From: Tubulanus polymorphus | Taxonomy: Eukaryota > Animalia > Nemertea | Assembly: GCF_964204645.1 (NCBI RefSeq) | Contig: NC_134030.1 | Span: 18,064,210-18,128,209, forward strand | DNA: 64,000 nucleotides | Direction of reading: 5' to 3' | In this document: positions 1-64,000 of the stretch, one piece after another | How the letters are laid out: the number at the start of each line of letters is the position of its first letter | How positions within the stretch are numbered: the first letter of the stretch is position 1 | Position numbers and translations under genes: made by a program | Notes under the pieces: generated by a model | Databases searched by the model: none | Seen by the model: only the letters and a program-made list of their open reading frames with translations | Told to the model about the DNA's origin: nothing

Positions 1-291
1 GAAATGAAATGCAGATGTTTGCCGGTGATTCGGCTCAAGTATAGTTTACGGAAAAGTAGAACGACGAGACTTATCATAAGAAAAAAATCAATATGCCAGA
101 GATCAATGTAGTTTAGTTTAACTTGCCGACATCACCGACATTGCCGACATTGGGAAAGAGATTTTTAATGTAGGTTAGTTTAACTTGCCGACATCGCCGA
201 CATTGCCACTCACGAAAGGGGTCAGGACTCTGTTAGAGAGTGTGTTCGTAAGAACATTGCTTTTGTATTTTTTAGATTTTGATCACTCATT

Positions 292-332
292 CACCTGATG
301 GAGCTTCTACACATTAGTAGCGAAAGCTTGTG
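292..332 (+). ncRNA. Degenerate minimal type-I hammerhead ribozyme (Penelope-like element type)
   Basis: CAC-CTGATGG-A-[GCTTCT..AGTAGC stem II]-GAAAGCTT-GTG. The core is CTGATGG rather than CTGATGA. Palindromic AGCT in stem III; followed by AATAAA. Confidence 0.55.
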
Positions 333-425
333 CGTCAAATAAATAGTTAACCTATACAGTACTACACGTCTCGTTACTGATCACAAGAAAGACAGTGAAA
401 ACGAATGTTTTGTTTTTTCAAACAG

Positions 426-3400
426 ATTTTGCACCAGTTTACAAGAAATCCAGTGAAAATGAAACATACGCAGCGTATATTGTAACAGTTGATAGTCACC
501 CATCGACTCAACAAGTTACATGTGACCCTCCAGCTGTCGTTCAAAAACTATCAAACTTTCGGTGGAACGTAACGATACCTATCGTAAATAGTATCATAAC
601 TGACTATAGAGGGCAGTGTTTGGCTGATGGTATTAATGAAAGGGTGATTGATGTCGCTGGTTATCATAACGCCGGTCCAACTGATGAACCAGGTAAGATT
701 GCGGGTAAAAATTGGATGAATTTTATCTGAATCTGAACAAATGATTTAAGTCCCGGTTGCCACGTGATAAAACTTCATTAATTCTATGCAATCAAACAAT
801 TTAGGGAGGGCTCAAATAGTACGTACAATTTTAGGGGGATGAGGGATCGTGGAAGTACTAAGGGGGGGGGGGGTTAAAAACGTCAAACATGATCAGACGT
901 ACTCATTAAGTAAGTGTAAGTCATCATTTCGATAAGTCGTCACATCACTGAAGTCTTCGATATTCTTGTGTCCCAATATTATTTGTATCTCTAATTCTAT
1001 ATACTGTATTTCCAATTTGGATAAGTCAACATAATTGCACATTATGCACATAATTGCACATAATGCGGTAGAGTCTCATGATGTAATCAGATTTGAGTCT
1101 CTGCACGGTAAGAACAGCATGACAATCCTTTAAAAGTGTCATTTCTCAGTATCAACTGACCTCGGCATATTTCATTATTTGTGAATATATCACATTCAAA
1201 TGTTACACTTTGCACAATAATTCACATTTTCTACTTTACATTTTGAAGCCGTTTGTTATTGGTGTTTTGCATTTCACTTATTAACTTTATTTAGAGGCTA
1301 TTTGAGCTTTGAAAATAAGGAGACAGATATTTCTTGCTTGACCTATTTAATTATTCAATTTAATTGCTGTTACTTTTATCAATAGTAAAAACAGAAATAT
1401 TTCTAGCTTTTTCTTTGCACAATTTAATGAAAATTGCTGATTTGTTTGAAATCCAGTTCCCGAAGGAATGAATGGAGGCAGAGTGGCTGGTGCTGTAATC
1501 GGTGTACTGATATTACTGATTCTGATAATACTGTTTATACTGTGTCATTGTGGCTGCTGTAAGTTTTACATAAAACCATCATTAAATCTAGATAATGAAA
1601 CAACAATAAACAAACTGCAGAAATAAAATACTGTATTATTTCTAATTGACAGTGCGGTGTAGAGAACCTAATGATGAACTGTGTAGATATGGAAATTGTA
1701 AGTTCTGTAATAATCGGCTAATTTTCCCTGCGTAAGCCATGTGAGTGTTAACATGCTGTACAGTATTTTATTTTGTTTTCCAGTACTGTGTTTCTATAGA
1801 AAACCTGCTGATAAACTGTTTAGATGTAATTGTCGCACCGAGAACTCGTCGGACAATGAACTATGTGTTTGTTGTTGCTGTAAGTGTCATAGAAAAATGC
1901 CATCATAGAATCTTAGAAAGGATTATCGCAAATTAGAATATTTTGTTTGTTTGTTTTCAGTGACTTGCAAATTACCTGCTGCCGATGAACCTGGTGATAA
2001 GGATGACTCCTCAGATGAACTGTGTCACTGTTGCTGCTGTGAGATCTATAAGAAAACATTCTTTGAAACTGATTATGATTGATATTCAGTAACTGTAGAA
2101 TAAACTGCTGTATTTTTTTTCTATTTGCAGTGCTGTTGAGAAGTGAGCCGTGTACATGTAATTGCTGTAAGTTGTATTAACATTGAAAACATTGATGATT
2201 AATCCTGCAAAATTAACTGTTATTGTCATTGGATATTCATGCATTTGAATTCAAAGTCCAAGAGTGTTTGAAAGTCTTTGGTCACAGTTTGTATCGATGT
2301 GAATATTCTTCAGACCGAGTTCATCATAGATGATTTAAATCAGATGCGTGCCCATCAGGTGGCGTGGTCACGTGGGGAGTAACACTGAAAACCTTGAGAT
2401 AAGTTAACTCAAGTGCGACTGACGTTATTGTCCGATGGCGAACTAGTCGTGGGCGGCTGCTCTCGCTGCCCTACCGGCGTCTTACAGTCGTTGAAATGCC
2501 CAAACACTTATAATAAGACGGCGGGGCTTTTGGAATAATTTTCTCGAAAAAACGCCAAAAATTTTCCCAAAATCTCGAGAAATTAATTTTCTAATTCGCA
2601 AACTGGACGGTTTAAACACATGAAGGTTACGCAGTATCATCGGTTCAATTGTCTCAAAATCTATCATAGCATTAGCTGCATCTACGATATCCAAATCACA
2701 GCATCATCCATTTTCTTTGTTGGATCAATATGTCAGGTTTTGTCTGTGAGGTGAGTGTAGACAAACAGTATTTGAGTTTTCTAATTTACAGTACCGTTTT
2801 TGGTTCCGAAATCTAAAGATGCGATTGAATTGTTGCGTTGGACAAGTGAAACCTGGTATGAAAAAGGTAAGATTCTCTCACATGATTTACTGCACATATT
2901 CTCAGATATCGGTTTGATAATTTTAGGTGTTGTTTTCTTTGTAGATCATGAGAATTGGGTGAAAACACGTGACCAACTGCAGCCAGGTATTTATAGAATT
3001 ATTAACCCTTTATTTCTATAATATGTAGAATATCTTGCATGAATACAGTTCATAGTTTTAGAAATCATTCACTAATAATCTGGTCCCGGTTTTATAGACT
3101 GGTATTATCTTTAACCCGGGGTTAACTATATTCATTATCAATTAGGTTAACCTCGGGTTAAGGTTAATACCAGTCTATAAAATTGGGCCCTGAATTATAT
3201 CCAACAGATATTGTTTCATTATAACAACTGTAATTATCAACTTAAGTTTGTGCTTTGCTAACGACGTCGGTAGTTTAAAGAATGTCATGATTGGAATCAA
3301 GATGGCTGACTGGTGCATTTTTGCATATTTTTGAAGGCGCTTCAGTCAATTGAGATAAGGTTTAATCTGCAGCCAAATATTGAGCACAATCATCCTTTTT

Positions 3401-6400
3401 GCAAAATATTGAAGAACTTTTTGATCAATTGTGTTAGTTAAGTGAGATCAGAGCGGTGAACGTTGGTCTATGAACCGGAGTTCACTGCCGACTCATCATT
3501 TCTCTCCGGGAAGGGGCCGAGGTCACCACCCCACCCCCATCGGAGTGAACAAGTTTAGGCGACCAAGCCCTCCCAGGTCCGTCACCTGCGAGATCGGAAC
3601 TCTTTTGGTTAACAATGTTAGTATACATCATTGTAAATTGGGTGTCCAATATTGGTTATTAGTACATTATAAAATATAAAGCTGCGTCCTAGCCATGTAG
3701 CCGCGATGGTCTAGTCATGTGGTATGACCGCCTTAAAAAATAGGGAACCGGTCTACGTGTATAGATCCTACTACTACCATGAACCTATCTGGTTCTTGTG
3801 GTGTTTGGAGCGACAATGCGCCTAGATCGCTTACGAATCTTTATCACGGATCTCTGCTTCAATAGCAAGATTATGCTCAAGTCTATGTGCTGATGACTTA
3901 TGGACACCTAGCGCGTTACTACTACTGAATTTCCTACTACATTGAAAGTCACCTTCGTTACTTCCGGTCGCCATAAAATTCTAGTAAGCAAACTGGACAC
4001 ACTTATGGTGGGTCCGACCCTCTATGCAATACCAGATCTCGGCATCCGTCAACTATCGGCGGATCACATTGACTAGCATCGCTAGTAAAATTATTTTCGT
4101 TAATACGTTTCGGAACCAGTTACAAGTGCCCCTGCAATCGGGTGGTTAGCCCAATCCAGCTTAAGGCGGTTGGGGAGGTTATTACCGCCTCCCCGCTCGG
4201 CCAGGTGGTGATTTTGTCAGCGCTACTCGTGTAGCCGGTTTCCGGTCGCAGCCGCCTGGCCAGTAACTTTGGTTCAGTGGGCACACCACGCGGACCTACT
4301 TACTCCCCTCCAAACGAAATTTTTGATGATGAGTTAAGGGTTGGAGAGTTTCAGCTTTGCAACTTTAGTTTCTAACCTGGACCGTCTGCAGTCCAAAACA
4401 TTTGCCTGGCAGCCATTGTTTTACACAGAAGTTACCACTTCAAGACATTTGGGTTAATTGTCTTGACGTTTGAAATATATTATAAATTATTATACCCTGA
4501 ACACAACACCCTGCCACATAAACATTTGGCCGACTGGTTTTCGTTTTCAAAAATCAGTACTGTTTTTTAGGTTTTGTGAGATTTTTTAAGACGCTTTGAT
4601 AGATTTTTTATTGATGTTTGTTTTATACATGTACTTACCCTAAATGTATCAGCAGTTATAAAAATGTAATAGTTACAGCCGAGACTATTGTTGTTTGGCA
4701 GCGGCGGATTCGGGCTGGTCCGAGGTTCGAACCCCCTTTCTGACCAAGTGCCCAAAATAAAGGCTTCTCATCCCTTGTACTGGTCATTATCTAATGTGCA
4801 CTAAATGTGCATAAAAATGATGTACCTAGATTATCAATTATTTTGCACTTCGTGCCTGCGACCCTTGCAGGGCCACTCAACACCAACAAAAAGTGCCCTT
4901 TCGTATAAGATGAACCCTTTTGTGACCAAGTGCCGGAAATATAGGCTTCTGCTCGGTACTGATCATGATCTAATATGGCACTAAAGTGAAATAAAAATGA
5001 TGTACCTATACGTACAATATTTACACTTTGCGCCTGCCACCTATCACAAATAAAAAGTGCCCATCTCATGTGAGTTGAACCCCTCTTTCTGACAGCGTGG
5101 ATCCGCCCCTGTTCGGTAAAATCAGCAGTTTTGCACAATTTGTTGACTCATATGTTGAACCAGCATGTTATGTTTTATTGTATGTTTTTGGTTGATTTTA
5201 AATACAATTAACTCACAATTAGGGGCGGATCCACCGTATTCCATGATATAGTCAGAAAAACGTGATCAACATATATTACTAGATGCCCCTTTGTATACAT
5301 CTCGTTGAGGTGATGAATGTAAATAAATTTCAAATTTCAAAATTTCATGATTCAAATTTTAAAATGAAAATGATTCAAATTTTTAAAACTGCGGATTTAG
5401 ATTTAGAGGATTGGAAATGCGGGGAACGAGAAACGTTTTTTTTTCATGTCAATCTGTAGCTAATATGTTTAATAGTTAAAACTGGAGACTTTGAGGTCAT
5501 TGAAAGGTTTTTCAGTCCAGGTATATTAGATATTTATTGTAATTTCATTTAGATTAAACAATATAAACTCAGAGAGTTCATTTATAAATCAGCAGATTGT
5601 TTGTAACTTCGATGAATTCATTTAAAAAATGAATTTAAAATAAGTTTTTCTTTTATAGGAATTGTTAGAATAATCGGCGATGTTTACGGAACTGAGAATG
5701 ATTGGGAGATAACGAGAGATGAGGATAAACAAGGTAAGAGTAGTGAAAGGTATGAGTAGTCAGAGGTAAGAGTAGTGAGTGGTAAGAGTGGAGAGGTAAA
5801 AGTGGTGAGAAGTAAGAGGCGTTACAGGTAAGAGTAGTGAGTGGTAACAGGAGTGAGAGGTAAGAGGAGTGAGTGGTAAGAGAAGTGAGTGGTAAGAGGA
5901 GTGATGACTCAGTTGCCAGGGGAAGTGCAGAACCGGATGTTTGGTCTCTTGCAACCGTGCATAGTACATACCATACTGTCTCTAAATATGACACTTCTAC
6001 CTCCTATCTTCATCCAGCAGTAATTCAAACTGTTTGATGCACAGTTTATTTGATTATTGAACAAATACTTTCTATATTTCATTTCAGAAAAAGCTATCAG
6101 AGAATTCTTATTCCAACAGTTATCACGTGATCAAAGTAAGTTATTCTTTACCTATAGTTTGTGTTAAGTTCATGTACGTGAGTTGTGTGAACATGCACAT
6201 GTGTGTTATGTGAACATGCGCATGTGTGTTATGTGAACATGCACATGTGTGATATGTGAACATGTATGTTGCGTGGAAGTCACCTCTAGGCTCCATCATG
6301 ACGGTAGAAAATATCTCAGCAGGAAAATAACGATAACTATAATGTTTTAATATTGAGCCGCAAACGATCTTGTCGTGACACCAGATAGGACAGTAACTAT

Positions 6401-9400
6401 CGTTTCTGAGCTGCGCACAACTAATCCCGCGTATTTTTATAAGCCTCTAAATAATACGTCATAATCACGTGCAGCAGTGTTACACACATTTGTAAACCGA
6501 TTAGAGATCACACTCTAACATTGTACATGTGTGTTATATGAACATGCACATATGAGTTATGCATGCAATGTACATGTGCATGCATGTGAGTAATACTTAT
6601 GTGATGTATGTGAACAAGTAAATGTGAGTTAAGTTAATATAAGAGTTTAATGTCGGTGTATTTTCAGGTATGTTAGATTTGGTGAAAGAAATCCTAAGTA
6701 AGTTTACGAAATGACTCAGTATTTCCTCTTCAACTCGAATCATGGATTCAAATGAGTCTATAATTATCTATTGACAGGAAAATACGCGACAATAAACGAT
6801 TTAAAAACGAAACTATTTAATGAGATCGGTAAGATTCGGTTGAATACAGTTATTGGTGTATGAGTTTATTGATTATTATTCTACTGTTAACTCTTATGTT
6901 ATGTTGTAAATGTATTACAGATAAACTACTGAACAAAAAGAGGTCAATAGATGGCGCTGATGCAGTTTACAATAGAGATGAAGGTACTTTACTGTTCAAA
7001 CTTTCAGCTTCGCTGATAGAAATGTAGCGAATTCAACATGGCCACCTGGCAGCCTTTTTGCAATAAGTCTATAAACCTGATAGAAGCGACCAGTTGAGAA
7101 TTTGCAATAATTCAGTGTGTTATTTCGTAAATGGAATGTTATTCTAATCGCATTTTTGCCTAAATTCGTTCCATTTTGCACGATTCGATACATTCAGAAA
7201 TACTCAAGTTACAACAACATAATCAGATTTACACAATCCAGAACAAAGAAACTGAGAAATAAGATTGAGAAATAAGATGTGATATAAACTAGGGGTAATG
7301 ATACAACATGAAACAGAATTTCCAATCTATTTCTTTGTTTCAGATGAAGTTCATGTTAGTTTTATGACGCAATTGAATGAAGAGAAAAGACCCTTGACAG
7401 ACAAAGAGAAAGAGTTCACCAGGGATGGTCAGTAAACTATGAAATCGATCTGAGTTCAATTATAAGTTGACTACACAGATTTACCACAGAGTCTGAAAAG
7501 TGCTTCAAAAAATTACTGACGAAAATTGCTAACCTTTTGAAAAAAGGTCTTCCGCATTTTTCAAATTTGTCGCTAATGTTTTAGGATTTATCTGTATTTA
7601 TAGATTTGCAAAATGAAGCGAGCGCCAAAAGAGCAACTGCTCTGTGTGAATCACATTGAGCTTTTATTGGAAGTTATCAAACATCATTTTAAATATTGTA
7701 GTTTTTGTAAGTTTCAAATCTCCAGTAAACGGTTATAATGAATTTCTATATTTTCAGTCGCTTTATCAGTTGAAGCTATTGTTGATTTGTTTGCTGATAT
7801 GTCCGGTAGGTTCCATAAATCATTTCAGTAAAAATACTGTGGAGTTTGTTGTGGAATCATTGAATAATTGATTGTGTTTATTTTTACTGTAGATGCTGAA
7901 TTATGTGAACGAGGAATATTCAACATTAAACGTAGGTTTTAATTCTCATTTATCCTCGACTGAGTTTATAAATACATGAGCTCTATAATCTACTGTACAT
8001 ATACATGTGGGTTCTCTCCGTACATGTACATGTGAGTTCTCTGTACATGTACATGTACAACTGAGCTACATGTACATGCGAGTTCTCTGTACTTCTCAGT
8101 CCTGTGCGAACTATTTTCTTCAAACACTTTTACTTTATATTTCAGCTACTGATGAAATTGCTGGTAAGTTATAATATTCACTATGATGTATAAACTGGTG
8201 CTGAGGCCGTTCAATTATAACTGAAATATCGCTGTATCTTTTTATAGATATGTTTGTAAAAGAAACACTTCAAACAGAAGTTAAACAACAGAATGGTGAG
8301 TTTTCACTGAATCTATCAGGGGGGCTGACAACTGTAAACTGATTACAAATTAAACATAGTTTGTCTAATTACAGGAAACCCCGTCACACAAATAGAAATC
8401 CAGAAAGTAACTGATGAAACAAGGATAGGTGTGTTATACAATAAATTAATTATCATAATTTATCCATAATTTATTCTATATTGTCAAGATTAAAACTATC
8501 TACCGGTACTAAAATCATGGATAGAAATTTACCCCGCAATTGTAATATCTTTATGGTTGGTATTACAGAAATGGGAGTGGTTCACCGAACCGTTTTGTGA
8601 ACAAAGATATTTATGGTAAGACTGAAAATGTTTTCATTTAGATATTATTCTTTCCTTAATATTCACGCTAATTACAAATCGTTTCGTGAATGAGGATTCC
8701 GGTTTACAATAAAACCAGCTACCCGGTAATGTGCAACAAATGGCAACGTTGTCAAAATTCATCGGCTTTGTGGCAAATTTAAGGTTTTATAAAACCCGGT
8801 TAATCCACATGTATTTGGATGAAATTATAGTTTGAACTGATCCGGTCAATATTTATGTCATTTCATTCATGTATTCATTTGCAGAATCAGTTTTATTGGC
8901 GTCAAGTTTGCAGAAATTAGAAGAGAACAAACATTCTACAGAACTAGATAAAAGTGAGTGTAAACTTTCTTTGTCCCTCGAACTAAATTTACAGAGTATT
9001 TGATGACCATGAATTGAAAATGAAATTTATTGATGTCATCAGATTATCAGAGGCATCTGTTTTGATTCAGAACCAAGTTTTAGCCGACAGTATGTATCGA
9101 TGTGAATATTCTTCAGACCGACCTCATCGTTGATGATTAAAATCAGTTGCATTTGAACTAGAAAGTTGCCCAGTTAGTATCATGGGAACAAAATCAATCG
9201 TAGCTTGAATTAGATTAGATTATTCTTCATCGCTCCAAATTGCTGAATTGACCATGTTTTGATTGCCATGCACATATCCAATGGGGTGGCTCTGACAATA
9301 TCCAAATCATATTATCATTAGAGGATGGCTCCGGGTGGATTTCTGTCAAAATGTTCCATTTTGGGAAATTGTTTGATTTGATAAGCTGTTCAACTGTTTT

Positions 9401-12400
9401 TGTTTTTCAGGTGTCTATGAAATAAGCCGAGATGTTTTAGGTAAGAACTAAATAATAGTAACGAACTATAAATATCGAGGTCTAGGGTCGAAAGCAGACG
9501 CTTTAAAAGAAAATTATCTATAGAACTCTGACTGGAATCTTTAGTCCATTTTTGTTTATGTCTCGTGATTTCCTGATGAGCCAGAAACTTGTTTGACTGA
9601 CTTTTTATCAAATATTTCAAAAGAGGTTTAAAATAGAAGTGTTGATGTCATCAGTAGTTAATGCTATGTTTGATCAAACTTGATTGTGAATACTGTTTTC
9701 CATTTTTCAGAAATGAAATTGAAAATCGCAGTTTTCAAATCTATCAAAGGTAAGAGGTCTATGTAAATATTGCATCAGAATCAGCAGGGTTTATTTCATC
9801 ATTTTCCCAGATTCAACCTGAGCTCAATTTTTTGTGGATCTCAATTGCTCATTGCTTTCATGTTGAATAACTTTTAGAATTGTACGCTGGACGAGCTGAA
9901 AGATTTAAGAAAGAACTCAAAGAGAAACTGAAACAAGAGGAAAATGAAGAGAGTAAAAATGAGGAGGAATTGAACAGAATAATTCACAGTTCAGTTTGTC
10001 AGGCGTTTAAATATATCGCTGATATGAATGAAACTAAATATTGATTTAATATCTCAAATTATACATGCACTTAACATGTAACATGCTAAATGGGAATGAA
10101 TGCACATGTAACATGTTCATGTAAATGAATGCGCATTTAACATCGTTCAAACATCTTTGATACATTTCAGAAACTCTGAAGGATGATAAAGTTGTTGGAT
10201 ATAGAGGTTTGTACATAATTCAACTGTTTCAATCACAAACCAGTTTTTATCATGAATAATCTGTTTGATTTTCTCTATTTATATTTCAGTGAGTCGAAAT
10301 GAGATAAGTGAGTTCTGATTGATATTTATAATGAGCACAATTTGTAAATATTATCAGTACGTTAGACTGCGCGATTGCCTCTGATTTCATGAAACTAATC
10401 AATAAATGTCATGTTGTAATTTGTCATATTTACCTGTTTATAAGTTGCATGTGATTTTCTATATTCATAGATTCTAAACTACATGAATTAGCCGATAAAG
10501 AGTTTGAAGATAGGAAAGGTACTGTACACATTACAAAGTGTGAAAGTTAACGTGTTTTATGTTTAAAATCTTATTTATGTTTATTATCAATGTTTATTAC
10601 AGTTGGTAGTGGTTATAGAATAAAGACACCTGAAGAAATAGTGACTGTAACACTGAATATACCGGCACAACTCCGCACTGGTAAGTGACTACAGTGAAGT
10701 GGTGAACTTGAATTCAATACAGTTAAAATGAATTGCGAGTTATTTTGACAAGTTGAGAACGAGGCAAATCAGTTCATTACAAATTTTCTGTGTTTTTAAA
10801 TCGTTGGAATTTCATTTAATTTTTGTAGAGTTGGATTCAGCTAGACGTGATCCAGTTATTCTGTGGGATCGAGCGGGTATTGTATAAGTCTGTTATAAAT
10901 CTTACCTGTTTATGCCACTGATCTCACCATGTATTTCATCGATCCCAACAATGGCTGGCATGAAATAATTTTTCTGTGATAACGGAATTTTCAGCTTCTT
11001 AGGAGCATTAGTCTGGAATATTCTGCGACTGATCTTTGTCCCTGCAAAAAATCCTTTATCTGATCGTTTAGGAATTACCAGAAAATGTTATTCTATTTTA
11101 AACTCGATCATGAGGAGCATACCCTGAAAATGGTTTTCTAACCCGGGTTTACTAGTCTTATAAATGAAGTTTTATAATGAAACCAAGCTCAATGAATGTT
11201 GTGTCTATGTTTGCTGTTTTCATCAGAATTTCAGTGGAATATTTCAAGGATGAATTCATTCGTGCAATACAATCTGATGAATCATTGAAAACTGATACTC
11301 GAACTGCCTTAGATAAAAGTAAGTTACTTCTACAGTAAACTACATTTACATCTACAGTAAACTACATTTACATCTACAGTAATCTACAGTAAACTACATT
11401 TACATCTACAGTAAACTACATTTACATCTACAATTAGACACAGTTATTCACTGAGATTGTTAATCATTGAAATTTGCTTGTGGTTTCTTGAACAATCAAG
11501 TAACATCAACGATTTGTTGAGGAGAGAAAACTCGAAAGGTAAAATTCTCTCATGAAACTTGGATAAGATATTTGTTTTTACGAACCGAAAAATTTTACTT
11601 GAGATGAAATGATTCAAACGTTGTCTTCTATTTTTAGTTGTTGATAGAATTTATGGTGACGTGAAAAACAAAATAAAATCAATATCTACAGGTTTGTATT
11701 TTGATAATTTACTATCAATTCCTGCATTTAAATGTGAGATATATTTCCCGCTCACGTCACGTCACGTCATATCACGTCGTAATTTTGAAGGTGATTAGTT
11801 TTATTTCATTCTTCATCGCAGATTGATTTATGTCTGAATTTACGTTCTACTTCTATTTGTGATTTCAGAGGAATTAAAGGAACGAGGAATCGTAGCTTAT
11901 ATAGAAGTGAGCAGAATTCCACAGTTTCGAGTTACCCGTAAACTCCTATAACACTATATAGACTCCTAACCTGTATATTCCTAACACTAAACTCCAACCA
12001 CTGAGACTGAACTAAATTCAACCATAGTTGAAGTAAACTGTATGATTTGACCTGTTTAGATCTACTCAATGTTTGTATATGAATTATTGTGTTTCTGTTT
12101 TTCAGTAAAAGATGAAATATCGAGTAAGTACTGATAACAACTTACACATTGTAGTCTAGGTAAATAGATTTACGAAATGATATGATAAGTTGTGTTTTGA
12201 TAGCTCCAATCCAAAAAAAATCCAATGAAACTGCTCAGAGTGCTTTACAGATGATGAAAATGCTTCCTTCAACGGGAAGGATTGGTAAAGAATAATATGT
12301 TTCCCTCTCCCTGCAGTAATCTATTGTGTTCATTCTGTTTCAGTGAATTACATCAAACCAATTATTGAAAACAGAATCCCAGAATTTGAAGGTGAATATA

Positions 12401-15400
12401 TTATGTTGACTGATTATTTTGCTTCTCATGTGGAATACACAGTTATTTCGCATATGGTCGACTGTATTTTGTAGGAAGATATTGTGACGCTATAGCAGCA
12501 TAAATAGTTTACAACAGTTGACATCATGATATTTTCTAAATATTTTCTAAATTAGTCTCTGGTCCTGGTTAGGTACATTGTAACATGTAAAATTTCAGAT
12601 TCACTAGTGACTGTTTTAGAAGAGAAATGTAAAAAGGCTCGCAGTATGTGGTCATCAAAACACTGGGTATATGATATATCTGGAAGGTGTAAGTTCACGG
12701 TGAAATCAGTTTGTGATTTATAATAGAATTCTATTGTATAAAAACTTGTCTATTGTTTATTACATATAGTGTCTGTACTCAGTGAATTTACCAGTGAAAC
12801 TTCAAAGACAAACACAGGTTATTGGAAACAAGTCAAAGAATGTTTCGGTAAATAATAAATTCTTGTTTCACTGAACGTTTTATCAAATGATCTGTTTTTA
12901 GGTTTTGAATAATAATTGTTTGTTCTGTTTTAATAGGAGATAAAATTAACAGTGAAACAAATACAACTAAACTAACAGATATAGGTGAATATCAATACAA
13001 TAACAACTTATTATTCAAATTAACAAAAAAATTTTGCGTTGAATTCATTGAAGATAAAATTTATTGATGTCATCAGATCATCAGAGGCATCTGTTTTGAT
13101 TCAGAGCCAAGTTTAAGTGATGTTAAACTATGAATGACAGTTTGTATCGATGTGAAATAATCTTCAGACCGAGTTCATCGTAGATGACTAAAATCAGTTG
13201 CGTCTAAACACAAAAACGTTTAAGCAACCGGTATCAAATCAAATATTATCAGATTTAAAATCAATCATTTATTTATTTATTTGTTTTCAGTTGATGAGTG
13301 TTTGGGTGAATGCACTAAAACAATAAGTGACAAGTGGCACCTTGGTGAGTACCCATCATGAGTACCTCTCATGACCACCCCCAATGAGTACCTCTCATGA
13401 GTACGTTGTTCTAATAACCACCAAGCTTCTTGAGTTCTGTTAAGTACGGAACGTGAATACAAATCTTAATTCGAGTACAATAAACTACTGGAAGACGAAT
13501 GAGTAACAAAGATTAACTATCGAGATATGTGATCAGTGTAGTGGTGAGTACATGAGTACCAAATACAGACACTCAACTGAGTACCCAGTCCCGGTACCTG
13601 AATCGTTTAAAGACATTTAAATGATGTAATTTATTGATCAAGTTGAAACAAACTGCAACGGAACCAGTTTCAATGACAGTTTTTCTGTGAACTTATGTTT
13701 ATGTTTTGATATTTTTAGGTGATTTTAAGAAACGCAAAATGATCGTAGATACAGGTAAATATTGTGTAGCTCTGATATTCAGCCTAGTACTGCCCCCTGG
13801 TGACTGTATGAGATGTATCTATTCTGTTATTTGTATTATAGAAGTGATTGTTGATGAGATAAAACGCGACTATTTTCAAACTCCCGAATTTAGAAGTAAG
13901 TTTCCAATAAAATCAGAACCTGTTTTAACAACCAGAACTCAAATATTTGTGTATTATTATTTATAGGTTCAGTTGAGACTGCAGTGAATGAAGCTATCAA
14001 GAATTCAGGTAATTGAATATTTCCAATTAATTAATTTCCAATTAATTCTTCAATTGAAATTTTGAATTGACTTCAGAATTGAGTTCAGTTTGGCTGAAAA
14101 TGTATCTTTTTATTGTATCAACATATTTCATTTTTACAGATGAATCAAGACTTAACAATAAACCAAACTATGAAGCTGCAGGTTTGTAAAACTCAAATTT
14201 CTGCTAATTTGACCTGACGAATTTCACAGATTAGAAAACAAATTCCCTGAGAACATTTTGAAATATGTCAGTTATTTCCATTTCCATGGTTTCTCGTCGT
14301 TACTAGAGGGGTAGTCACCCTTATTGATGACTTACCCCTAAGGGTAACTATGAAAAGCAGTCTATGAAACCAGGAAGATTATGTAATATTCTGTTCAGAA
14401 TTAAATTTTATTATTTCAGTGAAGTGGATAGCTGATGAAATGAAAGGTAAATTGACTGATAATAAATACTCAGTTTCATTATGAGTTTGTGTTGATGTTT
14501 ACTGAATCATTTCTAATTTCAGATTTCACGGTTATACCATCTGAATCTTATGGTAAGTAATATTGTTTATATCTATATATGTTATGTGGGCGCCTCATCT
14601 GTCAGCCAACTGGGCGGGAATTTGAGTAACAATTCACTAAAAATCCTGATGTTTTTTTCAGAGCGTAATGAATTTGCTAAACGTGCACGAGTAGAAGGTA
14701 ATGAATAAATAATGTGTGTTAAAATTGATGTTATCAATTTTGATAATGTTTTATAATATATTCTATTTCTATTTCAGTAATGAGAAAATCAAGAGAGTTG
14801 ATAGATGAGATACGTGCTATAACAGATAAAAGTAATCAATATTGACTTCTATAAGCATCTTACTGACTCAATAATTCCATATTCATGAATTCATGTTTCC
14901 ACATTTATATATAGTCATGTAACATGTCTTAAGGTTCCCAAACCGGAAATTTCAAAATAATATTTCCTGGCTCAAAATATTTGCGTTGTAAGTTGATAGA
15001 CTTTCCTCTAATTCGGGAAATACATTTGAAATTCATTTTGCGCCTCAACTTTCTTCGGCGATCTTTCTTGAAAATCACCTTCATCAACCAATCACCAGTA
15101 AAATGTTTATAGTTTGATGCATCAGTTTTTCGGGAATAATTTATTTTATTTTCAGACATATTAAGAAGGCGCGGTTTCCTGGTAGATGATGAATAGTGCA
15201 AGTAAATCATACAGTCGTCACTTTCTGATTTAAACCATATGATCGAGGTTAAACTAGTTTTGAGGTTAAATGGTTTGAAATAAAATATATCGATGAAATT
15301 GAGATGAAATTAAGTTCCGTTTTCTCCTGGTTTATGAGAAATCCAGTTTTAGAATCGTTTTCCACGAGAAACTACGTAGTTGATTGTTTAAAAAAAAGAG

Positions 15401-15843
15401 TCATAGAATTTAACCGAATCTCATAATCCGGATTTAACTGATCCTGATTAGGTTAATCCGGTATGGTTCTAATCTCTACTGAACAGTTTAAGAGATAAAT
15501 GAGCAACAATGTTCAATAATACAATATCAAAACCCTTCACTTAGAATAAAAAGAGTCTGAATTGTTTCCTTAAGAAGATATTCATTCAACGTTTCAATCC
15601 TTTCAAACAAATTAAGAGAACTTATAGAATACCACAGTGAATATAAGTTAATGATTGGATATCTAAAGCAGAACAAACTCTAAGGTGTTTGCAATTGTAT
15701 TTGATGTTTGGTTTATATTGTATTCATTTATAGGGTATAGTAGAATGTTAAGAGATGATAGTCCTGGATCGATTGTTGATGATAGTAGTGATAGTAGTGG
15801 TACTGACTGGAGGAGTGGTTATAATAGATCAAGCTACTTCTAG
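426..15843 (+). CDS. Multi-exon single-pass membrane protein gene (5' end outside window): TM helix, Cys-rich juxtamembrane exons, long cytoplasmic region
   Basis: About 50 AG/GT-bounded exons that join in frame, e.g. 426-692, 1457-1558 (VAGAVIGVLILLILIILFILCHCGC = TM), 1653-1697, 1961-2038, 2131-2166, 2792-2866, 2945-2986, 5659-5733, 6088-6135, 8146-8163, 12106-12123. Terminal exon ~15733-15843 ends RSSYF*. AATAAA at ~15936 and ~15968. Confidence 0.8.
3080..3192. mobile_element. Small palindromic MITE-like element
   Basis: Inverted arms TTTTATAGACTGGTATTA ... TAATACCAGTCTATAAAA with an internal AACCCGGGGTTAAC / GTTAACCTCGGGTT inverted pair. Confidence 0.55.
5730..5903. repeat. Degenerate ~16-bp minisatellite (GAGTAGTGAGTGGTAA-like)
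   Basis: Tandem purine-rich units visible directly. Confidence 0.8.
11329..11432. repeat. 22-bp tandem repeat (TCTACAGTAAACTACATTTACA)
   Basis: About 4-5 tandem copies in an intron. Confidence 0.85.
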
Positions 15844-16039
15844 ATATTCTGTTGTCAATGTTTGACCTCACCTACTGTTTGACGCTGTATATTAATCGTT
15901 TTATTCTAGAATCTAGTGCGATTTTATACGAAAAGAATAAATGATAATGAGATGAAAAAAACGATTCAAATAAAATGTGTGTAATTTGTTTGAATTGAGT
16001 CATTGTAGTCATATTTGTAAATTGATGAATAATTCATCA

Positions 16040-16150
16040 GGGTCCAGTTCCACTTGTGAGTTAAGATTTGAATCTTGAGTTAACTCATTGAACGTGAACT
16101 AACTTTAACTCAGAGTTAACTCTAACTCACAACTGTGGAACTGGGTCCAG
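16040..16150. mobile_element. Palindromic MITE-like repeat (related partial copy at ~62301-62372)
   Basis: CCAGTTCCACTTGTGAGTTA ... TAACTCACAACTGTGGAACTGG inverted ends; similar sequence recurs at 62.3 kb. Confidence 0.55.
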
Positions 16151-17138
16151 TGCAATTGTAATGACATTAAGTCAATCTTGAAATTTTCGGTAAAAAATGA
16201 AATATATATCGCTGGTTTTCCGCGTCTATAATCTGTTCATCCGCTAGTGAGAAATACTGTCTTTGTTATGCTGCTTTGAAGGTTCAGAACTCGACCATCG
16301 TTTACTGTAGTTCTATTGATATATCAATTAATTGTTAGAAAATATCTTGAAGGTTAATTGATTTTCTTATTTCTTATGCTGTTATTTCTTGTATAAAGAT
16401 GAATTATATATTTCTCCTTTTTCCGCGTCTCTGTTAAACCTGTGAACGTTCAGATTTGATTATATGAGTTTATCAACCGGCTTCTGAAATGTGCTAAATA
16501 TTAAGTGTTACTGCATTATAGTGTAAATGAAATACAGTGTTACTGAATTGTAGTGTAAATGAAATACAGTGTAATAACTTCACAATGACATGATAAAAAC
16601 ACTAGTTCAGATTCTAAAATTTTAAAACTAAGGATTTATATAATCAAAAAGACACAACTTCCACAGAGATCTGGTGAAAAAGTCATGAAATGTAACTGAT
16701 TAAGGTGAGTTTGCTTTAGTATTTAACTCCACTCCAGTCGGATCCGAGATCTCTGAGATAACCGTTCAACTCGGAGTTAACCGATCAACTCGGAGGTTAC
16801 CGTTCAACTCAGAAATAACCGTTCAACTCGGAGATAACCGTTCAGGCGCGGTTCCACGCTGTCGCAATTGCCGCACGTGTGACAGTCGGAGCTGTTTAAA
16901 AAAATTAAAAAGTTGCCGAAATAAATTACAAGCATATGAAAAGACAAAGGTTTAGTTCATAGTGATCCTATAAATACTAGACTAATGCGCAATTACCTTC
17001 TTACGTCGTAGATTTTGTCAAATTATATACGCTACGTTAGGTTAATGAAAATTATAATTTATTGAGGCTCTGAGAAGTCCACAGAACGCGTCTTCAGAAG
17101 CATAAATTAGCAAAATGTATGGTCAACAGTATATTCAC

Positions 17139-17490
17139 CTGACTGATCGCCAGTCACCACACCTGACTGATCACCAGTTACCACGCCTGACTGGTCAACA
17201 GTATACACACCTGACTAATCACCAGTCACCACACCTGACTGATCACCAGTTACCACGCCTGACTGGTCACCAGTTACCACGCCTGACTGGTCACCAGTCA
17301 CCACACCTGACTGATCACCAGTTACCACGCCTGACTGATCACCAGTTACCACGCCTGACTGGTCACCAGTCACCACACCTGACTGATCACCAGTTACCAC
17401 GCCTGACTGGTCACCAGTCACCACGCCTGACTGGTCACCAGTCACCACACCTGACTGATCACCAGTTACCACGCCTGACTGGTCACCACA
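17139..17490. repeat. 24-bp minisatellite (CCTGACTGRTCACCAGTYACCACR)
   Basis: About 14 tandem copies. Explains ORFs 17115..17525 and 17215..17472. Confidence 0.95.
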
Positions 17491-18444
17491 GCGAAATGGT
17501 CACCACACTAACCAGACAAACTTAAATCCTCCGTCAGTCACCATTAATCTATGGTTTAGTGGTTAACGTGCTCGGCTGACATACTGAAGGTGTCAGGATC
17601 GAGTCCTGCTAGGGTTGGGGATGTAGGCGAGCTACGGTTAGGGTTACTAAATAGCTAGGATTGGGATCACTGGCGACTCAGATGCTTACAGGTTACGCTA
17701 TTGAAAAACTTTTTTTTATTTCTAAAGTGGGTTGATATACACATAAAACTTTGGTGACTCAAAACGTCCTCGATACTAAATAATTATTAAAATGTCATTC
17801 ATTTGTTCTCGGCCAATACGAGGTCACGTGATGCGCGCTAGACCAGTTTAAACCAGTTTCGCTATCTACTTCGATATGTAGATTTTGTACTATTTTAGCC
17901 AATCAGTGACGAGTATGACTGATTATGCGTCCAATCACTGATGAGGATGTTTTAGGAGCTGGACCCGGTGTAAATAATATCAATTATTAAATCAAATCAA
18001 TTGCTAAAAGATATTTAAGTCTCTGATACACATGAATATACCTTATTCAATCGAGGAATGAATTGAATTTAGTAGATACCCGCAGTTTATAGAGCGAAGA
18101 TGGATTATAACAGTTGGACATGTGTAAGTTTACTGAACCCAATAGTTAGATAATGTAAAATGTAACGCATTGTTCGACCATTCTTGTCGTACGTGGCGTT
18201 GTACCATAGATAGACCTCTTATACAACTGGTATGTCTTCAAACCTAGAGGTGCTCGCACATGTCTCCCGTAAAATTTAGACGAATATCACATATACTTGT
18301 GAATTACACATATTCTAAATAGTTCAAGATGTGACTGGTAAAGGTGAGTTTGTTGTAGTTTTGATAAAGTCAAACATTGAAATATTTGCCACCAATTTTA
18401 TGTTGATTTCTTCAACAATTTTCTGACCCAAATTTGAAGATTCT

Positions 18445-18534
18445 ATTACCCACTCCCGGCACGGGGAGGTAGTGACGAAAAATAACAATACGGGACTCAA
18501 TCAAGGCTCCGTAATTGGAATGAGTACACTTTAA
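18445..18534 (+). pseudogene. 18S rRNA (fragment): 18S rRNA fragment (~90 nt)
   Basis: ATTACCCACTCCCGGCACGGGGAGGTAGTGACGAAAAATAACAATACGGGACTC...CCGTAATTGGAATGAGTACACTTTAA matches the conserved eukaryotic SSU rRNA segment; flanks are not rDNA. Confidence 0.9.
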
Positions 18535-19606
18535 TTGACGATTTGAAAATATTTTCTGAAAGCGGCAAAAACTCTGTATTTTGTACAACTGTCAAAAGTC
18601 AACTCATTTTTTTAAATCTGTATTGTATGATTTTATTTGTAGGTTTCGCGTTTGGTCGCGATTTTGGATCCTTTTCCTGTATTTGGTTTTAAGCGCCATC
18701 CAAACCCGGTAGGTTCACATACATGTAAAGTCAAAAATGGAATTTTTATTGGCCTACGAATTTCTGGGAATTTCTTGCTTTTTCAGGATTTATTAGGAAT
18801 AGAATCGCGTTCAAACTAATTCAGGATTATATAGTATAAACTGTTCTCAAAAGCTGAACTGTTGTTAAAAACACAAGGATTCAAATTGACTCTGATTATG
18901 ACTGGATTCATACATTACACACACAGGATTGGATAAACTGTAAGTAAGAAAAACATTAACGGCTGAAATTATGTTTTATAGGTTTAGTTATTTATTAGGA
19001 ACTTACTCGGTGAGTTAGTAAGTTATAGAAATTAGTACAATATATATCAAATAAAATACGGTAGTTTAAATATAAATTTGGGTGCTATACGCGGCGAGGG
19101 ACCTGGGAGATCTCAGGTGGACATCAGTTGAAGGAAGCAATTTGTTTATTTTGATGCCTAATGTCTTTATTTCAGGATCCCGTATTTCATGGGTTTTTTT
19201 CCAGGGTTTCTTTCTATATTTGCAGGTGTTTTTTTCTTTTTTTAGAATTTCCGTTTTTTCAAATTCATTGTTTTACTAGACAACGTCTATTATGTACTTT
19301 TCTTGAAATAAACAGAACAATTTCAGGGTCATCGCTGAGACAAGAACCCAGAAGACTACAGAGTACGCGTCTTCACCCTCAGCACACAACAGAGTGGCCC
19401 GATTCAGGTGCGGCCTGTATGTTCTATTTCAGTGAGAAGAACAAGACCCCCTAGTCACAGAAGATTGAACCTGAAGTTGAATGATGAATAGGAGGCGCTG
19501 TAGGTAAGACGCGGTACCGGGGGGGGGGGGGGGGTGAGGTCCAGTAACTCTGAGCGCTCAATCTCTCCTCATAAACACGTTATCCTTCGCCGGAACTTTT
19601 TTACTG

Positions 19607-19722
19607 GTGTAAGATTAGACAGGGCCCAGTCCATTTTAGAAATGGAAACTTGTGTAAGATTAGACCGGGCCCAGTCCATTTTAGAAATGGAAACTTGTGT
19701 AAGATTAGACCGGGTCCAGTCC
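19607..19722. repeat. 45-bp tandem repeat (~2.5 copies)
   Basis: GTGTAAGATTAGACCGGGCCCAGTCCATTTTAGAAATGGAAACTT repeated. Confidence 0.85.
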
Positions 19723-20275
19723 TATCTTCTCTCCCTACAATGAAAAATGCCCAGCTCCAAATAAACACCACACAACAACCTTTATAAACTAGATGACGGT
19801 CTTTATTTTTAACAGAATATATTGGGCTTGAAGTGACTGTCCAAGCCCCAAGCGTACATTATTTTCAGTAGAATATAGTTCGAGACCTTCTCTGTCCCGT
19901 ACATGAATAAGCATTTGGTTAACAATAAAATAGACATGAAATACAAAATTATATAAGCAATTGACTACAGCGAGCAAGACAAATAGTGAATATCAGATTA
20001 TCTCGAAAAAAATCTCCATTTGTTGAGATTTATTGCCATGGCGACCGCAAAATATATACGATTACGATTACGATTACGATTTATTTACACTCCAACCATT
20101 TCCATGGTATATGGAGGAAAACTATTACACATGTATATACAAATATTTACAGAACAACACTAAAGTGATTAAAATTTAGAGAATGAAAACGTAACGAAAT
20201 ATATATATATACATCAACTATTTACAATACTATATATACTATTATATACATCAACTATTTACAATACTATATATA

Positions 20276-23200
20276 CTATTGGAGGGATCTATATACATCT
20301 AAGCCGGTCTTAATGAATTTAGCGAAGTTGACCGTTGGGTTTTTCAGAATATCAAGGGTATTAAAGGTATTCAAATTCAAAAAGTTTTTGCGTTGTTCGT
20401 TAAGTAAGGTACAGTCAAACAGAAAATGGGATTCGTCACCTAAAGTATTACAAGTGGGGCATATTCTATCGGCTCTGTCTAAATGAAGGTTTGAGAATTT
20501 GTTCACAGGTAAAATATAGGACCCGACCCTAAATTCAAATAAACTAGTTCCTAAGTCATCACCAAGTTCTATTATATACTTCTCTAACCTAATATCATTT
20601 TTATATTGCCTAAAGTTAGTGTATATCGGATTAGTATTTATGGCAAATACAGTTTCTTGAAGGTGCTGGTCACGGAGTATCTGTTTTATTCGTTTTGAAA
20701 AAGATTTACTGTTAGTCATAAATTGCTGCGTCCAAATGCAGGACAAACCACAGTCATCAAACGTTTTCTTTATATATGATAACCAAGGGCTCTTAAATTT
20801 ATCCCTTAAAAATAAATTGAAAGATATTTTATAGAGTATTGAATTAAAATTGGTTTGCTTTCCAGATACTGTTTTCACCCAAAAGTTGATCATCCTGCGT
20901 CTAACATCTATATTCAAAGGGTAACGTCCTAGCTCTGATAAAACTTGTAAGTTGCGAGAATATTTCGTCACTTTCATTAAGATTTTACAGAAGAAGCAAT
21001 GAATATTTTCTAATAAATCAAGATTTTCATATCCCCAGATCTCACACCCATACATGGCTATTGGAGCAACACACGTATCAAATAATTTAAACATAACATC
21101 TATGGGCAATTTCAAACGTCTGCCTTTTTGAACGATCGAAAACATAGCTCTGATAGCTTTATCGTAAAGATACTTTTTTGCCTTAGCAAAGTTACCATTC
21201 CAATTGAATTTTACTCCGAGATAAACATAATCTTCCACTACCTCTAACTCTTGATCACCAAACATAAATTTCGAAATCGTTTTTATCCGGGATTTACTTC
21301 GCGCAAATACTAGTACTTTAGTTTTCTCTGAGTTAACAGTGAGACCATTAGCCGCGCAATATTATTATGAATATTATGAATAAATTCTGTAAAGTATCAA
21401 TATCCTGATCACGATTCAAATTTAGTTTTTCTATAAATGACAAAGTCGGTTTTCCACGATCAATGAAAAATTCTTCAATGTCGTTTAAGAATAACGAAAA
21501 GAGGATAGGTGAGAGATTTTCGCCTTGTCTTAAGCCTCTATCAGCTGCAAAGTATTGTGACGTGCAACCATTTAATTCAACACATGATTTTATGGAGTTA
21601 TACATATTTTTGACCACATTGAAAAAGTTTCCATTAACATTGTTAGCAATTAATTTTCGCCATAACTTTACCCTACAAATCGAGTCGAAAGCTTTCTTAA
21701 AATCAACAAAGGCGCAAAAAAGTCTTCTTCCCTGACAAAGATACAGCTCTACGATTGTTTTAAGCGTGTAAATATGATCAATGGTGGAATATTTCGATCT
21801 AAAGCCAGCCTGGGCTTCACTTATAATGTGATTCGTATCTAGAAATGTTGACAATCTTTGATTTAGGATACTTGTAAATAATTTACCAAGACAGCTAACT
21901 AAGGTAATACCTCTATAATTATCAGGATTAGAGGGATCGCCATTCTTTTTGAAAATCGGTTTGATGACGCCTATAGACCACATCTCTGGAACATATCCTG
22001 TTTTAAGAACTAAATTGAATAATTTTTGTAATATATCAACTAAAAACGGATACTGACTAACTCCCAACAGCTCATTCGTGATTCCATCAATGCCTGGGGC
22101 CTTATTGTTTTTGAGTAAAGAGATAGCCTTAATTACCTCATCACTGGTTATATCACTGTTCAAAATATAATTGTCATAGACAGGATGGTCACCCACGTCT
22201 GGGGGCTCATCACCGTCATCGGTTTCATTGTTAACATTATTCAAATCATTTAATCTCATAAAATGTTCAAGAAAAATATCAATATCTATATTAGCCTCAT
22301 TATTTTTTGTTCCGCTCGCAGAGTTTAGCATCGACCAATACTTTTTTGGGTTATTAATTTCGCATTCTCTCAATTCCTTAATAAATTCATCCTTTTGTTT
22401 CTTCTTATTTTCTCGGATGACCTTTTTATAGTTTTTAGACGAGTTCTTAAGGGATTCAAAATTGGAAGGGGTAGGGCAACCCCTATATCTTTTTTTCATA
22501 TAATTATATTTCTTCTGTGCATCTCTACAGTCCCTGCCAAACCATCTGTTGCGGACCGGTTTTTTGCAGTTATTACTTTTCCTACTTTTTCTATGGTACA
22601 TCAAATTACACTCATCAGCACTTGATAATAAAGAAGATACAAATCTATCGGTAAATCCATTAATGTCATCTGGCGATTGATTTCCTAGATCTTGCAACCC
22701 GTCCAACAGTAACTTATCTAAATCATTATCTCGTAATCTTGATTCTACATTCAGGAAAAATTGATTTGATCTAGTACTGACCCACCTAATTGAAGTTTTA
22801 AAGTTCGCGTGTTCATTACCCCTTTCATTATCGCTAGCAATGGTGTCCCTAGAATTCGTATACACGCACAGATTAATAGGATTATGTCCATCAGATAATA
22901 ATGGGTCAAAAGGCATTATTTCAAAGTCCTCAACATAACCAAACAGTTCTAAATCACACACAAAATAATCGATGACACTAGTGTTCCTAAAAGTATAATT
23001 ACCTGTCTGATCATTGCCACATCTGCCATTAAGGATAATTAGTGAATGGTTCTTACACAAATCTATTAGTTGATAGCCTGTATTATTCTTTCTTTTGTCC
23101 TGATTATTTCTAGTAGTGGGAACGCCTAAATTAATCAATGAGTCAACAATAGGGTCTAAGTTATCATCTTGAATTATCTGATTATCAGGTTCCAAAAAGT

Positions 23201-23900
23201 CTGGCATACAAGCGGTGTGAGCATTAAAGTCACCAGAAATTAACAGATTGAAATCATACTCAACTTTCAATTGCAATAACTCTATTTCAATTTCTCTGAT
23301 AGCTATTTCTGAATAATAACGACTATTTTCTGGAGGAATATAAATTACACCTAAAAGTACATGTTTGTCGCGATTAAATAAATCTTTATCTAATAAATAC
23401 CAAGATACAAACTGAGAGTCAGTCGAAATTGGAATTATTTTTTTTTTCATGAACTTCCTATATATGATACCGACGCCACCTGATCCTTTTTTTGAAGATT
23501 TTTTCCTATTTTTAAAGTGCGCCATATGGGAGGCGGGCAAGCTACAACCTAAATTACCGTCTAAATCATCTAAGTGAGTTTCAGTTAGACATGTGATGTC
23601 ATTATTGCTAATAAATTCACAGAATTCTGGGATATCGAGTTTAGCTATAAGGCCACATACATTCAGCGTAGAAAACTTTAATGATGATTTGATACAAGGA
23701 ATTTCACTTATGTTTGCTGCGTTTGCTGTACTAGTTAAATTTTGCTTATTTAAATCAGAAGTGTTAATATTTCGCTTATTTACATCAGAAATGAAATTGT
23801 TAGCAGTTACATCAGGTACATGATTGTTACTATTTACATCAGGGTATGTATCTACCGTATGAGAATTTACATGCGAGCCAACGATATCTCTATTTACATT
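20276..23900 (-). pseudogene. LINE ORF2 (apurinic endonuclease + reverse transcriptase), disrupted
   Basis: APE motifs LNVCGL, LTETHL, GDFNAH, IDYF, SDGHNP; RT motifs KAPGIDG, NYRGITL, QAGFR, FVDFKKAFDS, GLRQGENLSPILF, YLGV; C-terminal CPTC...DESHFLFDC. Frameshift and loss of YADD at ~21350-21380. 5' end approximate. Confidence 0.9.
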
Positions 23901-23980
23901 TGGATAACTGTCACATAAATTTACACTATTTACAAATTCTATAACATAACAACAACTTCGAGATACAAGGACAGTCCGGT

Positions 23981-24799
23981 CTACGAATTGTACGCAAAGT
24001 CCCTCCGCTGGTTCCTAGTGGCTGTCCATCGGTACGCGGTCACGGTTTTCGCGGTAACGAGTTTGTCCCGTACAAAGAAAGCTTGTTTTCCGTTCGCTTT
24101 CGCGGCTCTCAGCTCGGGTAGCTTTTCGCGTCGTCTCGCCGCCCATTCCTCAGGCACCTGTTCATTCAGTCCTAAAGACGAGCCCGCGAGATTTTTCGCA
24201 ACTGAACGTACCAGTTCACGATCTTTGAAGAACTCGAATTTTGCAACAATTGGGCGCGGTTTTTTCTGTTCGTTTTTCCTTCGTCCAAGGCGATGTGTTC
24301 ACGCGAATTTGAATGAGTCCACGGTCGTCTTCGGTAACTTAAGGTCTTTCTCGCAAAAGCCTTTAATTAAGTCCTCGGTATTCTCATTTTCGGATTCCTC
24401 GACGCCGTAAAAGATCAAATTATCGCGCATGCTACGCCATTGCTGATCTAGGAGTAGTTTATGGTCCGATTTGATAATTGCGTCCTGATCAGCGACGACT
24501 TTCTCTAAATCGCGAACTTTGCTTCTAAGTTGTTCGTTTTCACTCTTTAGTTGTAATACGTCCTGGTGGCAAAATTCAAGCGATTGTTTAACTTCGGTCA
24601 TGTCCCTCTGCAAGTCGTCTAGAAGCTCTAATTTCGAAAGCTGGGAAAGAATCGCATCAAGTTTTGACGATATTCCATTGTCTGCTTCCACACGTGATGC
24701 CGTTTCCTCAGTCGATTTATGATTCTGGCGATTCGGACGATTTGATGCTGCAGTCTTCTGCTTCTTGTTAGGGGGTGAAACACTTTGTCTTCCCGCCAT
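23981..24799 (-). pseudogene. LINE ORF1 (coiled coil + RRM-like), one premature stop at 24299-24301
   Basis: Coiled coil, then SMRDNLIFYGVEE; reading through the TGA gives THRLG..PRPIVAKF..FKDRE..V..LNEQVP..RRREKLP, typical ORF1p motifs. Confidence 0.85.
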
Positions 24800-25393
24800 T
24801 TTCTCCAGGTCTCACCGAATATCACACAGATTTTGTGGTTGATAAAGAAAAACAAATCGGTTAAGTTTCAATATATAGAAACGGCATTAACTGGACGCAA
24901 AGAATTAAACTAATCTAGGCCCTACGCACGTTAGTTCGTTTGTCATCAACCGGTGCGATTAGTCTTTGTCGACTATGCAATGTTAATTCGTTTGATATAA
25001 GCTAGTTTTTAGTGTCTGTCGTGGCCGAATAATTAATACTAAATTCTCAGCTAATACGGGCAAAACGCACAAAAACGGCAACGGAATATAATAGATCTAA
25101 GGTAGAAAAAATAGTTTCCTTGGATAATGTTTGTAAGTGAAATGTGAAAATTTACCTTGACGGTCGTTTAGGTAATTCAAGGAGCGCGCCGAAAGTACGT
25201 CCGCACAGTTCAGTAGATTTGGTGGCTCCTTCAATATAATATAAGCAATTGACTTCAGCGCGCAAGACAAAAATAGTGAAACGATTAAAATCAGTAAGAA
25301 GAGAACAAAAATTGAAAAGATATATGAAGTAATATTTAGTCCATATCTCACACTTGACGATGATCTTGTGTGAGATCGAATCATCGGGTTTTT

Positions 25394-28227
25394 TTAACTT
25401 GATTGCATAAATTCTCGATATATTCGATCTACATCTATTTTTACTCTCAGTCTTTTATTGAGTTTTTTAAGTTCTGATATGATGTTATCTCTCGTCGTAT
25501 CGGGGTCGGTGCTCCAGCAGCCGATATGCAGGTCAGAAAGATGCGGAAGATTATCGATTAATTCGACGATTGATTTGACGAATAAATCGATATCGTGCTG
25601 TGTATTAATCGGCGCTGTGCGTAAATTGCAGAACTTTAACCAGCGAATTGATGAGACGTGTTTTAGTTGTTTTAAGATGCAATTGTCCTGTTCCGGTCTA
25701 TCAAGCCCGCTATCAATACTGACTACTCGCAGCTGATTTACCGCATCTGATGATAGATACCGAACAAGTGCGTCACCATCAGCTTCTGACCGCAATACTA
25801 TTGATAATACAGTCAGCCGCGGCAGGTGAGCTAGAACGCGGTTTGATTGTAAATAAAATCCGTCAATGACAAGACGCTTTAGTTTCCGCATTAAACCGAC
25901 GCTATCACTGATTGCTACATGTTGATCTGTCGTTAGTTCGCGTAGTTCGCGCAGTTCGCGCAGTTCGCGCAGTCCGAGCAATCCGAGCAGTCCTCGCAGT
26001 CCGAGCAGTCCGCGCATTTCGTACGGTTCGAACTGAATTGATTCGATGTGTGAAGATTCTAACGCGTTGTTAAAATCTTTTAATCCCTCCGAACCGATCA
26101 AATTCTTATCGAATTTTACTCCACTAAGATGTAAGCTTTTCAAACTCGGAATGATGTTTATCAGCTCTCTCATCTTATTTCTATCGAGCTGATATCCCCG
26201 CGACCTGAGATATAGAAGTTTTAAGGATGGATACGATTTGTGAATATTGACTGAAATATTACCTAAACGTTCCGCACTAACACCAGTAACTCCAGTATCA
26301 ATAATCAGACTCTCCACTGTATTGTGTGTGTTAGTATCACCACTGATCAACTGCGCGTCAGCTCCAGATTTAATCACGTGACTTGTCTTAATCCAATCAT
26401 TATTGAGTTTCTTGTAACATTCACCAGTGTCGTTGAATTCATCTCGCCACACAAACCAGTTTATACTGTTACTCTTCTTACACATAGTCAAGCACTGATC
26501 GGGTATTGGTGACCACCTGCGTGTATCTATTATCATACCGTGAAGACTAGTGTTACTCGCTATGGCTGTTTCCAATACACGGTATTCGTCGGGTTTCAGT
26601 TCGAAAATACCTTGTATGTAAACTACCTCGATCTGACATTGTTTGTGTTCTAGTATTTTTGCGAGCGCGTTTATCCACGATCTGCTATACGCAGATACGA
26701 TCAACATTTTCTGCATGTAGGGAACTATTTCACTAATGGCGTCGTCCGGCCAGTCGGCTTCATTCAGGCATATTGACAACTGTTCAGATAAAACAGTTCT
26801 TTCGGATCTTTCGAGTTCGATGAAGCGTTCGTAATCGGGGATGAGCGCCATCTCCCTAGTAACCGTACCCAAGAAATGGGACTTCACTATTGTGACTGCT
26901 TTTAAATGTTCATCTATTAAAGTCTTGGAAAGTTCACCGAGGCCGCGGTTATACTTGAAACGATACAGCAGCCCTGCCATGAATCTCGGGTATAATTCAC
27001 CATATTTCACAAGTTCGTCCTGTAGTTGATCAAACGCGCATTTATTCCAGGGTATTTCACCACTGTTGTTGAATTGCACGACCGAGTGTACCGCCGCCAG
27101 AAATTCGTGCACAGATTTGTGTATGAACCGTAGCTGGACGGAGCGGTCTGATTTCCGTCGCGGCGACACCTCTTTGCACGTCAAAGCCGTCCTCTTCGAT
27201 TCGTCGAGTTTGAGATGATTTTCGCTGAAGCTGTTTTGATGCTCGATGAGCGTCTTATATGCGACTTGACAAATTTCTTTAAGCGCTTCAGAATTTTCGA
27301 TGTCCCCAAAAAAACATTCCTTCGACAAGTCGAGGCCCTCGCGTTTACTGATCAGAAAACATGTCAAATCGATGTAGATATCGGTGAGTTTTGATGGTAT
27401 CGTAATTTCTTCCTCGTCCATAAACAGACAAAAAAACATATGTAGTATCAGCGGGTTGTAGTAGATACTTTCAAATATAGGTGGCACTGCGTCTTTAAGC
27501 TTGCGGAATAGCAAATATGGATTGCGCTCGGGGAATTTTCTCTTCATAATATCGATGACTTCTTCTTGTTCGAAGCCGGATATCGATACAACGGTGAATT
27601 TGGGATCAGTGACGATCTTGCTGCCCCCGGACTCACGTGTTGTTATGACGATATGCGCTTTCGGTAATTTATTGGTCACGTGTACGATATATTCCTTCGC
27701 TTTATCGTTTTTCAACTCGTCGAAGCCGTCTAGAAAAAATAACGCTTTTTCTGCATTTTCCCGTAAGAATTCTTTAAAACCATCAATCGGCAGAACCTTT
27801 CTGATTTCTGGATTCAAAAGATTTTCGTAAATGTACGTATAAATACACGCGTTATCAGCGGGCAGTTCATTTAACGGTATATAGAATAACATAGGAAACT
27901 CCGTTGTTGATGTTGTCCAGGTTAACACTTGATTAACAATCTGAGTAGTTTTACCCATACCGGGTTCACCCACGAGGCACACGGGTTTCATAGCACGCTT
28001 GTCATGAGTGAAAAGCTTCTTGAAATCATCAGGTAAAATCACTGGCGGCTCCTCACTTTCTTTATTTTCCTTCGGGTTTCGTTTTTGGGCTCGAATTTTC
28101 GCGTGTTCTTGGGTGAAGAAGTCGTTGAAATTGGTGACGTCATCGCTCCACCAAACCTCTTTGTAATTTTCAACATCGATCATTCGTTTATACGTTTCTT
28201 TCAGGCTCTTCTGAACTTGAGTAACAT
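25394..28227 (-). CDS. NLR-like immune receptor, main exon (NACHT NTPase + C-terminal LRR-like region)
   Basis: Walker A GEPGMGKTT, Walker B LFFLDGFDE, sensor-1 IVITTR, NPLIL, winged-helix FIHKSVHEFLAA; repeated LxxLxL motifs C-terminally. The track's TTG start lies in an intron; acceptor TTCATTTTTACAG|ATGTTAC at 28228/28227, phase 1. Confidence 0.9.
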
Positions 28228-29312
28228 CTGTAAAAATGAATTCAGTTTTAGAATTTTTCAATTGATTTAAGAAATTACGTTAAAATTGAATGATGAAAAA
28301 AAACCTGTCTGATCACATCACAACACATCGCAACAGAAAATACCAAGCAATTAGGAAGCTACAGGTCTCGGAATTTAGACCAAAAATATGTACAAAAAGG
28401 TCTCAGGACGGCCATCGTGAGACCGATCGACCCAATTTTAACTTTTTCTTATGCTGATGTGCGCTGTGGAGATATATACTTATAAAAGATAAAGGATATT
28501 GATTAAAGCCATTCCAATATTTGATGAATTTTCATTATAAGTAATTTGTTTATAATTAAGATTGAAATTATGTTATTTTCGTTTTTCAATTCTCATGTTA
28601 ATCAAATCATTGTAACCTTTAGAAAGTATCAAATCATCATTTCTTTCTTTAAAGGGAGTTTCAAGAATATTCATTATTTTTTCATCAATTACCTTCATAA
28701 TCCTAAACTGTATTGAATATTTTAGGATTTTTGGTGCCATTATGGAAAGTATCTATTAGTTCAGTAATTAAATATGTTTCATTTAATAGTATTTGATTAA
28801 TTACAGTAATATTATCTATATTATTTTGTCTTCCATTAACTAAATTTGTTGCTGAGATATATTTTTTAATGTTTAAAAGTGAAAATAATTCATTGGTTTC
28901 ATTTATTTCAATTTTATATTCAGTTTCTTATTCTTCTTTCTTCATCTATAACAAAACTTTTATTAAAAAAATTTTTTTAGATATTTTATATTTAAAGATA
29001 TAACTTATACAAATGTAAACATTCTATGTTATAAATCTATATTATTTTACTAACACTTTACTCACACTTATTCATATAAAAAAATTTGAGTAATTCACTG
29101 TTTTTTTTAGTGAAGGAATATAATTTTATAGTAAAAACATAGTAAATCTAAATTATTTTGCTAGCACTTTACTCACTCTTATCTATATATGAGGTCTTTA
29201 AGGTATTTAGGAGCCGCACCATGGATACACTTGAATACTTGTATAATGTTTTTAGTTAATAAATTTAACAACTAAAAACATAATATATCTATACCATATA
29301 TGAAATTATTAG

Positions 29313-29489
29313 AGTAATAGGGTTTTAGTTGTTTCATATCAGAGGTTGAAAGTTCGACGAAAGGTTCGGGATTTAAAAAATATGAGAATATAACTAATTG
29401 ATAATTAGTAATATTTTCATATTTTTAAAATTTTCGACCTTTCGTCGACCTTTCGACCTCTGATATGAAACAACTAAAACCCTATTACT
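29313..29489. repeat. 177-bp imperfect foldback palindrome
   Basis: AGTAATAGGGTTTTAGTTGTTTCATATCAGAGGT ... ACCTCTGATATGAAACAACTAAAACCCTATTACT, centre ~29401. Confidence 0.9.
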
Positions 29490-29542
29490 AATAAAGCATT
29501 AAACTCGAAGAAAGTTTATGGGCAAAATGTTTGGAAAAAGGC

Positions 29543-30488
29543 AAGATGCACGTAATTAGAATGGAACAGAGGCAAATTTGAAAGGCGTGCAATAATGTGG
29601 CGCTAATTAATTTTCGCGACTGAAAAATGAACAGTCGAGCAATTCATGCCTGAAATGTGGCTACAGAAACTGATCGTATGTTTACTAGATTTTGAGTAGG
29701 TGTCAGTCAAAAGTTCTCTAAATAGCATAAATATGTGTGAACTGGCTGCCTGTCAGCCATCTTGATTGTGAACAGGGACAATCCGAAATAACTGGATTCC
29801 AGGCGGTTGGACGGACAGACGAAAAGTGAACGTAATAGCCAGCTGGGCAAAAAAAAACAATCATACGCCACCTGGTGGATAGAATGTCTTGAAATAATTT
29901 TCCATCATTTTAGTTAAAGATTTGGAAATGGTTATTTTGCTAATGTGGCATTATTTGAGTAAACGCTATTTTGCCAATGGCTATTTATAATAAGATATAG
30001 TAATAAAATATAACGATAACATCATTATATTGGTTTTAGGGTCAGGGTTTCGATAGGGTTGGGGTCTAGAGGGTTAGGGTGAGGTTTAGGGTCCGTTTTT
30101 ACCCCTAGGGATAGGGTTAGGGTAAGGAAGGTGAGTCTATATCCAGTGAAAAATTACGGGTGGTTTTGAGTGAGCCCGGTGGTCTACTGGAAAGACGTTA
30201 GACTAGCAATCTGCTGGCCCGGATTCGAATCCCGCTCTATGTTGCTATTATCTTTAACTCTGTTCTCCACACTTTCCTTGAATTTTCTAAATCACGCACC
30301 TCTGTGCGCATGCGCGGCATCAATTAGCCAATCAGAACGCGCCATTGGCAAAATAGCGTTAACAGGAATAATGTCGCATTGGCAAAATATCCACAAAATA
30401 TATTAAAGTACATTAAAATAAACTTGCCAATGCAAAATAGAGCAATGTTTCAAATTCGCCTATGTTCCATCCTAATTACATACATCTT
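29543..30488. mobile_element. Nested non-autonomous inverted-repeat elements (outer ~40-bp IRs; inner IRs ~29933-29981/30341-30389 enclosing GGGTTA-like repeats and a tRNA-like segment)
   Basis: AAGATGCACGTAATTAGAATGGAACAGAGGCAAATTTGAAA versus its imperfect reverse complement at 30448-30488; CGCTATTTTGCCAATGGC / GCCATTGGCAAAATAGCG; A-box TGGTCTACTGG and B-box GATTCGAATCC at ~30179-30232. Confidence 0.55.
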
Positions 30489-30571
30489 TAGAGACATGGT
30501 CAAAGACTTCGGACCAGTCTTATGATTTAGGATTCAAGACTCAAGCACGACGAGTTAAAATCTATAATTAC

Positions 30572-30698
30572 CGAGATTCTCAGCAGGTCTGTCGATAGTT
30601 TGTTTATCTCCAAGGTAAACAACATTCATCGTATTATTGTCACCGATTTGAACCATTTTCGATTTATCTACATTTATTCCTGTATAACTCTGTGCCAT
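30572..30698 (-). CDS. NLR upstream coding exon C with canonical RHIM motif
   Basis: Acceptor CTGTTTTTCAG| (exon starts 30709), ATG at 30698, MAQSYTGINVDKSKMVQIGDNNTMNVVYLGDKQTIDRPAENL, phase-1 donor G|GTAATT matching the phase-1 acceptor of the NACHT exon. Confidence 0.75.
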
Positions 30699-31254
30699 AG
30701 TACCACAAACTGAAAAACAGGTTTAGAATTCAGTCATTTCATCTCAACAAGTGCAGCACATTTTTCCTGACCTAATTGTTTTGTTCAGTATTTACACAAT
30801 CAGCCTCTACTCATATTCAGACTGAAGTTTTCTTTGTTTCCGCTACTGATAAAGGATAATGGAATGTAGGAAAAAAATGGCCAGGAAAAAAAGGCCAAGG
30901 AAAATTAATGAGAACTACTGACAATGTTAATTAAGCTTTCAATTTAATCTCCATCACAAGTTCGCATTTTGAACGTTAGAATAATTTACTAATGTTCATC
31001 CGCGACTGAGATGGCCTCGATCTCCCGAGAGATTTCCGACGACGTTACAAAACACAGTTGAAATTGTTTATTAGGTTTTTATCGAGTGAAAAATGCATTC
31101 AGATAACGCGCCGGGGTCATCGACTGAGATATCAAATCACACGCCACAACAGGTCGCCATCCGCAAATGACTGACTTTCATTAGATGTTGCAACAACAAG
31201 ACATTAATTTATCTTCTAAAAATGCCTGAATACTGTCTTAATTTGCTGGATTAG

Positions 31255-31372
31255 TTTAAAGCCGGGCGTAGGTCGGCCTTGCGACGCGACGCGATCGTCG
31301 CGGGCGGTCGCAGTGAGTAGCGTCGCAGTGAGTCGCAAGCCGTCGCAAGGCCGACCTACGCCCGGCTTTAAA
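31255..31372. mobile_element. MITE with perfect 32-bp inverted termini
   Basis: TTTAAAGCCGGGCGTAGGTCGGCCTTGCGACG at 31255-31286 and its exact reverse complement at 31341-31372. Confidence 0.8.
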
Positions 31373-32347
31373 GAGGCGCACACTCGACAATCTGACATCG
31401 AAATGTAACCTGCATCGGTTTCTTTCAAGGATTTTATGTTGAGAAGCGAACAAGTGTAACATGTAAAACTTTCATTGATTAGACTAATGACATTTTAATA
31501 CCTGCGCTACACTTTATCTAGACTTTCTGACGAATTCACATGATGATGAATGTTTAATATAATTAGTGATAATAGGTTTTGAAGATAAAATGATAAGAAT
31601 TTAGTATATTAGAGCAGTTCAAAAGTCGAAATTTAGACACATCAGAAACAGCAATAAAGAAGCAGAAACACAGAAATCTTCTTGTGGTTAGTTTGTCGTA
31701 TAGCCATTTTACGTAGAAAAAAAACTGTGTCAGCAAAAGACAGACTTATGTTAGATATTGCAACGAGAAGACTTGTATCTAAAAATGCCTGAATACTTTC
31801 TTAATTTGCTGGACCAGCGACCAGCAATCGGGAGCTCATCTATAGACCAGTGGAATATCGCGAATTCGCGCTCGCGCATACATGGAACTAGCCAGCGATT
31901 TTTCCTTCGAGCTTTTTGAGCATTGAAATGAAACTGTTTTCCTCCCACAACCAAACCGAGGAAATTGTGAAGACAAAAAAGAATTCAAACGATATTTTCT
32001 CTAAAACGAGAACATATCACGTGGCACTTTGGATGCGTATTCTAAAATCGTACACATCGATGTAAGGGTAGGACTATTAGGTTTTAGGAGAGAAAGTCTT
32101 ATGTCTGAACTCAACTAACGCATGCTTAAAGATCGCGCTCATTTATCAAAAAATAATTTTCCATCGCTTGACGTAGCGGGGAATATTGCAACGTTTCTGC
32201 TACAATCGCCTATAGTCGACAGTACTGTAACGCGCTATTCTATATGATATTTGCCCTGTTTTGGACCTAAATCTACTCTACTGCCTTTATGTATTGTTAA
32301 ATCTTTGAAGTCTAGATTAATGTTCCCCTCGTTGTCTACTTTCGATG

Positions 32348-32417
32348 AGTAATTGGAAAAGTGGGCTTTCAGATCAGAGGGCGAGAGGGCAAGACACCAC
32401 TCATCACCACAAGTAAT
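32348..32417 (+). repeat. Polinton left TIR
   Basis: AGTAATTGGAAAAGTGGGCTTTCAGATCAGAGGGCGAGAGGGCAAGACACCACTCATCACCACAAGTAAT; reverse complement at 49145-49214. Confidence 0.95.
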
Positions 32418-32432
32418 TTTTTTCCCTAATAA

Positions 32433-35400
32433 ACGGGGGAGAATGAATACCAGCCAGAAAACAATAATGTTAATAAAAATCAATATTATTGCACATATTG
32501 TAAAAAATACGTCGATACATCTCATAAAACACGACATGAAAAAACTGCAAATCATATAAAAAATGTAATAGATTTTGAAACTCCAGAAAATTCCAATGAA
32601 AGAAAAGAAAGATTAGAAAATATGAATGTGGATGAAATAAAATGTGAAGTTTGTAATGAATTTATAGTAAAAAGGAATTATAATAGACATCTCGAATCAC
32701 AAAAACACAAACAAAATTTAAGTAATAATGTTTTAGGAAAAGATTATTTCGATGATTAACCTCAAAAAGTAATAAAACCAACTTCAAAAACTAAATCCAT
32801 TTCAAATAAACCTTACATGGAAAATGTTAGAAATTATATTGATTCACTAGAAATAAAAGATACAATTGAAATTTTAGAAACATTACATAGTAAAATTGGT
32901 CCTGCAGCTATTATATTTAGATTTTTTAAAGGTACAACAATAGGAGATTATAGTAAATTTAATGAAATAATAGAAAAAATACTAGATTTTATAACAGATG
33001 TTGAATATCCAAAAATTAGTATCTCTGGGAAAGTAAGTTTTATAAAGTCAGAAGAAAAAATTAATTATAATATTCAAACACACTCTGAAGAAATAATTTC
33101 AAAAACACAAATAAAAGAAAAGTTAGAAAAAATATTTAATGAATTTAAACGTCATATTGAAGAAAGATATTTTGAGGGTTCTGGCTTAACATTGAATGAA
33201 ATTATATATTTAGATTTAAATGTTTATAATACAAAAAGAAATAAAACATCAAAAAGTAATAAAATGTTTAAAAATGATTCAAACTTTACAACAGAAAAGG
33301 ATATTAAAGCATTATCTTATATTAAATTACCATTTACAACAAAAGCAGTAATAAATATTCAAAATGAAGATAATAAATGTTTTCTATGGTCAATTATTAG
33401 TTGCTTACATCCAACACAGGAAAATGTTTGTAGAATAACAGATTATCGGAAATATGAAACATTACATAAAATTGATCAATATCCAGTAACTATAAAAATG
33501 ATTTCTAAAATAGAAAAAGTTAATAATTTAAAAATAAATGTATTCGAATTAATGCAATTACCAAAGACAAAAGGTGAAAATATTAAAGATTATACATTGG
33601 AAGCTTTATATTTAACAGAATATTATGATGATGAAAATGCTATAGATTTGTTATATTACAAAGAAGATGAAAATGAACATTATATGTGGTTAAAACAAAT
33701 TGATTTATTCTTTAGAACAGAAAGTGATCATCATCATAAAAGTTATCTATATAGAAAATGTTTATCTAAATTTATGACTGAGAATACATTATTAAAACAT
33801 AAAGAATTATGTGATAATAAAGATTTTTGTAAATTAATAATGCCAACAGAAAAAGATTATAAATTGAAATTTACTAATCATAAATTTAAGAATATTGTTC
33901 CATTTGTAATTTATGGGGATTTTGAATCGTTGAATAAAGAATTAACTGATCAAGATAGAAAAGAAATATATAACAAAAAGCAATTATTAAAATCAATGGA
34001 TAAAGGAAATGAATTAAATGAAGACACAATACAAGACCCACCAATTATAAATACAATTAAAAAAGTTCATCAAAGAGCTGCTGCTTATGGAATTTATATA
34101 AAATCAAAATATCCTGAATTATATGAAAGTCAATATATTTCTTTTAGAGGTGAAGATGTAGTTAATGATTTTTGTAACAAAATGATTGAATTAGGAAGTG
34201 ATTTTGCAAAATTATTAAACAAAAATAAAAGAATAGTTATGACAAAAGAAGATGAAATTGATTTTAATTATGCAACTCATTGATGTTATTGTGAAAAACG
34301 TTTTTATTCATTTGATAAAAAAGTTAGAGATCATGCTCATTTAAATTCAAAATATCGTGGAGCTGCTCATGAAGATTGCAATTTACAAGCTAAGAAAGTT
34401 AATTTCGTACCAATATTATTTCATAATTTATCAGGCTATGATACCCATCTATTTATAAAACAATTATCGGGAAAATTGGGCGCAATTAATCAAGAAATAG
34501 AAGAATATAATGCTATGAATGGTGTAAATGTAAGAAAATATGATTTTAAACTATTAGCTAAAACATCTGAAAATTATATTTCATTTCAATTTGGTTGCAT
34601 TAGATTTTTAGATTCTTATAGATTTCTAGCAAGTTCATTAGATAATTTATCAAAAAGTTTAGTTGATAATGATTTTGTTATAACTCGATATTATTATCCA
34701 AATGACCAAGATTTTAAATTATTGAGATACAAAGGTGCAATTCCTTATTCATTTTATAAAACACACAATGATTTTAATGTAACAGAATTATAAAAAGATC
34801 AATTTTATGATCAATTAAAAGAGGAGTATGTGAAAGACGAAGTGTTTAATAGAACATTAAATATTTGGAACCATTTTAAGATGAAAAATCATGGTGAATT
34901 AGTTGATTTATATTTAAAATCAGATGTTATGATATTGGCTGACATATTTGAAAAATTTAGAGAAGTTAATTTGAATCATTTTAATGTTGATCCTTGTTAT
35001 TGCTACTCTAGTCCTGGTTTTACCTGGCAATGTGGTTTAAAATATACAAATGTAGAATTAGATTTATTAAAAGAACCAGATATGGTTTTATTATTTGAAA
35101 AATCAATTAGAGGTGGAATTAGTGGTGTTATGGGAGATAGGTATTTTAAAGCAAATGATGAATATAAATTATTATATATTGACGCCAATAATTTATATGG
35201 TTGGGCAATGATGCAACCTCAACCATATAAAAATTTTATATTAACAGAAGTTGAAAATGATGATAAAACTAATTGGGAAAGCGCAATTATGTGTTTAGAA
35301 GATGAAGCAGCAATTGGTTATTTCTTTGTAGTTGATTTAGAATATCCTGAAAATATAAAGTTTAAAACAAGAAACTTACCTTATTGCCCAGAACATTTAA

Positions 35401-37583
35401 CCGTAGATGATAGTTATTTAAGTGAATACCAGAAGAAAATAAAACCGAAAGATCATGTTTTTACAGAAAAATTAATACTTACTCTAAATAATAAATACAA
35501 TTATATTGTTCATTATAGAATGTTAAGATTTTATCTAAAACAAGGAATGAAATTAAAGAAAGTACATAGATATATTGAATTTAATCAATCGAAGTGGTTA
35601 GAAAAATATATAGATTTCAATACTCAACAGAGAACCATATCAAAAACAGATTTTGAAAAAGATTTCTTCAAATTAATGAATAATAGTTTTTATGGTAAAA
35701 CATGTGAAAATATTAGAAATAGAAATGATATTGAATTAGTAAATAATTCTGAAAGATTAAGACATTTACAATCAAGTCCTAGACATTTAGGAAATAAAAG
35801 ATTTGAAGATTATTTAACAGCAGTTAAATTAAAAAGAACGTCAATGAAATTTAATAAACCTATATTCATTGGTTCAACTGTTTTAGAAGTATCAAAATTA
35901 TTAATGTATGATTTTTATTATAATGTTTTACAACCACTTTTTGGGGAAAAGCATATTGAAATATTATGTTTTGATTCTGTAACAGCTGACACCCCAATAT
36001 TGTTAAAATGTAATGATAAAATATTGATAAGAAGAATTTCATAAATAATTCAAAAACAAAATGAATGTTATATTTCATATGGTGAAAAAGAATTAATACA
36101 AATAAATGGATTAATGGATGGTTGGACAAGAAATGGATGGAAAAAATTAAAGAATATTATCTGACATAAAACAAATAAGAAAATCTATAGAGTTAGAACT
36201 AAATTAGGGTTTGTAGATGTTACAGAAAATCATAGTTTAATTAAACGAAATGGCGAAGAAATAAAACCAACTGATATAAAAATTGGAGATGAATTATAAC
36301 ATAAAAGATTTTTCCAAAGAATGAATCATATGTCATTTGATGAAATAATTGACAATATTTATAACATAGAACCCGAAACTTTTGAAGAAAAAGAATATTT
36401 TATCAAAGGATTTTTCATGGGAGATGGTTCAGCAGGTGTGTATAATTATGTTTGGGGTAATAAATATTGCTGGTATTTATGCAATCAAGACTTAAAATTA
36501 TAAGAAAGAATTAAGAAATTCTGTGAAGAAGTTTATTCACATAAAACATTCAAAATCATAGATGTTATGAAATCATCAGCAGTTTATAGAATACTTGTAA
36601 ATAATCCTAAAGATTTTGCTATAAAATATAATTATGAATTCATGCAATAGTGAAAAGTAATACTTCAACAAAAGAAAAGATAGTACCAGATTATGTATTA
36701 AATGCAAAAAAATAATTTAAGAAAGTGGTTCTTCATTGGATTCTATGCCGCAGATGGCACTAAAAAAATTACAAAGGATAAAAAGATAACATTTGCACAG
36801 AAAGGAAAAGTTGCTATATCAGGATTAAATATATTAAGCAGTTCATTAGGATTTAATATGAATATAGAATTAAATAAATCTAAACCAAATTGTTTTAATT
36901 TAAGGCATGTAGAAAAAGAATTAACAGAAGAAGTTAAAGATTTATTTGAAATATATAACCCATCAGATTATGTTTATGATTTATCAACTGAAGATGGAAC
37001 ATTCAATTCTGGGTTCCCATTAATCCAAAAAAATACTGACAGTTACATACTAAAAATCAAGACAAATGACATAAAAAAAGACTTAAAAACATTAAAACAT
37101 CATTTTGATTATCCCAAAGATCATGCACTATTTAGCAATGATAATAAAAAGATTCCTGGTAAATTTAAAGATGAATTAGGGGGTGATGAAATGATTGAAT
37201 TTGTTGGGATAAGAAGTAAAATGTATAGTTATAGAACAAAAGATCATGAAGCTAAAAAGTTAAAAGGAATAACAAAACATGTGGTTGATAAACATATAGA
37301 ATTTCAAGATTGTAATTCAATTGTAATGAAACATAAAATGAATTGTTTAAGATCAGAAGATCACGAGATGTACATTAATGAAGTTGAAAAAACTAGTTTG
37401 AATCCATTTGATGATAAAAGGCATATTTTAGATGATGGTATAAAAACATTACCTTATGGTTATCAAAACATACAATCAATATCATCATACTCGAATTCAC
37501 TATTGGCTTCTTCATTTTTATTTAATTGTTCTTGTATAATTTGTTTAGGTTCTTCTTCCATTTCATTTATCTCATTTAAATAA
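32433..37583 (+). pseudogene. pPolB: Protein-primed family B DNA polymerase with N-terminal C2H2 fingers, vOTU-like protease region, EndoVII insertion and intein; multiple premature stops
   Basis: ORFs 32817, 34476, 34830, 36321 and 36702 share one frame. Motifs NEDNKCFLW..HY, YGDFES (ExoI), VRDHAHL..YRGAAHEDCNL (EndoVII), FHNLSGYD (ExoII), FLDSYRF, YLKSDV (ExoIII), SIRGG, YIDANNLYG, KLMNNSFYGK, D/TDS, GKFKDE, RSKMY, KLKGI. Inferred start is a mutated ACG at 32433. Confidence 0.93.
35976..37034 (+). mobile_element. Intein with LAGLIDADG homing endonuclease in pPolB motif C (decayed)
   Basis: ILCFD|SVTADTPILL (block A); VDVTENHSL (block B TxxH); GFFMGDGS and GFYAADG (LAGLIDADG helices); YVYDLSTEDGTF (block F); IQKN|TDS (block G, +1 Thr). 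Removing it restores D-TDS. Confidence 0.92.
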
Positions 37584-38800
37584 AGTTCTTTCTTGTTCCA
37601 CATTTCATCTCGCTCTCTTTGTTTCTTTTTGTTTGTTAATTCGTCAAATGGAATTATAATATCGATGTTTAAATAATTTACAATCTTATTTAAAAAGAAT
37701 TCATAATTAATTGAATCTGTTATTCTATTTTCCAAATAATACATTAATATTTGTTTAAATATTTTTTTTATATTTTCCATATCTTCTTCTGTTAATTTAG
37801 GTTTTTCATAATAATCGTTAAATAATAAATATAAATACATTTTCTTTTGTTTTTGTTAAATGTTGACGGAATAATTGTTTTTATAATATCTTTTTTAGTT
37901 ATTTCACCATTTTTATTTTCTATTATTTTCATTTTTTCAAGCCATTGCATATATTCTGGTGTATGATCTTCTATAGAAAATATTTTAAAAATTTCATCTA
38001 GATAATTTAATTTTGGTTCTATGAGAAAATTTCTAGTTTTTTCTTCACCCCATGAATTCTTTTGCCATCCACAATCCACAATCAACACAAAATAACACAG
38101 TACCTTCTTGTCTTAAGGTCGCGTAATTACATTGTGGACATTTTCGTTTATAATTTATTGGTAATAGATCTTCATTAAGCTCTTGGTATTTTCTTACATT
38201 TTCTTTATGTTTTATTGTTCTATTATGTAGATTTGAATTACTTGTTGTAATAATCAATTTACAATATTTACAATAATATGTTTTTCTTGTTAATTCATTA
38301 TATTGTTTTTCTAACTTTTCAACTGTTTCTTTATTATCTGGTAACGTTTTCTCATATTTTATTTTTTCTAATAAATTATTTTTTCTTTCATTGAATTCAG
38401 TTTCAAATTTATTAGAAATATTATCTATATGTACTTTACGAAATTGATGATTCTCCCAATCTTCTATATTTTCAGGGCTATATTTTATTCGACAAGGCTC
38501 ACAGAAATGATCTTTTATATTATCCTTATCATAGAATAAGAAAGGTCTTTTCCAAATAATTTCAGGTTCAACTTCAACAGAATTACTATTACTTTCGTTA
38601 CTATCAACATTAGCCGTTGCGCCATTAATTTTACACTTCTCTGAATGTTTTTTAACATAATTTCTTGAGAATAATTTATTACATTTTGGACAGTTTAGTT
38701 TAGGGGGTTTATAATTTTCATCATGTTTTTTCATATGTCGAGCCATATTACTTTTTCTTAGAAGTTCACCACAAATTTCACATGCTATCTTCTCATCCAT
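37463..38800 (-). pseudogene. Polinton multi-C2H2 zinc-finger protein, split by frameshifts into ORFs 38045-38800, 37792-38088 and 37463-37840
   Basis: CEICG..RHMKKH, CPKC..KH..KC, CEPC..H...H, CKYC..H....H, CPQC..CVDC. A CCACAAT duplication at ~38069-38082 coincides with a frame change. Confidence 0.75.
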
Positions 38801-38858
38801 TTATTAGGGAAAAAAATTGCCTGTGGTGATGAGTGGTAATTTTTTTATGTTATAAATA
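38801..38858. promoter_or_regulatory. Putative bidirectional Polinton promoter containing the TIR-shared CCACTCATCACCAC motif
   Basis: The motif also occurs at ~32397-32417, 48851-48871 and 49145-49165. T-run/TAAATG-type starts face both directions. Confidence 0.6.
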
Positions 38859-39960
38859 ATGGTAGAATTAAAAGAATACAGAATATTTGTTGATTCTAGA
38901 AGACTTACAAATTATAAATCTCATAATTTACTAGTACAATTAGATAGAGAATTTAAGAATTGTGTAGATTTAAAATTAGTTAATATAAGTGTATGTAACT
39001 CATTTTACAATAAATCGGATAAAAGTTTTGAACATAGAGGGTTTATGATTTATATGAGAAATAAAGATAAATGGTTTCATATATTTTTAAAACCAGGATT
39101 ATATAATTTAGAATCATTAGCGCAGGAAATTAATAGAAGAGCTCGGTTGAAAATCGGGGGCATTTCTGTATTTGAAATTAAATTTAATAAAATTGATAGT
39201 ACTAATAAAATAAGAATAAAGATATCTAATGAACAACATAAATTTATGGTAAACAAACCACTGGCTAAAATGTTAGGAATTAAACCGCTTACAGTTACTG
39301 GAAACGCAGAAGGCAGCTCAAATATAATACCTTTTACACACTTTTATATTTTTTTTTGATCATAGATTGTTTATGATTCATGATAAAAATATGGATAAAT
39401 GGTATCATCTATTTCTAAGACCAGGATTATATAATTTAGAAACATTATCTCAAGAAATTAATAGAAGAGCTCGGTTAAAAGTGGGTGAATCTGTTGGGTT
39501 TAACATTAAATTTAATAAAATTGATAGTACTAATGAAATAAGAATAAAGTTAACTAATGAACAATATAAATTCATAGTAAGAAAACCATTAGCTTAAATG
39601 CTAGGAGTTAATCCAAATAAAGTTTATTCAAATGTTGATACTACGCCAAATATAATACCTTTTACGCACTTCTATATTTATTGTAATTTAATTGATCCTA
39701 CAAAAACATTCGAAGCAACTAAAGATACAATTTGTAATTCTGGTTTATTAAATATTTTACCATTAAAAAATGTCAAACAATTTGGAACTCAAATAAATTA
39801 TAATTTAACTGAATGTGATTTCAAACCTTGTATTCCACATTTCAATAATTTTGAATTAGAAATAAGAAATCATAATGGTTATTTAATTGATTTGAATAAC
39901 TTTCCTGTAATTTATGAATTAGTTATAAGATGTAGAGTAATTTTTTCACTATATAAATGA
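38859..39960 (+). pseudogene. Minor capsid protein (penton-like) with duplicated internal module
   Basis: N-terminal IFVDSR...L...NSFYN and C-terminal YIYCNLI...LLNILP...FELEIRNHNGYLIDLNN fit Polinton/PLV single-jelly-roll penton patterns; frameshift at ~39359 and stop at 39595-39597. Confidence 0.65.
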
Positions 39961-40316
39961 ATATAACTGTTGGACCGAGTATATGTTTTGGATTTGATTT
40001 TAAAGGTGAGAAAGAAATGAAATTTAACATTAATGATGTAATTACACATATCAAAAATATTGCATTTTCTAATGAAACAACATTTGAGTATGAAAAAACA
40101 ATAGATAAAGAAACTTTAAATGTAGAAAAGATAACTAATTTAATTAGAGAATCTTTAAGATTTTATGAATTAGATGAAGATTTTATAATCGATGATATTA
40201 AAAACATATTAACGGAAATATATGATAATCATAAAAGTAGTAATGAAATAAATGTTGAATTAATCATCACTAAGATAACTAAATATTTTGAAGATAGTAA
40301 TTTTTTTGATAAATGA
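39957..40316 (+). CDS. Polinton hypothetical protein (acidic)
   Basis: Intact ORF preceded by TAATTTTTT..TAAATG. Confidence 0.6.
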   Translation: MNITVGPSICFGFDFKGEKEMKFNINDVITHIKNIAFSNETTFEYEKTIDKETLNVEKITNLIRESLRFYELDEDFIIDDIKNILTEIYDNHKSSNEINVELIITKITKYFEDSNFFDK

Positions 40317-40538
40317 ATGAGTGATAATAAGTGGATAATAACTGGATTATATAATGGAGCATTACTATCAGTTGGAACTGTTGGTTATTCAATGGTATTA
40401 AAAAAGGTCTTCAAAATGGGAAGTGTTAATGTTGATAGATTTGATATAAATGATATCTTAAAATTAACATTAGCAGTTACTTCATCTAATTTAACTATTG
40501 ATTATTTAGAAAAACAAAAATATATTCCTCCCATATAA
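40317..40538 (+). CDS. Polinton small hydrophobic protein
   Basis: Intact 73-aa ORF with the shared upstream motif and two hydrophobic segments. Confidence 0.6.
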   Translation: MSDNKWIITGLYNGALLSVGTVGYSMVLKKVFKMGSVNVDRFDINDILKLTLAVTSSNLTIDYLEKQKYIPPI

Positions 40539-40562
40539 ATACATAATTTTTTTGCTAAATAA

Positions 40563-40985
40563 ATGGCTTCTGCAATTATAACTACTATAGGATCGGCAAT
40601 TGTTAACGCTTTAGCATTTACTGGTGGTGGTTATTTATTTAAACATATTGATAAAAATAGTTCATTAGGAGAACAAAGAAGACATAACTTAGCATTAGAG
40701 AAATATAATAAAGCAGCAGAAGAATACAGAGAAAAACGACAAAACTATATGGATTATATTAACAAGGAATTATATGATCAGAAGATTTCACATAGAGATT
40801 TTCAATCAGTTGATGATGCAATGAGTTTATATAACGCAGTAACCAATAAAGAAAAATTACATCTATACAAACCTAAATTATCAGATTATTATACCCCAAG
40901 TAAAGAACAACAGAAATATGAAATAATTTGGATTTTAGGTGGAACAGTTATTGTTATATTTGTAGCATATAAATTTACTAATTAG
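40563..40985 (+). CDS. Polinton protein with N-terminal amphipathic/Gly segment, coiled coil and C-terminal TM
   Basis: MASAIITTIGSAIVNALAFTGGGYLF...EQRRHNLALEK...IIWILGGTVIVIFVAY; shared upstream motif. Confidence 0.65.
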   Translation: MASAIITTIGSAIVNALAFTGGGYLFKHIDKNSSLGEQRRHNLALEKYNKAAEEYREKRQNYMDYINKELYDQKISHRDFQSVDDAMSLYNAVTNKEKLHLYKPKLSDYYTPSKEQQKYEIIWILGGTVIVIFVAYKFTN

Positions 40986-41004
40986 TAATTTTTTTTCTAA
41001 ATAA

Positions 41005-41439
41005 ATGGAAGATAAAGTTGATAGTATTGATATTATTCCTCATGATATAAATAAAACTAAATTAAAAATATATTTAGAAAAACAAATATTAGAATTTGAA
41101 GGTGACTTAAAGATAAAAAAGAAAAAATATTTAAAAAGTAAAATTATATATTATCTTATTATTAGTGGTTCGGTTACAATTAGTTCTGTAATAACATTTC
41201 TAGCAATATTCAGTCCATTAACACCTTTAGCTATATCAATCGGTGTATTAGGATTAAGTTCAAGTGTTTTAACTGGTATAAGTTCAAAATTAAATATAAA
41301 AAGTAATAAAGAAAAAATTAAAACTAATATAAAAGAAATTAATAAATTGAAGAATACACTAGATCATATAATAAGTTTAAATGGTCATATAACAGTTGAA
41401 GAACAAGATAAATTATTAAAAGAATTAATAAATTATTAA
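41005..41439 (+). CDS. Polinton two-TM protein with flanking coiled coils
   Basis: Two hydrophobic helices at aa ~48-94; shared upstream motif. Confidence 0.65.
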   Translation: MEDKVDSIDIIPHDINKTKLKIYLEKQILEFEGDLKIKKKKYLKSKIIYYLIISGSVTISSVITFLAIFSPLTPLAISIGVLGLSSSVLTGISSKLNIKSNKEKIKTNIKEINKLKNTLDHIISLNGHITVEEQDKLLKELINY

Positions 41440-41455
41440 TTTTTCAATTAAATAA

Positions 41456-42867
41456 ATGGTAGATGGTTTTCCAAAAGCTTTCCAATATAATAAATAAATT
41501 AAATATAATATTCCAGCAATAGATTTTAATAAAGATATTACATATAGAAATGAAGTTTTAGATTCATTAACTAATTTAGAAATTTATGTTACTGAAACTA
41601 ATAATTTTAGTGCAAAGATGGAAAATATATTTCATGTATATTTAATTAATTTAAAAAAATTGAAAGATGAAAAACAATGGTTATTAAAATCTAATATGAA
41701 GTATTGGCAGAACCAATTAAATTTTGCTGTTTATTGTGCAACAACAGGATGTGGAATTAGTTGGAATGATCATTTGAATAATTCTAAATATGAATTAATT
41801 CAAAGTTTATTTAGATTTCATACATACTTTCAAATCAGAATAATATTAAATGAATTAGAGTGCGCTTTACCAGGATCTAGGTATTTTAAAGAATTAGATA
41901 ATAATATTAATTTATCAAAGTTTTTTAAAATTTGTAATGAATTTAATATAGATATAAATAATTCTGATTTTAGAACAAAAATTGGAACAATAAGATCACT
42001 TCCTTGCCCTAAAAAGATTGCAGAATATTGTGCACTTCCCATACCATCTAATAGTTTGTATAATATCTATAGTAATAAATTAGGTTATGGTAAAATAGAA
42101 ACTAAGGATTTAGAAACATTAAATTTCAATAAATTACCGACATTTTATGATAATTTAAAACAAGAAAACAATAATGGTTGGGTTTATTTCATTTTAGAAA
42201 ATAATGAAGGTTTTACAAAATCAGGTATACAAAGAATAAATCAATCTATTAGAACTTATTTGATATGTATTTTAGGTGCGCAAGTTGAAACAAGATCCCC
42301 AATAATTGGAAATTTAAATACATCATTTGATACACAGAAACAATTCAAAGTATTATTTGAAGATTCTATTCATAATGATAAAAATAGATCGATTCCAGAA
42401 AACATTGTGAGATATCAAAATTATTTAGATAAATCACATATTAGACTAAATTATTGTATAGGCCCTAATCTATTTATTATTTCTAACGATTTAGTATTAA
42501 AGATGGGAAACATAATTGGTTATAATAATCTAATTAAAACTGCAACAATAAATAATTCATTTGGATTAAATGATATAAATAAAAAGATTATTACTGCTCC
42601 AAAATTAATGGAAGGTGAAAAAATAAAAAACACATTCAATCAACAGAAACTAAAACTAAAAATATTAAATTGCATAATGATTCTAAAATAAAAGATTACA
42701 ATACATCAGAAAATATAAAAACTGATAATATTCAACATGATATAATTAAAACTGATAATGATAATAAATTCCATGAAAATACTAAATTAGCTTTAACTTG
42801 TACAGGAATTGTTATAGGAGGAATATTATATTTTAAATTTTATTTTTTATTATATAAATGGATGTAG
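41456..42867 (+). pseudogene. Polinton hypothetical protein (WQNQLNFAVYCATTGCG) with C-terminal TM; early stop and late frameshift
   Basis: TAAATG start at 41456 is in frame with ORF 41618; continues in ORF 42670..42867. Confidence 0.6.
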
Positions 42868-44289
42868 AAGGTGGAGAAGATATTGGAATGGATCCTTTAG
42901 ATGAAACTGGTATAACTGATGAATAACAACCTGATTTTAGTGAAACAAGTTTTAATGACGGTAATGAGCCAGGATATAATAATAATTTAAATATGCCTGA
43001 TTATATTTAAAATGCAGAATCACAATTAAATCCTGAAAATTTAGACCCAGATTTAGTAAAACAAGATTTAGATAATTTAAACAAAATAGAGAAATTAGAA
43101 TATATAATTGAAAATTCTAAACTTAACATAAATGATTAAGACGTTGGACCTTTAGCAGATAAATTAAGATTTTTAGATAATGGTAAATGTTATTATCGTT
43201 TGAAAGGTGATTATTATATTGATATCTCTTATAAAAAAGAAGAAAAAATAATAGCAAAATCAACTTTAAAAAAAATTAAAACCAGATAGAATTAAAATAA
43301 TAAGTAATAGTAATGAAATAACTGATGTTACACAAAAAGAAATAGATGATAATATAGACGTATTTAAACAAAAAATTAATGAATTATTTGAAATAATCAA
43401 AAAGAAATCAGAAACAGAAACAACTTCTGAACAGAATAAAACTTCCAAAACTAATAAACTTAATTCAAATAAAGTTCCAATTGAAAAACTTTTACCGAAT
43501 GGATTAATTGATGCAACAGATCAAGAATTAGAAGATTTAAATAATATATTTTCTGATAAAGCAATTAGAGAAATTGAAAGTATAAGACATGCATCTGATA
43601 AAATTGCGCATGATAAAAGTATAAGAGATTTAAAAATTAGAACTTTAGAAGATGAATTATTTAAATCAAGAAAAGAATCGGAACAAGTAAAATTAGATAG
43701 AGATAATAAAGTTATTGAAGAAATCGAATTTAAAAAAAGAAATGCGTATTTAGAAAAAGAAAAAGATGATTTAGAATATAACATAGAATTACAAAAAGAA
43801 GAAATCAAATTATTATCAAAATCATATGATTATAATATTAATAGATTAAAAGTTATTTTTAAAGATTTATTGATAAAACCAAATTCTGAAATATCATTGA
43901 AAGATAGAATAAAGTTATTATTTAAATTAGAAGGAATAACAATTCTTTCAATTCTAACAGCTGTAACTATGTTATTTACAACAATAGGTTTAGCAATATC
44001 AAATGCTTTAAAATCTACTCCTACTCCCAATAAACCGGATAAACCCCCGAATGATAATTCTATACAAGATAAAGTTAAAGATGGTTTAAAAAAATTAGCA
44101 AAATATCTATGGGAACTATCTAAAAAATCTGCTGCAGCTTTACCAGGAATTATTGCATCAATTGTTGGTTTTATATTGAAATCTGCTGGGAATATTCTTT
44201 ACTTTGCTGCTGAACATATTATTTTAATTTTAATTACAGTTGTAAGTGCTATTATTTTTGGGTTAGTGAATATGATTAAAAATAAATAA
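42858..44289 (+). pseudogene. Polinton acidic/coiled-coil protein with C-terminal hydrophobic helices; several stops
   Basis: TAAATG start MDVEGGEDIGMDPLDE...; C-terminal GITILSILTAVTMLFTTIGLAI...ALPGIIASIVGFIL in ORF 43870..44289. Confidence 0.6.
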
Positions 44290-44309
44290 TTAATTTTTTT
44301 GTTAAATAA

Positions 44310-45561
44310 ATGAGTGGGAGTTATATAAGTCCTTCTAAGATTTCTAGAATATCTAATGCTATTAAAGCAGAAAGATCACATCATATAATTACTCATAATC
44401 CTTCAAATATTAATCCCGATGAAACTTTATATGTTAGAATTCCTAGATTAACACAAAATACTTTTTATGTTCCAAATAGTATTTATTTATCAGCTGATAT
44501 AAAAGTAATTGGTCATGATAATAATTATGTTGTTGATAATGTTGGGAGATATTTGATTAAAAAATTAACTCTAAAGATTGGTCCAGAAACAGTTTTCTCA
44601 TTAGATGATTATAATTTATTTATGCATTATAAAGATTTATGGTTAACTAAAGAAAATAGAAATAATATGATATTTCAGGGTATTCAATCGGAAAACCATA
44701 ATAAAATAAGATCAGGAGCTAATGACGCAATAGTCACTCGTGCCACAGATAATTTGATTAAAAAGATTTATGGAAGCAAATATAAAATTCCATTAGACTT
44801 TGAATTGATAAATAATAATGCACCTTTATATAAATACGCAATTCAAGAAGATATTATATTTGAGATAACATTTGCTCCTGTAAATGAAATTGTATTATCT
44901 AGCGTTGTTAAAGATATGGGTTATAAATTATCAAATATATGTTTAGAATATGACACAGTAACTAATGAAAATATTGCTAGCACAATTCAAACTCAATACA
45001 ATCAAGGATTTTCATTATTTTATGATTATATTGATAAATTTAAAACTGTAACTATTAATGCAAATTATTCTCAAATGAATTAATGAGAATACTAACTTCC
45101 CAAGAAGATCTATTAAAGGTAAATTAATATTTTTTACCATTGCAACAAATTCTAATGGCGCAATAAAGGTTGATAATTATTATAATCCTGAAATAACAAA
45201 AGTAGAAATAACTATCGAAGGAATAGCAAATAAAATATTTTGTCAAGGAATGAGAATGATAGATCAGTGGCCAGAAATTAGAAAACATTTTATGAATGAA
45301 AAAGTAAAATCATTTGAAAATTGTAATATTAATCAAATTGATTATTATACCGGCAATAAATATGCATTATGGTTAGATTTTAGAACAACAGAGGATAATT
45401 CATTACATGGTTCTGGGAAAAAACTACAAAATACTAAAGATGGAATACAATTATTCATGACAAAGAATAAAGGAATCAAAAATTTCAAAATGCACATTTA
45501 TATTATATCTGACGCACAATTAAATATTGTAAATTCACAATTAGATAGTATTCAATATTAG
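44310..45561 (+). pseudogene. Probable major capsid protein (double jelly-roll), frameshifted at ~45083
   Basis: About 415 aa in total, beta-rich pattern (NPSNINP..TLYVRIP.L, LIKKLTLKIG, YKIPLDF, LSNICLEYD), adjacent to integrase and ATPase. Fold inferred, not verified. Confidence 0.6.
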
Positions 45562-45591
45562 AAATATAAAGTTAAAATTAAGGATATATAA

Positions 45592-46719
45592 ATGGGTGGT
45601 AAAAAAACTCCTAATACTAAAGAACAATATTTAAGAAATTTATATTACAACCCTGAGTGTTCGGTTGCTTATTCTTCTACTAAAAACATATGGCGTCAAG
45701 TAAAACAAGATAAATTAGATAAGACAATCCCACAAAATTTAGTTAAATATAAAGATATAAATGAATTTATGTTAGAACAACCAACATACACAACACATAA
45801 AAAAATTGTTAGAAAATATAAAACTCGTAAAACTATGGTAAGTTATGTAGATCAACAGTGGCAAGGAGATTTAATTGATATGAAAAATGTTAAGAAAGAT
45901 AATGATGATTATTGGTGGTTATTGAATATAATTGATATTTTTAGTCGTTATGTATGGAGCTTCCCACTTTATAGAAAAGATGCTGTACAAACATCAAATT
46001 TTTTAAGAAAATTTCTTTCGGATGATAAACTAAAACCAGAAAAAATACAATTTGATGATGGAAAAGAGTTTGATAATTCACTTGTTCATGAACTCTTAGA
46101 TAATCATAATATTAAATATTTTTCAACAAAATCGGATAAAAAAGCAGCAGTTGTTGAACGATTTAATAGAACATTAAGAACAAGAATGTGGAAATATTTT
46201 ACAGCAAATAATACTTTTAAATGGATTGATGTTTTACCAAAATTGATAGAAGGATATAATAATTCTTATCATTCTTCTATTGGAATGAAACCTATTAATG
46301 CTAGAAAACCTGAAAATGCTGAAATTGTTTGGAATAATTTATATGGAGCATTTCTTGTAGATGATTTTGGTGAACCTAAATTTAAAGTTGGTCAAAATGT
46401 TAGAATTTCTAAGTATAAAAAGATATTTGACAAAGGATACGATCGAAATTTTACTAGGGAAATATATAAAATAAAAAAGGTAATAACAACAAAACCATAT
46501 GTCTATAAATTAGAAGATTTAGATGGTGAAGAAGTTGATGGCTACTTTTACGAAGAAGAATTAAGTTTAACTACTGAAAATCTAGAACAAGAATATAAAA
46601 TTGAAAAAGTATTAAAAACAAAAACTATTAAAAGAAAAAAATATTCTTTAGTAAAATGGGTTGGATGGCCAGATAAATTCAATGAATGGATATTATCAAG
46701 TAAAATTAAAAATACATAA
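45592..46719 (+). CDS. INT: Retroviral-like (rve) DDE integrase with C-terminal chromodomain, intact
   Basis: WQGDLIDM (D), IDIFSRY, IQFDDGKEF (D), VVERFNRTL (E), YNNSYHSSIGMKP, FKVGQNVRI; chromodomain YKIEKVL...LVKWVGWPDKFNEWI. Confidence 0.95.
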   Translation: MGGKKTPNTKEQYLRNLYYNPECSVAYSSTKNIWRQVKQDKLDKTIPQNLVKYKDINEFMLEQPTYTTHKKIVRKYKTRKTMVSYVDQQWQGDLIDMKNVKKDNDDYWWLLNIIDIFSRYVWSFPLYRKDAVQTSNFLRKFLSDDKLKPEKIQFDDGKEFDNSLVHELLDNHNIKYFSTKSDKKAAVVERFNRTLRTRMWKYFTANNTFKWIDVLPKLIEGYNNSYHSSIGMKPINARKPENAEIVWNNLYGAFLVDDFGEPKFKVGQNVRISKYKKIFDKGYDRNFTREIYKIKKVITTKPYVYKLEDLDGEEVDGYFYEEELSLTTENLEQEYKIEKVLKTKTIKRKKYSLVKWVGWPDKFNEWILSSKIKNT

Positions 46720-47145
46720 ATGAATAAGGAATTATTCATATTTGAGCCTCATAATATGTTAATTTCTGGTGTAACAGATTGTGGAAAAACTTATTTTATA
46801 TTAAATTTATTAGAAACTGTTTATAAAAACTGTTTTGATAATATAGTATTATTTTGTCCAACATATGAATTTAATCAAACTTATGATAGAAATATTACTA
46901 GAAATAATAAATTTATTATATTAGATCCTAAAACAGTAAAAGAAAATTTAGATAATTGTATTAAAATAGCAATTGATATTTATAAAGGATCAAATACATT
47001 ATTCATTATAGATGATTGTGCTAATCTACATGATTCAAAAGTTAGAGAAAGTGAGTTATGTTATTTAGCTTTTTCTGGTAGACATTTTGGGATAACAACA
47101 TGGGTTTTAAATCAAAAATATAATTCAATTGTTAAAGACTTATGA
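46720..47145 (+). pseudogene. A32/FtsK-like DNA packaging ATPase, 3'-truncated
   Basis: Walker A GVTDCGKT, Walker B LFIIDD, SGRH...LNQ; ends abruptly at a CTAG-rich repeat. Confidence 0.88.
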
Positions 47146-47155
47146 ATTTATTTAA

Positions 47156-47427
47156 ATTCAACTAGCTTGTTAATCTAGTTGAATTCTAGTTACATTCTAG
47201 TTGAATTCTAGTTATTGGTAGTTGGAACAAAATCAACTAGATTTAACAATATTTTAACTAGCTTGTTAATCTAGTTTAATTCTAGTTACATTCTAGTTGA
47301 ATTCTAGTTGTTAGTAGTTGAAACAAAAATCAACTAGATTTAACAAGAAATAAACAAAAACAACAATATTTCAACTAGCTTGTTAATCTAGTTGAATTCT
47401 AGTTACATTCTAGTTGAATTCTAGTTG
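47156..47427. repeat. Three CTAG-rich direct repeats
   Basis: AACTAGCTTGTTAATCTAGTTGAATTCTAGTTACATTCTAGTTGAATTCTAGTT at ~47160, ~47256 and ~47373. Confidence 0.85.
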
Positions 47428-47458
47428 CAACAACACAACTAATTTATTTGTTATACAA

Positions 47459-47990
47459 ATGGTAGGTGAAAAGAAAATAAAATCTAAAAATGGTGATGTT
47501 CCAATTGAAAAAACTTTAGATGATTTAGGAATAAAAGAAAACAAATTAATTCCAGATGATGGTGCTTTAAATAATGTTACAACAAATAATAATTATGAAT
47601 ATTATCTTTATTGTAAACATCAATTAGAAATATTAATAGCATCTGGAAAATGTAAAAATTTTGTCGGTAAAAATTTAACTTATAATGAATTAGATACAAT
47701 GAAATCAGATGAAATTATTAGATTATTTAAGATTTATGAAGCCGCGAGAACAGCTAGAATTAATGACGCGATATCAGAAAATGTAGTAAAAGGTTATAGC
47801 AAATTATGTAATTATATACTACCAATTGAAGATGAAAATAGATTATATGTTGATTTAAAAAAATGATTATTTAGTTATGACTGAATTAAATAAATGGATT
47901 GGATATTTATCATTTCAATTAGGTGGATTTATGACATTATTATCAACTGGGGTTATAACATTTTCAAATATTGAAAGTAAAAATATTTCT
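47459..47990 (+). pseudogene. Polinton hypothetical protein; frameshift in an A-run near 47860
   Basis: ATG at 47459 after TAATTTATTTG..CAAATG; continues in another frame as NDYLVMTELNKWIGYLSFQLGGFMTLLSTGVITF. Confidence 0.5.
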
Positions 47991-47997
47991 ATAATAA

Positions 47998-48390
47998 GTG
48001 AGCGAGGTGGAAGAAGTGAAGAAAAAACCGAGATCACAGAAACAAATTGAATGGTCTCGGCAATTAGGAATTAAATCACAAGAATATAAAAAAGCTGTAA
48101 AAGAAAAAATAAGTAATAAAAATGTTAATAAAAATAGTGAAAATATTGTTATTTCTAATCCTTCTAATGATAGAATATTTGATAAATGTCTATATTTTAC
48201 AGTTGGATTTGTAATTGTATTCATTTTGATTGGGTGTAATTGGTATAAGAAATCAAATAAAATTCATGATATTAATAATTCTGATACAACTGCTATCAAA
48301 AATGAAAATACTTCTGAAATTCCAAAATTGACAATAAAAAAATGGATTAATATTTTAGAAAAAAAGCAAAAAAATAATTTTTTTAATTAA
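47998..48390 (+). CDS. Polinton basic protein with TM segment
   Basis: TAATAAGTG start (probably a mutated ATG); hydrophobic LYFTVGFVIVFILIG. Confidence 0.5.
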   Translation: MSEVEEVKKKPRSQKQIEWSRQLGIKSQEYKKAVKEKISNKNVNKNSENIVISNPSNDRIFDKCLYFTVGFVIVFILIGCNWYKKSNKIHDINNSDTTAIKNENTSEIPKLTIKKWINILEKKQKNNFFN

Positions 48391-48509
48391 TTGAATATTA
48401 ATTGAATAGCTCACTACTTTTGTCTATCTATGCGGAGCAATTAAATTTTCCAGATAAGTCATTTCGGATTCTAGATATTCATTATTTTTATTAATTTATT
48501 TTTTTAAAT

Positions 48510-48835
48510 TTAATCAACAATTTCTAAATCATGATGTCCATCTTCATTTTTTCCATGATAGATTATTTTAAATCCTTCTAAATCTTTTAATTCCTCTGTA
48601 CTCAATGAAACCCATTTATCAGGTAAAAATACTTTAAATTCTCTCGATGTACTAACATTACAGTAGCTTAAATTAGCTGATACTTTCTCTCCATATTTAG
48701 TTTTTATCTTTTCTAATTTCAATATTTTATGTTCAATTTCTTTTGTAACATCAACTAACTTTTTTATTTCAAATTGTTTTTTGCTGGTTTTATTCTGTTA
48801 TTTATTGTTGCTAAGAATGCTTTTCTATCTCCCAT
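48510..48835 (-). pseudogene. Polinton small terminal protein (~108 aa), 1-nt frameshift in an A-run
   Basis: CCACTCATCACCAC..TAAATG start at 48835 (MGDRKAFLATINNRIKPA); adding one A joins ORF 48510..48722. Confidence 0.6.
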
Positions 48836-49144
48836 TTATAAGGAAAACAAATTACTTGTGGTGATGAGTGGGGATTACTTCCCCCTGTATATAACAAACA
48901 CGCTATTAACCGTTCTCACCCAAGCCTCACAGCATCTATTTATCTGGGCACAGTTGACACGCAATCACTGTACTACAGTAATAGCACACGCGTTAATAAC
49001 CGTTTTCAGTAGAGACTCACTGTATCGATCTATCCACGCGCAGCTGTTGTTACCCGCACTCACTGTATATGTGTATCACAGAGCAATCGTCCGTTCTCAC
49101 TAGAGCCTAGCTGTGATGAGTGGTGTCTCATACTCAATTGAATT

Positions 49145-49214
49145 ATTACTTGTGGTGATGAGTGGTGTCTCGCCCTCTCGCCCTCTGATCTGAAAGCCCA
49201 CTTTGCCAATTACT
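49145..49214 (-). repeat. Polinton right TIR
   Basis: Reverse complement of 32348-32417 with 2 mismatches; followed by TCGATG. Confidence 0.95.
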
Positions 49215-50862
49215 TCGATGGATACCAAACTTTAAATGATACTGAAAATAATGCCGCTGTTTATAAACTTTTCAAGTCACAGCTATTTTCACTAACGTTC
49301 CCATTATATGTAGCAATCCTCCACGTAATATCAATTATGTCTGATATTGTGCAACTCGATACTAACGACTATAGCCGCGATCACGGGGAGACGATTTGAC
49401 CCGGGCGGCCAAATTGGCACGGATCAGCTCCGAGTCAAATTTGGCCCGTGCTTAATTTTAGAGAGCGCATTCGCACGCAAACCATTCACTCGATACTAAA
49501 CAATGCTTAAACAAAGCGAAGTGGATCATTTCCGGTACCAGTTGCAATTCACATGCTTAAATTTTGACCCGGACCTGGTCCGACGTTTTTGGTCGAGCCA
49601 AATTGGGCGTACTGATCCGCAGCAAGATTTCGTAGTGGCTAGAAAATGTTTGTAATGTGGATTTCCTGTATGCGTTGGTGGTCATTAATGGGTGTCAGAC
49701 AACAAACGATGGTAGTAAGCAAGTTGTTGTTTGATGCTTTAATCTATCAGCGCTGACCATAAATCAGCCTGAGGTAAAAATAATTCTTTCTCGGTTCTTC
49801 TGCTGCGATATCTGGCAAACATTCAGAAATCTTTTTATAAACTTAAGAATAGACGGAACCGTATTTGGTCGGAACAATGGGTTGCATTAATAATGTGGCT
49901 GGTGGAAGGATCGCGCTGTTACTTCATGAAATAAAAGTATGTGGAGACATTGTTGTTTTGCTTTATCCCGTATTGTAATAAAATTTATTTAGATAATGAA
50001 GTTCCGAATGAAAAGTATTTTAAATCATTCAAAAAGAAACAATGAGTGGTACCGTAATTTGAGACGAATGCTTAAGTTTTGAAAATATATTTAATTTGAG
50101 AATGTTAATAAAAAACAAAAGGTTTATAATCGCTCTAACGTTTTATGAAAATAAATTTGTGTTAAATGTTAATATTAGCTCTCTAAAAGTTTCTCTTGTT
50201 GTATACGTCTGTTGGTAACTCTCAGAGAATAGCTGTTCTCTCAACAATGATAAGCAAGGAGTGAGTAAATCATTCCGCGTCATGACAGGAGGGTTGGAAG
50301 GAAAAAGTTAGTTAGCAAATCAGTTTTGAAAACAATTTTAGATCAGCAAATCATTAATCGCAAATGTAAAATACTCCAGATAATCCGAATAATTAACGAT
50401 GTGTGGATGGTTAGGTTTTTTCTAGGGGACCTCCCTCCCCTTCAATTCGCTGTTTATAGACCTTATGAGAAAAAAAAAACTCTAATTCACCGAGTTGAAA
50501 CATGATAGTATCTGATTGCGGTAACTTTCACCCGGCGGTCTTATTTTACTGTTAACAGTATTTACTGCTATTGATAAACTGTTTATATGTTTTTATATTT
50601 ACCCTGGACTGATAAACAAACTGTGTCACCAGATCTGATAAGAGACCATAATTCAAAATACCGATTATATAACCAGACCCTGACTGTTTTAGTCAAAGAT
50701 TTAAAACAATCGGGTTGGTGGGTCCATTTTGGTCCTCAGAATTTTGAAAGACAAAAATATTGCTGTCGCCTCAAAACTTTACACCGGTTTTATATGCGAG
50801 ATCACATTTGGACTCGAGTCACATCATTCTGTACTGAACTGAACTCTGATCTCAATAATTAC

Positions 50863-50947
50863 CGAGATTCTCAGCAGGTCTATCGACGGTTTGCTCCTCG
50901 TCATCGCGAACATTTTCTGCATTTATTCCTGGAAAACTCTCCGCCAT
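50863..50947 (-). CDS. Paralogous NLR upstream exon B (RHIM absent)
   Basis: Same acceptor and 11-nt leader; MAESFPGINAENVRDDEEQTVDRPAENL; phase-1 donor G|GTAATT. Confidence 0.55.
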
Positions 50948-51063
50948 AGTACCGTTTACTGAAAAACAGGATTAAAAATTCAGTCATTTTAATCTCAACA
51001 AGTGCAGACTTTTTCCTGACCTAAGTGTTTTGTCCAGTATTTACACAATCAGCCCCGACTCAC

Positions 51064-51238
51064 ATTCAGACGTCACAAGTTGAAAGTGACAAAATCGAGG
51101 AAACGAACAGCAACAGCTATCGACGGTTTGCTCCTCGTCATCGCTTGATTCATGTATCGTCAATGTACTATTGACGCCTAATTGAATATTTTCTGCATTT
51201 TCTGCATTTATTCCTGGATTACGATTACTCTCCGCCAT
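51064..51238 (-). CDS. Paralogous NLR upstream exon A with RHIM-like IQLG motif
   Basis: MAESNRNPGINAENAENIQLGVNSTLTIHESS...; donor GAAT|GTGAGT at 51064/51063, phase 1, in frame with exon B. Confidence 0.55.
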
Positions 51239-53190
51239 AGTACCGTTTACTGAAAAACAGGATTTAGAATTCAGTTATTTTATCACAAGTGCAACACATT
51301 TTTCTGACCTAATTGTTTTGTCCAGTTTTTACACAATTAGCCTCTATGTAGCGTTTCGTAGTTAGTATACATTAAAACTCTGGCATGTCTCTGCATCTAC
51401 ATGGTACCTGAAAAATACTCACCGGACGAGCGTGTGTACTCGCTCGTACCAGGTTTAATCATCGTGGTAGCGTGATCCTCTTTTGTATCCTCAGAGTATA
51501 TATGTGTAAACGTGTACGTATGTAATAATGTATGTAAAATGGCGTCGCTACTAAGGGTTCGCCTGCGTCGCGTAAACAACGGGAAAGATGTTTATGAAGG
51601 GGTATACGACCACCACAGGAAGATATGTTTGTGTGTAGAATAACAAATGGCTCTCAGGCTTAACTCGACCTAGCACACGAGTAAGCATTTCCCGCAACCC
51701 CGGGTGTAGATTGCTGATAGATCCAGGAACGCAACGACTGGGCCGACTCGAAAACTACCCTCCGGGAACTAAGGATCGGACCCCAACCCTATATTAGAAC
51801 CTATAGATAGCGATGCGCACCCTTATGTCCACCAAATAACTCACTATCTCGTGGTTATACATGGACCCGAGTCGACCGTTAAACACACCACGTCACCCAC
51901 CCCCGACGTGGAATTTCCTCGCTTGAGCCTAAATTGGATAGCGGAATAAACGGACACCGCCCGTCACCCGAACGGGATTGCACTACGTTCCGCTGGACTC
52001 TATCCGTTCCGAGAGCGAGCCTCTACGCAGACCATGAACGCTCAGACCAAATCCACGGTTTTGCTACGGCCGACATACTCATACGGAATCGTTAATATAA
52101 TTTCACGTACTGCGACAGCAGCTTTTACTTAATCACAAGAAATCAACATACGTCATGCTCAAAGACAAGATAGGTTCATACTCTGCAAATGCTTACATAC
52201 TTACAAAAAGGGAAAAGACTATGCGATTGACACTTGCTATTAAACTTTAACCTCACACAACGAACACATATAGACCGCGGACATTACATAACCTTAAGGG
52301 TTGCCTATATGAATTTCATTTAAACTAAAGTACGCGCACATACAAACCGGCCTTAGAGGCCTATAATAAAAAGACAACGAAGACGATAATAGCTTATAAT
52401 GATATCAAAAGCAATGAATTAGACCCGTGTTAAATACTTAAGTATGAACGGGGAGAGAAGATAAGACTTAATACCACGGCTGTACAAAGTGTCAACTCGC
52501 ACCTGCCACAACCACCTGCGGCAAGGTGCTTTTCTAAGAAATTCGCAAAGGCCGCTGGGAATATTCCGTGTATCTGTAATGGCTGCCGCTTCAAGCAGTC
52601 GGCAAGCCGGCGCGAGCGTTCAATACCGATCCTTAACAGTCGATTATATTTCGAAAATGTATAGTAAGTAAAAACACAATATAGTTGTAATATGTGTGAG
52701 TAGTATTTATAATTAATTTCCTCTAAGAATTTACCCGTTTTAATCTCCACCGGCAAGCGAAAATAAACTTAATCTCCATCTTTTAGTCGCGTTGCTACCC
52801 GGAAGTAACTCTCAGCTGTTTCACTTTGTTTAGGCCTAAAATCCTCGGAAAATAGTAATAACACTACTCAAAGGGTATTTTACGACATATATGTCCGGGA
52901 AGAGTCTACTGCTGATCGGAGCATGCACTTTTTAGCTCCGACTAGCGCTGTGTGTGGCAAAAGCGAGTAGTAGTGTAGGCCTAAAATAGCAGGGAACACT
53001 AACAGTTCGTCAGTTGTCGGGTCGAGTAAGTTGGCACAGACAGTCTACTTAGCGATTAGAGCAGCAAATAGTAGTAGGCCTAGGCCCCAATGTCCTGTGG
53101 TTTTCTCAGAGAAAGAGACAAAAGGAAAGCCAATTTGTCTTACATGTCATCCTTAGGCCACGTGATTGGAATAGGCCTAGCCTATGAAAT

Positions 53191-53661
53191 CACAGGCACT
53201 TGAATATGGGCTTTGATAATGGATAAATATTTAATAATTCACCAGCGATATGTTATTCCTGACTTCGATAATCCGCCATGTTTTATAATGAAGTTACCCG
53301 TGATGCAACGCGTGCCCCTCGTCTAACTATACTATACAGAAAGGCTGGAAACGCTCCTATCTCCGTAATGCTTAAATCTACCCGCAACTATCGGGACAGC
53401 CGAACACTGCCGATGATTGCCGAAGTACGTCCCAAGTGTTAATTTTAATCCTGAAATACAAGGAGCGCCCATAATTTCAATTGTAGATGATTTTTTGGAA
53501 ATATTGACACTGTTTTAGCTCCGTTAAAGATTTCAACTGGCAACGAAATTGATTTTTGAAAATTTGCGATGCCACTTCGTGGTGTTTTTATCGTAAATTA
53601 CAATAAATTTTATCATTTTTAACACACCAACAAGGTCAAAGCCCATATTCAAGTGCCTGTG
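53191..53661. mobile_element. MITE with 26-bp perfect TIRs and 7-bp TSD ATGAAAT (P-element-like CANRG ends)
   Basis: ATGAAAT|CACAGGCACTTGAATATGGGCTTTGA ... TCAAAGCCCATATTCAAGTGCCTGTG|ATGAAAT. Confidence 0.85.
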
Positions 53662-54007
53662 ATGAAATTAAAAATTCTTGTCATTCGGGACTGGGACTGT
53701 GGGGGGCCGGGTGGCGAGATTCGTCTGACTGGGACTAGCGAAATTTGTCTTTGAGTCTGAGGTGCCATAAGTGAATCAATTTGTAAAAAGAAGCTGTCAC
53801 AAAAATTATTTCAGCTTTGTGCTAGTCAGTCCCTTGACCTCGATATTTTGTCTAAATTTTTGTTGTTGTACTCATTAGGACATAGCCTACTGGAGATGAC
53901 ATACTGCGATGATGCGATATTTCCAAGAGTTAAATTCAAGTGATGCCGATGTGAAGTAGAAAGGATTGTTGTAAGTAGATTAAGATTTTATTGAAACGTT
54001 TACAGCC

Positions 54008-54448
54008 GCTGACAGTAGAGCGAGCGGGAGGGATTAAACCCGAACATAAATCTACGGTTTAAAAACCATAGAGTTGCCCATTTCCCATCCACTTCTCTAC
54101 TGTCAGACAAACAGACAGATAGACTGACAGACAGACATAGACAAACAGAATACATTAATATTTAATCGGCTGACAGTAGAGCGAGCGGGAGGGATTAAAC
54201 CCGAACATAACTCTACGGTTCAAAAACCATAGAGTTGCCCATTTCCCATCCACTTCTCTACTGTCAGACAAACAGACAGATAGACTGACAGACAGACATA
54301 GACAGACAGAATACATTAATATTTAATCGGCTGACAGTAGAGCGAGCGGGAGGGATTAAACCCGAACATAACTCTATGGTTTAAAAACCATAGAGTTGCC
54401 CATTTCCCATCCACTTCTCTACTGTCAGACAAACAGACAGATAGACAG
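54008..54448. repeat. 161-bp tandem repeat (~2.8 copies), each unit containing a ~100-nt hairpin
   Basis: CTGACAGTAGAG...CTCTACTGTCAG closing stem; inner AACTCTAYGGTT..AACCATAGAGTT. Confidence 0.9.
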
Positions 54449-54474
54449 CCGTAAATCATGTTACACAAGCAAGA

Positions 54475-56945
54475 CTAATGTATGTTTGCAATATTTAAAC
54501 ATAATTTACAAGAACGTGTGTCTCCATTTTTTTTGTAGAAACCTCCACAAAAACATTTTCGTGTAACGCGGACATCGGTTTTGGACTTAGTACTATACAA
54601 ACCCTGGTTGATAAACATCAGTTTCGCTGGTGTAACTTTATTTCTCAAGCATGAATAAACACGGACATCCCTATTCATGCTAGCGTGCTTGCTTTCCAAG
54701 CCCTGTTCCCCGAACATTCCTAGAGAACGCCAGATATTGACAAATTCAGGCACATGAAAAATTAACATATGCATTTTGGGTGTTATTGTTTGTTCCGGGA
54801 AAGTTCTTGGAAACCAAGCACCGAAATCCTTACAAAAGGTTTCCAAATCTGCCACTTCTTCATCTGATAAAAATCTACATGCAGAATACAGTTTGTACAT
54901 TTGTGCGAACCGTTGAAATAATTCTTGGTATATGAGCTGAATGTCTGGGTAATCTGATAGTACAGATAGTAATTTAACCGGATTATTTATTCCTTTATCA
55001 GGGTTTATGTTCAACAGCTTGTTGATATGGTTACCATTGAATGAAAGTGAATGGTAAGCCTGTCTGTCTATCCCAATTTCATGCAGTTTTTCATTGAGCG
55101 CTGACTGTAGTGGACCCATTTTTGAGCAAACCTCTTTGTAAATTTCATCTAGCTTTAATTTTCTAGGTCTTATTTGATCTTTCTTTGCCTTTATGTCAGA
55201 TTTGATTTTATTAGTTTCAGATTCGAGGTTTTTCAAGAACTTATGGCCTGTACTATTGGGTTTGAGACACCTTATGCACTTAAACGCTTCCACAGTGCCA
55301 TAAATCGAAATGCAGTCAGTGTGGTACGGTGAATCACAAGAGGTACAGTATTCAAAGTTGTTAACATTTCCATTTTCTATTTCCTGTATGACACAAATTG
55401 GGGCACCACAATGAAATGGTGAACGTCGCCTCTGATCTGCTCTTTTCAATACATCTATAGTCTCGATATTTTGTGCGAGTATTAATTTCAAATCTTCCAA
55501 TTCATTTACAAGATTTTGGACTACGTTTGATACACTTTTCCATTTATGGTACAGTTCTGGGTCTCTGTTCCCTAATGTTGAATGGTCGAGATCTTTACAT
55601 TTGTCTTCGACCATATCATAGATTTTTAGTCCGATTCCTAATGTTATGTGAAGAGGAGGTGGTACTAAGTGTTCTAAATCAAGTGGCCTATACAGCATAG
55701 GACCACTAATACTGTGCGATGACGGGCCAATCATGGTTGGTGCCGTCTCGATTAATTTAGAACTTTCGATATAGTGGTTAATACTACGGTTTTGATAAGT
55801 GTTCGCGGAATGAGAGGTGCCATCTTTTTTTCTCAGATGATCAAGAGGCACCATGCACTTAAGACATGGATAAGATGCTGTTGAGCCCTGATGACCCATC
55901 ATTGTGCTTTGATATGCAAGATCCCCGATGAAAAAAGTTCGAGCTTGTATTGTTTTTCCATCTAGAAAAATTGTGAATGGGGTTTCTAATGCCTCTTTTA
56001 ATGGCCCGAAAATCATCTTCAAGTTTTCAGCATTATCAGTTGCTTCAAAATAACCGACCAATTCACAACTATCGGGGCTATTGGGTGATAGCCCATTAAC
56101 TATGGAAAAAACCATTTTTGTACTCCCACCCCCCTTATCAATTCCTGTCTTAATCCATATTTCATCGTGAAAGTTTTGATGGAATAAGAGATTTCCAATT
56201 TTGTGCAGATGTTCTGCATGTCTTTGAGCTTGTGCGTGAAAATCATCTATGATTACATAGGGCGCAAGTTTTCTTTCGTGTGTACGGGAATTAATCTCTA
56301 GGATTTCTTCACCCGCAATGACATAAGGGGCAAATGACATTTCTCTGTTTTTTATTTCAGTTCGAATTTCTGCCACAGTTGGAAATACAGGAATGTCAAA
56401 GTTTTTTAAATCTCTCTTCAAATCAAGAAGACGAATCATTGGCATTCGTTGCCTCAACTTAATGTCAACAGCCTGTTTTGGGGTGAGCATGTGGAACAGT
56501 TTGATATCAGCTTCACGTAAGGCTGCATTCGTTACCGTGGGATACCTTTTGAAAAATTTGGCGAGTGTACAAGCAGAATCTTGGACGTTACTTTCTGGTG
56601 ATGATATTCCTTCAACAAAATCTTTCAATTTATCTGCGCGACTATTAAGCGTGTTTCTAGATGCTGACACTGACGGGGTACGGATTACTGGTACATTTGA
56701 GTTTAATTGGGATTGTAATGAAGAAATAGTTATATTTTGCTGATTGATTATTTTGTCTTTTTCTGTTATTTGATTTCTCAAAGTTGAAACTTCATTTTCC
56801 AATTCAATGATTCTTGTTGAGTCAGACTTTTGCCAGAAATTTGATTCTTCGTCAGTTGTAATGCTTATAGTATCTAAGCATGGCTCTGTCAAAGTTGACT
56901 CATCTTTATGGGGTGGAGAATTTATGAACTCCAGTTTTTTTTTAC
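54475..56945 (-). CDS. RAG1/Transib/Chapaev-like DDE transposase with inserted PHD finger (intact exon; upstream exons likely)
   Basis: GIDKGGG (D), IGDLAY (D), YPCLKC, PPPLHITLG, TPKMHMLIFHVPE, GEQGLESKH (E) parallel the RAG1 core D600, D708, C727/C730, H795, H937/H942, E962. C4HC3 at ~55267-55410. Probable acceptor TTTGCCTAG| at 56945. Confidence 0.75.
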
Positions 56946-59900
56946 CTAGGCAAATTGAAGTTGAAGATGAGTAAGAGTGAAGAAGATAGAGGCAAAACAA
57001 TTCATAATTCTAGAGTAATTGATTAATAATCAAATGTATTTTACTACGTCACAATTAAGTGCAAGTTTTTCTATATCTAACTATATCTCAGTGAAATAAA
57101 TCGTCATAATTGATAAAATTCAGTACATGTATGACATTTGTTATCAATCATTTGAAGCTTGATCTGTTTGTGATTTTATTTGAGTTCATTTCTACACCAG
57201 GGCTGGGTTTCAGAGATGTGTGGAAGCAAAATAGTTTCGGAACATTTAGAAAATTGTCAGTTATAACCATGGTTTCTCATTTTCACTATGGTGGTTGTCA
57301 CACCGATTGAGGATTATTTGGTACTCAGTCTATGAAACCGGGCCCAGGATATTCAAGGTTTTATTTATTCAATCTATTTTCCCAAAAAATATCACTACGT
57401 GACTACAACCCCGATATGGATTTTCTAATCCCTAAAATTATGACTTCATCCTGGATTCCCATGAACTGGAACAGAGTATTCCAAAATTTGAATAAGACAT
57501 GTATCTTTTTATAAGAGTAAGCTTTCTGGATTGAATAACAAATTCAAGGTTACTGAAAATCTAGAACTTACAAATGCATGATCAATCATGTGAAACACGA
57601 ACCAGAAACCATTCGCAGAAATAAAATGCAATGAATGAATTAAAGGAACAATGAATATCTTAAGGAATTCTTTATTAGTATCAAAAAGTCAACAAGAGTT
57701 TTTCATGAAATTTAGACTCACAGTTTCTTCTTTTTTGGCCGAACCGTCGTTTTTTCCCGCCAGCGCCAACTTTTGAACCAAGCGATCCACCTGAAAAATA
57801 GAAATAGCAATGTTTTTAAAGATCTTTCAATTTCATCCATATGAACTAAAAAATTAATTTTGTTGTTGCTCAACTTACCAGAGTGTTGTGACATTTTGAA
57901 GTTGTAGAAGTCGACAAGAAAACTGAAAATATATTTGGAAAAATCAGCTTCATGCAGCTTGGCATTTTTAGACAATTTCTGATTTCTGATTAGTAATAGA
58001 ATACTTACCGAGCGACGACAAAATGTCTGCAACTGCAACTGTCTGAATTCAAACAGTGAGAGTTGAAGTAGACCGACGAGAAAACTGAAAATATATATCA
58101 ACTCCATGTAGTAGGCCTAGTTGTGTGCTTTATAGACAATTTCTGATTAGGAATACTAACTGGAGCGACAACAAAATTTTGAGTAAGGGGCTGAATTCGA
58201 ACTCCAAATTATTTCCAACGAGAAAACTGAAAATATTCCAAAAATCATAGGGTAGTTGTGCATTTTATAGACAATTTCTGATTAGGAAGCTTAGCCCTAC
58301 TTACCAAAGTGGAAAGATGTCGAGCTTAAGGGTTCGAATTCAAACACCCAAGGCCATTCATCCACCAGCCTACCGACATGCGTAATAGCAATAAAAAAGA
58401 AACTGAAAATAATACCGAAAACCCTACTTATTAGACATAAGAGGCCTGGCCTAGATTTGAAAAAATAATACTGGCCCAATGAGTGACCACAGTACTTAGT
58501 AATAGTTTGAATAGGCCTTTTGGTATTGTGGTTGATCCGGAAAGTGAAGAAGTGTGCTGGATTGTAAACAGGTAAATAGCCTAATGCGACGAGCTCGCAT
58601 CTCGAGTGGCCTAAATAATTAGCCATAGCCTACCACGGCCGAGTCGGGTTGAGCTCCACTTGTTCTCCCATCATCGATAGGGAAGGCCGACGTTTTATAC
58701 ATCAAACGAAAGCTAAAAAGCTCATATAGTTCATAGACGAAAATTATAAACGATCCATCGTACTATATTTTCGATATATAAAGTATCTTACCCAAGACTT
58801 GTATCGCCCGAGTCGTTAAATTTTCTCTCCACTTTGAAGCGGTCCGGCGGCAAAAGAGTCGCAGGTAAATGGCGTTTAATACCCTTACGAACTAATCTAT
58901 ATACTCAAGAACCTGCTACAGGGGATTGCATCAAGTCAACCTCGTTCGTTTAAGCACACTAAGGGAGCTAGGAAAAACCGTTAGATCGCGTACTTAAGCA
59001 TTTGGAGCATACGCGCGATGGTCACGTGACCCCGCCGTGGATCAATAATCGCTATTGACAATCGAAGCGAAACGCCGTACAGCCGTGATACATAACGATA
59101 CGAATCAATCCGTCTCTAATACATAAGTATTGACGGACTTTAGTTCAAAGATCCTATAGCCGAAATAGAAACACGACCGAAACCCGTCTGTAATACATAA
59201 GTATGGGCGGGAGCTATAATGCTTAAAGCTTAAAGCCGCGGACACACTGGGCGATTTCGTCGGCCGACGAAATCGGCGAACAGCGCCGCTTATTTTGAAA
59301 CGACCAGCTGCTAGCGCCACCTTTAATAAATCAAAGAGCCGTGATTGGCTGGTTAATACGGCGCTCGAGGCGACTGATCGCCGTACCCGGACCAGGGATG
59401 AGAACGCCGACCTGTAAAATCCGCGGGTTATTTTTCTTGAGTGACATACGCGAACCAGCTGACGGCTGCCGAGCGAGCGCCGAAGGCGCGAAGCTATTTC
59501 GGGGCGGTTTGGGGGCCCTCCCCCAAGAAAATTTTAGAAATTAAATACGTTTTCCGAGCACTTAGAGCGATCTCGAACCCATGAACGACTATTATATTTT
59601 GGAAGGTAATGGCTAGTTCCAATGTGGTACATCCTCATTTGATGACATTCAGCATCTCATGCATTACGGGTCGAGCCCTGAATTATTGCAGTAAAAATGC
59701 GCCGATGAATGCTCACTAAAAATCATCACCAAGTAGTGTATAATATCCGAAAGCGTTCGCCACACACACGCAGCAACAGTAAGTAGACCTATATACGTTC
59801 CTACTGTTGCTGTGCGTGCGTGTCTGCAACCGATCGATAAAATACATACAAACTCATCGTAGTACAAATGTACATACAAAATCACTGTGTTGCAATGAAT

Positions 59901-61071
59901 ATGCATTGAAATGCGATACTTTTACGTGACGATAAGTAAAACAGGCACTGAACGCTTTTACGGTTCACCTGATTACCGATCGCGCCGGACCAATTGAGTG
60001 AGATCATCACCCCCGCGCCGGACCAATTGAGTGAGATCATCATTCTGTGGGCTTAAGGCCCTTGATTTTCAACTCGGAAAGAAGAACAGAGACGAACGGG
60101 TGCAAGACCCGAAACGCCGCCAGGCGGCGCTGTCCCCGGACCGACTTACATCGTTAAAGGATGATCTCCAAGTAACTGACTATACTAAAAAGTCGCACGT
60201 CTTATATTCACGCATTGCCGACTCCGATGTGTTGCATCACTCCGCGTCGCTTCGCTGGTCGCTCAACAATGGCCGTCGCGGTAGATGTGCTTCTTCGCAT
60301 TCTTTCGAGTCGCTCTGCTGCTGGACTACGTCGTCTACATGCAGATGCCATATATCATTAAAAAGCTTAGAACTTTCACTTTCTAATGGTGTGAAATGTG
60401 TGGAGGATCGTCCATTCGTAAAGATTAATAAGGTCTCGAAAGGCGGTCGTCATGCGTGACCGCGTTCAGGACCGTCGATTCAATCGTCGAATTCTCGGCA
60501 TTTTTAGGATATGAGGGTGCCGAAATCATCTTCTGGATTTGTAATATTGAGGACTATATAAGGGCGTTAACTTCGTGACTAGAAATTAAGGTGATAGCTT
60601 ATAATGATAGCCGCAAGACGTCGGTGTAGAAACTTAAACTCTCCAGTTAGGCTAGTCGAGCGGGCCATGTGCTCGTACCGGAAGAAAACAAACCGGCGAA
60701 ATCGTCTCAACTAATAAACTACGGCTCGTGTCGCCTAAAAATGATGAAATTCGTAGATGCTTTCACCGAGTCAAGACTTTATAATCCTCTTTCAAACGGT
60801 ATCACACGTGATAGCTTTCGATAATTATTTCGTGTGTAAAAGGCGAGATAAATGCAGCGGCGGTACTATTTACCACCGGGAACAATTTCGGGATTAAGGA
60901 GTCGCGGGTTATCGTCGGCGCCGGAGTAAGGGGAAGGTATCTTCTGCAAGGTCGCTAATAAACAAGGGGAAGGAGGAATCTGTCTTGAGAAATGAAATTT
61001 TGTTACATCTACACACATTCAGACGTCACAAATTGAAAGTGACGAAATCGAGGAAACGAACAGCAACAATT

Positions 61072-61527
61072 AGCAGACAGTTCACTAGCTATCAGACAGT
61101 TCACTAGCTTTCAGACAGTTCACTAGCTGTCACACAGTTCACTAGCTATCAGACAGTTCATTAGCTGTCAGACAATTCACTAGCTGTCAGACAGTTCACT
61201 AGCTATCAGACAGTTCACTAGCTGTCGGACAGTTCACTAGCTATCAGACAGTTCACTAGCTATCAGACAGTTAACTAGCTGTCAGACAGTTCACTAGCTG
61301 TCAGACAGTTCCCTAGCTGTCAGACAGTTCACTAGCTTTCAGACAGTTCACTAGCTGTCACACAGTTCACTAGCTATCAGACAGTTCACTAGCTATCAGA
61401 CAGTTCACTAGCTTTCAGACAGTTCACTAGCTGTCACACAGTTCACTAGCTATCAGACAGTTCACTAGCTTTCAGACAGTTCACTAGCTATCAGACAGTT
61501 CACTACTGTCACACAGTTCACTAGCTA
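61072..61527. repeat. 20-bp minisatellite (AGACAGTTCACTAGCTDTC-like)
   Basis: About 22 tandem copies, no unique spacers. Confidence 0.95.
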
Positions 61528-63126
61528 CATAAATAAGGATATAACTTGTTAAAAGATATATAATGTAGGCTACGCTTATCAGTATAGTTCATGATTCATG
61601 CTGTTTGTCACGTATGTGTTCATTGTGCACGTAATACATTGATAGGCGCAGAGACAATACTACATAATCGGTACCATATCATCTTATGATTGGCCAAACA
61701 ATATGCCGTATAGGCCCCGGCTATCATTAGATATTTTAGTCGGCGGTTTAACATTATCATTTTTTATTTATGAACCCCTCCTGGACTGGATCCGCCGCGC
61801 CTGATTGACGCTGCCTTATCGATAATTCGTAACTCGTCTCATTGTGAGTGCATTTTTATGAAAATACCCCTCCCCTCCTCCTACCTAAATCACAATCGCG
61901 TTTGTTCACAAAAATGACAAGAATATCCTAACAACATACCTCTCGATATGACAAAACTGTAAGATGAATATATACTGTATCAAAACCGTACGTCCACAGG
62001 ACACTACTGTTCGTCTTCCGCTAAGTGACTGAACTGCGCACTTTATCCGATCCCGCCCCCGTCACGTGATCTATTTGTATTTTTTTAGATACGTGGTAAT
62101 GATGGTCATTTGTCCTGTGAAACTCATGAATATTAATGAGCTCATCGATCGCTTCCCGGAAGTCAGGCAAGCACTCGCGTGTCTGTATCGATTGTATTGT
62201 AGTAGTATAGTATCCGTTTTGGTTCCACTCTGAGTTCCACACGGGGTTCCACTCTGAGTTCCACTCTGAGTTTCACTCTGAGTTCCACACGGGGTTCCAC
62301 AGGGTCCACAGTTGTGAATTAAGATTTGACTATGAGTTAACTCATTGAAAATGAACTGATTTTAACCCAGATTATGACCAGTGATCCCAATAGTTAGATA
62401 ATATGGCCCGAGTCCGTTATAAGTCGAAAATAGTGCCAGTGTAGTCGGCCATCTTGATTTTGGTCAGGTCAGTTTTTGGGACAGAATCACCGACGGGCCG
62501 CCAGTCCGAATTGTATATGTTGTAGCAATAATACATTGAATTCTAACAGCTGCCGCGAAACGAAGCAGCGGCGGATCTAGGGACCCGAGAGACCAGGGCC
62601 ACTCCCCCTCGAAGTACCGAGCGTTTATTTCTTATTTTCCCGAATACTGTTGCGCCCCGGCTTGAGAGTTTTGTGCAGCAATAATCTAATCATGAATTAG
62701 TTCTAAAATGCAGGAAATTGCACCAATTTTGCACATGGAATTTTGAAATATTCTGGGGGATGATCCCCAGATTCCCTTGTCTTCGCGCCTAATACGGCGT
62801 TCAAAATTTGTGCGCCCATGGTGCGCAATATGAGTGCTTTACATTAATCTCTAACAGCCAAATTAAATTTTGAATAAAGTGAATTGACGCGTCGATAATG
62901 CTATATCCATTTGACAGTAATTCCATGCCATAAATGAATACCATTATCGTCAACCCGGACGATAAATTATTATAATCATTGTGAAAATATCCAATTATTT
63001 TCTAGTTTAGTTGAAATTACCAAATAAGATCAAAATCATCCACATCCCGATGGACCCGAGTTTTGAAGTTGGACAAAAATAAATAAAGAACATAAAATAT
63101 AGAGTCTTGAACTAGGGCTAAACACG

Positions 63127-63281
63127 AGTGTTTTGAAACAGGCCCTCCACTGGAGAACTATGAGTGTATTGAAACAGGCCCTCCGCTGGAGAACCATGAG
63201 TATTGAAACAGGCCCTCCGCTGGAGAACCATGAGTATTGAAATAGGCCCTCCGCTGGAGAACCATGAGTATTGAAACAGGC
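63127..63281. repeat. ~38-bp tandem repeat (GAGTATTGAAACAGGCCCTCCGCTGGAGAACCAT)
   Basis: About 4 copies; explains ORFs 63036..63311 and 63118..63321. Confidence 0.9.
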
Positions 63282-63736
63282 TACCTGAGATACCCTGTAC
63301 CCGTGGAGCACAACGGTCCAAACTAAAATGCAGTTAGAAAAATCTATTCACCTCACAGAAGGAGAGAACTTCCGCTTTATATGCGATTTTTATATCTGAA
63401 TTGCTATCGACTGATATTGCAGCTGTAAAATGAATACTCCCAAATCATGCTGATATAAATTCTATAGGAGGCCCGGAATCAAATGGGATTTTGGATTTGA
63501 AAAACTATCTAACTGCAGGGCGAATCGAGACAGGAACACAAGGAGCACACGTGTTCACGTCGAAATTTATCCCGTACCCTTTTGAAAATACAGCCCCCAA
63601 TAAGACAGCAATCCGCAGCGCGAGATTTAGCTTATATACCCTAAATGTCCCTCAAATGCCTAAAAATCGTGTGAGAATCTGACAATTATAGAAATGAAAA
63701 ATAGAATCCGAAATGTTTCCTTGAGCTAGTGTAGTT

Positions 63737-63972
63737 TATTCAACGTTTCGACTATATCCTAATAGTCATCTTCAGGAATACTGTATTCCTTGAGCTAGTG
63801 TAGTTTATTCAACGTTTCGACTATATCCTAATTGTCATCTTCAGGAATACTGTATTCCTTGAGCTAGTGTAGTTAATTCAACGTTTCGACTAATCCTAAT
63901 AGTCATCCTCGGGAATACTGTATTCCTTGAGCTAGTGTAGTCTATTCAGCGTTTCCACTATATCCTAATAGG
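63737..63972 (-). ncRNA. Tandem array (69-bp unit) of minimal type-I hammerhead ribozymes
   Basis: Minus strand TATTC-CTGAAGA-T-GACTAT[TAGGAT]ATAGTC-GAAACGTT-GAATA. Copy 63737-63780 is perfect, copy 63806-63849 has one stem-II mismatch, the third has a mutated core and the fourth is partial. Confidence 0.85.
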
Positions 63973-64000
63973 TCAATCGATGGTATTTCATCATATTTTC

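Follow-up and report, generated by a model that had tools for sequence, protein, structure and literature searches.

To our knowledge, experiments have established amyloid-templated signalling by NLRs in fungi, it has been predicted in bacteria, and in animals it is the subject of one bioinformatic note, on amphioxus. RHIM-NACHT proteins such as BF82280 have been described from amphioxus as a sequence-only prediction, and the likeness of this layout to fungal NWD2 was already pointed out there (Kajava et al. 2014, PMC4262963). The core tetrad of the RHIM is defined as (V/I)-Q-(V/I/L/C)-G, with flanking IxN and N (PMC9444067). The fungal PP motif is regarded as a RHIM homologue. As for nemerteans, a 2023 survey of two species other than the one studied here found no RHIM (PMC9835746). 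Here we examined a window of the Tubulanus polymorphus genome (the whole stretch of DNA analysed, 64 kb) in which a canonical RHIM exon lies upstream of a NACHT-LRR exon. To judge from its sequence, the locus belongs to an NLR family that has expanded in the T. polymorphus lineage.

Results

The large 3' coding exon of the locus (25394..28227, (-)) lies behind the acceptor tttttacag| at 28228-28230, encodes a pre-NACHT linker, a NACHT NTPase, helical domains and an LRR region, and ends with the stop codon TAA (25394-25396). It is open for 943 codons. Its start at 28227 lies 34 nt inside a mechanically called ORF that begins with TTG (25394-28261), and RefSeq models of paralogues begin their NACHT exon at the identical residue. 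The NACHT domain (27530..27985, (-)) was recognized by Pfam PF05729 with 63 bits (E 3.8e-17), and the Walker A (GEPGMGKT, 27947-27970, (-)) and Walker B (FFLDGFDE, 27716-27739, (-)) motifs are both intact. Sequence searches were made exon by exon; those of this exon against PDB sequences and NCBIfam gave nothing useful, with no sequence-level match to any solved NLR. Concerning the C-terminal region (25397..26668, (-)), the Pfam LRR models stayed under their cut-offs, LRR_14 reaching only 17 bits. The AF2 model of this region (pLDDT 77, pTM 0.76) shows alternating strands and helices, and its best Foldseek matches were NLRC4, NLRP3/9/14, RNase inhibitor and F-box LRR proteins, with E-values down to 3e-8. 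By predicted fold only, the C-terminus is confirmed as a leucine-rich-repeat solenoid of the RNase-inhibitor type. The region includes an in-frame 9-nt microsatellite encoding a GLR/ELR run (25935..26021, (-); TRF: period 9, 9.7 copies), whose length varies among the paralogue proteins.

The RHIM is encoded on a 138-nt cassette exon, exon C (30572..30709, (-), phase 1-1), with an in-frame ATG at 30698. The exon is bounded by the acceptor cctgtttttcag| and the donor ...CTCG|gtaatt, following the pattern ttcag|...G|gtaatt. Its peptide contains INVDKSKMVQIGDNNTMNV and scored 22.6 bits (E 7.5e-5) with Pfam RHIM PF12721, a model of 22 positions with a gathering cut-off of 20 bits. The Pfam stretch covers residues 9-25 and places the core (INV...VQIGDNNTMNV) at 30624..30674 (-); a genome-wide six-frame scan, with 22.3 bits, agreed on the place. 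The tetrad V-Q-I-G, read directly, fits the published definition. In an alignment of nemertean and TICAM-like RHIMs (A3, 8 of whose 12 rows are TICAM-like), Q, G and N are invariant and IN is found upstream; exon C has both flanking strands, I-x-N before the tetrad and N-x-x-hydrophobic after it, the latter as N..M.V. A profile made from this alignment had as its only PDB matches chains of RIPK3, RIPK1, viral RHIM and TRIF (RIPK3 7DAC/7DA4; RIPK1 8IB0/9M6M). A profile of the NLR cassettes only matched no solved RHIM in the PDB, and phmmer with the 42-aa exon C peptide gave zero matches among PDB sequences. Over the whole 268-Mb genome, the six-frame scan passed the RHIM cut-off at only five places, three of them exons immediately upstream of NACHT exons, and the genome-wide E-value for exon C was 0.05. 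At the level of sequence, the motif is confirmed as a genuine RHIM. No death-fold exon is present at the locus and no second RHIM was found within the window; as far as the exons indicate, the RHIM occupies the position at which vertebrate receptors carry a death-fold domain.

Between exon C and the NACHT exon lies an intron (28228..30571, (-)) with gt...ag ends and piecewise homology (82-90%) to the same intron in paralogues; tblastn with paralogue N-termini found no further coding exon in it. The phases of the two exons match, the G of exon C and the AT of the NACHT exon forming an Asp codon, and a direct splice from 30572 to 28227 is predicted for this locus. The preliminary description had taken the ORF start of the NLR to be intronic and had proposed that exon 30572-30709, phase-compatible and carrying a RHIM to be scored by HMM, is joined to the NACHT exon with no CARD, PYD, DD or TIR exon involved. 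The intronic start, the exon, its phase, the RHIM and the lack of any such effector exon were borne out, and the proposed junction is the one used in RefSeq models of paralogues. In terms of transcripts, three sequencing runs hold the locus, all of them DNA, and one possible RNA run contains none of it; the contigs show paralogue variants only, for example one with a core-less cassette in place of 30603-30666. A word search of public proteins returned none with the NACHT exon of this locus, which may thus be unannotated or silent.

Two further cassettes lie about 20 kb upstream of exon C. Exon B (50863..50958, (-), 96 nt, phase 1-1) is core-less, was identified by tblastn of paralogue N-termini (88-96% identity), and has splice sites identical to those of exon C. 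Exon A (51064..51249, (-), 186 nt, phase 1-1) carries a degenerate RHIM-like sequence (NIQLGVNSTLTI) with a degenerate IQLG core that Pfam RHIM did not match. Its 3' part has been replaced by UTR-like sequence, the canonical ...PAENLG|gtaatt end is lost, and GTGAGT is its putative donor. The same UTR-like sequence occurs at 61020..61074 (-) with a donor AAT|gtgtgt, and also upstream of the C56 cassettes; this piece is a candidate 5' non-coding exon. A donor at 51423|51422 had also been considered as the end of a 5' UTR exon and was dropped: it is without paralogue support, and the 61020-61074 piece was therefore preferred. A 16.9-kb Polinton/adintovirus-like element (32348..49214, (.)), which coincides with an AT-rich block, is inserted in the intron separating cassettes B and C; it possesses 70-nt terminal inverted repeats (97% complementary) and an rve integrase ORF (45592-46719). 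Taking into account that the sequences flanking the element form one short contiguous intron in paralogues, exons A, B and C and the NACHT exon were one gene. The insertion, together with the changed donor of exon A, may have crippled the 5' end. Other neighbours of the locus are a LINE directly downstream and a DUF1280 ORF.

The T. polymorphus genome harbours at least 13 paralogous NACHT exons with same-strand RHIM-like exons 0.3-5.8 kb upstream. At six or more of the paralogous loci, RefSeq models connect a cassette-type exon and the NACHT exon through the junction ...PAENL|DV.QV, and these models map 100% to the predicted cassettes and the NACHT exon. In the RefSeq model P0007, the closest paralogue of exon C, exon C56, is spliced to the NACHT exon; exons C and C56 are identical over SKMVQIGDNNTMN and differ in the flanks. 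All cassettes follow ttcag|T..ATG...G|gtaat, and their lengths are multiples of 3. Only 3 of 20 distinct cassettes retain Q-h-G; 8 are degenerate and 8 core-less. Most paralogue cassettes, with degenerate or missing cores, fail the RHIM model, and the exon-C type is the only one to pass Pfam. The NACHT-proximal position is always that of the canonical cassette, which some RefSeq isoforms skip.

We also searched the genome for RHIM-bearing partners, as the preliminary description had proposed. The RHIM-bearing genes found were a TICAM-like TIR-RHIM adaptor, a TM-RHIM exon on C7 and an ORF whose C-terminus is a RHIM; no RIPK-, MLKL- or HeLo-like partner was found. PF22215 (MLKL_N) and PF17111 had no match in a six-frame, exon-wise search of the genome, which argues only weakly for their absence. 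The TIR-RHIM adaptor lies on C3 and has a RHIM of 21.7 bits and a TIR fold; VQIGDxN is likewise present in its relatives from Lingula, Lottia, Mya and Mactra. Word searches, made with the complete protein and with its N-terminal region, gave no match; it was identified by a full HMMER search, by its fold and by Pfam analysis of the relatives. The third gene (C8:4552367-4552447) encodes an ORF end ...VQLGNGNTMEVSIA with a RHIM of 19.4 bits, followed by a stop and AATAAA. The ORF upstream of it gave zero Pfam matches, and an Atlas search gave no usable match. Three RHIM-like exons on C1 were rejected as partners, as they are copies within a 2079-bp tandem repeat in transposon surroundings, have a degenerate core and lack a NACHT nearby. 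The adaptor appears to be the best partner candidate in the genome (TICAM/TRIF-like). A complex prediction of the exon C peptide with the adaptor RHIM segment scored 0.03, which is not evidence either way.

Discussion

The observed exon anatomy, the identities of the RHIM, NACHT and LRR, their linkage throughout the family and the splice pattern of the paralogue models are the basis of our interpretation. We consider it probable that the locus is a member of an NLR family whose N-terminal signalling relies on a RHIM borne on symmetric cassette exons rather than on a death-fold domain, the RHIM cassette being spliced to the NACHT-LRR exon and acting through a RHIM amyloid relay. In analogy to fungal NWD2/HET-S and to RIPK1/RIPK3, the LRR would sense a ligand and so allow the NACHT domain to oligomerise. 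Oligomerisation would pack the RHIMs at the N-termini into a cross-beta nucleus, and the nucleus would then template the RHIM of a partner, the TIR-RHIM adaptor being a candidate. The role of exon C as an amyloid nucleator is likewise proposed by analogy. In the preliminary description the RHIM was the only N-terminal effector. The lack of a death-fold or TIR exon agrees with this, but exon C is probably not the sole N-terminal coding exon, cassettes A and B having been missed. On the whole, what had been observed there stands, and its interpretation is supported with regard to the exon, the RHIM and the phase, though not to a single N-terminal exon.

Three other explanations were weighed. The copy may be decaying or silent, the Polinton and the altered exon A having cut the NACHT-LRR exon from its promoter, in which case the family would be real and no RHIM-NACHT protein would be made here. 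The insertion within the cassette intron, the lost end of exon A, the adjacent LINE, the stops present in several paralogues and the failure to find the exon in public protein models or any contigs in the possible RNA run are all in line with this. However, a near-identical second copy of the locus exists, and in neither copy is the 943-codon ORF, the RHIM exon or any splice site damaged. Between the copies, only 3 of 2834 exon bases are different, compared with 20 differing alignment columns, counting gaps, over 4053 flanking bases. Moreover, a 20-kb intron is ordinary in animal genes, and exon C contains an in-frame ATG of its own. We therefore regard a silent copy as unlikely.

The motif might also derive from a RHIM and no longer nucleate amyloid, the cassettes serving as a linker that is disordered and alternatively spliced, or simply as a linear docking peptide. 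The few cassettes that keep Q-h-G, the restriction of Pfam matches to the exon-C type and the failure of the NLR-only profile to match any solved RHIM would fit such a role. Against it, this locus keeps the full tetrad and both flanking strands, SKMVQIGDNNTMN has stayed identical to that of C56 despite the differing flanks, the canonical cassette is fixed at its NACHT-proximal place, and the genome contains other RHIM proteins to pair with; we find this explanation quite improbable. That an unrelated small ORF resembles a short, low-information motif by chance could be argued from the 22 positions of the RHIM model and the empty phmmer search. As three of the five above-cut-off places in the genome occupy the same exon position in NLR paralogues, the RHIM of exon C is not a matter of chance. 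The genome-wide scan and the RefSeq paralogue models, which use cassette exons with conserved splice sites, refute this explanation for practical purposes, and it deserves hardly any credence.

Returning to the interpretation of the locus as an NLR signalling through a spliced RHIM, a broader proposal can be put forward tentatively, and we hold it to be doubtful in its entirety. The cassette NLRs of nemerteans might function as an animal equivalent of the amyloid relay of fungi and bacteria, the NACHT-proximal RHIM templating either the TIR-RHIM adaptor or the C8 protein with its C-terminal RHIM, and alternative splicing of core-less or degenerate cassettes setting the nucleation threshold or the choice of partner. 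If true, this would be an amyloid switch that is tunable by splicing. A canonical RHIM on a spiralian NLR provides a concrete, testable animal case, with annotated paralogues, modular exons and candidate partners encoded by one genome. The impression left by the literature that RHIM motifs are missing from nemerteans (PMC9835746) is corrected as well, and RHIM-TIR adaptors are shown across Lophotrochozoa.

Compared with known systems, the locus resembles the fungal NWD2/HET-S and PNT1/HELLP (PP motif) pairs in that a NACHT protein has a short amyloid motif at its very N-terminus; should translation start at the ATG of exon C, the RHIM core would fall at residues 9-25. The fungal pairs are adjacent genes, the effector carrying the same motif C-terminal to a HeLo or HeLo-like pore domain, whereas here no adjacent effector was found in the 64-kb window and HeLo/MLKL_N models were unmatched in the genome. 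The C-terminal repeats also differ, being LRRs in T. polymorphus and WD, TPR or ANK in fungi. In the bacterial and archaeal BASS3-NLR systems (Dyrka et al. 2020), a RHIM/PP-related motif likewise precedes an NLR-type NTPase; they are two-gene operons of prokaryotes with the effector adjacent, while the present case is a spliced animal gene. With mammalian RIPK1, RIPK3, TRIF and ZBP1 the locus shares the tetrad and its flanks, and the A3 profile retrieves RIPK3 and RIPK1 fibril chains. Here, however, the carrier is an NLR without kinase, Z-alpha or death domain, and a RIPK-type RHIM protein was not found in the genome. Vertebrate NLRC4 and NLRP proteins have the same NACHT and RNase-inhibitor-type LRR, which in T. 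polymorphus occur without CARD, PYD or BIR.

The closest likeness in layout is to the RHIM-NACHT-repeat proteins of Branchiostoma floridae, also animal STAND/NLR proteins in which a RHIM replaces the usual CARD-like six-helix domain. The layout itself is thus already known from amphioxus (PMC4262963), and the invertebrate precedent to which the preliminary description alluded is a published one. By description, our case is set apart from BF82280 by its phylum, Nemertea, and by duplicated phase 1-1 cassettes, canonical, degenerate or core-less, which RefSeq isoforms include or skip.

Gene structure and C-terminal fold

The NACHT domain (Pfam PF05729, 63 bits, E 3.8e-17) lies in a mechanical ORF of 955 aa with a TTG start (25394-28261, minus strand). 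We identified a strong acceptor, tcatttttacag/AT (slashes mark exon boundaries), 34 nt within this ORF. Coding sequence of the NACHT exon therefore starts at 28227 and not at the TTG, and the start in the ORF track is intronic, as the preliminary description had held. The Walker A (GEPGMGKT, 27947-27970) and Walker B (FFLDGFDE, 27716-27739) motifs, both on the minus strand, were read from this exon. The RHIM exon, designated exon C (30572-30709, minus strand, 138 nt), is located 2.3 kb upstream of the NACHT exon start. It has the acceptor cctgtttttcag/, the donor ...CTCG/gtaatt and an in-frame ATG at 30698. As exon C is in phase 1 at both ends, its last G and the AT at 28227-28226 form an Asp codon. 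The coordinates and phase previously proposed for exon C proved exact. The junction between the two exons at the locus itself is predicted from sequence.

The C-terminal region had been described as LRR. Although the Pfam LRR matches in the NACHT-LRR ORF were all under their cut-offs, the claim was upheld at the fold level. The C-terminal 424 residues, modelled with AlphaFold2 from an alignment of 14 paralogues, displayed an alternating strand/helix solenoid (pLDDT 77, pTM 0.76), and Foldseek matched the C-terminus to NLRC4, NLRP3/9/14, ribonuclease inhibitor and F-box LRRs (E down to 3e-8). The LRR region contains a 9-nt coding microsatellite (25935-26021, minus strand; Gly/Glu-Leu-Arg run) whose length varies among paralogue proteins; one DNA contig skips 116 nt there. 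Immediately past the NLR stop codon comes a LINE-type retrotransposon (20276-24799, minus strand) with RVT_1 and endonuclease ORFs and a coiled-coil ORF1-like ORF at 24299-24799.

A family of cassette NLRs

The best public relatives of the NACHT exon were 13 RefSeq proteins from the palaeonemertean Tubulanus polymorphus itself (57-78% identity). Its genome harbours approximately 25 paralogous NACHT exons, some carrying stops, and at least 24 RHIM-like exon matches, at least 13 of which sit 0.3-5.8 kb upstream of a same-strand NACHT paralogue. The N-termini of the RefSeq paralogues consist of one to several cassette units ending in ...PAENL/DV.QV.K.L.ETY, and their junction PAENL/DV.QV is of the exon-to-NACHT type first proposed for this locus. 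At six loci (model/locus: P0002/L032, P0003/L033, P0004/L034, P0005/L030, P0007/L029 and P0013/L035), the RefSeq models map 100% onto predicted cassettes and then the NACHT exon, and the paralogue annotation thus supports the splice pattern. The RefSeq isoforms, among which cassette inclusion or skipping varies, presumably rest on transcript data, considering how Gnomon calls isoforms. The closest relative of exon C is the RHIM exon on contig C56 (86% identity, identical across SKMVQIGDNNTMN), whose locus is modelled by P0007.

All cassettes have the design ttcag/T + 10 nt + ATG ... G/gtaat. Their lengths (96 or 132-156 nt) are multiples of three, so that any number can be included with the frame unchanged. 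Among 20 distinct cassettes of the fetched loci, the Q-h-G core is kept in three, degenerate in eight (e.g. LSIIGDNN, MRKSGDNN) and absent from eight (…NAENVRDDEEQ…); one falls outside these canonical, degenerate and core-less classes. Only the exon-C-type cassette passed Pfam RHIM, and the cassette neighbouring the NACHT exon is always the canonical one. Another NACHT paralogue is preceded by a 63-nt tandem repeat (L035:1410-2034, plus strand = G000:C9:3605409-3606033; 9.9 copies, 93% matches) of 21-aa units (…GINAENAEIVQIGDK). On contig C1, three identical degenerate cassette exons lie within a 2079-bp tandem repeat (L027/L037 = G000:C1:19744861-19749144), with transposon-like ORFs downstream and no NACHT nearby; the triplet looks like a satellite-like relic.

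Searching the window with paralogue N-termini by tblastn, we found two further same-strand cassettes approximately 20 kb upstream of exon C. Exon B (50863-50958, minus strand) is core-less with perfect splice sites. Exon A (51064-51249, minus strand) has a degenerate core, NIQLGVNSTLTI, and its 3' part has been swapped for UTR-like sequence, with a putative GTGAGT donor that preserves phase 1. A UTR-like piece at 61020-61074 (minus strand, donor AAT/gtgtgt) has counterparts in the stretch joined to exon A and, on C56, ahead of the cassettes, and may be a 5' non-coding exon. A 20-nt minisatellite (agctagtgaactgtctgay, 61075-61300, minus strand) abuts its upstream side. As for the earlier view of the amyloid motif as the only N-terminal effector, a folded N-terminal domain is indeed absent, but as many as three cassettes may be present at the N-terminus.

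Between exons B and C lies an AT-rich, 16.9-kb Polinton/adintovirus-like element (32348-49214). It carries an rve/chromo integrase ORF (45592-46719) and is bounded by 70-nt terminal inverted repeats (32348-32417 and 49145-49214) that are 97% complementary. In paralogues, single introns between cassettes (approximately 0.8 kb at locus L034) are collinear with its two flanks (49215-50862 and 30710-32347), indicating that the element inserted into an intron of what was one gene comprising exons A to C and the NACHT exon. Of the family members, this one carries the most canonical RHIM, and its gene is split by the Polinton-like element. Elsewhere in the window, exons at 431-2165 (plus strand) share 73-87% identity with the regions of RefSeq models P0006/P0012 that encode an Ig-like ectodomain, a transmembrane segment and a Cys-rich cytoplasmic part. 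In the two models this Ig-TM receptor front precedes a NACHT-LRR of the cassette family, which may reflect either true fusions or merged genes. No NACHT follows these exons on the plus strand within the window.

Identity of the motif and state of the locus

The exon C peptide scored 22.6 bits against Pfam RHIM PF12721 (E 7.5e-5, residues 9-25; cut-off 20 bits). The tetrad that defines RHIMs is (V/I)-Q-(V/I/L/C)-G (PMC9444067); in exon C it reads VQIG, flanked by IN on the upstream side and N..M.V on the downstream side. Score, tetrad and flanks identify the motif as a RHIM, as originally read. When the whole 268-Mb assembly was scanned in six frames with this model, only five places exceeded the cut-off: exon C, a near-identical twin 486 kb away, the C56 paralogous exon and two non-NLR genes. 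Among 177,635 PDB sequences, a profile (A3) of four nemertean RHIMs and eight from relatives of a TIR protein encoded on contig C3, the majority of its rows thus not being NLR cassettes, matched RHIM chains only (RIPK3 fibrils 7DAC/7DA4, RIPK1 8IB0/9M6M, a herpesvirus RHIM and TRIF), while neither the NLR-only profile A4 nor the exon C peptide as a single query had a match there. We regard a chance resemblance to RHIM as extremely improbable. That exon C, in a family with many degenerate cores, is a RHIM derivative that has lost amyloid nucleation seems quite unlikely.

A second copy, 99.3-99.7% identical, is present 486 kb away (G000:C6:17598000-17634000; L028, L001, L040, L041), and represents a recent segmental duplication or else a tandemly placed haplotig. 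It covers 40 kb or more of the window, with the NLR, all three cassettes and the Polinton-like element, whose insertion is therefore older than the duplication. Positions 52474-59088 (6.6 kb) are absent from the duplicate, which is 99.5% identical elsewhere, and are probably a mobile insertion; an 841-aa DUF1280 ORF (54475-57000, minus strand) lies inside. A silent copy would fit with the public protein search, which returned no protein holding this NACHT exon, and with the run search, in which three DNA runs contained sequence from the locus and the one possible RNA run contained none. On the other hand, the NACHT-LRR ORF is open in both copies, exon C is identical, and three base changes (F423Y, T553K and one silent) separate the 2834-base NACHT exons, whereas the alignment of 4053 flanking bases has 20 columns that differ, gaps included. 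We consider silence unlikely. The feature itself is real.

Candidate partners and proposed mechanism

The search for RHIM-bearing partners that the preliminary description called for gave three candidates, none of them RIPK- or MLKL-like. One RHIM (C3:26755815-26755892, 21.7 bits) lies in a 422-aa ORF (L025:7417-8685, minus strand = G000:C3:26755416-26756684). A full HMMER search gave 62 relatives of its N-terminal domain; TIR_2 was matched by 16 of 34 aligned sequences (the query and 33 relatives), and the predicted fold is TIR (pLDDT 85; best matches TRAM, MyD88 and TRIF). Eight relatives carry VQIGDxN downstream, those named being Lingula, Lottia, Mya and Mactra. The ORF is a TICAM/TRIF-like TIR-RHIM adaptor. 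Its TIR-RHIM relatives span a brachiopod, a gastropod and bivalves, and a repeated acidic 11-aa unit, TERKTVDKNDE, follows the ORF. On contig C7, a RHIM-like match below the cut-off (C7:3977726-3977791, 16 bits) lies in an exon (L039:5637-5867, minus strand = G000:C7:3977636-3977866) where a hydrophobic transmembrane-like span is immediately followed by NVQIGNNNFATV, a candidate part of a membrane receptor with a juxtamembrane RHIM. A C-terminal RHIM on contig C8 (C8:4552367-4552447, 19.4 bits) is in an ORF ending in VQLGNGNTMEVSIA, then a stop and AATAAA, and could belong to an effector-side protein. The region (L026:6309-9868, minus strand = G000:C8:4550308-4553867) consists of successive ORFs on one strand, none with a Pfam match. 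RIPK-type RHIMs and matches to MLKL_N or PF17111 were not found in the genome, which is weak evidence of absence.

Beyond the architecture, which is what we observed, we infer oligomerisation, nucleation and a partner. Ligand would trigger NACHT oligomerisation, crowding the N-terminal RHIMs into a cross-beta nucleus, which would then draw in a RHIM partner and convert it, the C3 adaptor being the most plausible one. The best-supported mechanism by analogy would be the logic of NWD2/HET-S and RIPK1/RIPK3 carried over to an animal NLR.

Two nemerteans, Lineus ruber (transcriptome) and Notospermus geniculatus (genome), had no RHIM in a 2023 survey (PMC9835746), and the Tubulanus RHIMs are therefore new for the phylum. 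Reviews that postdate the 2014 amphioxus work described next continue to present amyloid signalling linked to NLRs as a matter of fungi and prokaryotes. Amphioxus immune proteins with RHIM in place of CARD-like domains have been described, including a RHIM-NACHT-repeat protein explicitly likened to NWD2, and other invertebrates were said to hold subsets (Kajava et al. 2014, PMC4262963). The replacement of a CARD-like domain by RHIM seen here is the same as in the amphioxus RHIM-NACHT protein, and is in that respect already published.

Follow-up and report, generated by a model that had tools for sequence, protein, structure and literature searches.

Several systems that come close to the one described here are already known. 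In amphioxus, the Branchiostoma protein BF82280 combines a RHIM, a NACHT domain and repeats, and fungal NLRs of the NWD2 type carry N-terminal amyloid motifs; amyloid seeding by clustered tags has been proposed for both NWD2/HET-S and BF82280 (PMC4262963). In mouse, ZBP1-S is an alternative splice form that has no RHIM and inhibits the full-length sensor (PMC11535224), and the N-terminal domains of invertebrate NLRs are known to be shuffled, as in a sponge (PMC3879445). As far as the available text of these sources goes, RHIM-NACHT-repeat proteins, RHIM-less splice forms and the shuffling of NLR front ends are each known separately. In this study, we examined a window of 64,000 nucleotides of the nemertean Tubulanus polymorphus, the whole stretch of DNA analysed, in which short exons of a RHIM-like family lie upstream of an NLR body. 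In our judgement the chances are about even that this is one NLR gene fronted by a row of symmetric phase-1 mini-exons, which splicing likely includes or skips, giving receptors with zero, one or two predicted RHIM tags.

Table 1. Features of the locus, with positions counted from the first letter of the window.
Feature	Position	Strand	Evidence or remark
NACHT-LRR exon: single phase-1 exon with NACHT, helical domains and LRR-type solenoid; 943 codons, intact	25394..28227	-	PF05729; pLDDT 74.8; best folds NLRC4, NLRP3, NOD2
Cassette C, predicted RHIM (138 nt); ATG 30698, tetrad VQIG	30572..30709	-	Pfam RHIM (PF12721) at 22.6 bits against a cut-off of 20; E 7e-5
Copy of the 105-nt intron ahead of C	30710..30822	-	Leader donor AT; only ~8 nt still match the leader
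Polinton/Maverick-type element in the B-C intron	32348..49214	+	70-bp inverted ends, 6-bp duplication TCGATG
Cassette B, RHIM-less type (96 nt); ATG 50947	50863..50958	-	Agrees at 27/28 residues with the B type of T. polymorphus paralogs
105-nt intron ahead of cassette B	50959..51063	-	Intron alignment
Exon A (186 nt)	51064..51249	-	Cassette body and fused leader copy
Second leader copy, fused to A; gives phase-1 donor GTGAGT and 17 extra codons	51064..51116	-	Match to the leader at 61017-61068; junction in X1 contig
Cassette A body; ATG 51238, tetrad IQLG	51117..51249	-	Ends before own donor; no Pfam RHIM match
Remainder of ~100-nt intron and acceptor of cassette A	51250..51346	-	Intron alignment
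Composite insertion of ~9.66 kb in first intron	51347..61008	.	Leader-intron break; TAG repeated on both sides
Nested DNA transposon (6.6 kb); CAC...GTG inverted ends, 4-bp duplication GTAT, 844-aa ORF with DUF1280	52475..59087	-	Empty-site joint
Putative leader exon (non-coding), 3' part with GT donor at 61016; probably A's original leader	61017..61068	-	95% match to 51058-51115
19-bp minisatellite directly upstream of leader copy	61074..61527	.	One X1 contig also ties the repeat to cassette sequence

The body of the gene is a single exon. Its NACHT domain matches PF05729 with 63 bits (cut-off 26.7), and the LRR solenoid is assigned from the predicted structure only, in which repeated beta-alpha units begin at about residue 505. 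Pfam LRR models gave no match to the window protein at E 0.001, and in a Pfam scan of the paralogs LRR_14 stayed below threshold. Over its full length the protein resembled NLRC4, NLRP3 and NOD2 in Foldseek (E 1e-17 to 1e-21). Half of its 26 protein matches were close (57-78%, BLAST), and all 13 of these were RefSeq models of T. polymorphus, the other 13 lying at 23-27%; a further search added three more close matches from this species, followed at about 30% by amphioxus and starfish. The paralog set used below consists of the 15 T. polymorphus RefSeq loci that were found. Within this family, six rows form the sister group of the window protein (support 96/96, identity 79-82%); the window protein itself is absent among the annotated proteins found.

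An initial annotation had proposed three paralogous exons upstream of the NACHT exon, and all of them, here called A, B and C, are present in the sequence where it had placed them. Each is preceded by the acceptor CCTGTTTTTCAG and has its ATG 11 nt into the exon; the 11-nt leader said to be common to the three is found in every copy, with the correction that the first 5 bases of C's are unlike A's and B's. The ~100-nt introns upstream are shared as claimed, with 90-94% identity between copies. All three exons (138, 96 and 186 nt for C, B and A) are multiples of three and stop one base into a codon with GT next, A doing so on a borrowed donor, so that the array consists of symmetric exons whose acceptors and donors are intact. 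The joins postulated between them are indeed in frame: every one of the seven ordered A/B/C combinations, when joined to the NACHT exon at its acceptor 28227, is free of internal stops and encodes 972-1080 aa. When the three copies were combined into an nhmmer profile, no fourth cassette was found in the window, where the next match had an E value of 0.07. Beyond the donor, the downstream introns of B and C have no common sequence.

That A, B and C are used as exons is suggested by these splice signals and by the paralog models described below. Contigs of the sequencing sets X5 and X9, whose kind is not known, lie over the NACHT exon, mostly at <95% identity, and the C-NACHT joint is absent among the 8 joints listed for 25300-32340. 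Sets X7 and X8 contained nothing matching 25300-32340, and set X8 nothing matching A or B.

The core of the RHIM has the consensus (V/I)Q(V/I/L/C)G (PMC9444067), which is fitted by the tetrads that had been read in C (VQIG) and A (IQLG). B is without a tetrad; compared with the other cassettes, a net 48 nt is absent from it, tetrad included. The loss of the core from B therefore stands as described, but not as a local accident, because the same type occurs at 3 paralog loci with 27/28 residues as in the window, and up to 5 copies are found in one model. We rejected the possibility that B arose from A by a local deletion, since the B type is common to several loci. The Pfam RHIM model recognised C above its cut-off and gave no match to A or B, nor to whole cassette-bearing paralogs (7/7 in one scan and 2/2 in another). 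The varied cassette cores of the paralogs (VQMG, SIIG, RKSG) are off the RHIM consensus. Searches of PDB sequences with cassettes C and A returned 0 matches at E 10. A comparison of cassette C with longer proteins gave 1 candidate and none at E 1, in an insensitive search that also missed the known paralogs, and four copies of cassette C in a complex predictor scored 0.02.

Only the first ~133 nt of exon A are cassette, and to this part the claim of a paralogous exon applies. The remaining 52 nt (51064-51115) duplicate the leader at 61017-61068, and A has neither the 3' end nor the donor of the cassette. Because A ends before the cassette end common to B and C, the leader donor is the only phase-1 donor available to it. 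The in-frame fusion itself is weak evidence, because the phase fits by chance in 1 of 3 cases and 58% of shuffled tails were stop-free. The junction between A and the leader copy is found in a contig of set X1 (50944-51264, 321 nt, 1 difference), a set that may or may not derive from the source sample. The leader copy seen by the initial annotation around 61017-61068 is also real, as 55/58 nt are identical to 51058-51115 over the aligned stretch, and its identity could be corrected. It is followed by 8 nt of intron, the 9.66-kb insertion flanked by a TAG at either end, and then the remaining intron of A from about 51346, so it appears to be A's own leader, displaced by the insertion. An X1 contig, from a paralog or an allele, joins the neighbouring minisatellite to cassette sequence (joint 51222-61162, side 33; the letters between are not known).

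Upstream of C, the leader donor reads AT instead of GT (30814-30813), and C therefore most likely needs an upstream exon. Several internal cassettes of the paralogs have lost their ATG. Because of the dead donor and these missing start codons, the cassettes look internal, and the use of alternative promoters, which had been suggested along with splicing, is weakened.

Two insertions have enlarged the introns of the gene by 9.7 and 16.9 kb. In the 9.66-kb insertion, neither long terminal repeats nor long inverted ends were found, and an LTR element was ruled out since there are no terminal direct repeats. The empty site of the transposon nested in it is represented by the joint 52470-59088 in X6 DNA reads and in one X1 contig. 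Elements of the Polinton/Maverick type have terminal inverted repeats from AG, a 6-bp target duplication, an integrase, a protein-primed polymerase, a packaging ATPase and a capsid. The element in the B-C intron conforms to this description, with an integrase (rve and chromo), an A32 ATPase, and weak matches to DNA_pol_B_2 and Capsid_N that are both below the Pfam cut-offs. Its 6-bp duplication is clean, which means that the Polinton took nothing out, and a deletion by the element was ruled out on this ground. Without it, the B-C intron measures about 3.3 kb and contains no NACHT remnant.

To some extent, these insertions raise the possibility that the family works as proposed while this allele is crippled, A and B being isolated so that the allele would yield C-NACHT alone, starting anew or with the leader left unspliced, or no product. 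No more than 8 nt separate the leader donor from the 9.66-kb insertion, the 16.9-kb Polinton in the B-C intron is AT-rich and has 40 AATAAA in the orientation of the gene, C's own leader donor is dead and A is truncated. The absence of this NACHT, 79-82% identical to its nearest group, among the annotated proteins found points in the same direction. However, all cassette acceptors, the donors of B and C and the 943-codon exon have remained intact, yet the polymerase gene of the Polinton is interrupted by several stops. A crippled allele thus seems unlikely to us, although it is the strongest of the rival explanations.

The paralogs provide the main evidence for inclusion and skipping. Among the N-termini of the 15 loci, 11 belong to the cassette family, three consist of Ig domains and a membrane helix, and one is an unrelated helical region. 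Most units of the cassette family close with an RPAENL-like motif, and a search with the N-terminus of P0013 gave five matches, all of them (5/5) in T. polymorphus only. Two paralog models, B+C'+NACHT and B+B+C'+NACHT, have the same order as the window; C' denotes a C-like unit with VQMG, and E a unit with a degenerate SIIG core. At LOC141909593, the RefSeq isoforms X1-X4 attach B+E+C', B+E, B+C' and B alone to one NACHT body, which is a full 2x2 set. The isoforms of LOC141909594 are B+D+E and B+D+C', those of LOC141914657 have chains of 7, 3 and 4 units, and LOC141914658 has two forms that start in different units. RefSeq isoforms that differ in cassette content therefore occur at 4 of the 11 cassette loci. 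The earlier suggestion of isoforms with 0, 1 or 2 RHIMs gains support from LOC141909593 and the three further loci, that is, from paralogs and not from this locus. To our knowledge, NCBI annotates alternative isoforms of this kind only where transcripts support them. They are predictions nevertheless, and cassettes that are identical in several paralogs can invite read mis-mapping and false isoforms. Some of the models are shaky, because the NACHT body of LOC141914657 X2 differs from that of X1 and X3 (86% identical) and the model of LOC141907592 begins by reading cassette sequence in the wrong frame.

If the isoform sets were mapping artefacts, the variation might exist at the DNA level only, with unequal crossover leaving one fixed chain per allele and the B unit acting as a spacer. 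Different loci share identical or almost identical cassettes (C' is identical at two), and the chimeric fronts and bodies show that recombination has occurred. In two loci the repeats form a single run with no cassette ends between them, and 4/11 cassette loci either sit on records measuring 68-107 kb or are represented by truncated models. Against this, LOC141909593 is located on a 16.7-Mb record and has all four combinations, and the strict phase symmetry and conserved acceptor introns that skipping needs are both present. We regard variation at the DNA level alone as quite improbable. It is very unlikely that A and B are leftovers of an adjacent paralog whose NACHT exon was deleted, an alternative offered by the initial annotation, and that C-NACHT is a separate gene: the clusters LOC141914657/8 do interleave cassettes with NACHT bodies and the introns downstream of B and C are unrelated beyond the donor, but the duplication of the Polinton is clean with nothing removed, a tblastn with 21 paralog proteins showed NACHT only at 25.4-28.2 kb and no second one in the window, the paralog models keep the order B, C', NACHT, and the leader donor belonging to C does not work.

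The cassettes appear to be old. Between A and C, the acceptor intron is identical at 87/93 positions and the exon at 83/120 (p 6e-6), and over 36 codons pN is 0.32 and pS 0.50. The simplest reading of this small sample would be that old cassette types have been kept under purifying selection in an acceptor frame that was homogenised or constrained; positive selection on A versus C was rejected, as pN is below pS over these 36 codons. The repeated unit comprises the leader end, the ~105-nt intron and the first coding exon, and each cassette would have arisen by its duplication. The order B, C, NACHT is probably the layout of the family, to which A may have been added by local duplication and fused to the leader of B, which makes A and B a local tandem of ~290 bp in which A is truncated. 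The two mobile-element insertions would later have lengthened the introns without removing an exon.

Returning to a single gene with optional cassettes, inclusion or skipping would provide each NACHT-LRR receptor with zero to two tags. As judged from RHIM biology, oligomerisation of NACHT driven by a ligand would cluster the tags, which may then seed amyloid together with a RHIM partner further downstream. An isoform whose only cassette is the acidic B would still sense and oligomerise; it would not seed, and in this way would damp the signal. A more ambitious version, which we consider possible but somewhat doubtful, is that among ribbon-worm NLRs each gene holds a small library of RHIM-variant and blank exons, an "amyloid barcode" that cells combine by splicing to set the partner and the strength of seeding. 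If true, variants with VQIG, IQLG, VQMG, SIIG or a blank would form a natural RHIM series on near-identical receptors, and the rules of RHIM specificity would become testable. RHIM-type NLRs would also be extended to Nemertea, though in the available part of one survey RHIM genes went undetected in Lineus ruber and Notospermus geniculatus (PMC9835746), and the system may therefore be confined to one lineage.

That NLRs signal through amyloid tags is established for fungi, and the same has been suggested in amphioxus; an exon-level toolkit for the number and type of tags was not found in the literature searched. We found no spliced RHIM exon array on an NLR, in a search for which subscription journals, supplements and figures were largely out of reach, and nothing that combined Tubulanus polymorphus with NLRs. 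As far as the literature was searched, the combinatorial RHIM exon array is the new part. BF82280 and the NWD2-type NLRs are alike in that a short RHIM-type motif replaces a death-fold domain before NACHT and repeats, and tandem RHIMs occur there too (PMC4262963). They differ in belonging to another phylum and in that neither an exon array nor splicing is reported ("splic" appears 0 times in the available text of PMC4262963), whereas in Tubulanus every motif has a symmetric exon to itself and a cassette lacking the motif has been retained. ZBP1-S is likewise a RHIM-less splice form of a sensor (PMC11535224), and by analogy the blank isoforms of Tubulanus would damp signalling. As far as its description goes, it is a shortened form in a two-form switch of a Z-alpha sensor, in comparison with the combinatorial N-terminal NLR cassettes and several motif variants proposed here. 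The sponge NLRs share a NACHT-LRR body with different front ends (PMC3879445), which in Tubulanus are RHIM cassettes, Ig domains with a transmembrane helix, or a helical domain; judging from the available text, the known shuffling takes place between genes over evolutionary time, and the choice proposed here would be made within one gene for each transcript.

Arrays at the cassette loci range from 1 to 7 units. Tandem paralogous exons that are spliced to a constant body are also the principle of Dscam1 and the clustered protocadherins. Their exons are mutually exclusive and vary the recognition surface, whereas the cassettes of Tubulanus are apparently additive and would vary the signalling output. 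If this is true, an innate receptor would have diversified what it emits and not the surface with which it recognises.

The NACHT-LRR body that the cassette family carries is also found as a predicted membrane receptor. The plus-strand exons at the left end of the window match the front of LOC141906709 and LOC141906642, which are Ig-TM-NACHT models, and LOC141906641 has the same architecture. Because such models exist in T. polymorphus, the same body would also occur in this membrane-bound form. The window contains no plus-strand NACHT. The helical N-terminal region of the paralog model LOC141914492, also matched in the window, is a third kind of predicted front end, and in the paralog model P0013 (LOC141910914) residues 1-173 contain seven xQIG units in tandem, four of them VQIG; this predicted front is a high-valency version of the RHIM-type tag.

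Features of the window
Feature	Position	Strand	Remarks
Ig/membrane/Cys-rich front exons	431-2165	+	73-87% identity to T. polymorphus paralog models
Exon-like matches, LOC141914492 helical region	7892-12983	+	46-85% identity
Non-LTR retrotransposon	20276-24811	-	endonuclease, reverse transcriptase, small ORF1
9-bp tandem repeat	25935-26021		LLG/LRE units, inside LRR region
Apparent insertion in Polinton polymerase	~35970-37040	+	apparently intein-like
TCACTTTCA and TGACGT in leader copy	51076-51110, 61030-61063	-	
DNA transposon	52475-59087	-	multi-copy; CAC...GTG ends; 4-bp duplication

The two motifs in the leader copy look to us like IRF and CRE sites, respectively. The length of the LRR-region repeat differs among paralogs. 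The non-LTR retrotransposon, whose endonuclease and reverse transcriptase are broken across two frames, lies a short way downstream of the NLR stop, and the DNA transposon, which we take to be Chapaev/RAG1-like, retains an intact 844-aa DUF1280 ORF. In the broken polymerase of the Polinton, the apparent insertion lies inside the catalytic DTDS-type motif; its LAGLIDADG match is weak (E 0.003), and its motifs suggest something intein-like.

Among known systems, the predicted membrane-receptor form of the T. polymorphus NACHT-LRR body recalls sea-cucumber AjNLRC4 (PMC8699970).

Follow-up and report, generated by a model that had tools for sequence, protein, structure and literature searches.

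How did the gene of a protein-primed DNA polymerase on a Tubulanus polymorphus chromosome come to be split within its catalytic motif C by 1059 nt, and how does such an insert persist? In the window, the whole stretch of 64,000 nucleotides analysed here, the insert occupies 35976-37034 on the plus strand and comprises 353 codons. It lies between the D and the TDS of motif C, with the junctions ILCFD/SVTADTP...LIQKN/TDS. Profiles and motifs assign it to the class-1-type inteins with a LAGLIDADG endonuclease, as a broken copy of the PolB-c allele. The N-terminal HINT part (35976-36310, +), which contains Ser1, block A and the TxxH of block B, matches TIGR01445 (intein N-terminus) over residues 2-88 with 26.3 bits, above the cut-off of 24.5. 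The LAGLIDADG endonuclease domain (36380-36930, +) carries the two motifs GFFMGDG (block C) and GFYAADG (block E), and matches PF14528 (LAGLIDADG_3) at 27.6 against a cut-off of 22.5. The C-terminal HINT block (36972-37034, +) adopts the 21-residue GFPL form VYD...FNSGFPLIQKN, which starts with the VYD of block F, ends in Asn and is followed by Thr at +1. A match to PF14890 stays below its cut-off in this intein (E 1.2e-5) and lies above it in the relative P0005.

Comparison of seven Polinton inteins revealed Ser or Cys at position 1, TxxH, the block F Asp, the terminal Asn and Ser, Thr or Cys at +1 in all seven, in addition to GFFxGDG and GFYxxDG with their invariant acidic residues; the penultimate residue is Lys in the T. 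polymorphus intein and His, Lys or Ser in its relatives. The fold model of an uninterrupted relative, P0154 (pLDDT 87), matches TliVMA, PI-PkoII and PI-PfuI with E-values of 6e-18 to 4e-15, and its best matches among named viral structures are nucleocytovirus DNA polymerases; Megavirus PolB matches a member of the Polinton intein family at 29% in the fold search, compared with 41-46% for the best metagenomic giant-virus inteins, and the particular likeness to the Mimivirus intein stated in the first-pass annotation was not confirmed. Judged by these profile, motif and fold matches, the insert is a real HINT and LAGLIDADG intein at the PolB-c site. Its entry frame contains eight stops, four of which are single (36042, 36162, 36297 and 36501), the other four falling within an out-of-frame stretch at ~36640-36710. 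The first-pass annotation had described the same coordinates, length, junctions and motifs, an intein of this type inserted at D/TDS, and at least four in-frame stops with a local frameshift, all of which the sequence bears out.

The intein-bearing gene belongs to an AT-rich element of 16.9 kb (32348-49214), which the first-pass annotation had rightly taken for a Polinton. Its terminal inverted repeats (TIRs; 32348-32417, +, and 49145-49214, -) are 70 nt long and 97% complementary, and are flanked by a perfect 6-bp target-site duplication (TSD), TCGATG, at 32342-32347 and 49215-49220 (both +). Profiles define a protein-primed family B polymerase (pPolB; 32433-37466, +) with an N-terminal zinc finger, an EndoVII-type insert and PF03175; its frame has three more stops outside the intein, and PF02945 was found on close relatives. 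Downstream lie a major-capsid-like gene split over two frames (44310-45561, +; PF16903, E 0.003), an RVE integrase with a chromodomain (45592-46719, +; PF00665, E 2e-10, and PF00385) and the N-terminal part of an A32-type packaging ATPase (46720-47145, +; PF04665, E 8e-11). The capsid-like gene has Atlas neighbours in the DJR/Capsid_N families at 0.96-0.97, below the strong-recognition threshold of the tool. No penton gene was recognised in the element, and no adenovirus-type cysteine protease among the element ORFs scanned, short or broken ORFs lying outside that scan. A 300-nt tandem duplication (79%) lies at 39026-39653, within the region of a DUF5901-like gene.

The chromosomal flanks contain a 961-aa single-ORF NACHT protein (25394-28279, -; E 4e-17), with weak NLRC4-HD2 and LRR matches and with NLRC4 and NLRP2 as the best solved structures (E 0.001-0.1). 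They also contain an APE-RT LINE with an upstream ORF (20276-24014, -) and an 844-aa DUF1280 ORF (54475-57009, -). No Rfam match was found anywhere in the 64-kb window. The NACHT gene with its weak NLR-type matches, together with the LINE and the DUF1280 ORF, makes an animal host very likely, and the intein-bearing Polinton is thus very likely integrated in an animal genome.

The reads bear on the number and state of other copies, the depth figures being drawn from ~12% of one genomic run (single-organism WGS). Depth is ~6 in the left flank, 205 in the intein and 366 in the neighbouring exteins, corresponding to ~30 and ~55 copy-equivalents of intein and exteins, respectively, if the flank is single-copy. 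At the left terminus, 714 reads exit into differing flanks (agreement 0.35). The Polinton family is multi-copy and integrated in the genome. That the contig is a chimera or a contaminant, an objection anticipated in the first-pass annotation, has a negligible probability: a single contig that covers the left flank extends just 27 nt into the TIR, yet the element has a perfect TSD and its TIRs, coverage of the intein and both exteins comes from three runs of two studies, hundreds of reads carry other flanks at the same terminus, and identical intein junctions recur in many independent proteins. At two of the stops in the exteins and three of the four single ones in the intein, 91-100% of reads differ from the assembled sequence, and both ends of the shifted stretch show an indel difference in ~70% of reads. 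The breaks are thus mostly private to the copy at 35976-37034; short reads cannot prove any copy whole. Depth across the N-junction drops from 439 to 225 within 74 nt, which suggests that the genome also holds empty copies; however, no empty-site joint was found among the 15 joints listed from T. polymorphus reads (62 further joints exist), which makes the empty copies a lead. At 35162-35228, hundreds of reads with loose ends point to a second Polinton subfamily with a different polymerase segment at this position. None of the listed runs containing the sequence is recorded as RNA, a fact that is neutral as to expression.

Relatives were compared as protein sequences. The best six of 109 long protein matches are uninterrupted pPolB-borne inteins at the same site with 44-60% identity, and further Polinton-type matches occur among 24 short proteins; altogether, the uninterrupted inteins of Polinton polymerases are 44-64% identical to the T. 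polymorphus intein. In the protein search, giant-virus PolBs rank after them with at most 41% over the full length, and the best metagenomic nucleocytovirus PolB-c inteins reach 41-46%, with exteins at a background of 20-26%. Polymerases without the intein are far more common: among the 120 nearest to the T. polymorphus N-extein, 107 are empty, six carry an intein and seven are unscorable. The four nearest (70-83% identity) have an empty YFD/TDS site, which shows that the intein boundaries are exact. Two 90% clusters contain both full and empty alleles, the empty alleles being 94-99% identical to the full ones. On a 47-row extein tree of hand-picked rows, 11 carriers need 11 changes, no fewer than with shuffled labels.

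Several relatives depart from this arrangement. The P0154 cluster (55 members; P0189-P0202) consists of ORFs of ~362-365 aa that are nearly intein alone, with an 11-residue leader and a tail of 4-8 residues, several of them having lost splicing residues; it is possibly a free-standing or decaying amplified family. The intein family also occurs in type II topoisomerases (P0047, P0095 and P0342), at a D/TDG or D/CDG site that mimics motif C. Two contigs of archaeal MAGs (L162 and L163, 5001-5984; one of them labelled as Promethearchaeota) bear PolB-c inteins with 33-35% identity to the query, and three from bacterial MAGs (L164-L166) resemble mis-binned giant-virus contigs.

The phylogeny places the T. 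polymorphus intein within Polintons. All four whole-intein trees recover the Polinton inteins as one clade, with a support of 99 in the quick tree (14 rows), 100/99 and 100/100 with 13 rows, and 100/100 with seven rows. Inteins shorter than 318 or longer than 430 aa, near-duplicates and long branches were omitted from the rows, and a later tree was extended by three longer archaeal and four partial Polinton rows. The sister of this clade in the three careful trees is a mostly Imitervirales group (99/90, 98/84 and 98/91), whose members, where a type is known, belong to Imitervirales IM_01 and IM_07 or to Schulz superclades 9-10. Both groups share the 21-residue C-block FN[CSTA]GF[PE]L, present in all 11 Polinton inteins with an end and in nine nucleocytovirus sister rows, and in none of the 44 others. 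The mixture-model quick tree (92) and the endonuclease-only tree (93/92) instead give as sister a Pimascovirales-type group, related to GVMAG-M-3300007345-7 of the superclade of pitho-, marseille- and iridoviruses, whereas the HINT-only tree again has the GFPL group as sister (89/85) and draws a phage intein into the Polinton clade; nine rows missed by the domain splitter are omitted from the domain-split trees. Two endonuclease strands, WxLCNQ and VMKSS, occur together only in T. polymorphus, P0008 and three Pimascovirales-type inteins (66 rows), a hint of a mosaic intein.

Outside Polintons, the nearest relatives are therefore nucleocytovirus PolB inteins, and the kinship claimed in the first-pass annotation stands. 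Its further claim, a recent and direct transfer from a co-infecting giant virus into the lineage of the T. polymorphus element, does not, since in the trees the intein joins a broad Polinton clade before any other group. We regard such a transfer as very improbable: the four nearest polymerases are empty, so that the gain in the T. polymorphus lineage may be recent, and the pairing of WxLCNQ and VMKSS with Pimascovirales-type inteins would fit it, but the nearest inteins lie in other Polinton polymerases (60-70%) versus 46% at most in giant viruses, and no full-length match above 41% was found in viral and metagenome contigs (34 of the 64 metagenome parts scanned). A search of viral and metagenome contigs with P0003 as query found nothing either, and when viral, metagenome and prokaryote contigs were scanned by alignment, no Polinton-type intein turned up in its DNA context. 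Intein and exteins have the same GC and GC3, and most candidate donors are equally AT-rich, so composition gives no date for the gain; the 18-nt flanks of the insertion agree with giant-virus sites at only about one position in two and point to no particular donor.

For the older transfer from giant viruses into Polintons, the claim fared better in part. Tree shape and the C-terminal signature favour this direction, whereas AU tests reject no alternative: p is 0.39 and 0.72 for Polinton inteins placed with outgroups (in the latter case the constrained tree scored higher) and 0.27 for placement with the Pimascovirales-type inteins. A nucleocytovirus origin is likely, the AU tests establishing neither direction nor donor. 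HMMER found 1023 representatives with an E-value of at most 1e-30, and the top 150 include 141 in RNA-primed PolBs, a biased count, as these are 50%-clustering representatives and those of pPolB clusters may be empty; the viral RNA-primed PolB pool appears the most diverse and is likely the source. A different source, either a phage or another PolB, or a passage from Polintons into the GFPL virus group, seems quite unlikely. It would agree with the AU tests, with the phage-like intein in the HINT-only tree and with two T4/RB69 gp43-like phage polymerases (P0333 and P0334) that carry the same GxPL intein subfamily; against it, this pair nests among the giant-virus inteins, the RNA-primed PolB pool is far more diverse by the count given above, and only one of 50,697 phage records matches, at 27%. 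The gp43-like carriers imply that the intein family crosses polymerase classes readily. Motif C is common to all family B polymerases, and this shared target could let the family jump among RNA-primed viral, phage gp43-like and protein-primed polymerases.

Within Polintons, the intein lineage appears to be both old and mobile. Within the EndoVII-type polymerases, intein identity runs parallel to extein identity (64/60, 50/48, 50/46 and 66/67%), which indicates an old lineage. P0006, which judging by a motif may be a VSR-type polymerase (a sequence search of the PDB gave no confirmation of the domain), is very distant, with exteins of 24-29% identity; its intein is 49% identical to that of T. 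polymorphus and nests among the other Polinton inteins at 99/95, which argues that the lineage jumped between Polinton classes. The first-pass annotation had held that a broad, vertically inherited Polinton clade would speak against recent transfer, and such a picture is found in part, since the intein groups with Polintons and its identity tracks that of the exteins among EndoVII-type polymerases, while the jump of P0006 departs from vertical inheritance. On these comparisons the intein is best described as an old Polinton-resident homing lineage, with no recent jump into the T. polymorphus element.

Residues around the insertion site point the same way. In one cluster, full and empty alleles differ at 8-9 of 20 residues around the site versus 7-52 of 830 elsewhere, in eight of eight comparisons, and the flanks of the full copies match those of full copies from other families at 14-18 of 20 residues versus 11-12 of 20 in their own empty sisters; the 20-residue window was chosen post hoc, and the cluster members are non-independent. 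A Cys five residues before the site is present in 21 of the 25 full sequences and in 5 of the 93 empty ones, which are likewise non-independent. These differences fit co-conversion, resistant empty alleles, or both. The endonuclease is conserved nearly as well as the splicing domain (51% versus 56% over 21 pairs), and the full-length Polinton inteins recovered measure 339-354 aa, with no mini-intein among them. The 107 empty sites of the whole set include YMD/CDS (36), YMD/TDS (31) and YID/TDA (12). In the P0220-P0321 clade, the catalytic motif of empty alleles is unusually variable; variable empty motifs possibly reflect escape from the endonuclease. The patchy distribution, the near-identical empty alleles, the retained endonuclease and the altered flanks all fit homing.

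One ancient gain followed by vertical descent and repeated precise loss, with no homing today, is an unlikely account. It draws on the parallel identities among EndoVII-type polymerases, on the branching order of P0219, then P0005, then P0007/P0177, which is the same in the intein and extein trees, and on a second mixed cluster, in which the empty allele P0135 keeps its flanking residues unchanged beside full copies. However, it needs many precise losses, given 107 empty polymerases of 120, and it accounts neither for the mismatched flanks nor for an intein in a polymerase as unrelated as P0006, nor for an endonuclease that stays conserved, with no mini-intein among the full-length Polinton inteins recovered. 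Compared with loss alone, homing among co-resident copies, combined with resistance and decay, would better explain why the intein is patchy, why the flanks differ and why the nuclease is conserved.

Altogether, we consider it probable that the broken copy in T. polymorphus belongs to a lineage that likely came into Polintons a single time, in the distant past, out of the nucleocytovirus PolB-c intein pool, and that likely persists by homing between Polinton copies. Inteins excise themselves from a precursor by protein splicing, and LAGLIDADG endonucleases cleave empty alleles, which are then converted. A copy free of interruptions would yield a polymerase precursor; judging by residue conservation, Ser1, the His of block B, the last Asn and Thr+1 would then excise the intein and restore the catalytic xDTDS. 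Once released, the endonuclease would cleave polymerase genes that lack the intein at the codons of motif C, and repair off an intein-bearing copy would transfer the intein along with some flanking codons.

Whether the element once relied on a giant-virus helper, as the virophage-like lifestyle proposed in the first-pass annotation implies, is a separate matter. The intein requires just one past meeting of the two DNAs, and is by itself no proof of a virophage lifestyle because the same subfamily also occurs in T4 gp43-like phage polymerases. Another lead comes from the gene starts of the element. A motif scan revealed seven sites with a T-run, a short spacer and TAAATG, at 38800 (-) and at 39957, 40313, 40563, 41005, 42858 and 44310 (+), as exemplified by 40538-40565 (+); a TIR-derived CCACTCATCACCAC motif precedes three of these starts, and related sequence occurs at 32395-32440 and near 48835. 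Shuffled sequence gives a mean of 0.6 sites (0 of 200 shuffles reach seven) and the other 47 kb contain one, the pattern having been defined after the sites were seen; four of five independently named genes start at TAAATG, compared with 45 of 660 ATGs. TAAATG with upstream T corresponds to the poxvirus late-promoter consensus (Table 1 of PMC11423596), and the motif, a putative promoter, resembles the post-replicative promoters of poxviruses. A rival reading is that these starts reflect stop-start packing in an AT-rich genome. We treat them as a lead towards a giant-virus helper, separate from the intein, which may lend the virophage idea some independent support. It is possible, although doubtful, that the intein homes actively among integrated Polinton copies in the animal nuclear genome and selects resistant motif C alleles there, that it is the scar of a nucleocytovirus-helped Polinton with poxvirus-type late promoters, and that endonuclease and splicing parts were swapped with such viruses.

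Since homing needs donor and recipient DNA in one compartment, the intein would record contact between Polintons and large DNA viruses, and also between very distant Polinton classes; it thereby bears on whether animal Polintons ever replicate with a giant-virus helper. The dozens of copies, possibly both full and empty, would allow the homing cycle to be studied under natural conditions in a metazoan germ line, and would be a possible source of a LAGLIDADG enzyme that targets a conserved polymerase motif. The full texts searched (InBase, Repbase, subscription journals and bioRxiv supplements lay outside this search) yielded no description of a Polinton polymerase with a splicing-competent or LAGLIDADG intein, and none of the accessible text of the recent pPolB surveys PMC13215967 and PMC12721341 or of Starrett 2021 (PMC8502044) was found to mention inteins. 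In the accessible text of Green 2018 (PMC5784728), nuclear inteins are listed for fungi, amoebozoa, a choanoflagellate, an apusozoan and a green alga, with no animal among them; 14 inteins are listed for Iridoviridae, so inteins in animal viruses are already known. As far as the literature is searchable and its texts accessible, inteins have so far been unlisted for animal nuclear DNA, or as complete inteins for Polinton polymerases, and the Polinton-resident branch of PolB-c homing inteins appears previously undescribed.

Among known systems, the closest are the nucleocytovirus PolB inteins, which share the Ser start, the Asn end, Thr+1, the LAGLIDADG endonuclease and the D/TDS insertion in motif C. 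The accessible text of Green 2018 counts 67 DdDP inteins in Phycodna-, Irido- and Mimiviridae, and that of Ogata 2005 (PMC549080) names the same splicing residues for the intein of Mimivirus R322, which is 351 aa long compared with 353 aa here. The Polinton intein differs in forming its own clade, in its host polymerase, which is protein-primed and unrelated above background, and in its carrier, an integrating 17-kb chromosomal element. The archaeal PolB-c and DOD inteins (PI-PkoII, PI-PfuI and TliVMA) share the HINT and LAGLIDADG fold and the same polymerase motif, but structural alignments give only 12-20% identity. Compared to the Polintons and adintoviruses described in the accessible text of Starrett 2021, the element has the same TIRs, 6-bp TSD, pPolB, RVE integrase, ATPase, capsid-like gene and size of ~17 kb, and differs in its intein, its TAAATG gene starts and the lack of a recognised protease. 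Nuclease domains within pPolBs are known as well: the accessible text of Jeong 2023 (10.1101/2023.08.22.554363) describes HNH/EndoVII and VSR inserts in Polinton pPolBs, with no LAGLIDADG, and that of Krupovic 2024 (PMC11161782, PMC11071308) suggests that such inserts stem from intein invasions. As described there, those inserts comprise nuclease domains only, with no splicing domain, whereas a complete intein splits the catalytic motif here, and the T. polymorphus polymerase bears this intein and an EndoVII-type insert together. Finally, the eukaryotic nuclear inteins of Prp8, VMA1 and RNA polymerase, as far as the accessible text of the sources describes them, are likewise homing-endonuclease inteins in nuclear DNA; they reside in host genes, whereas the intein described here resides in the gene of a mobile element.
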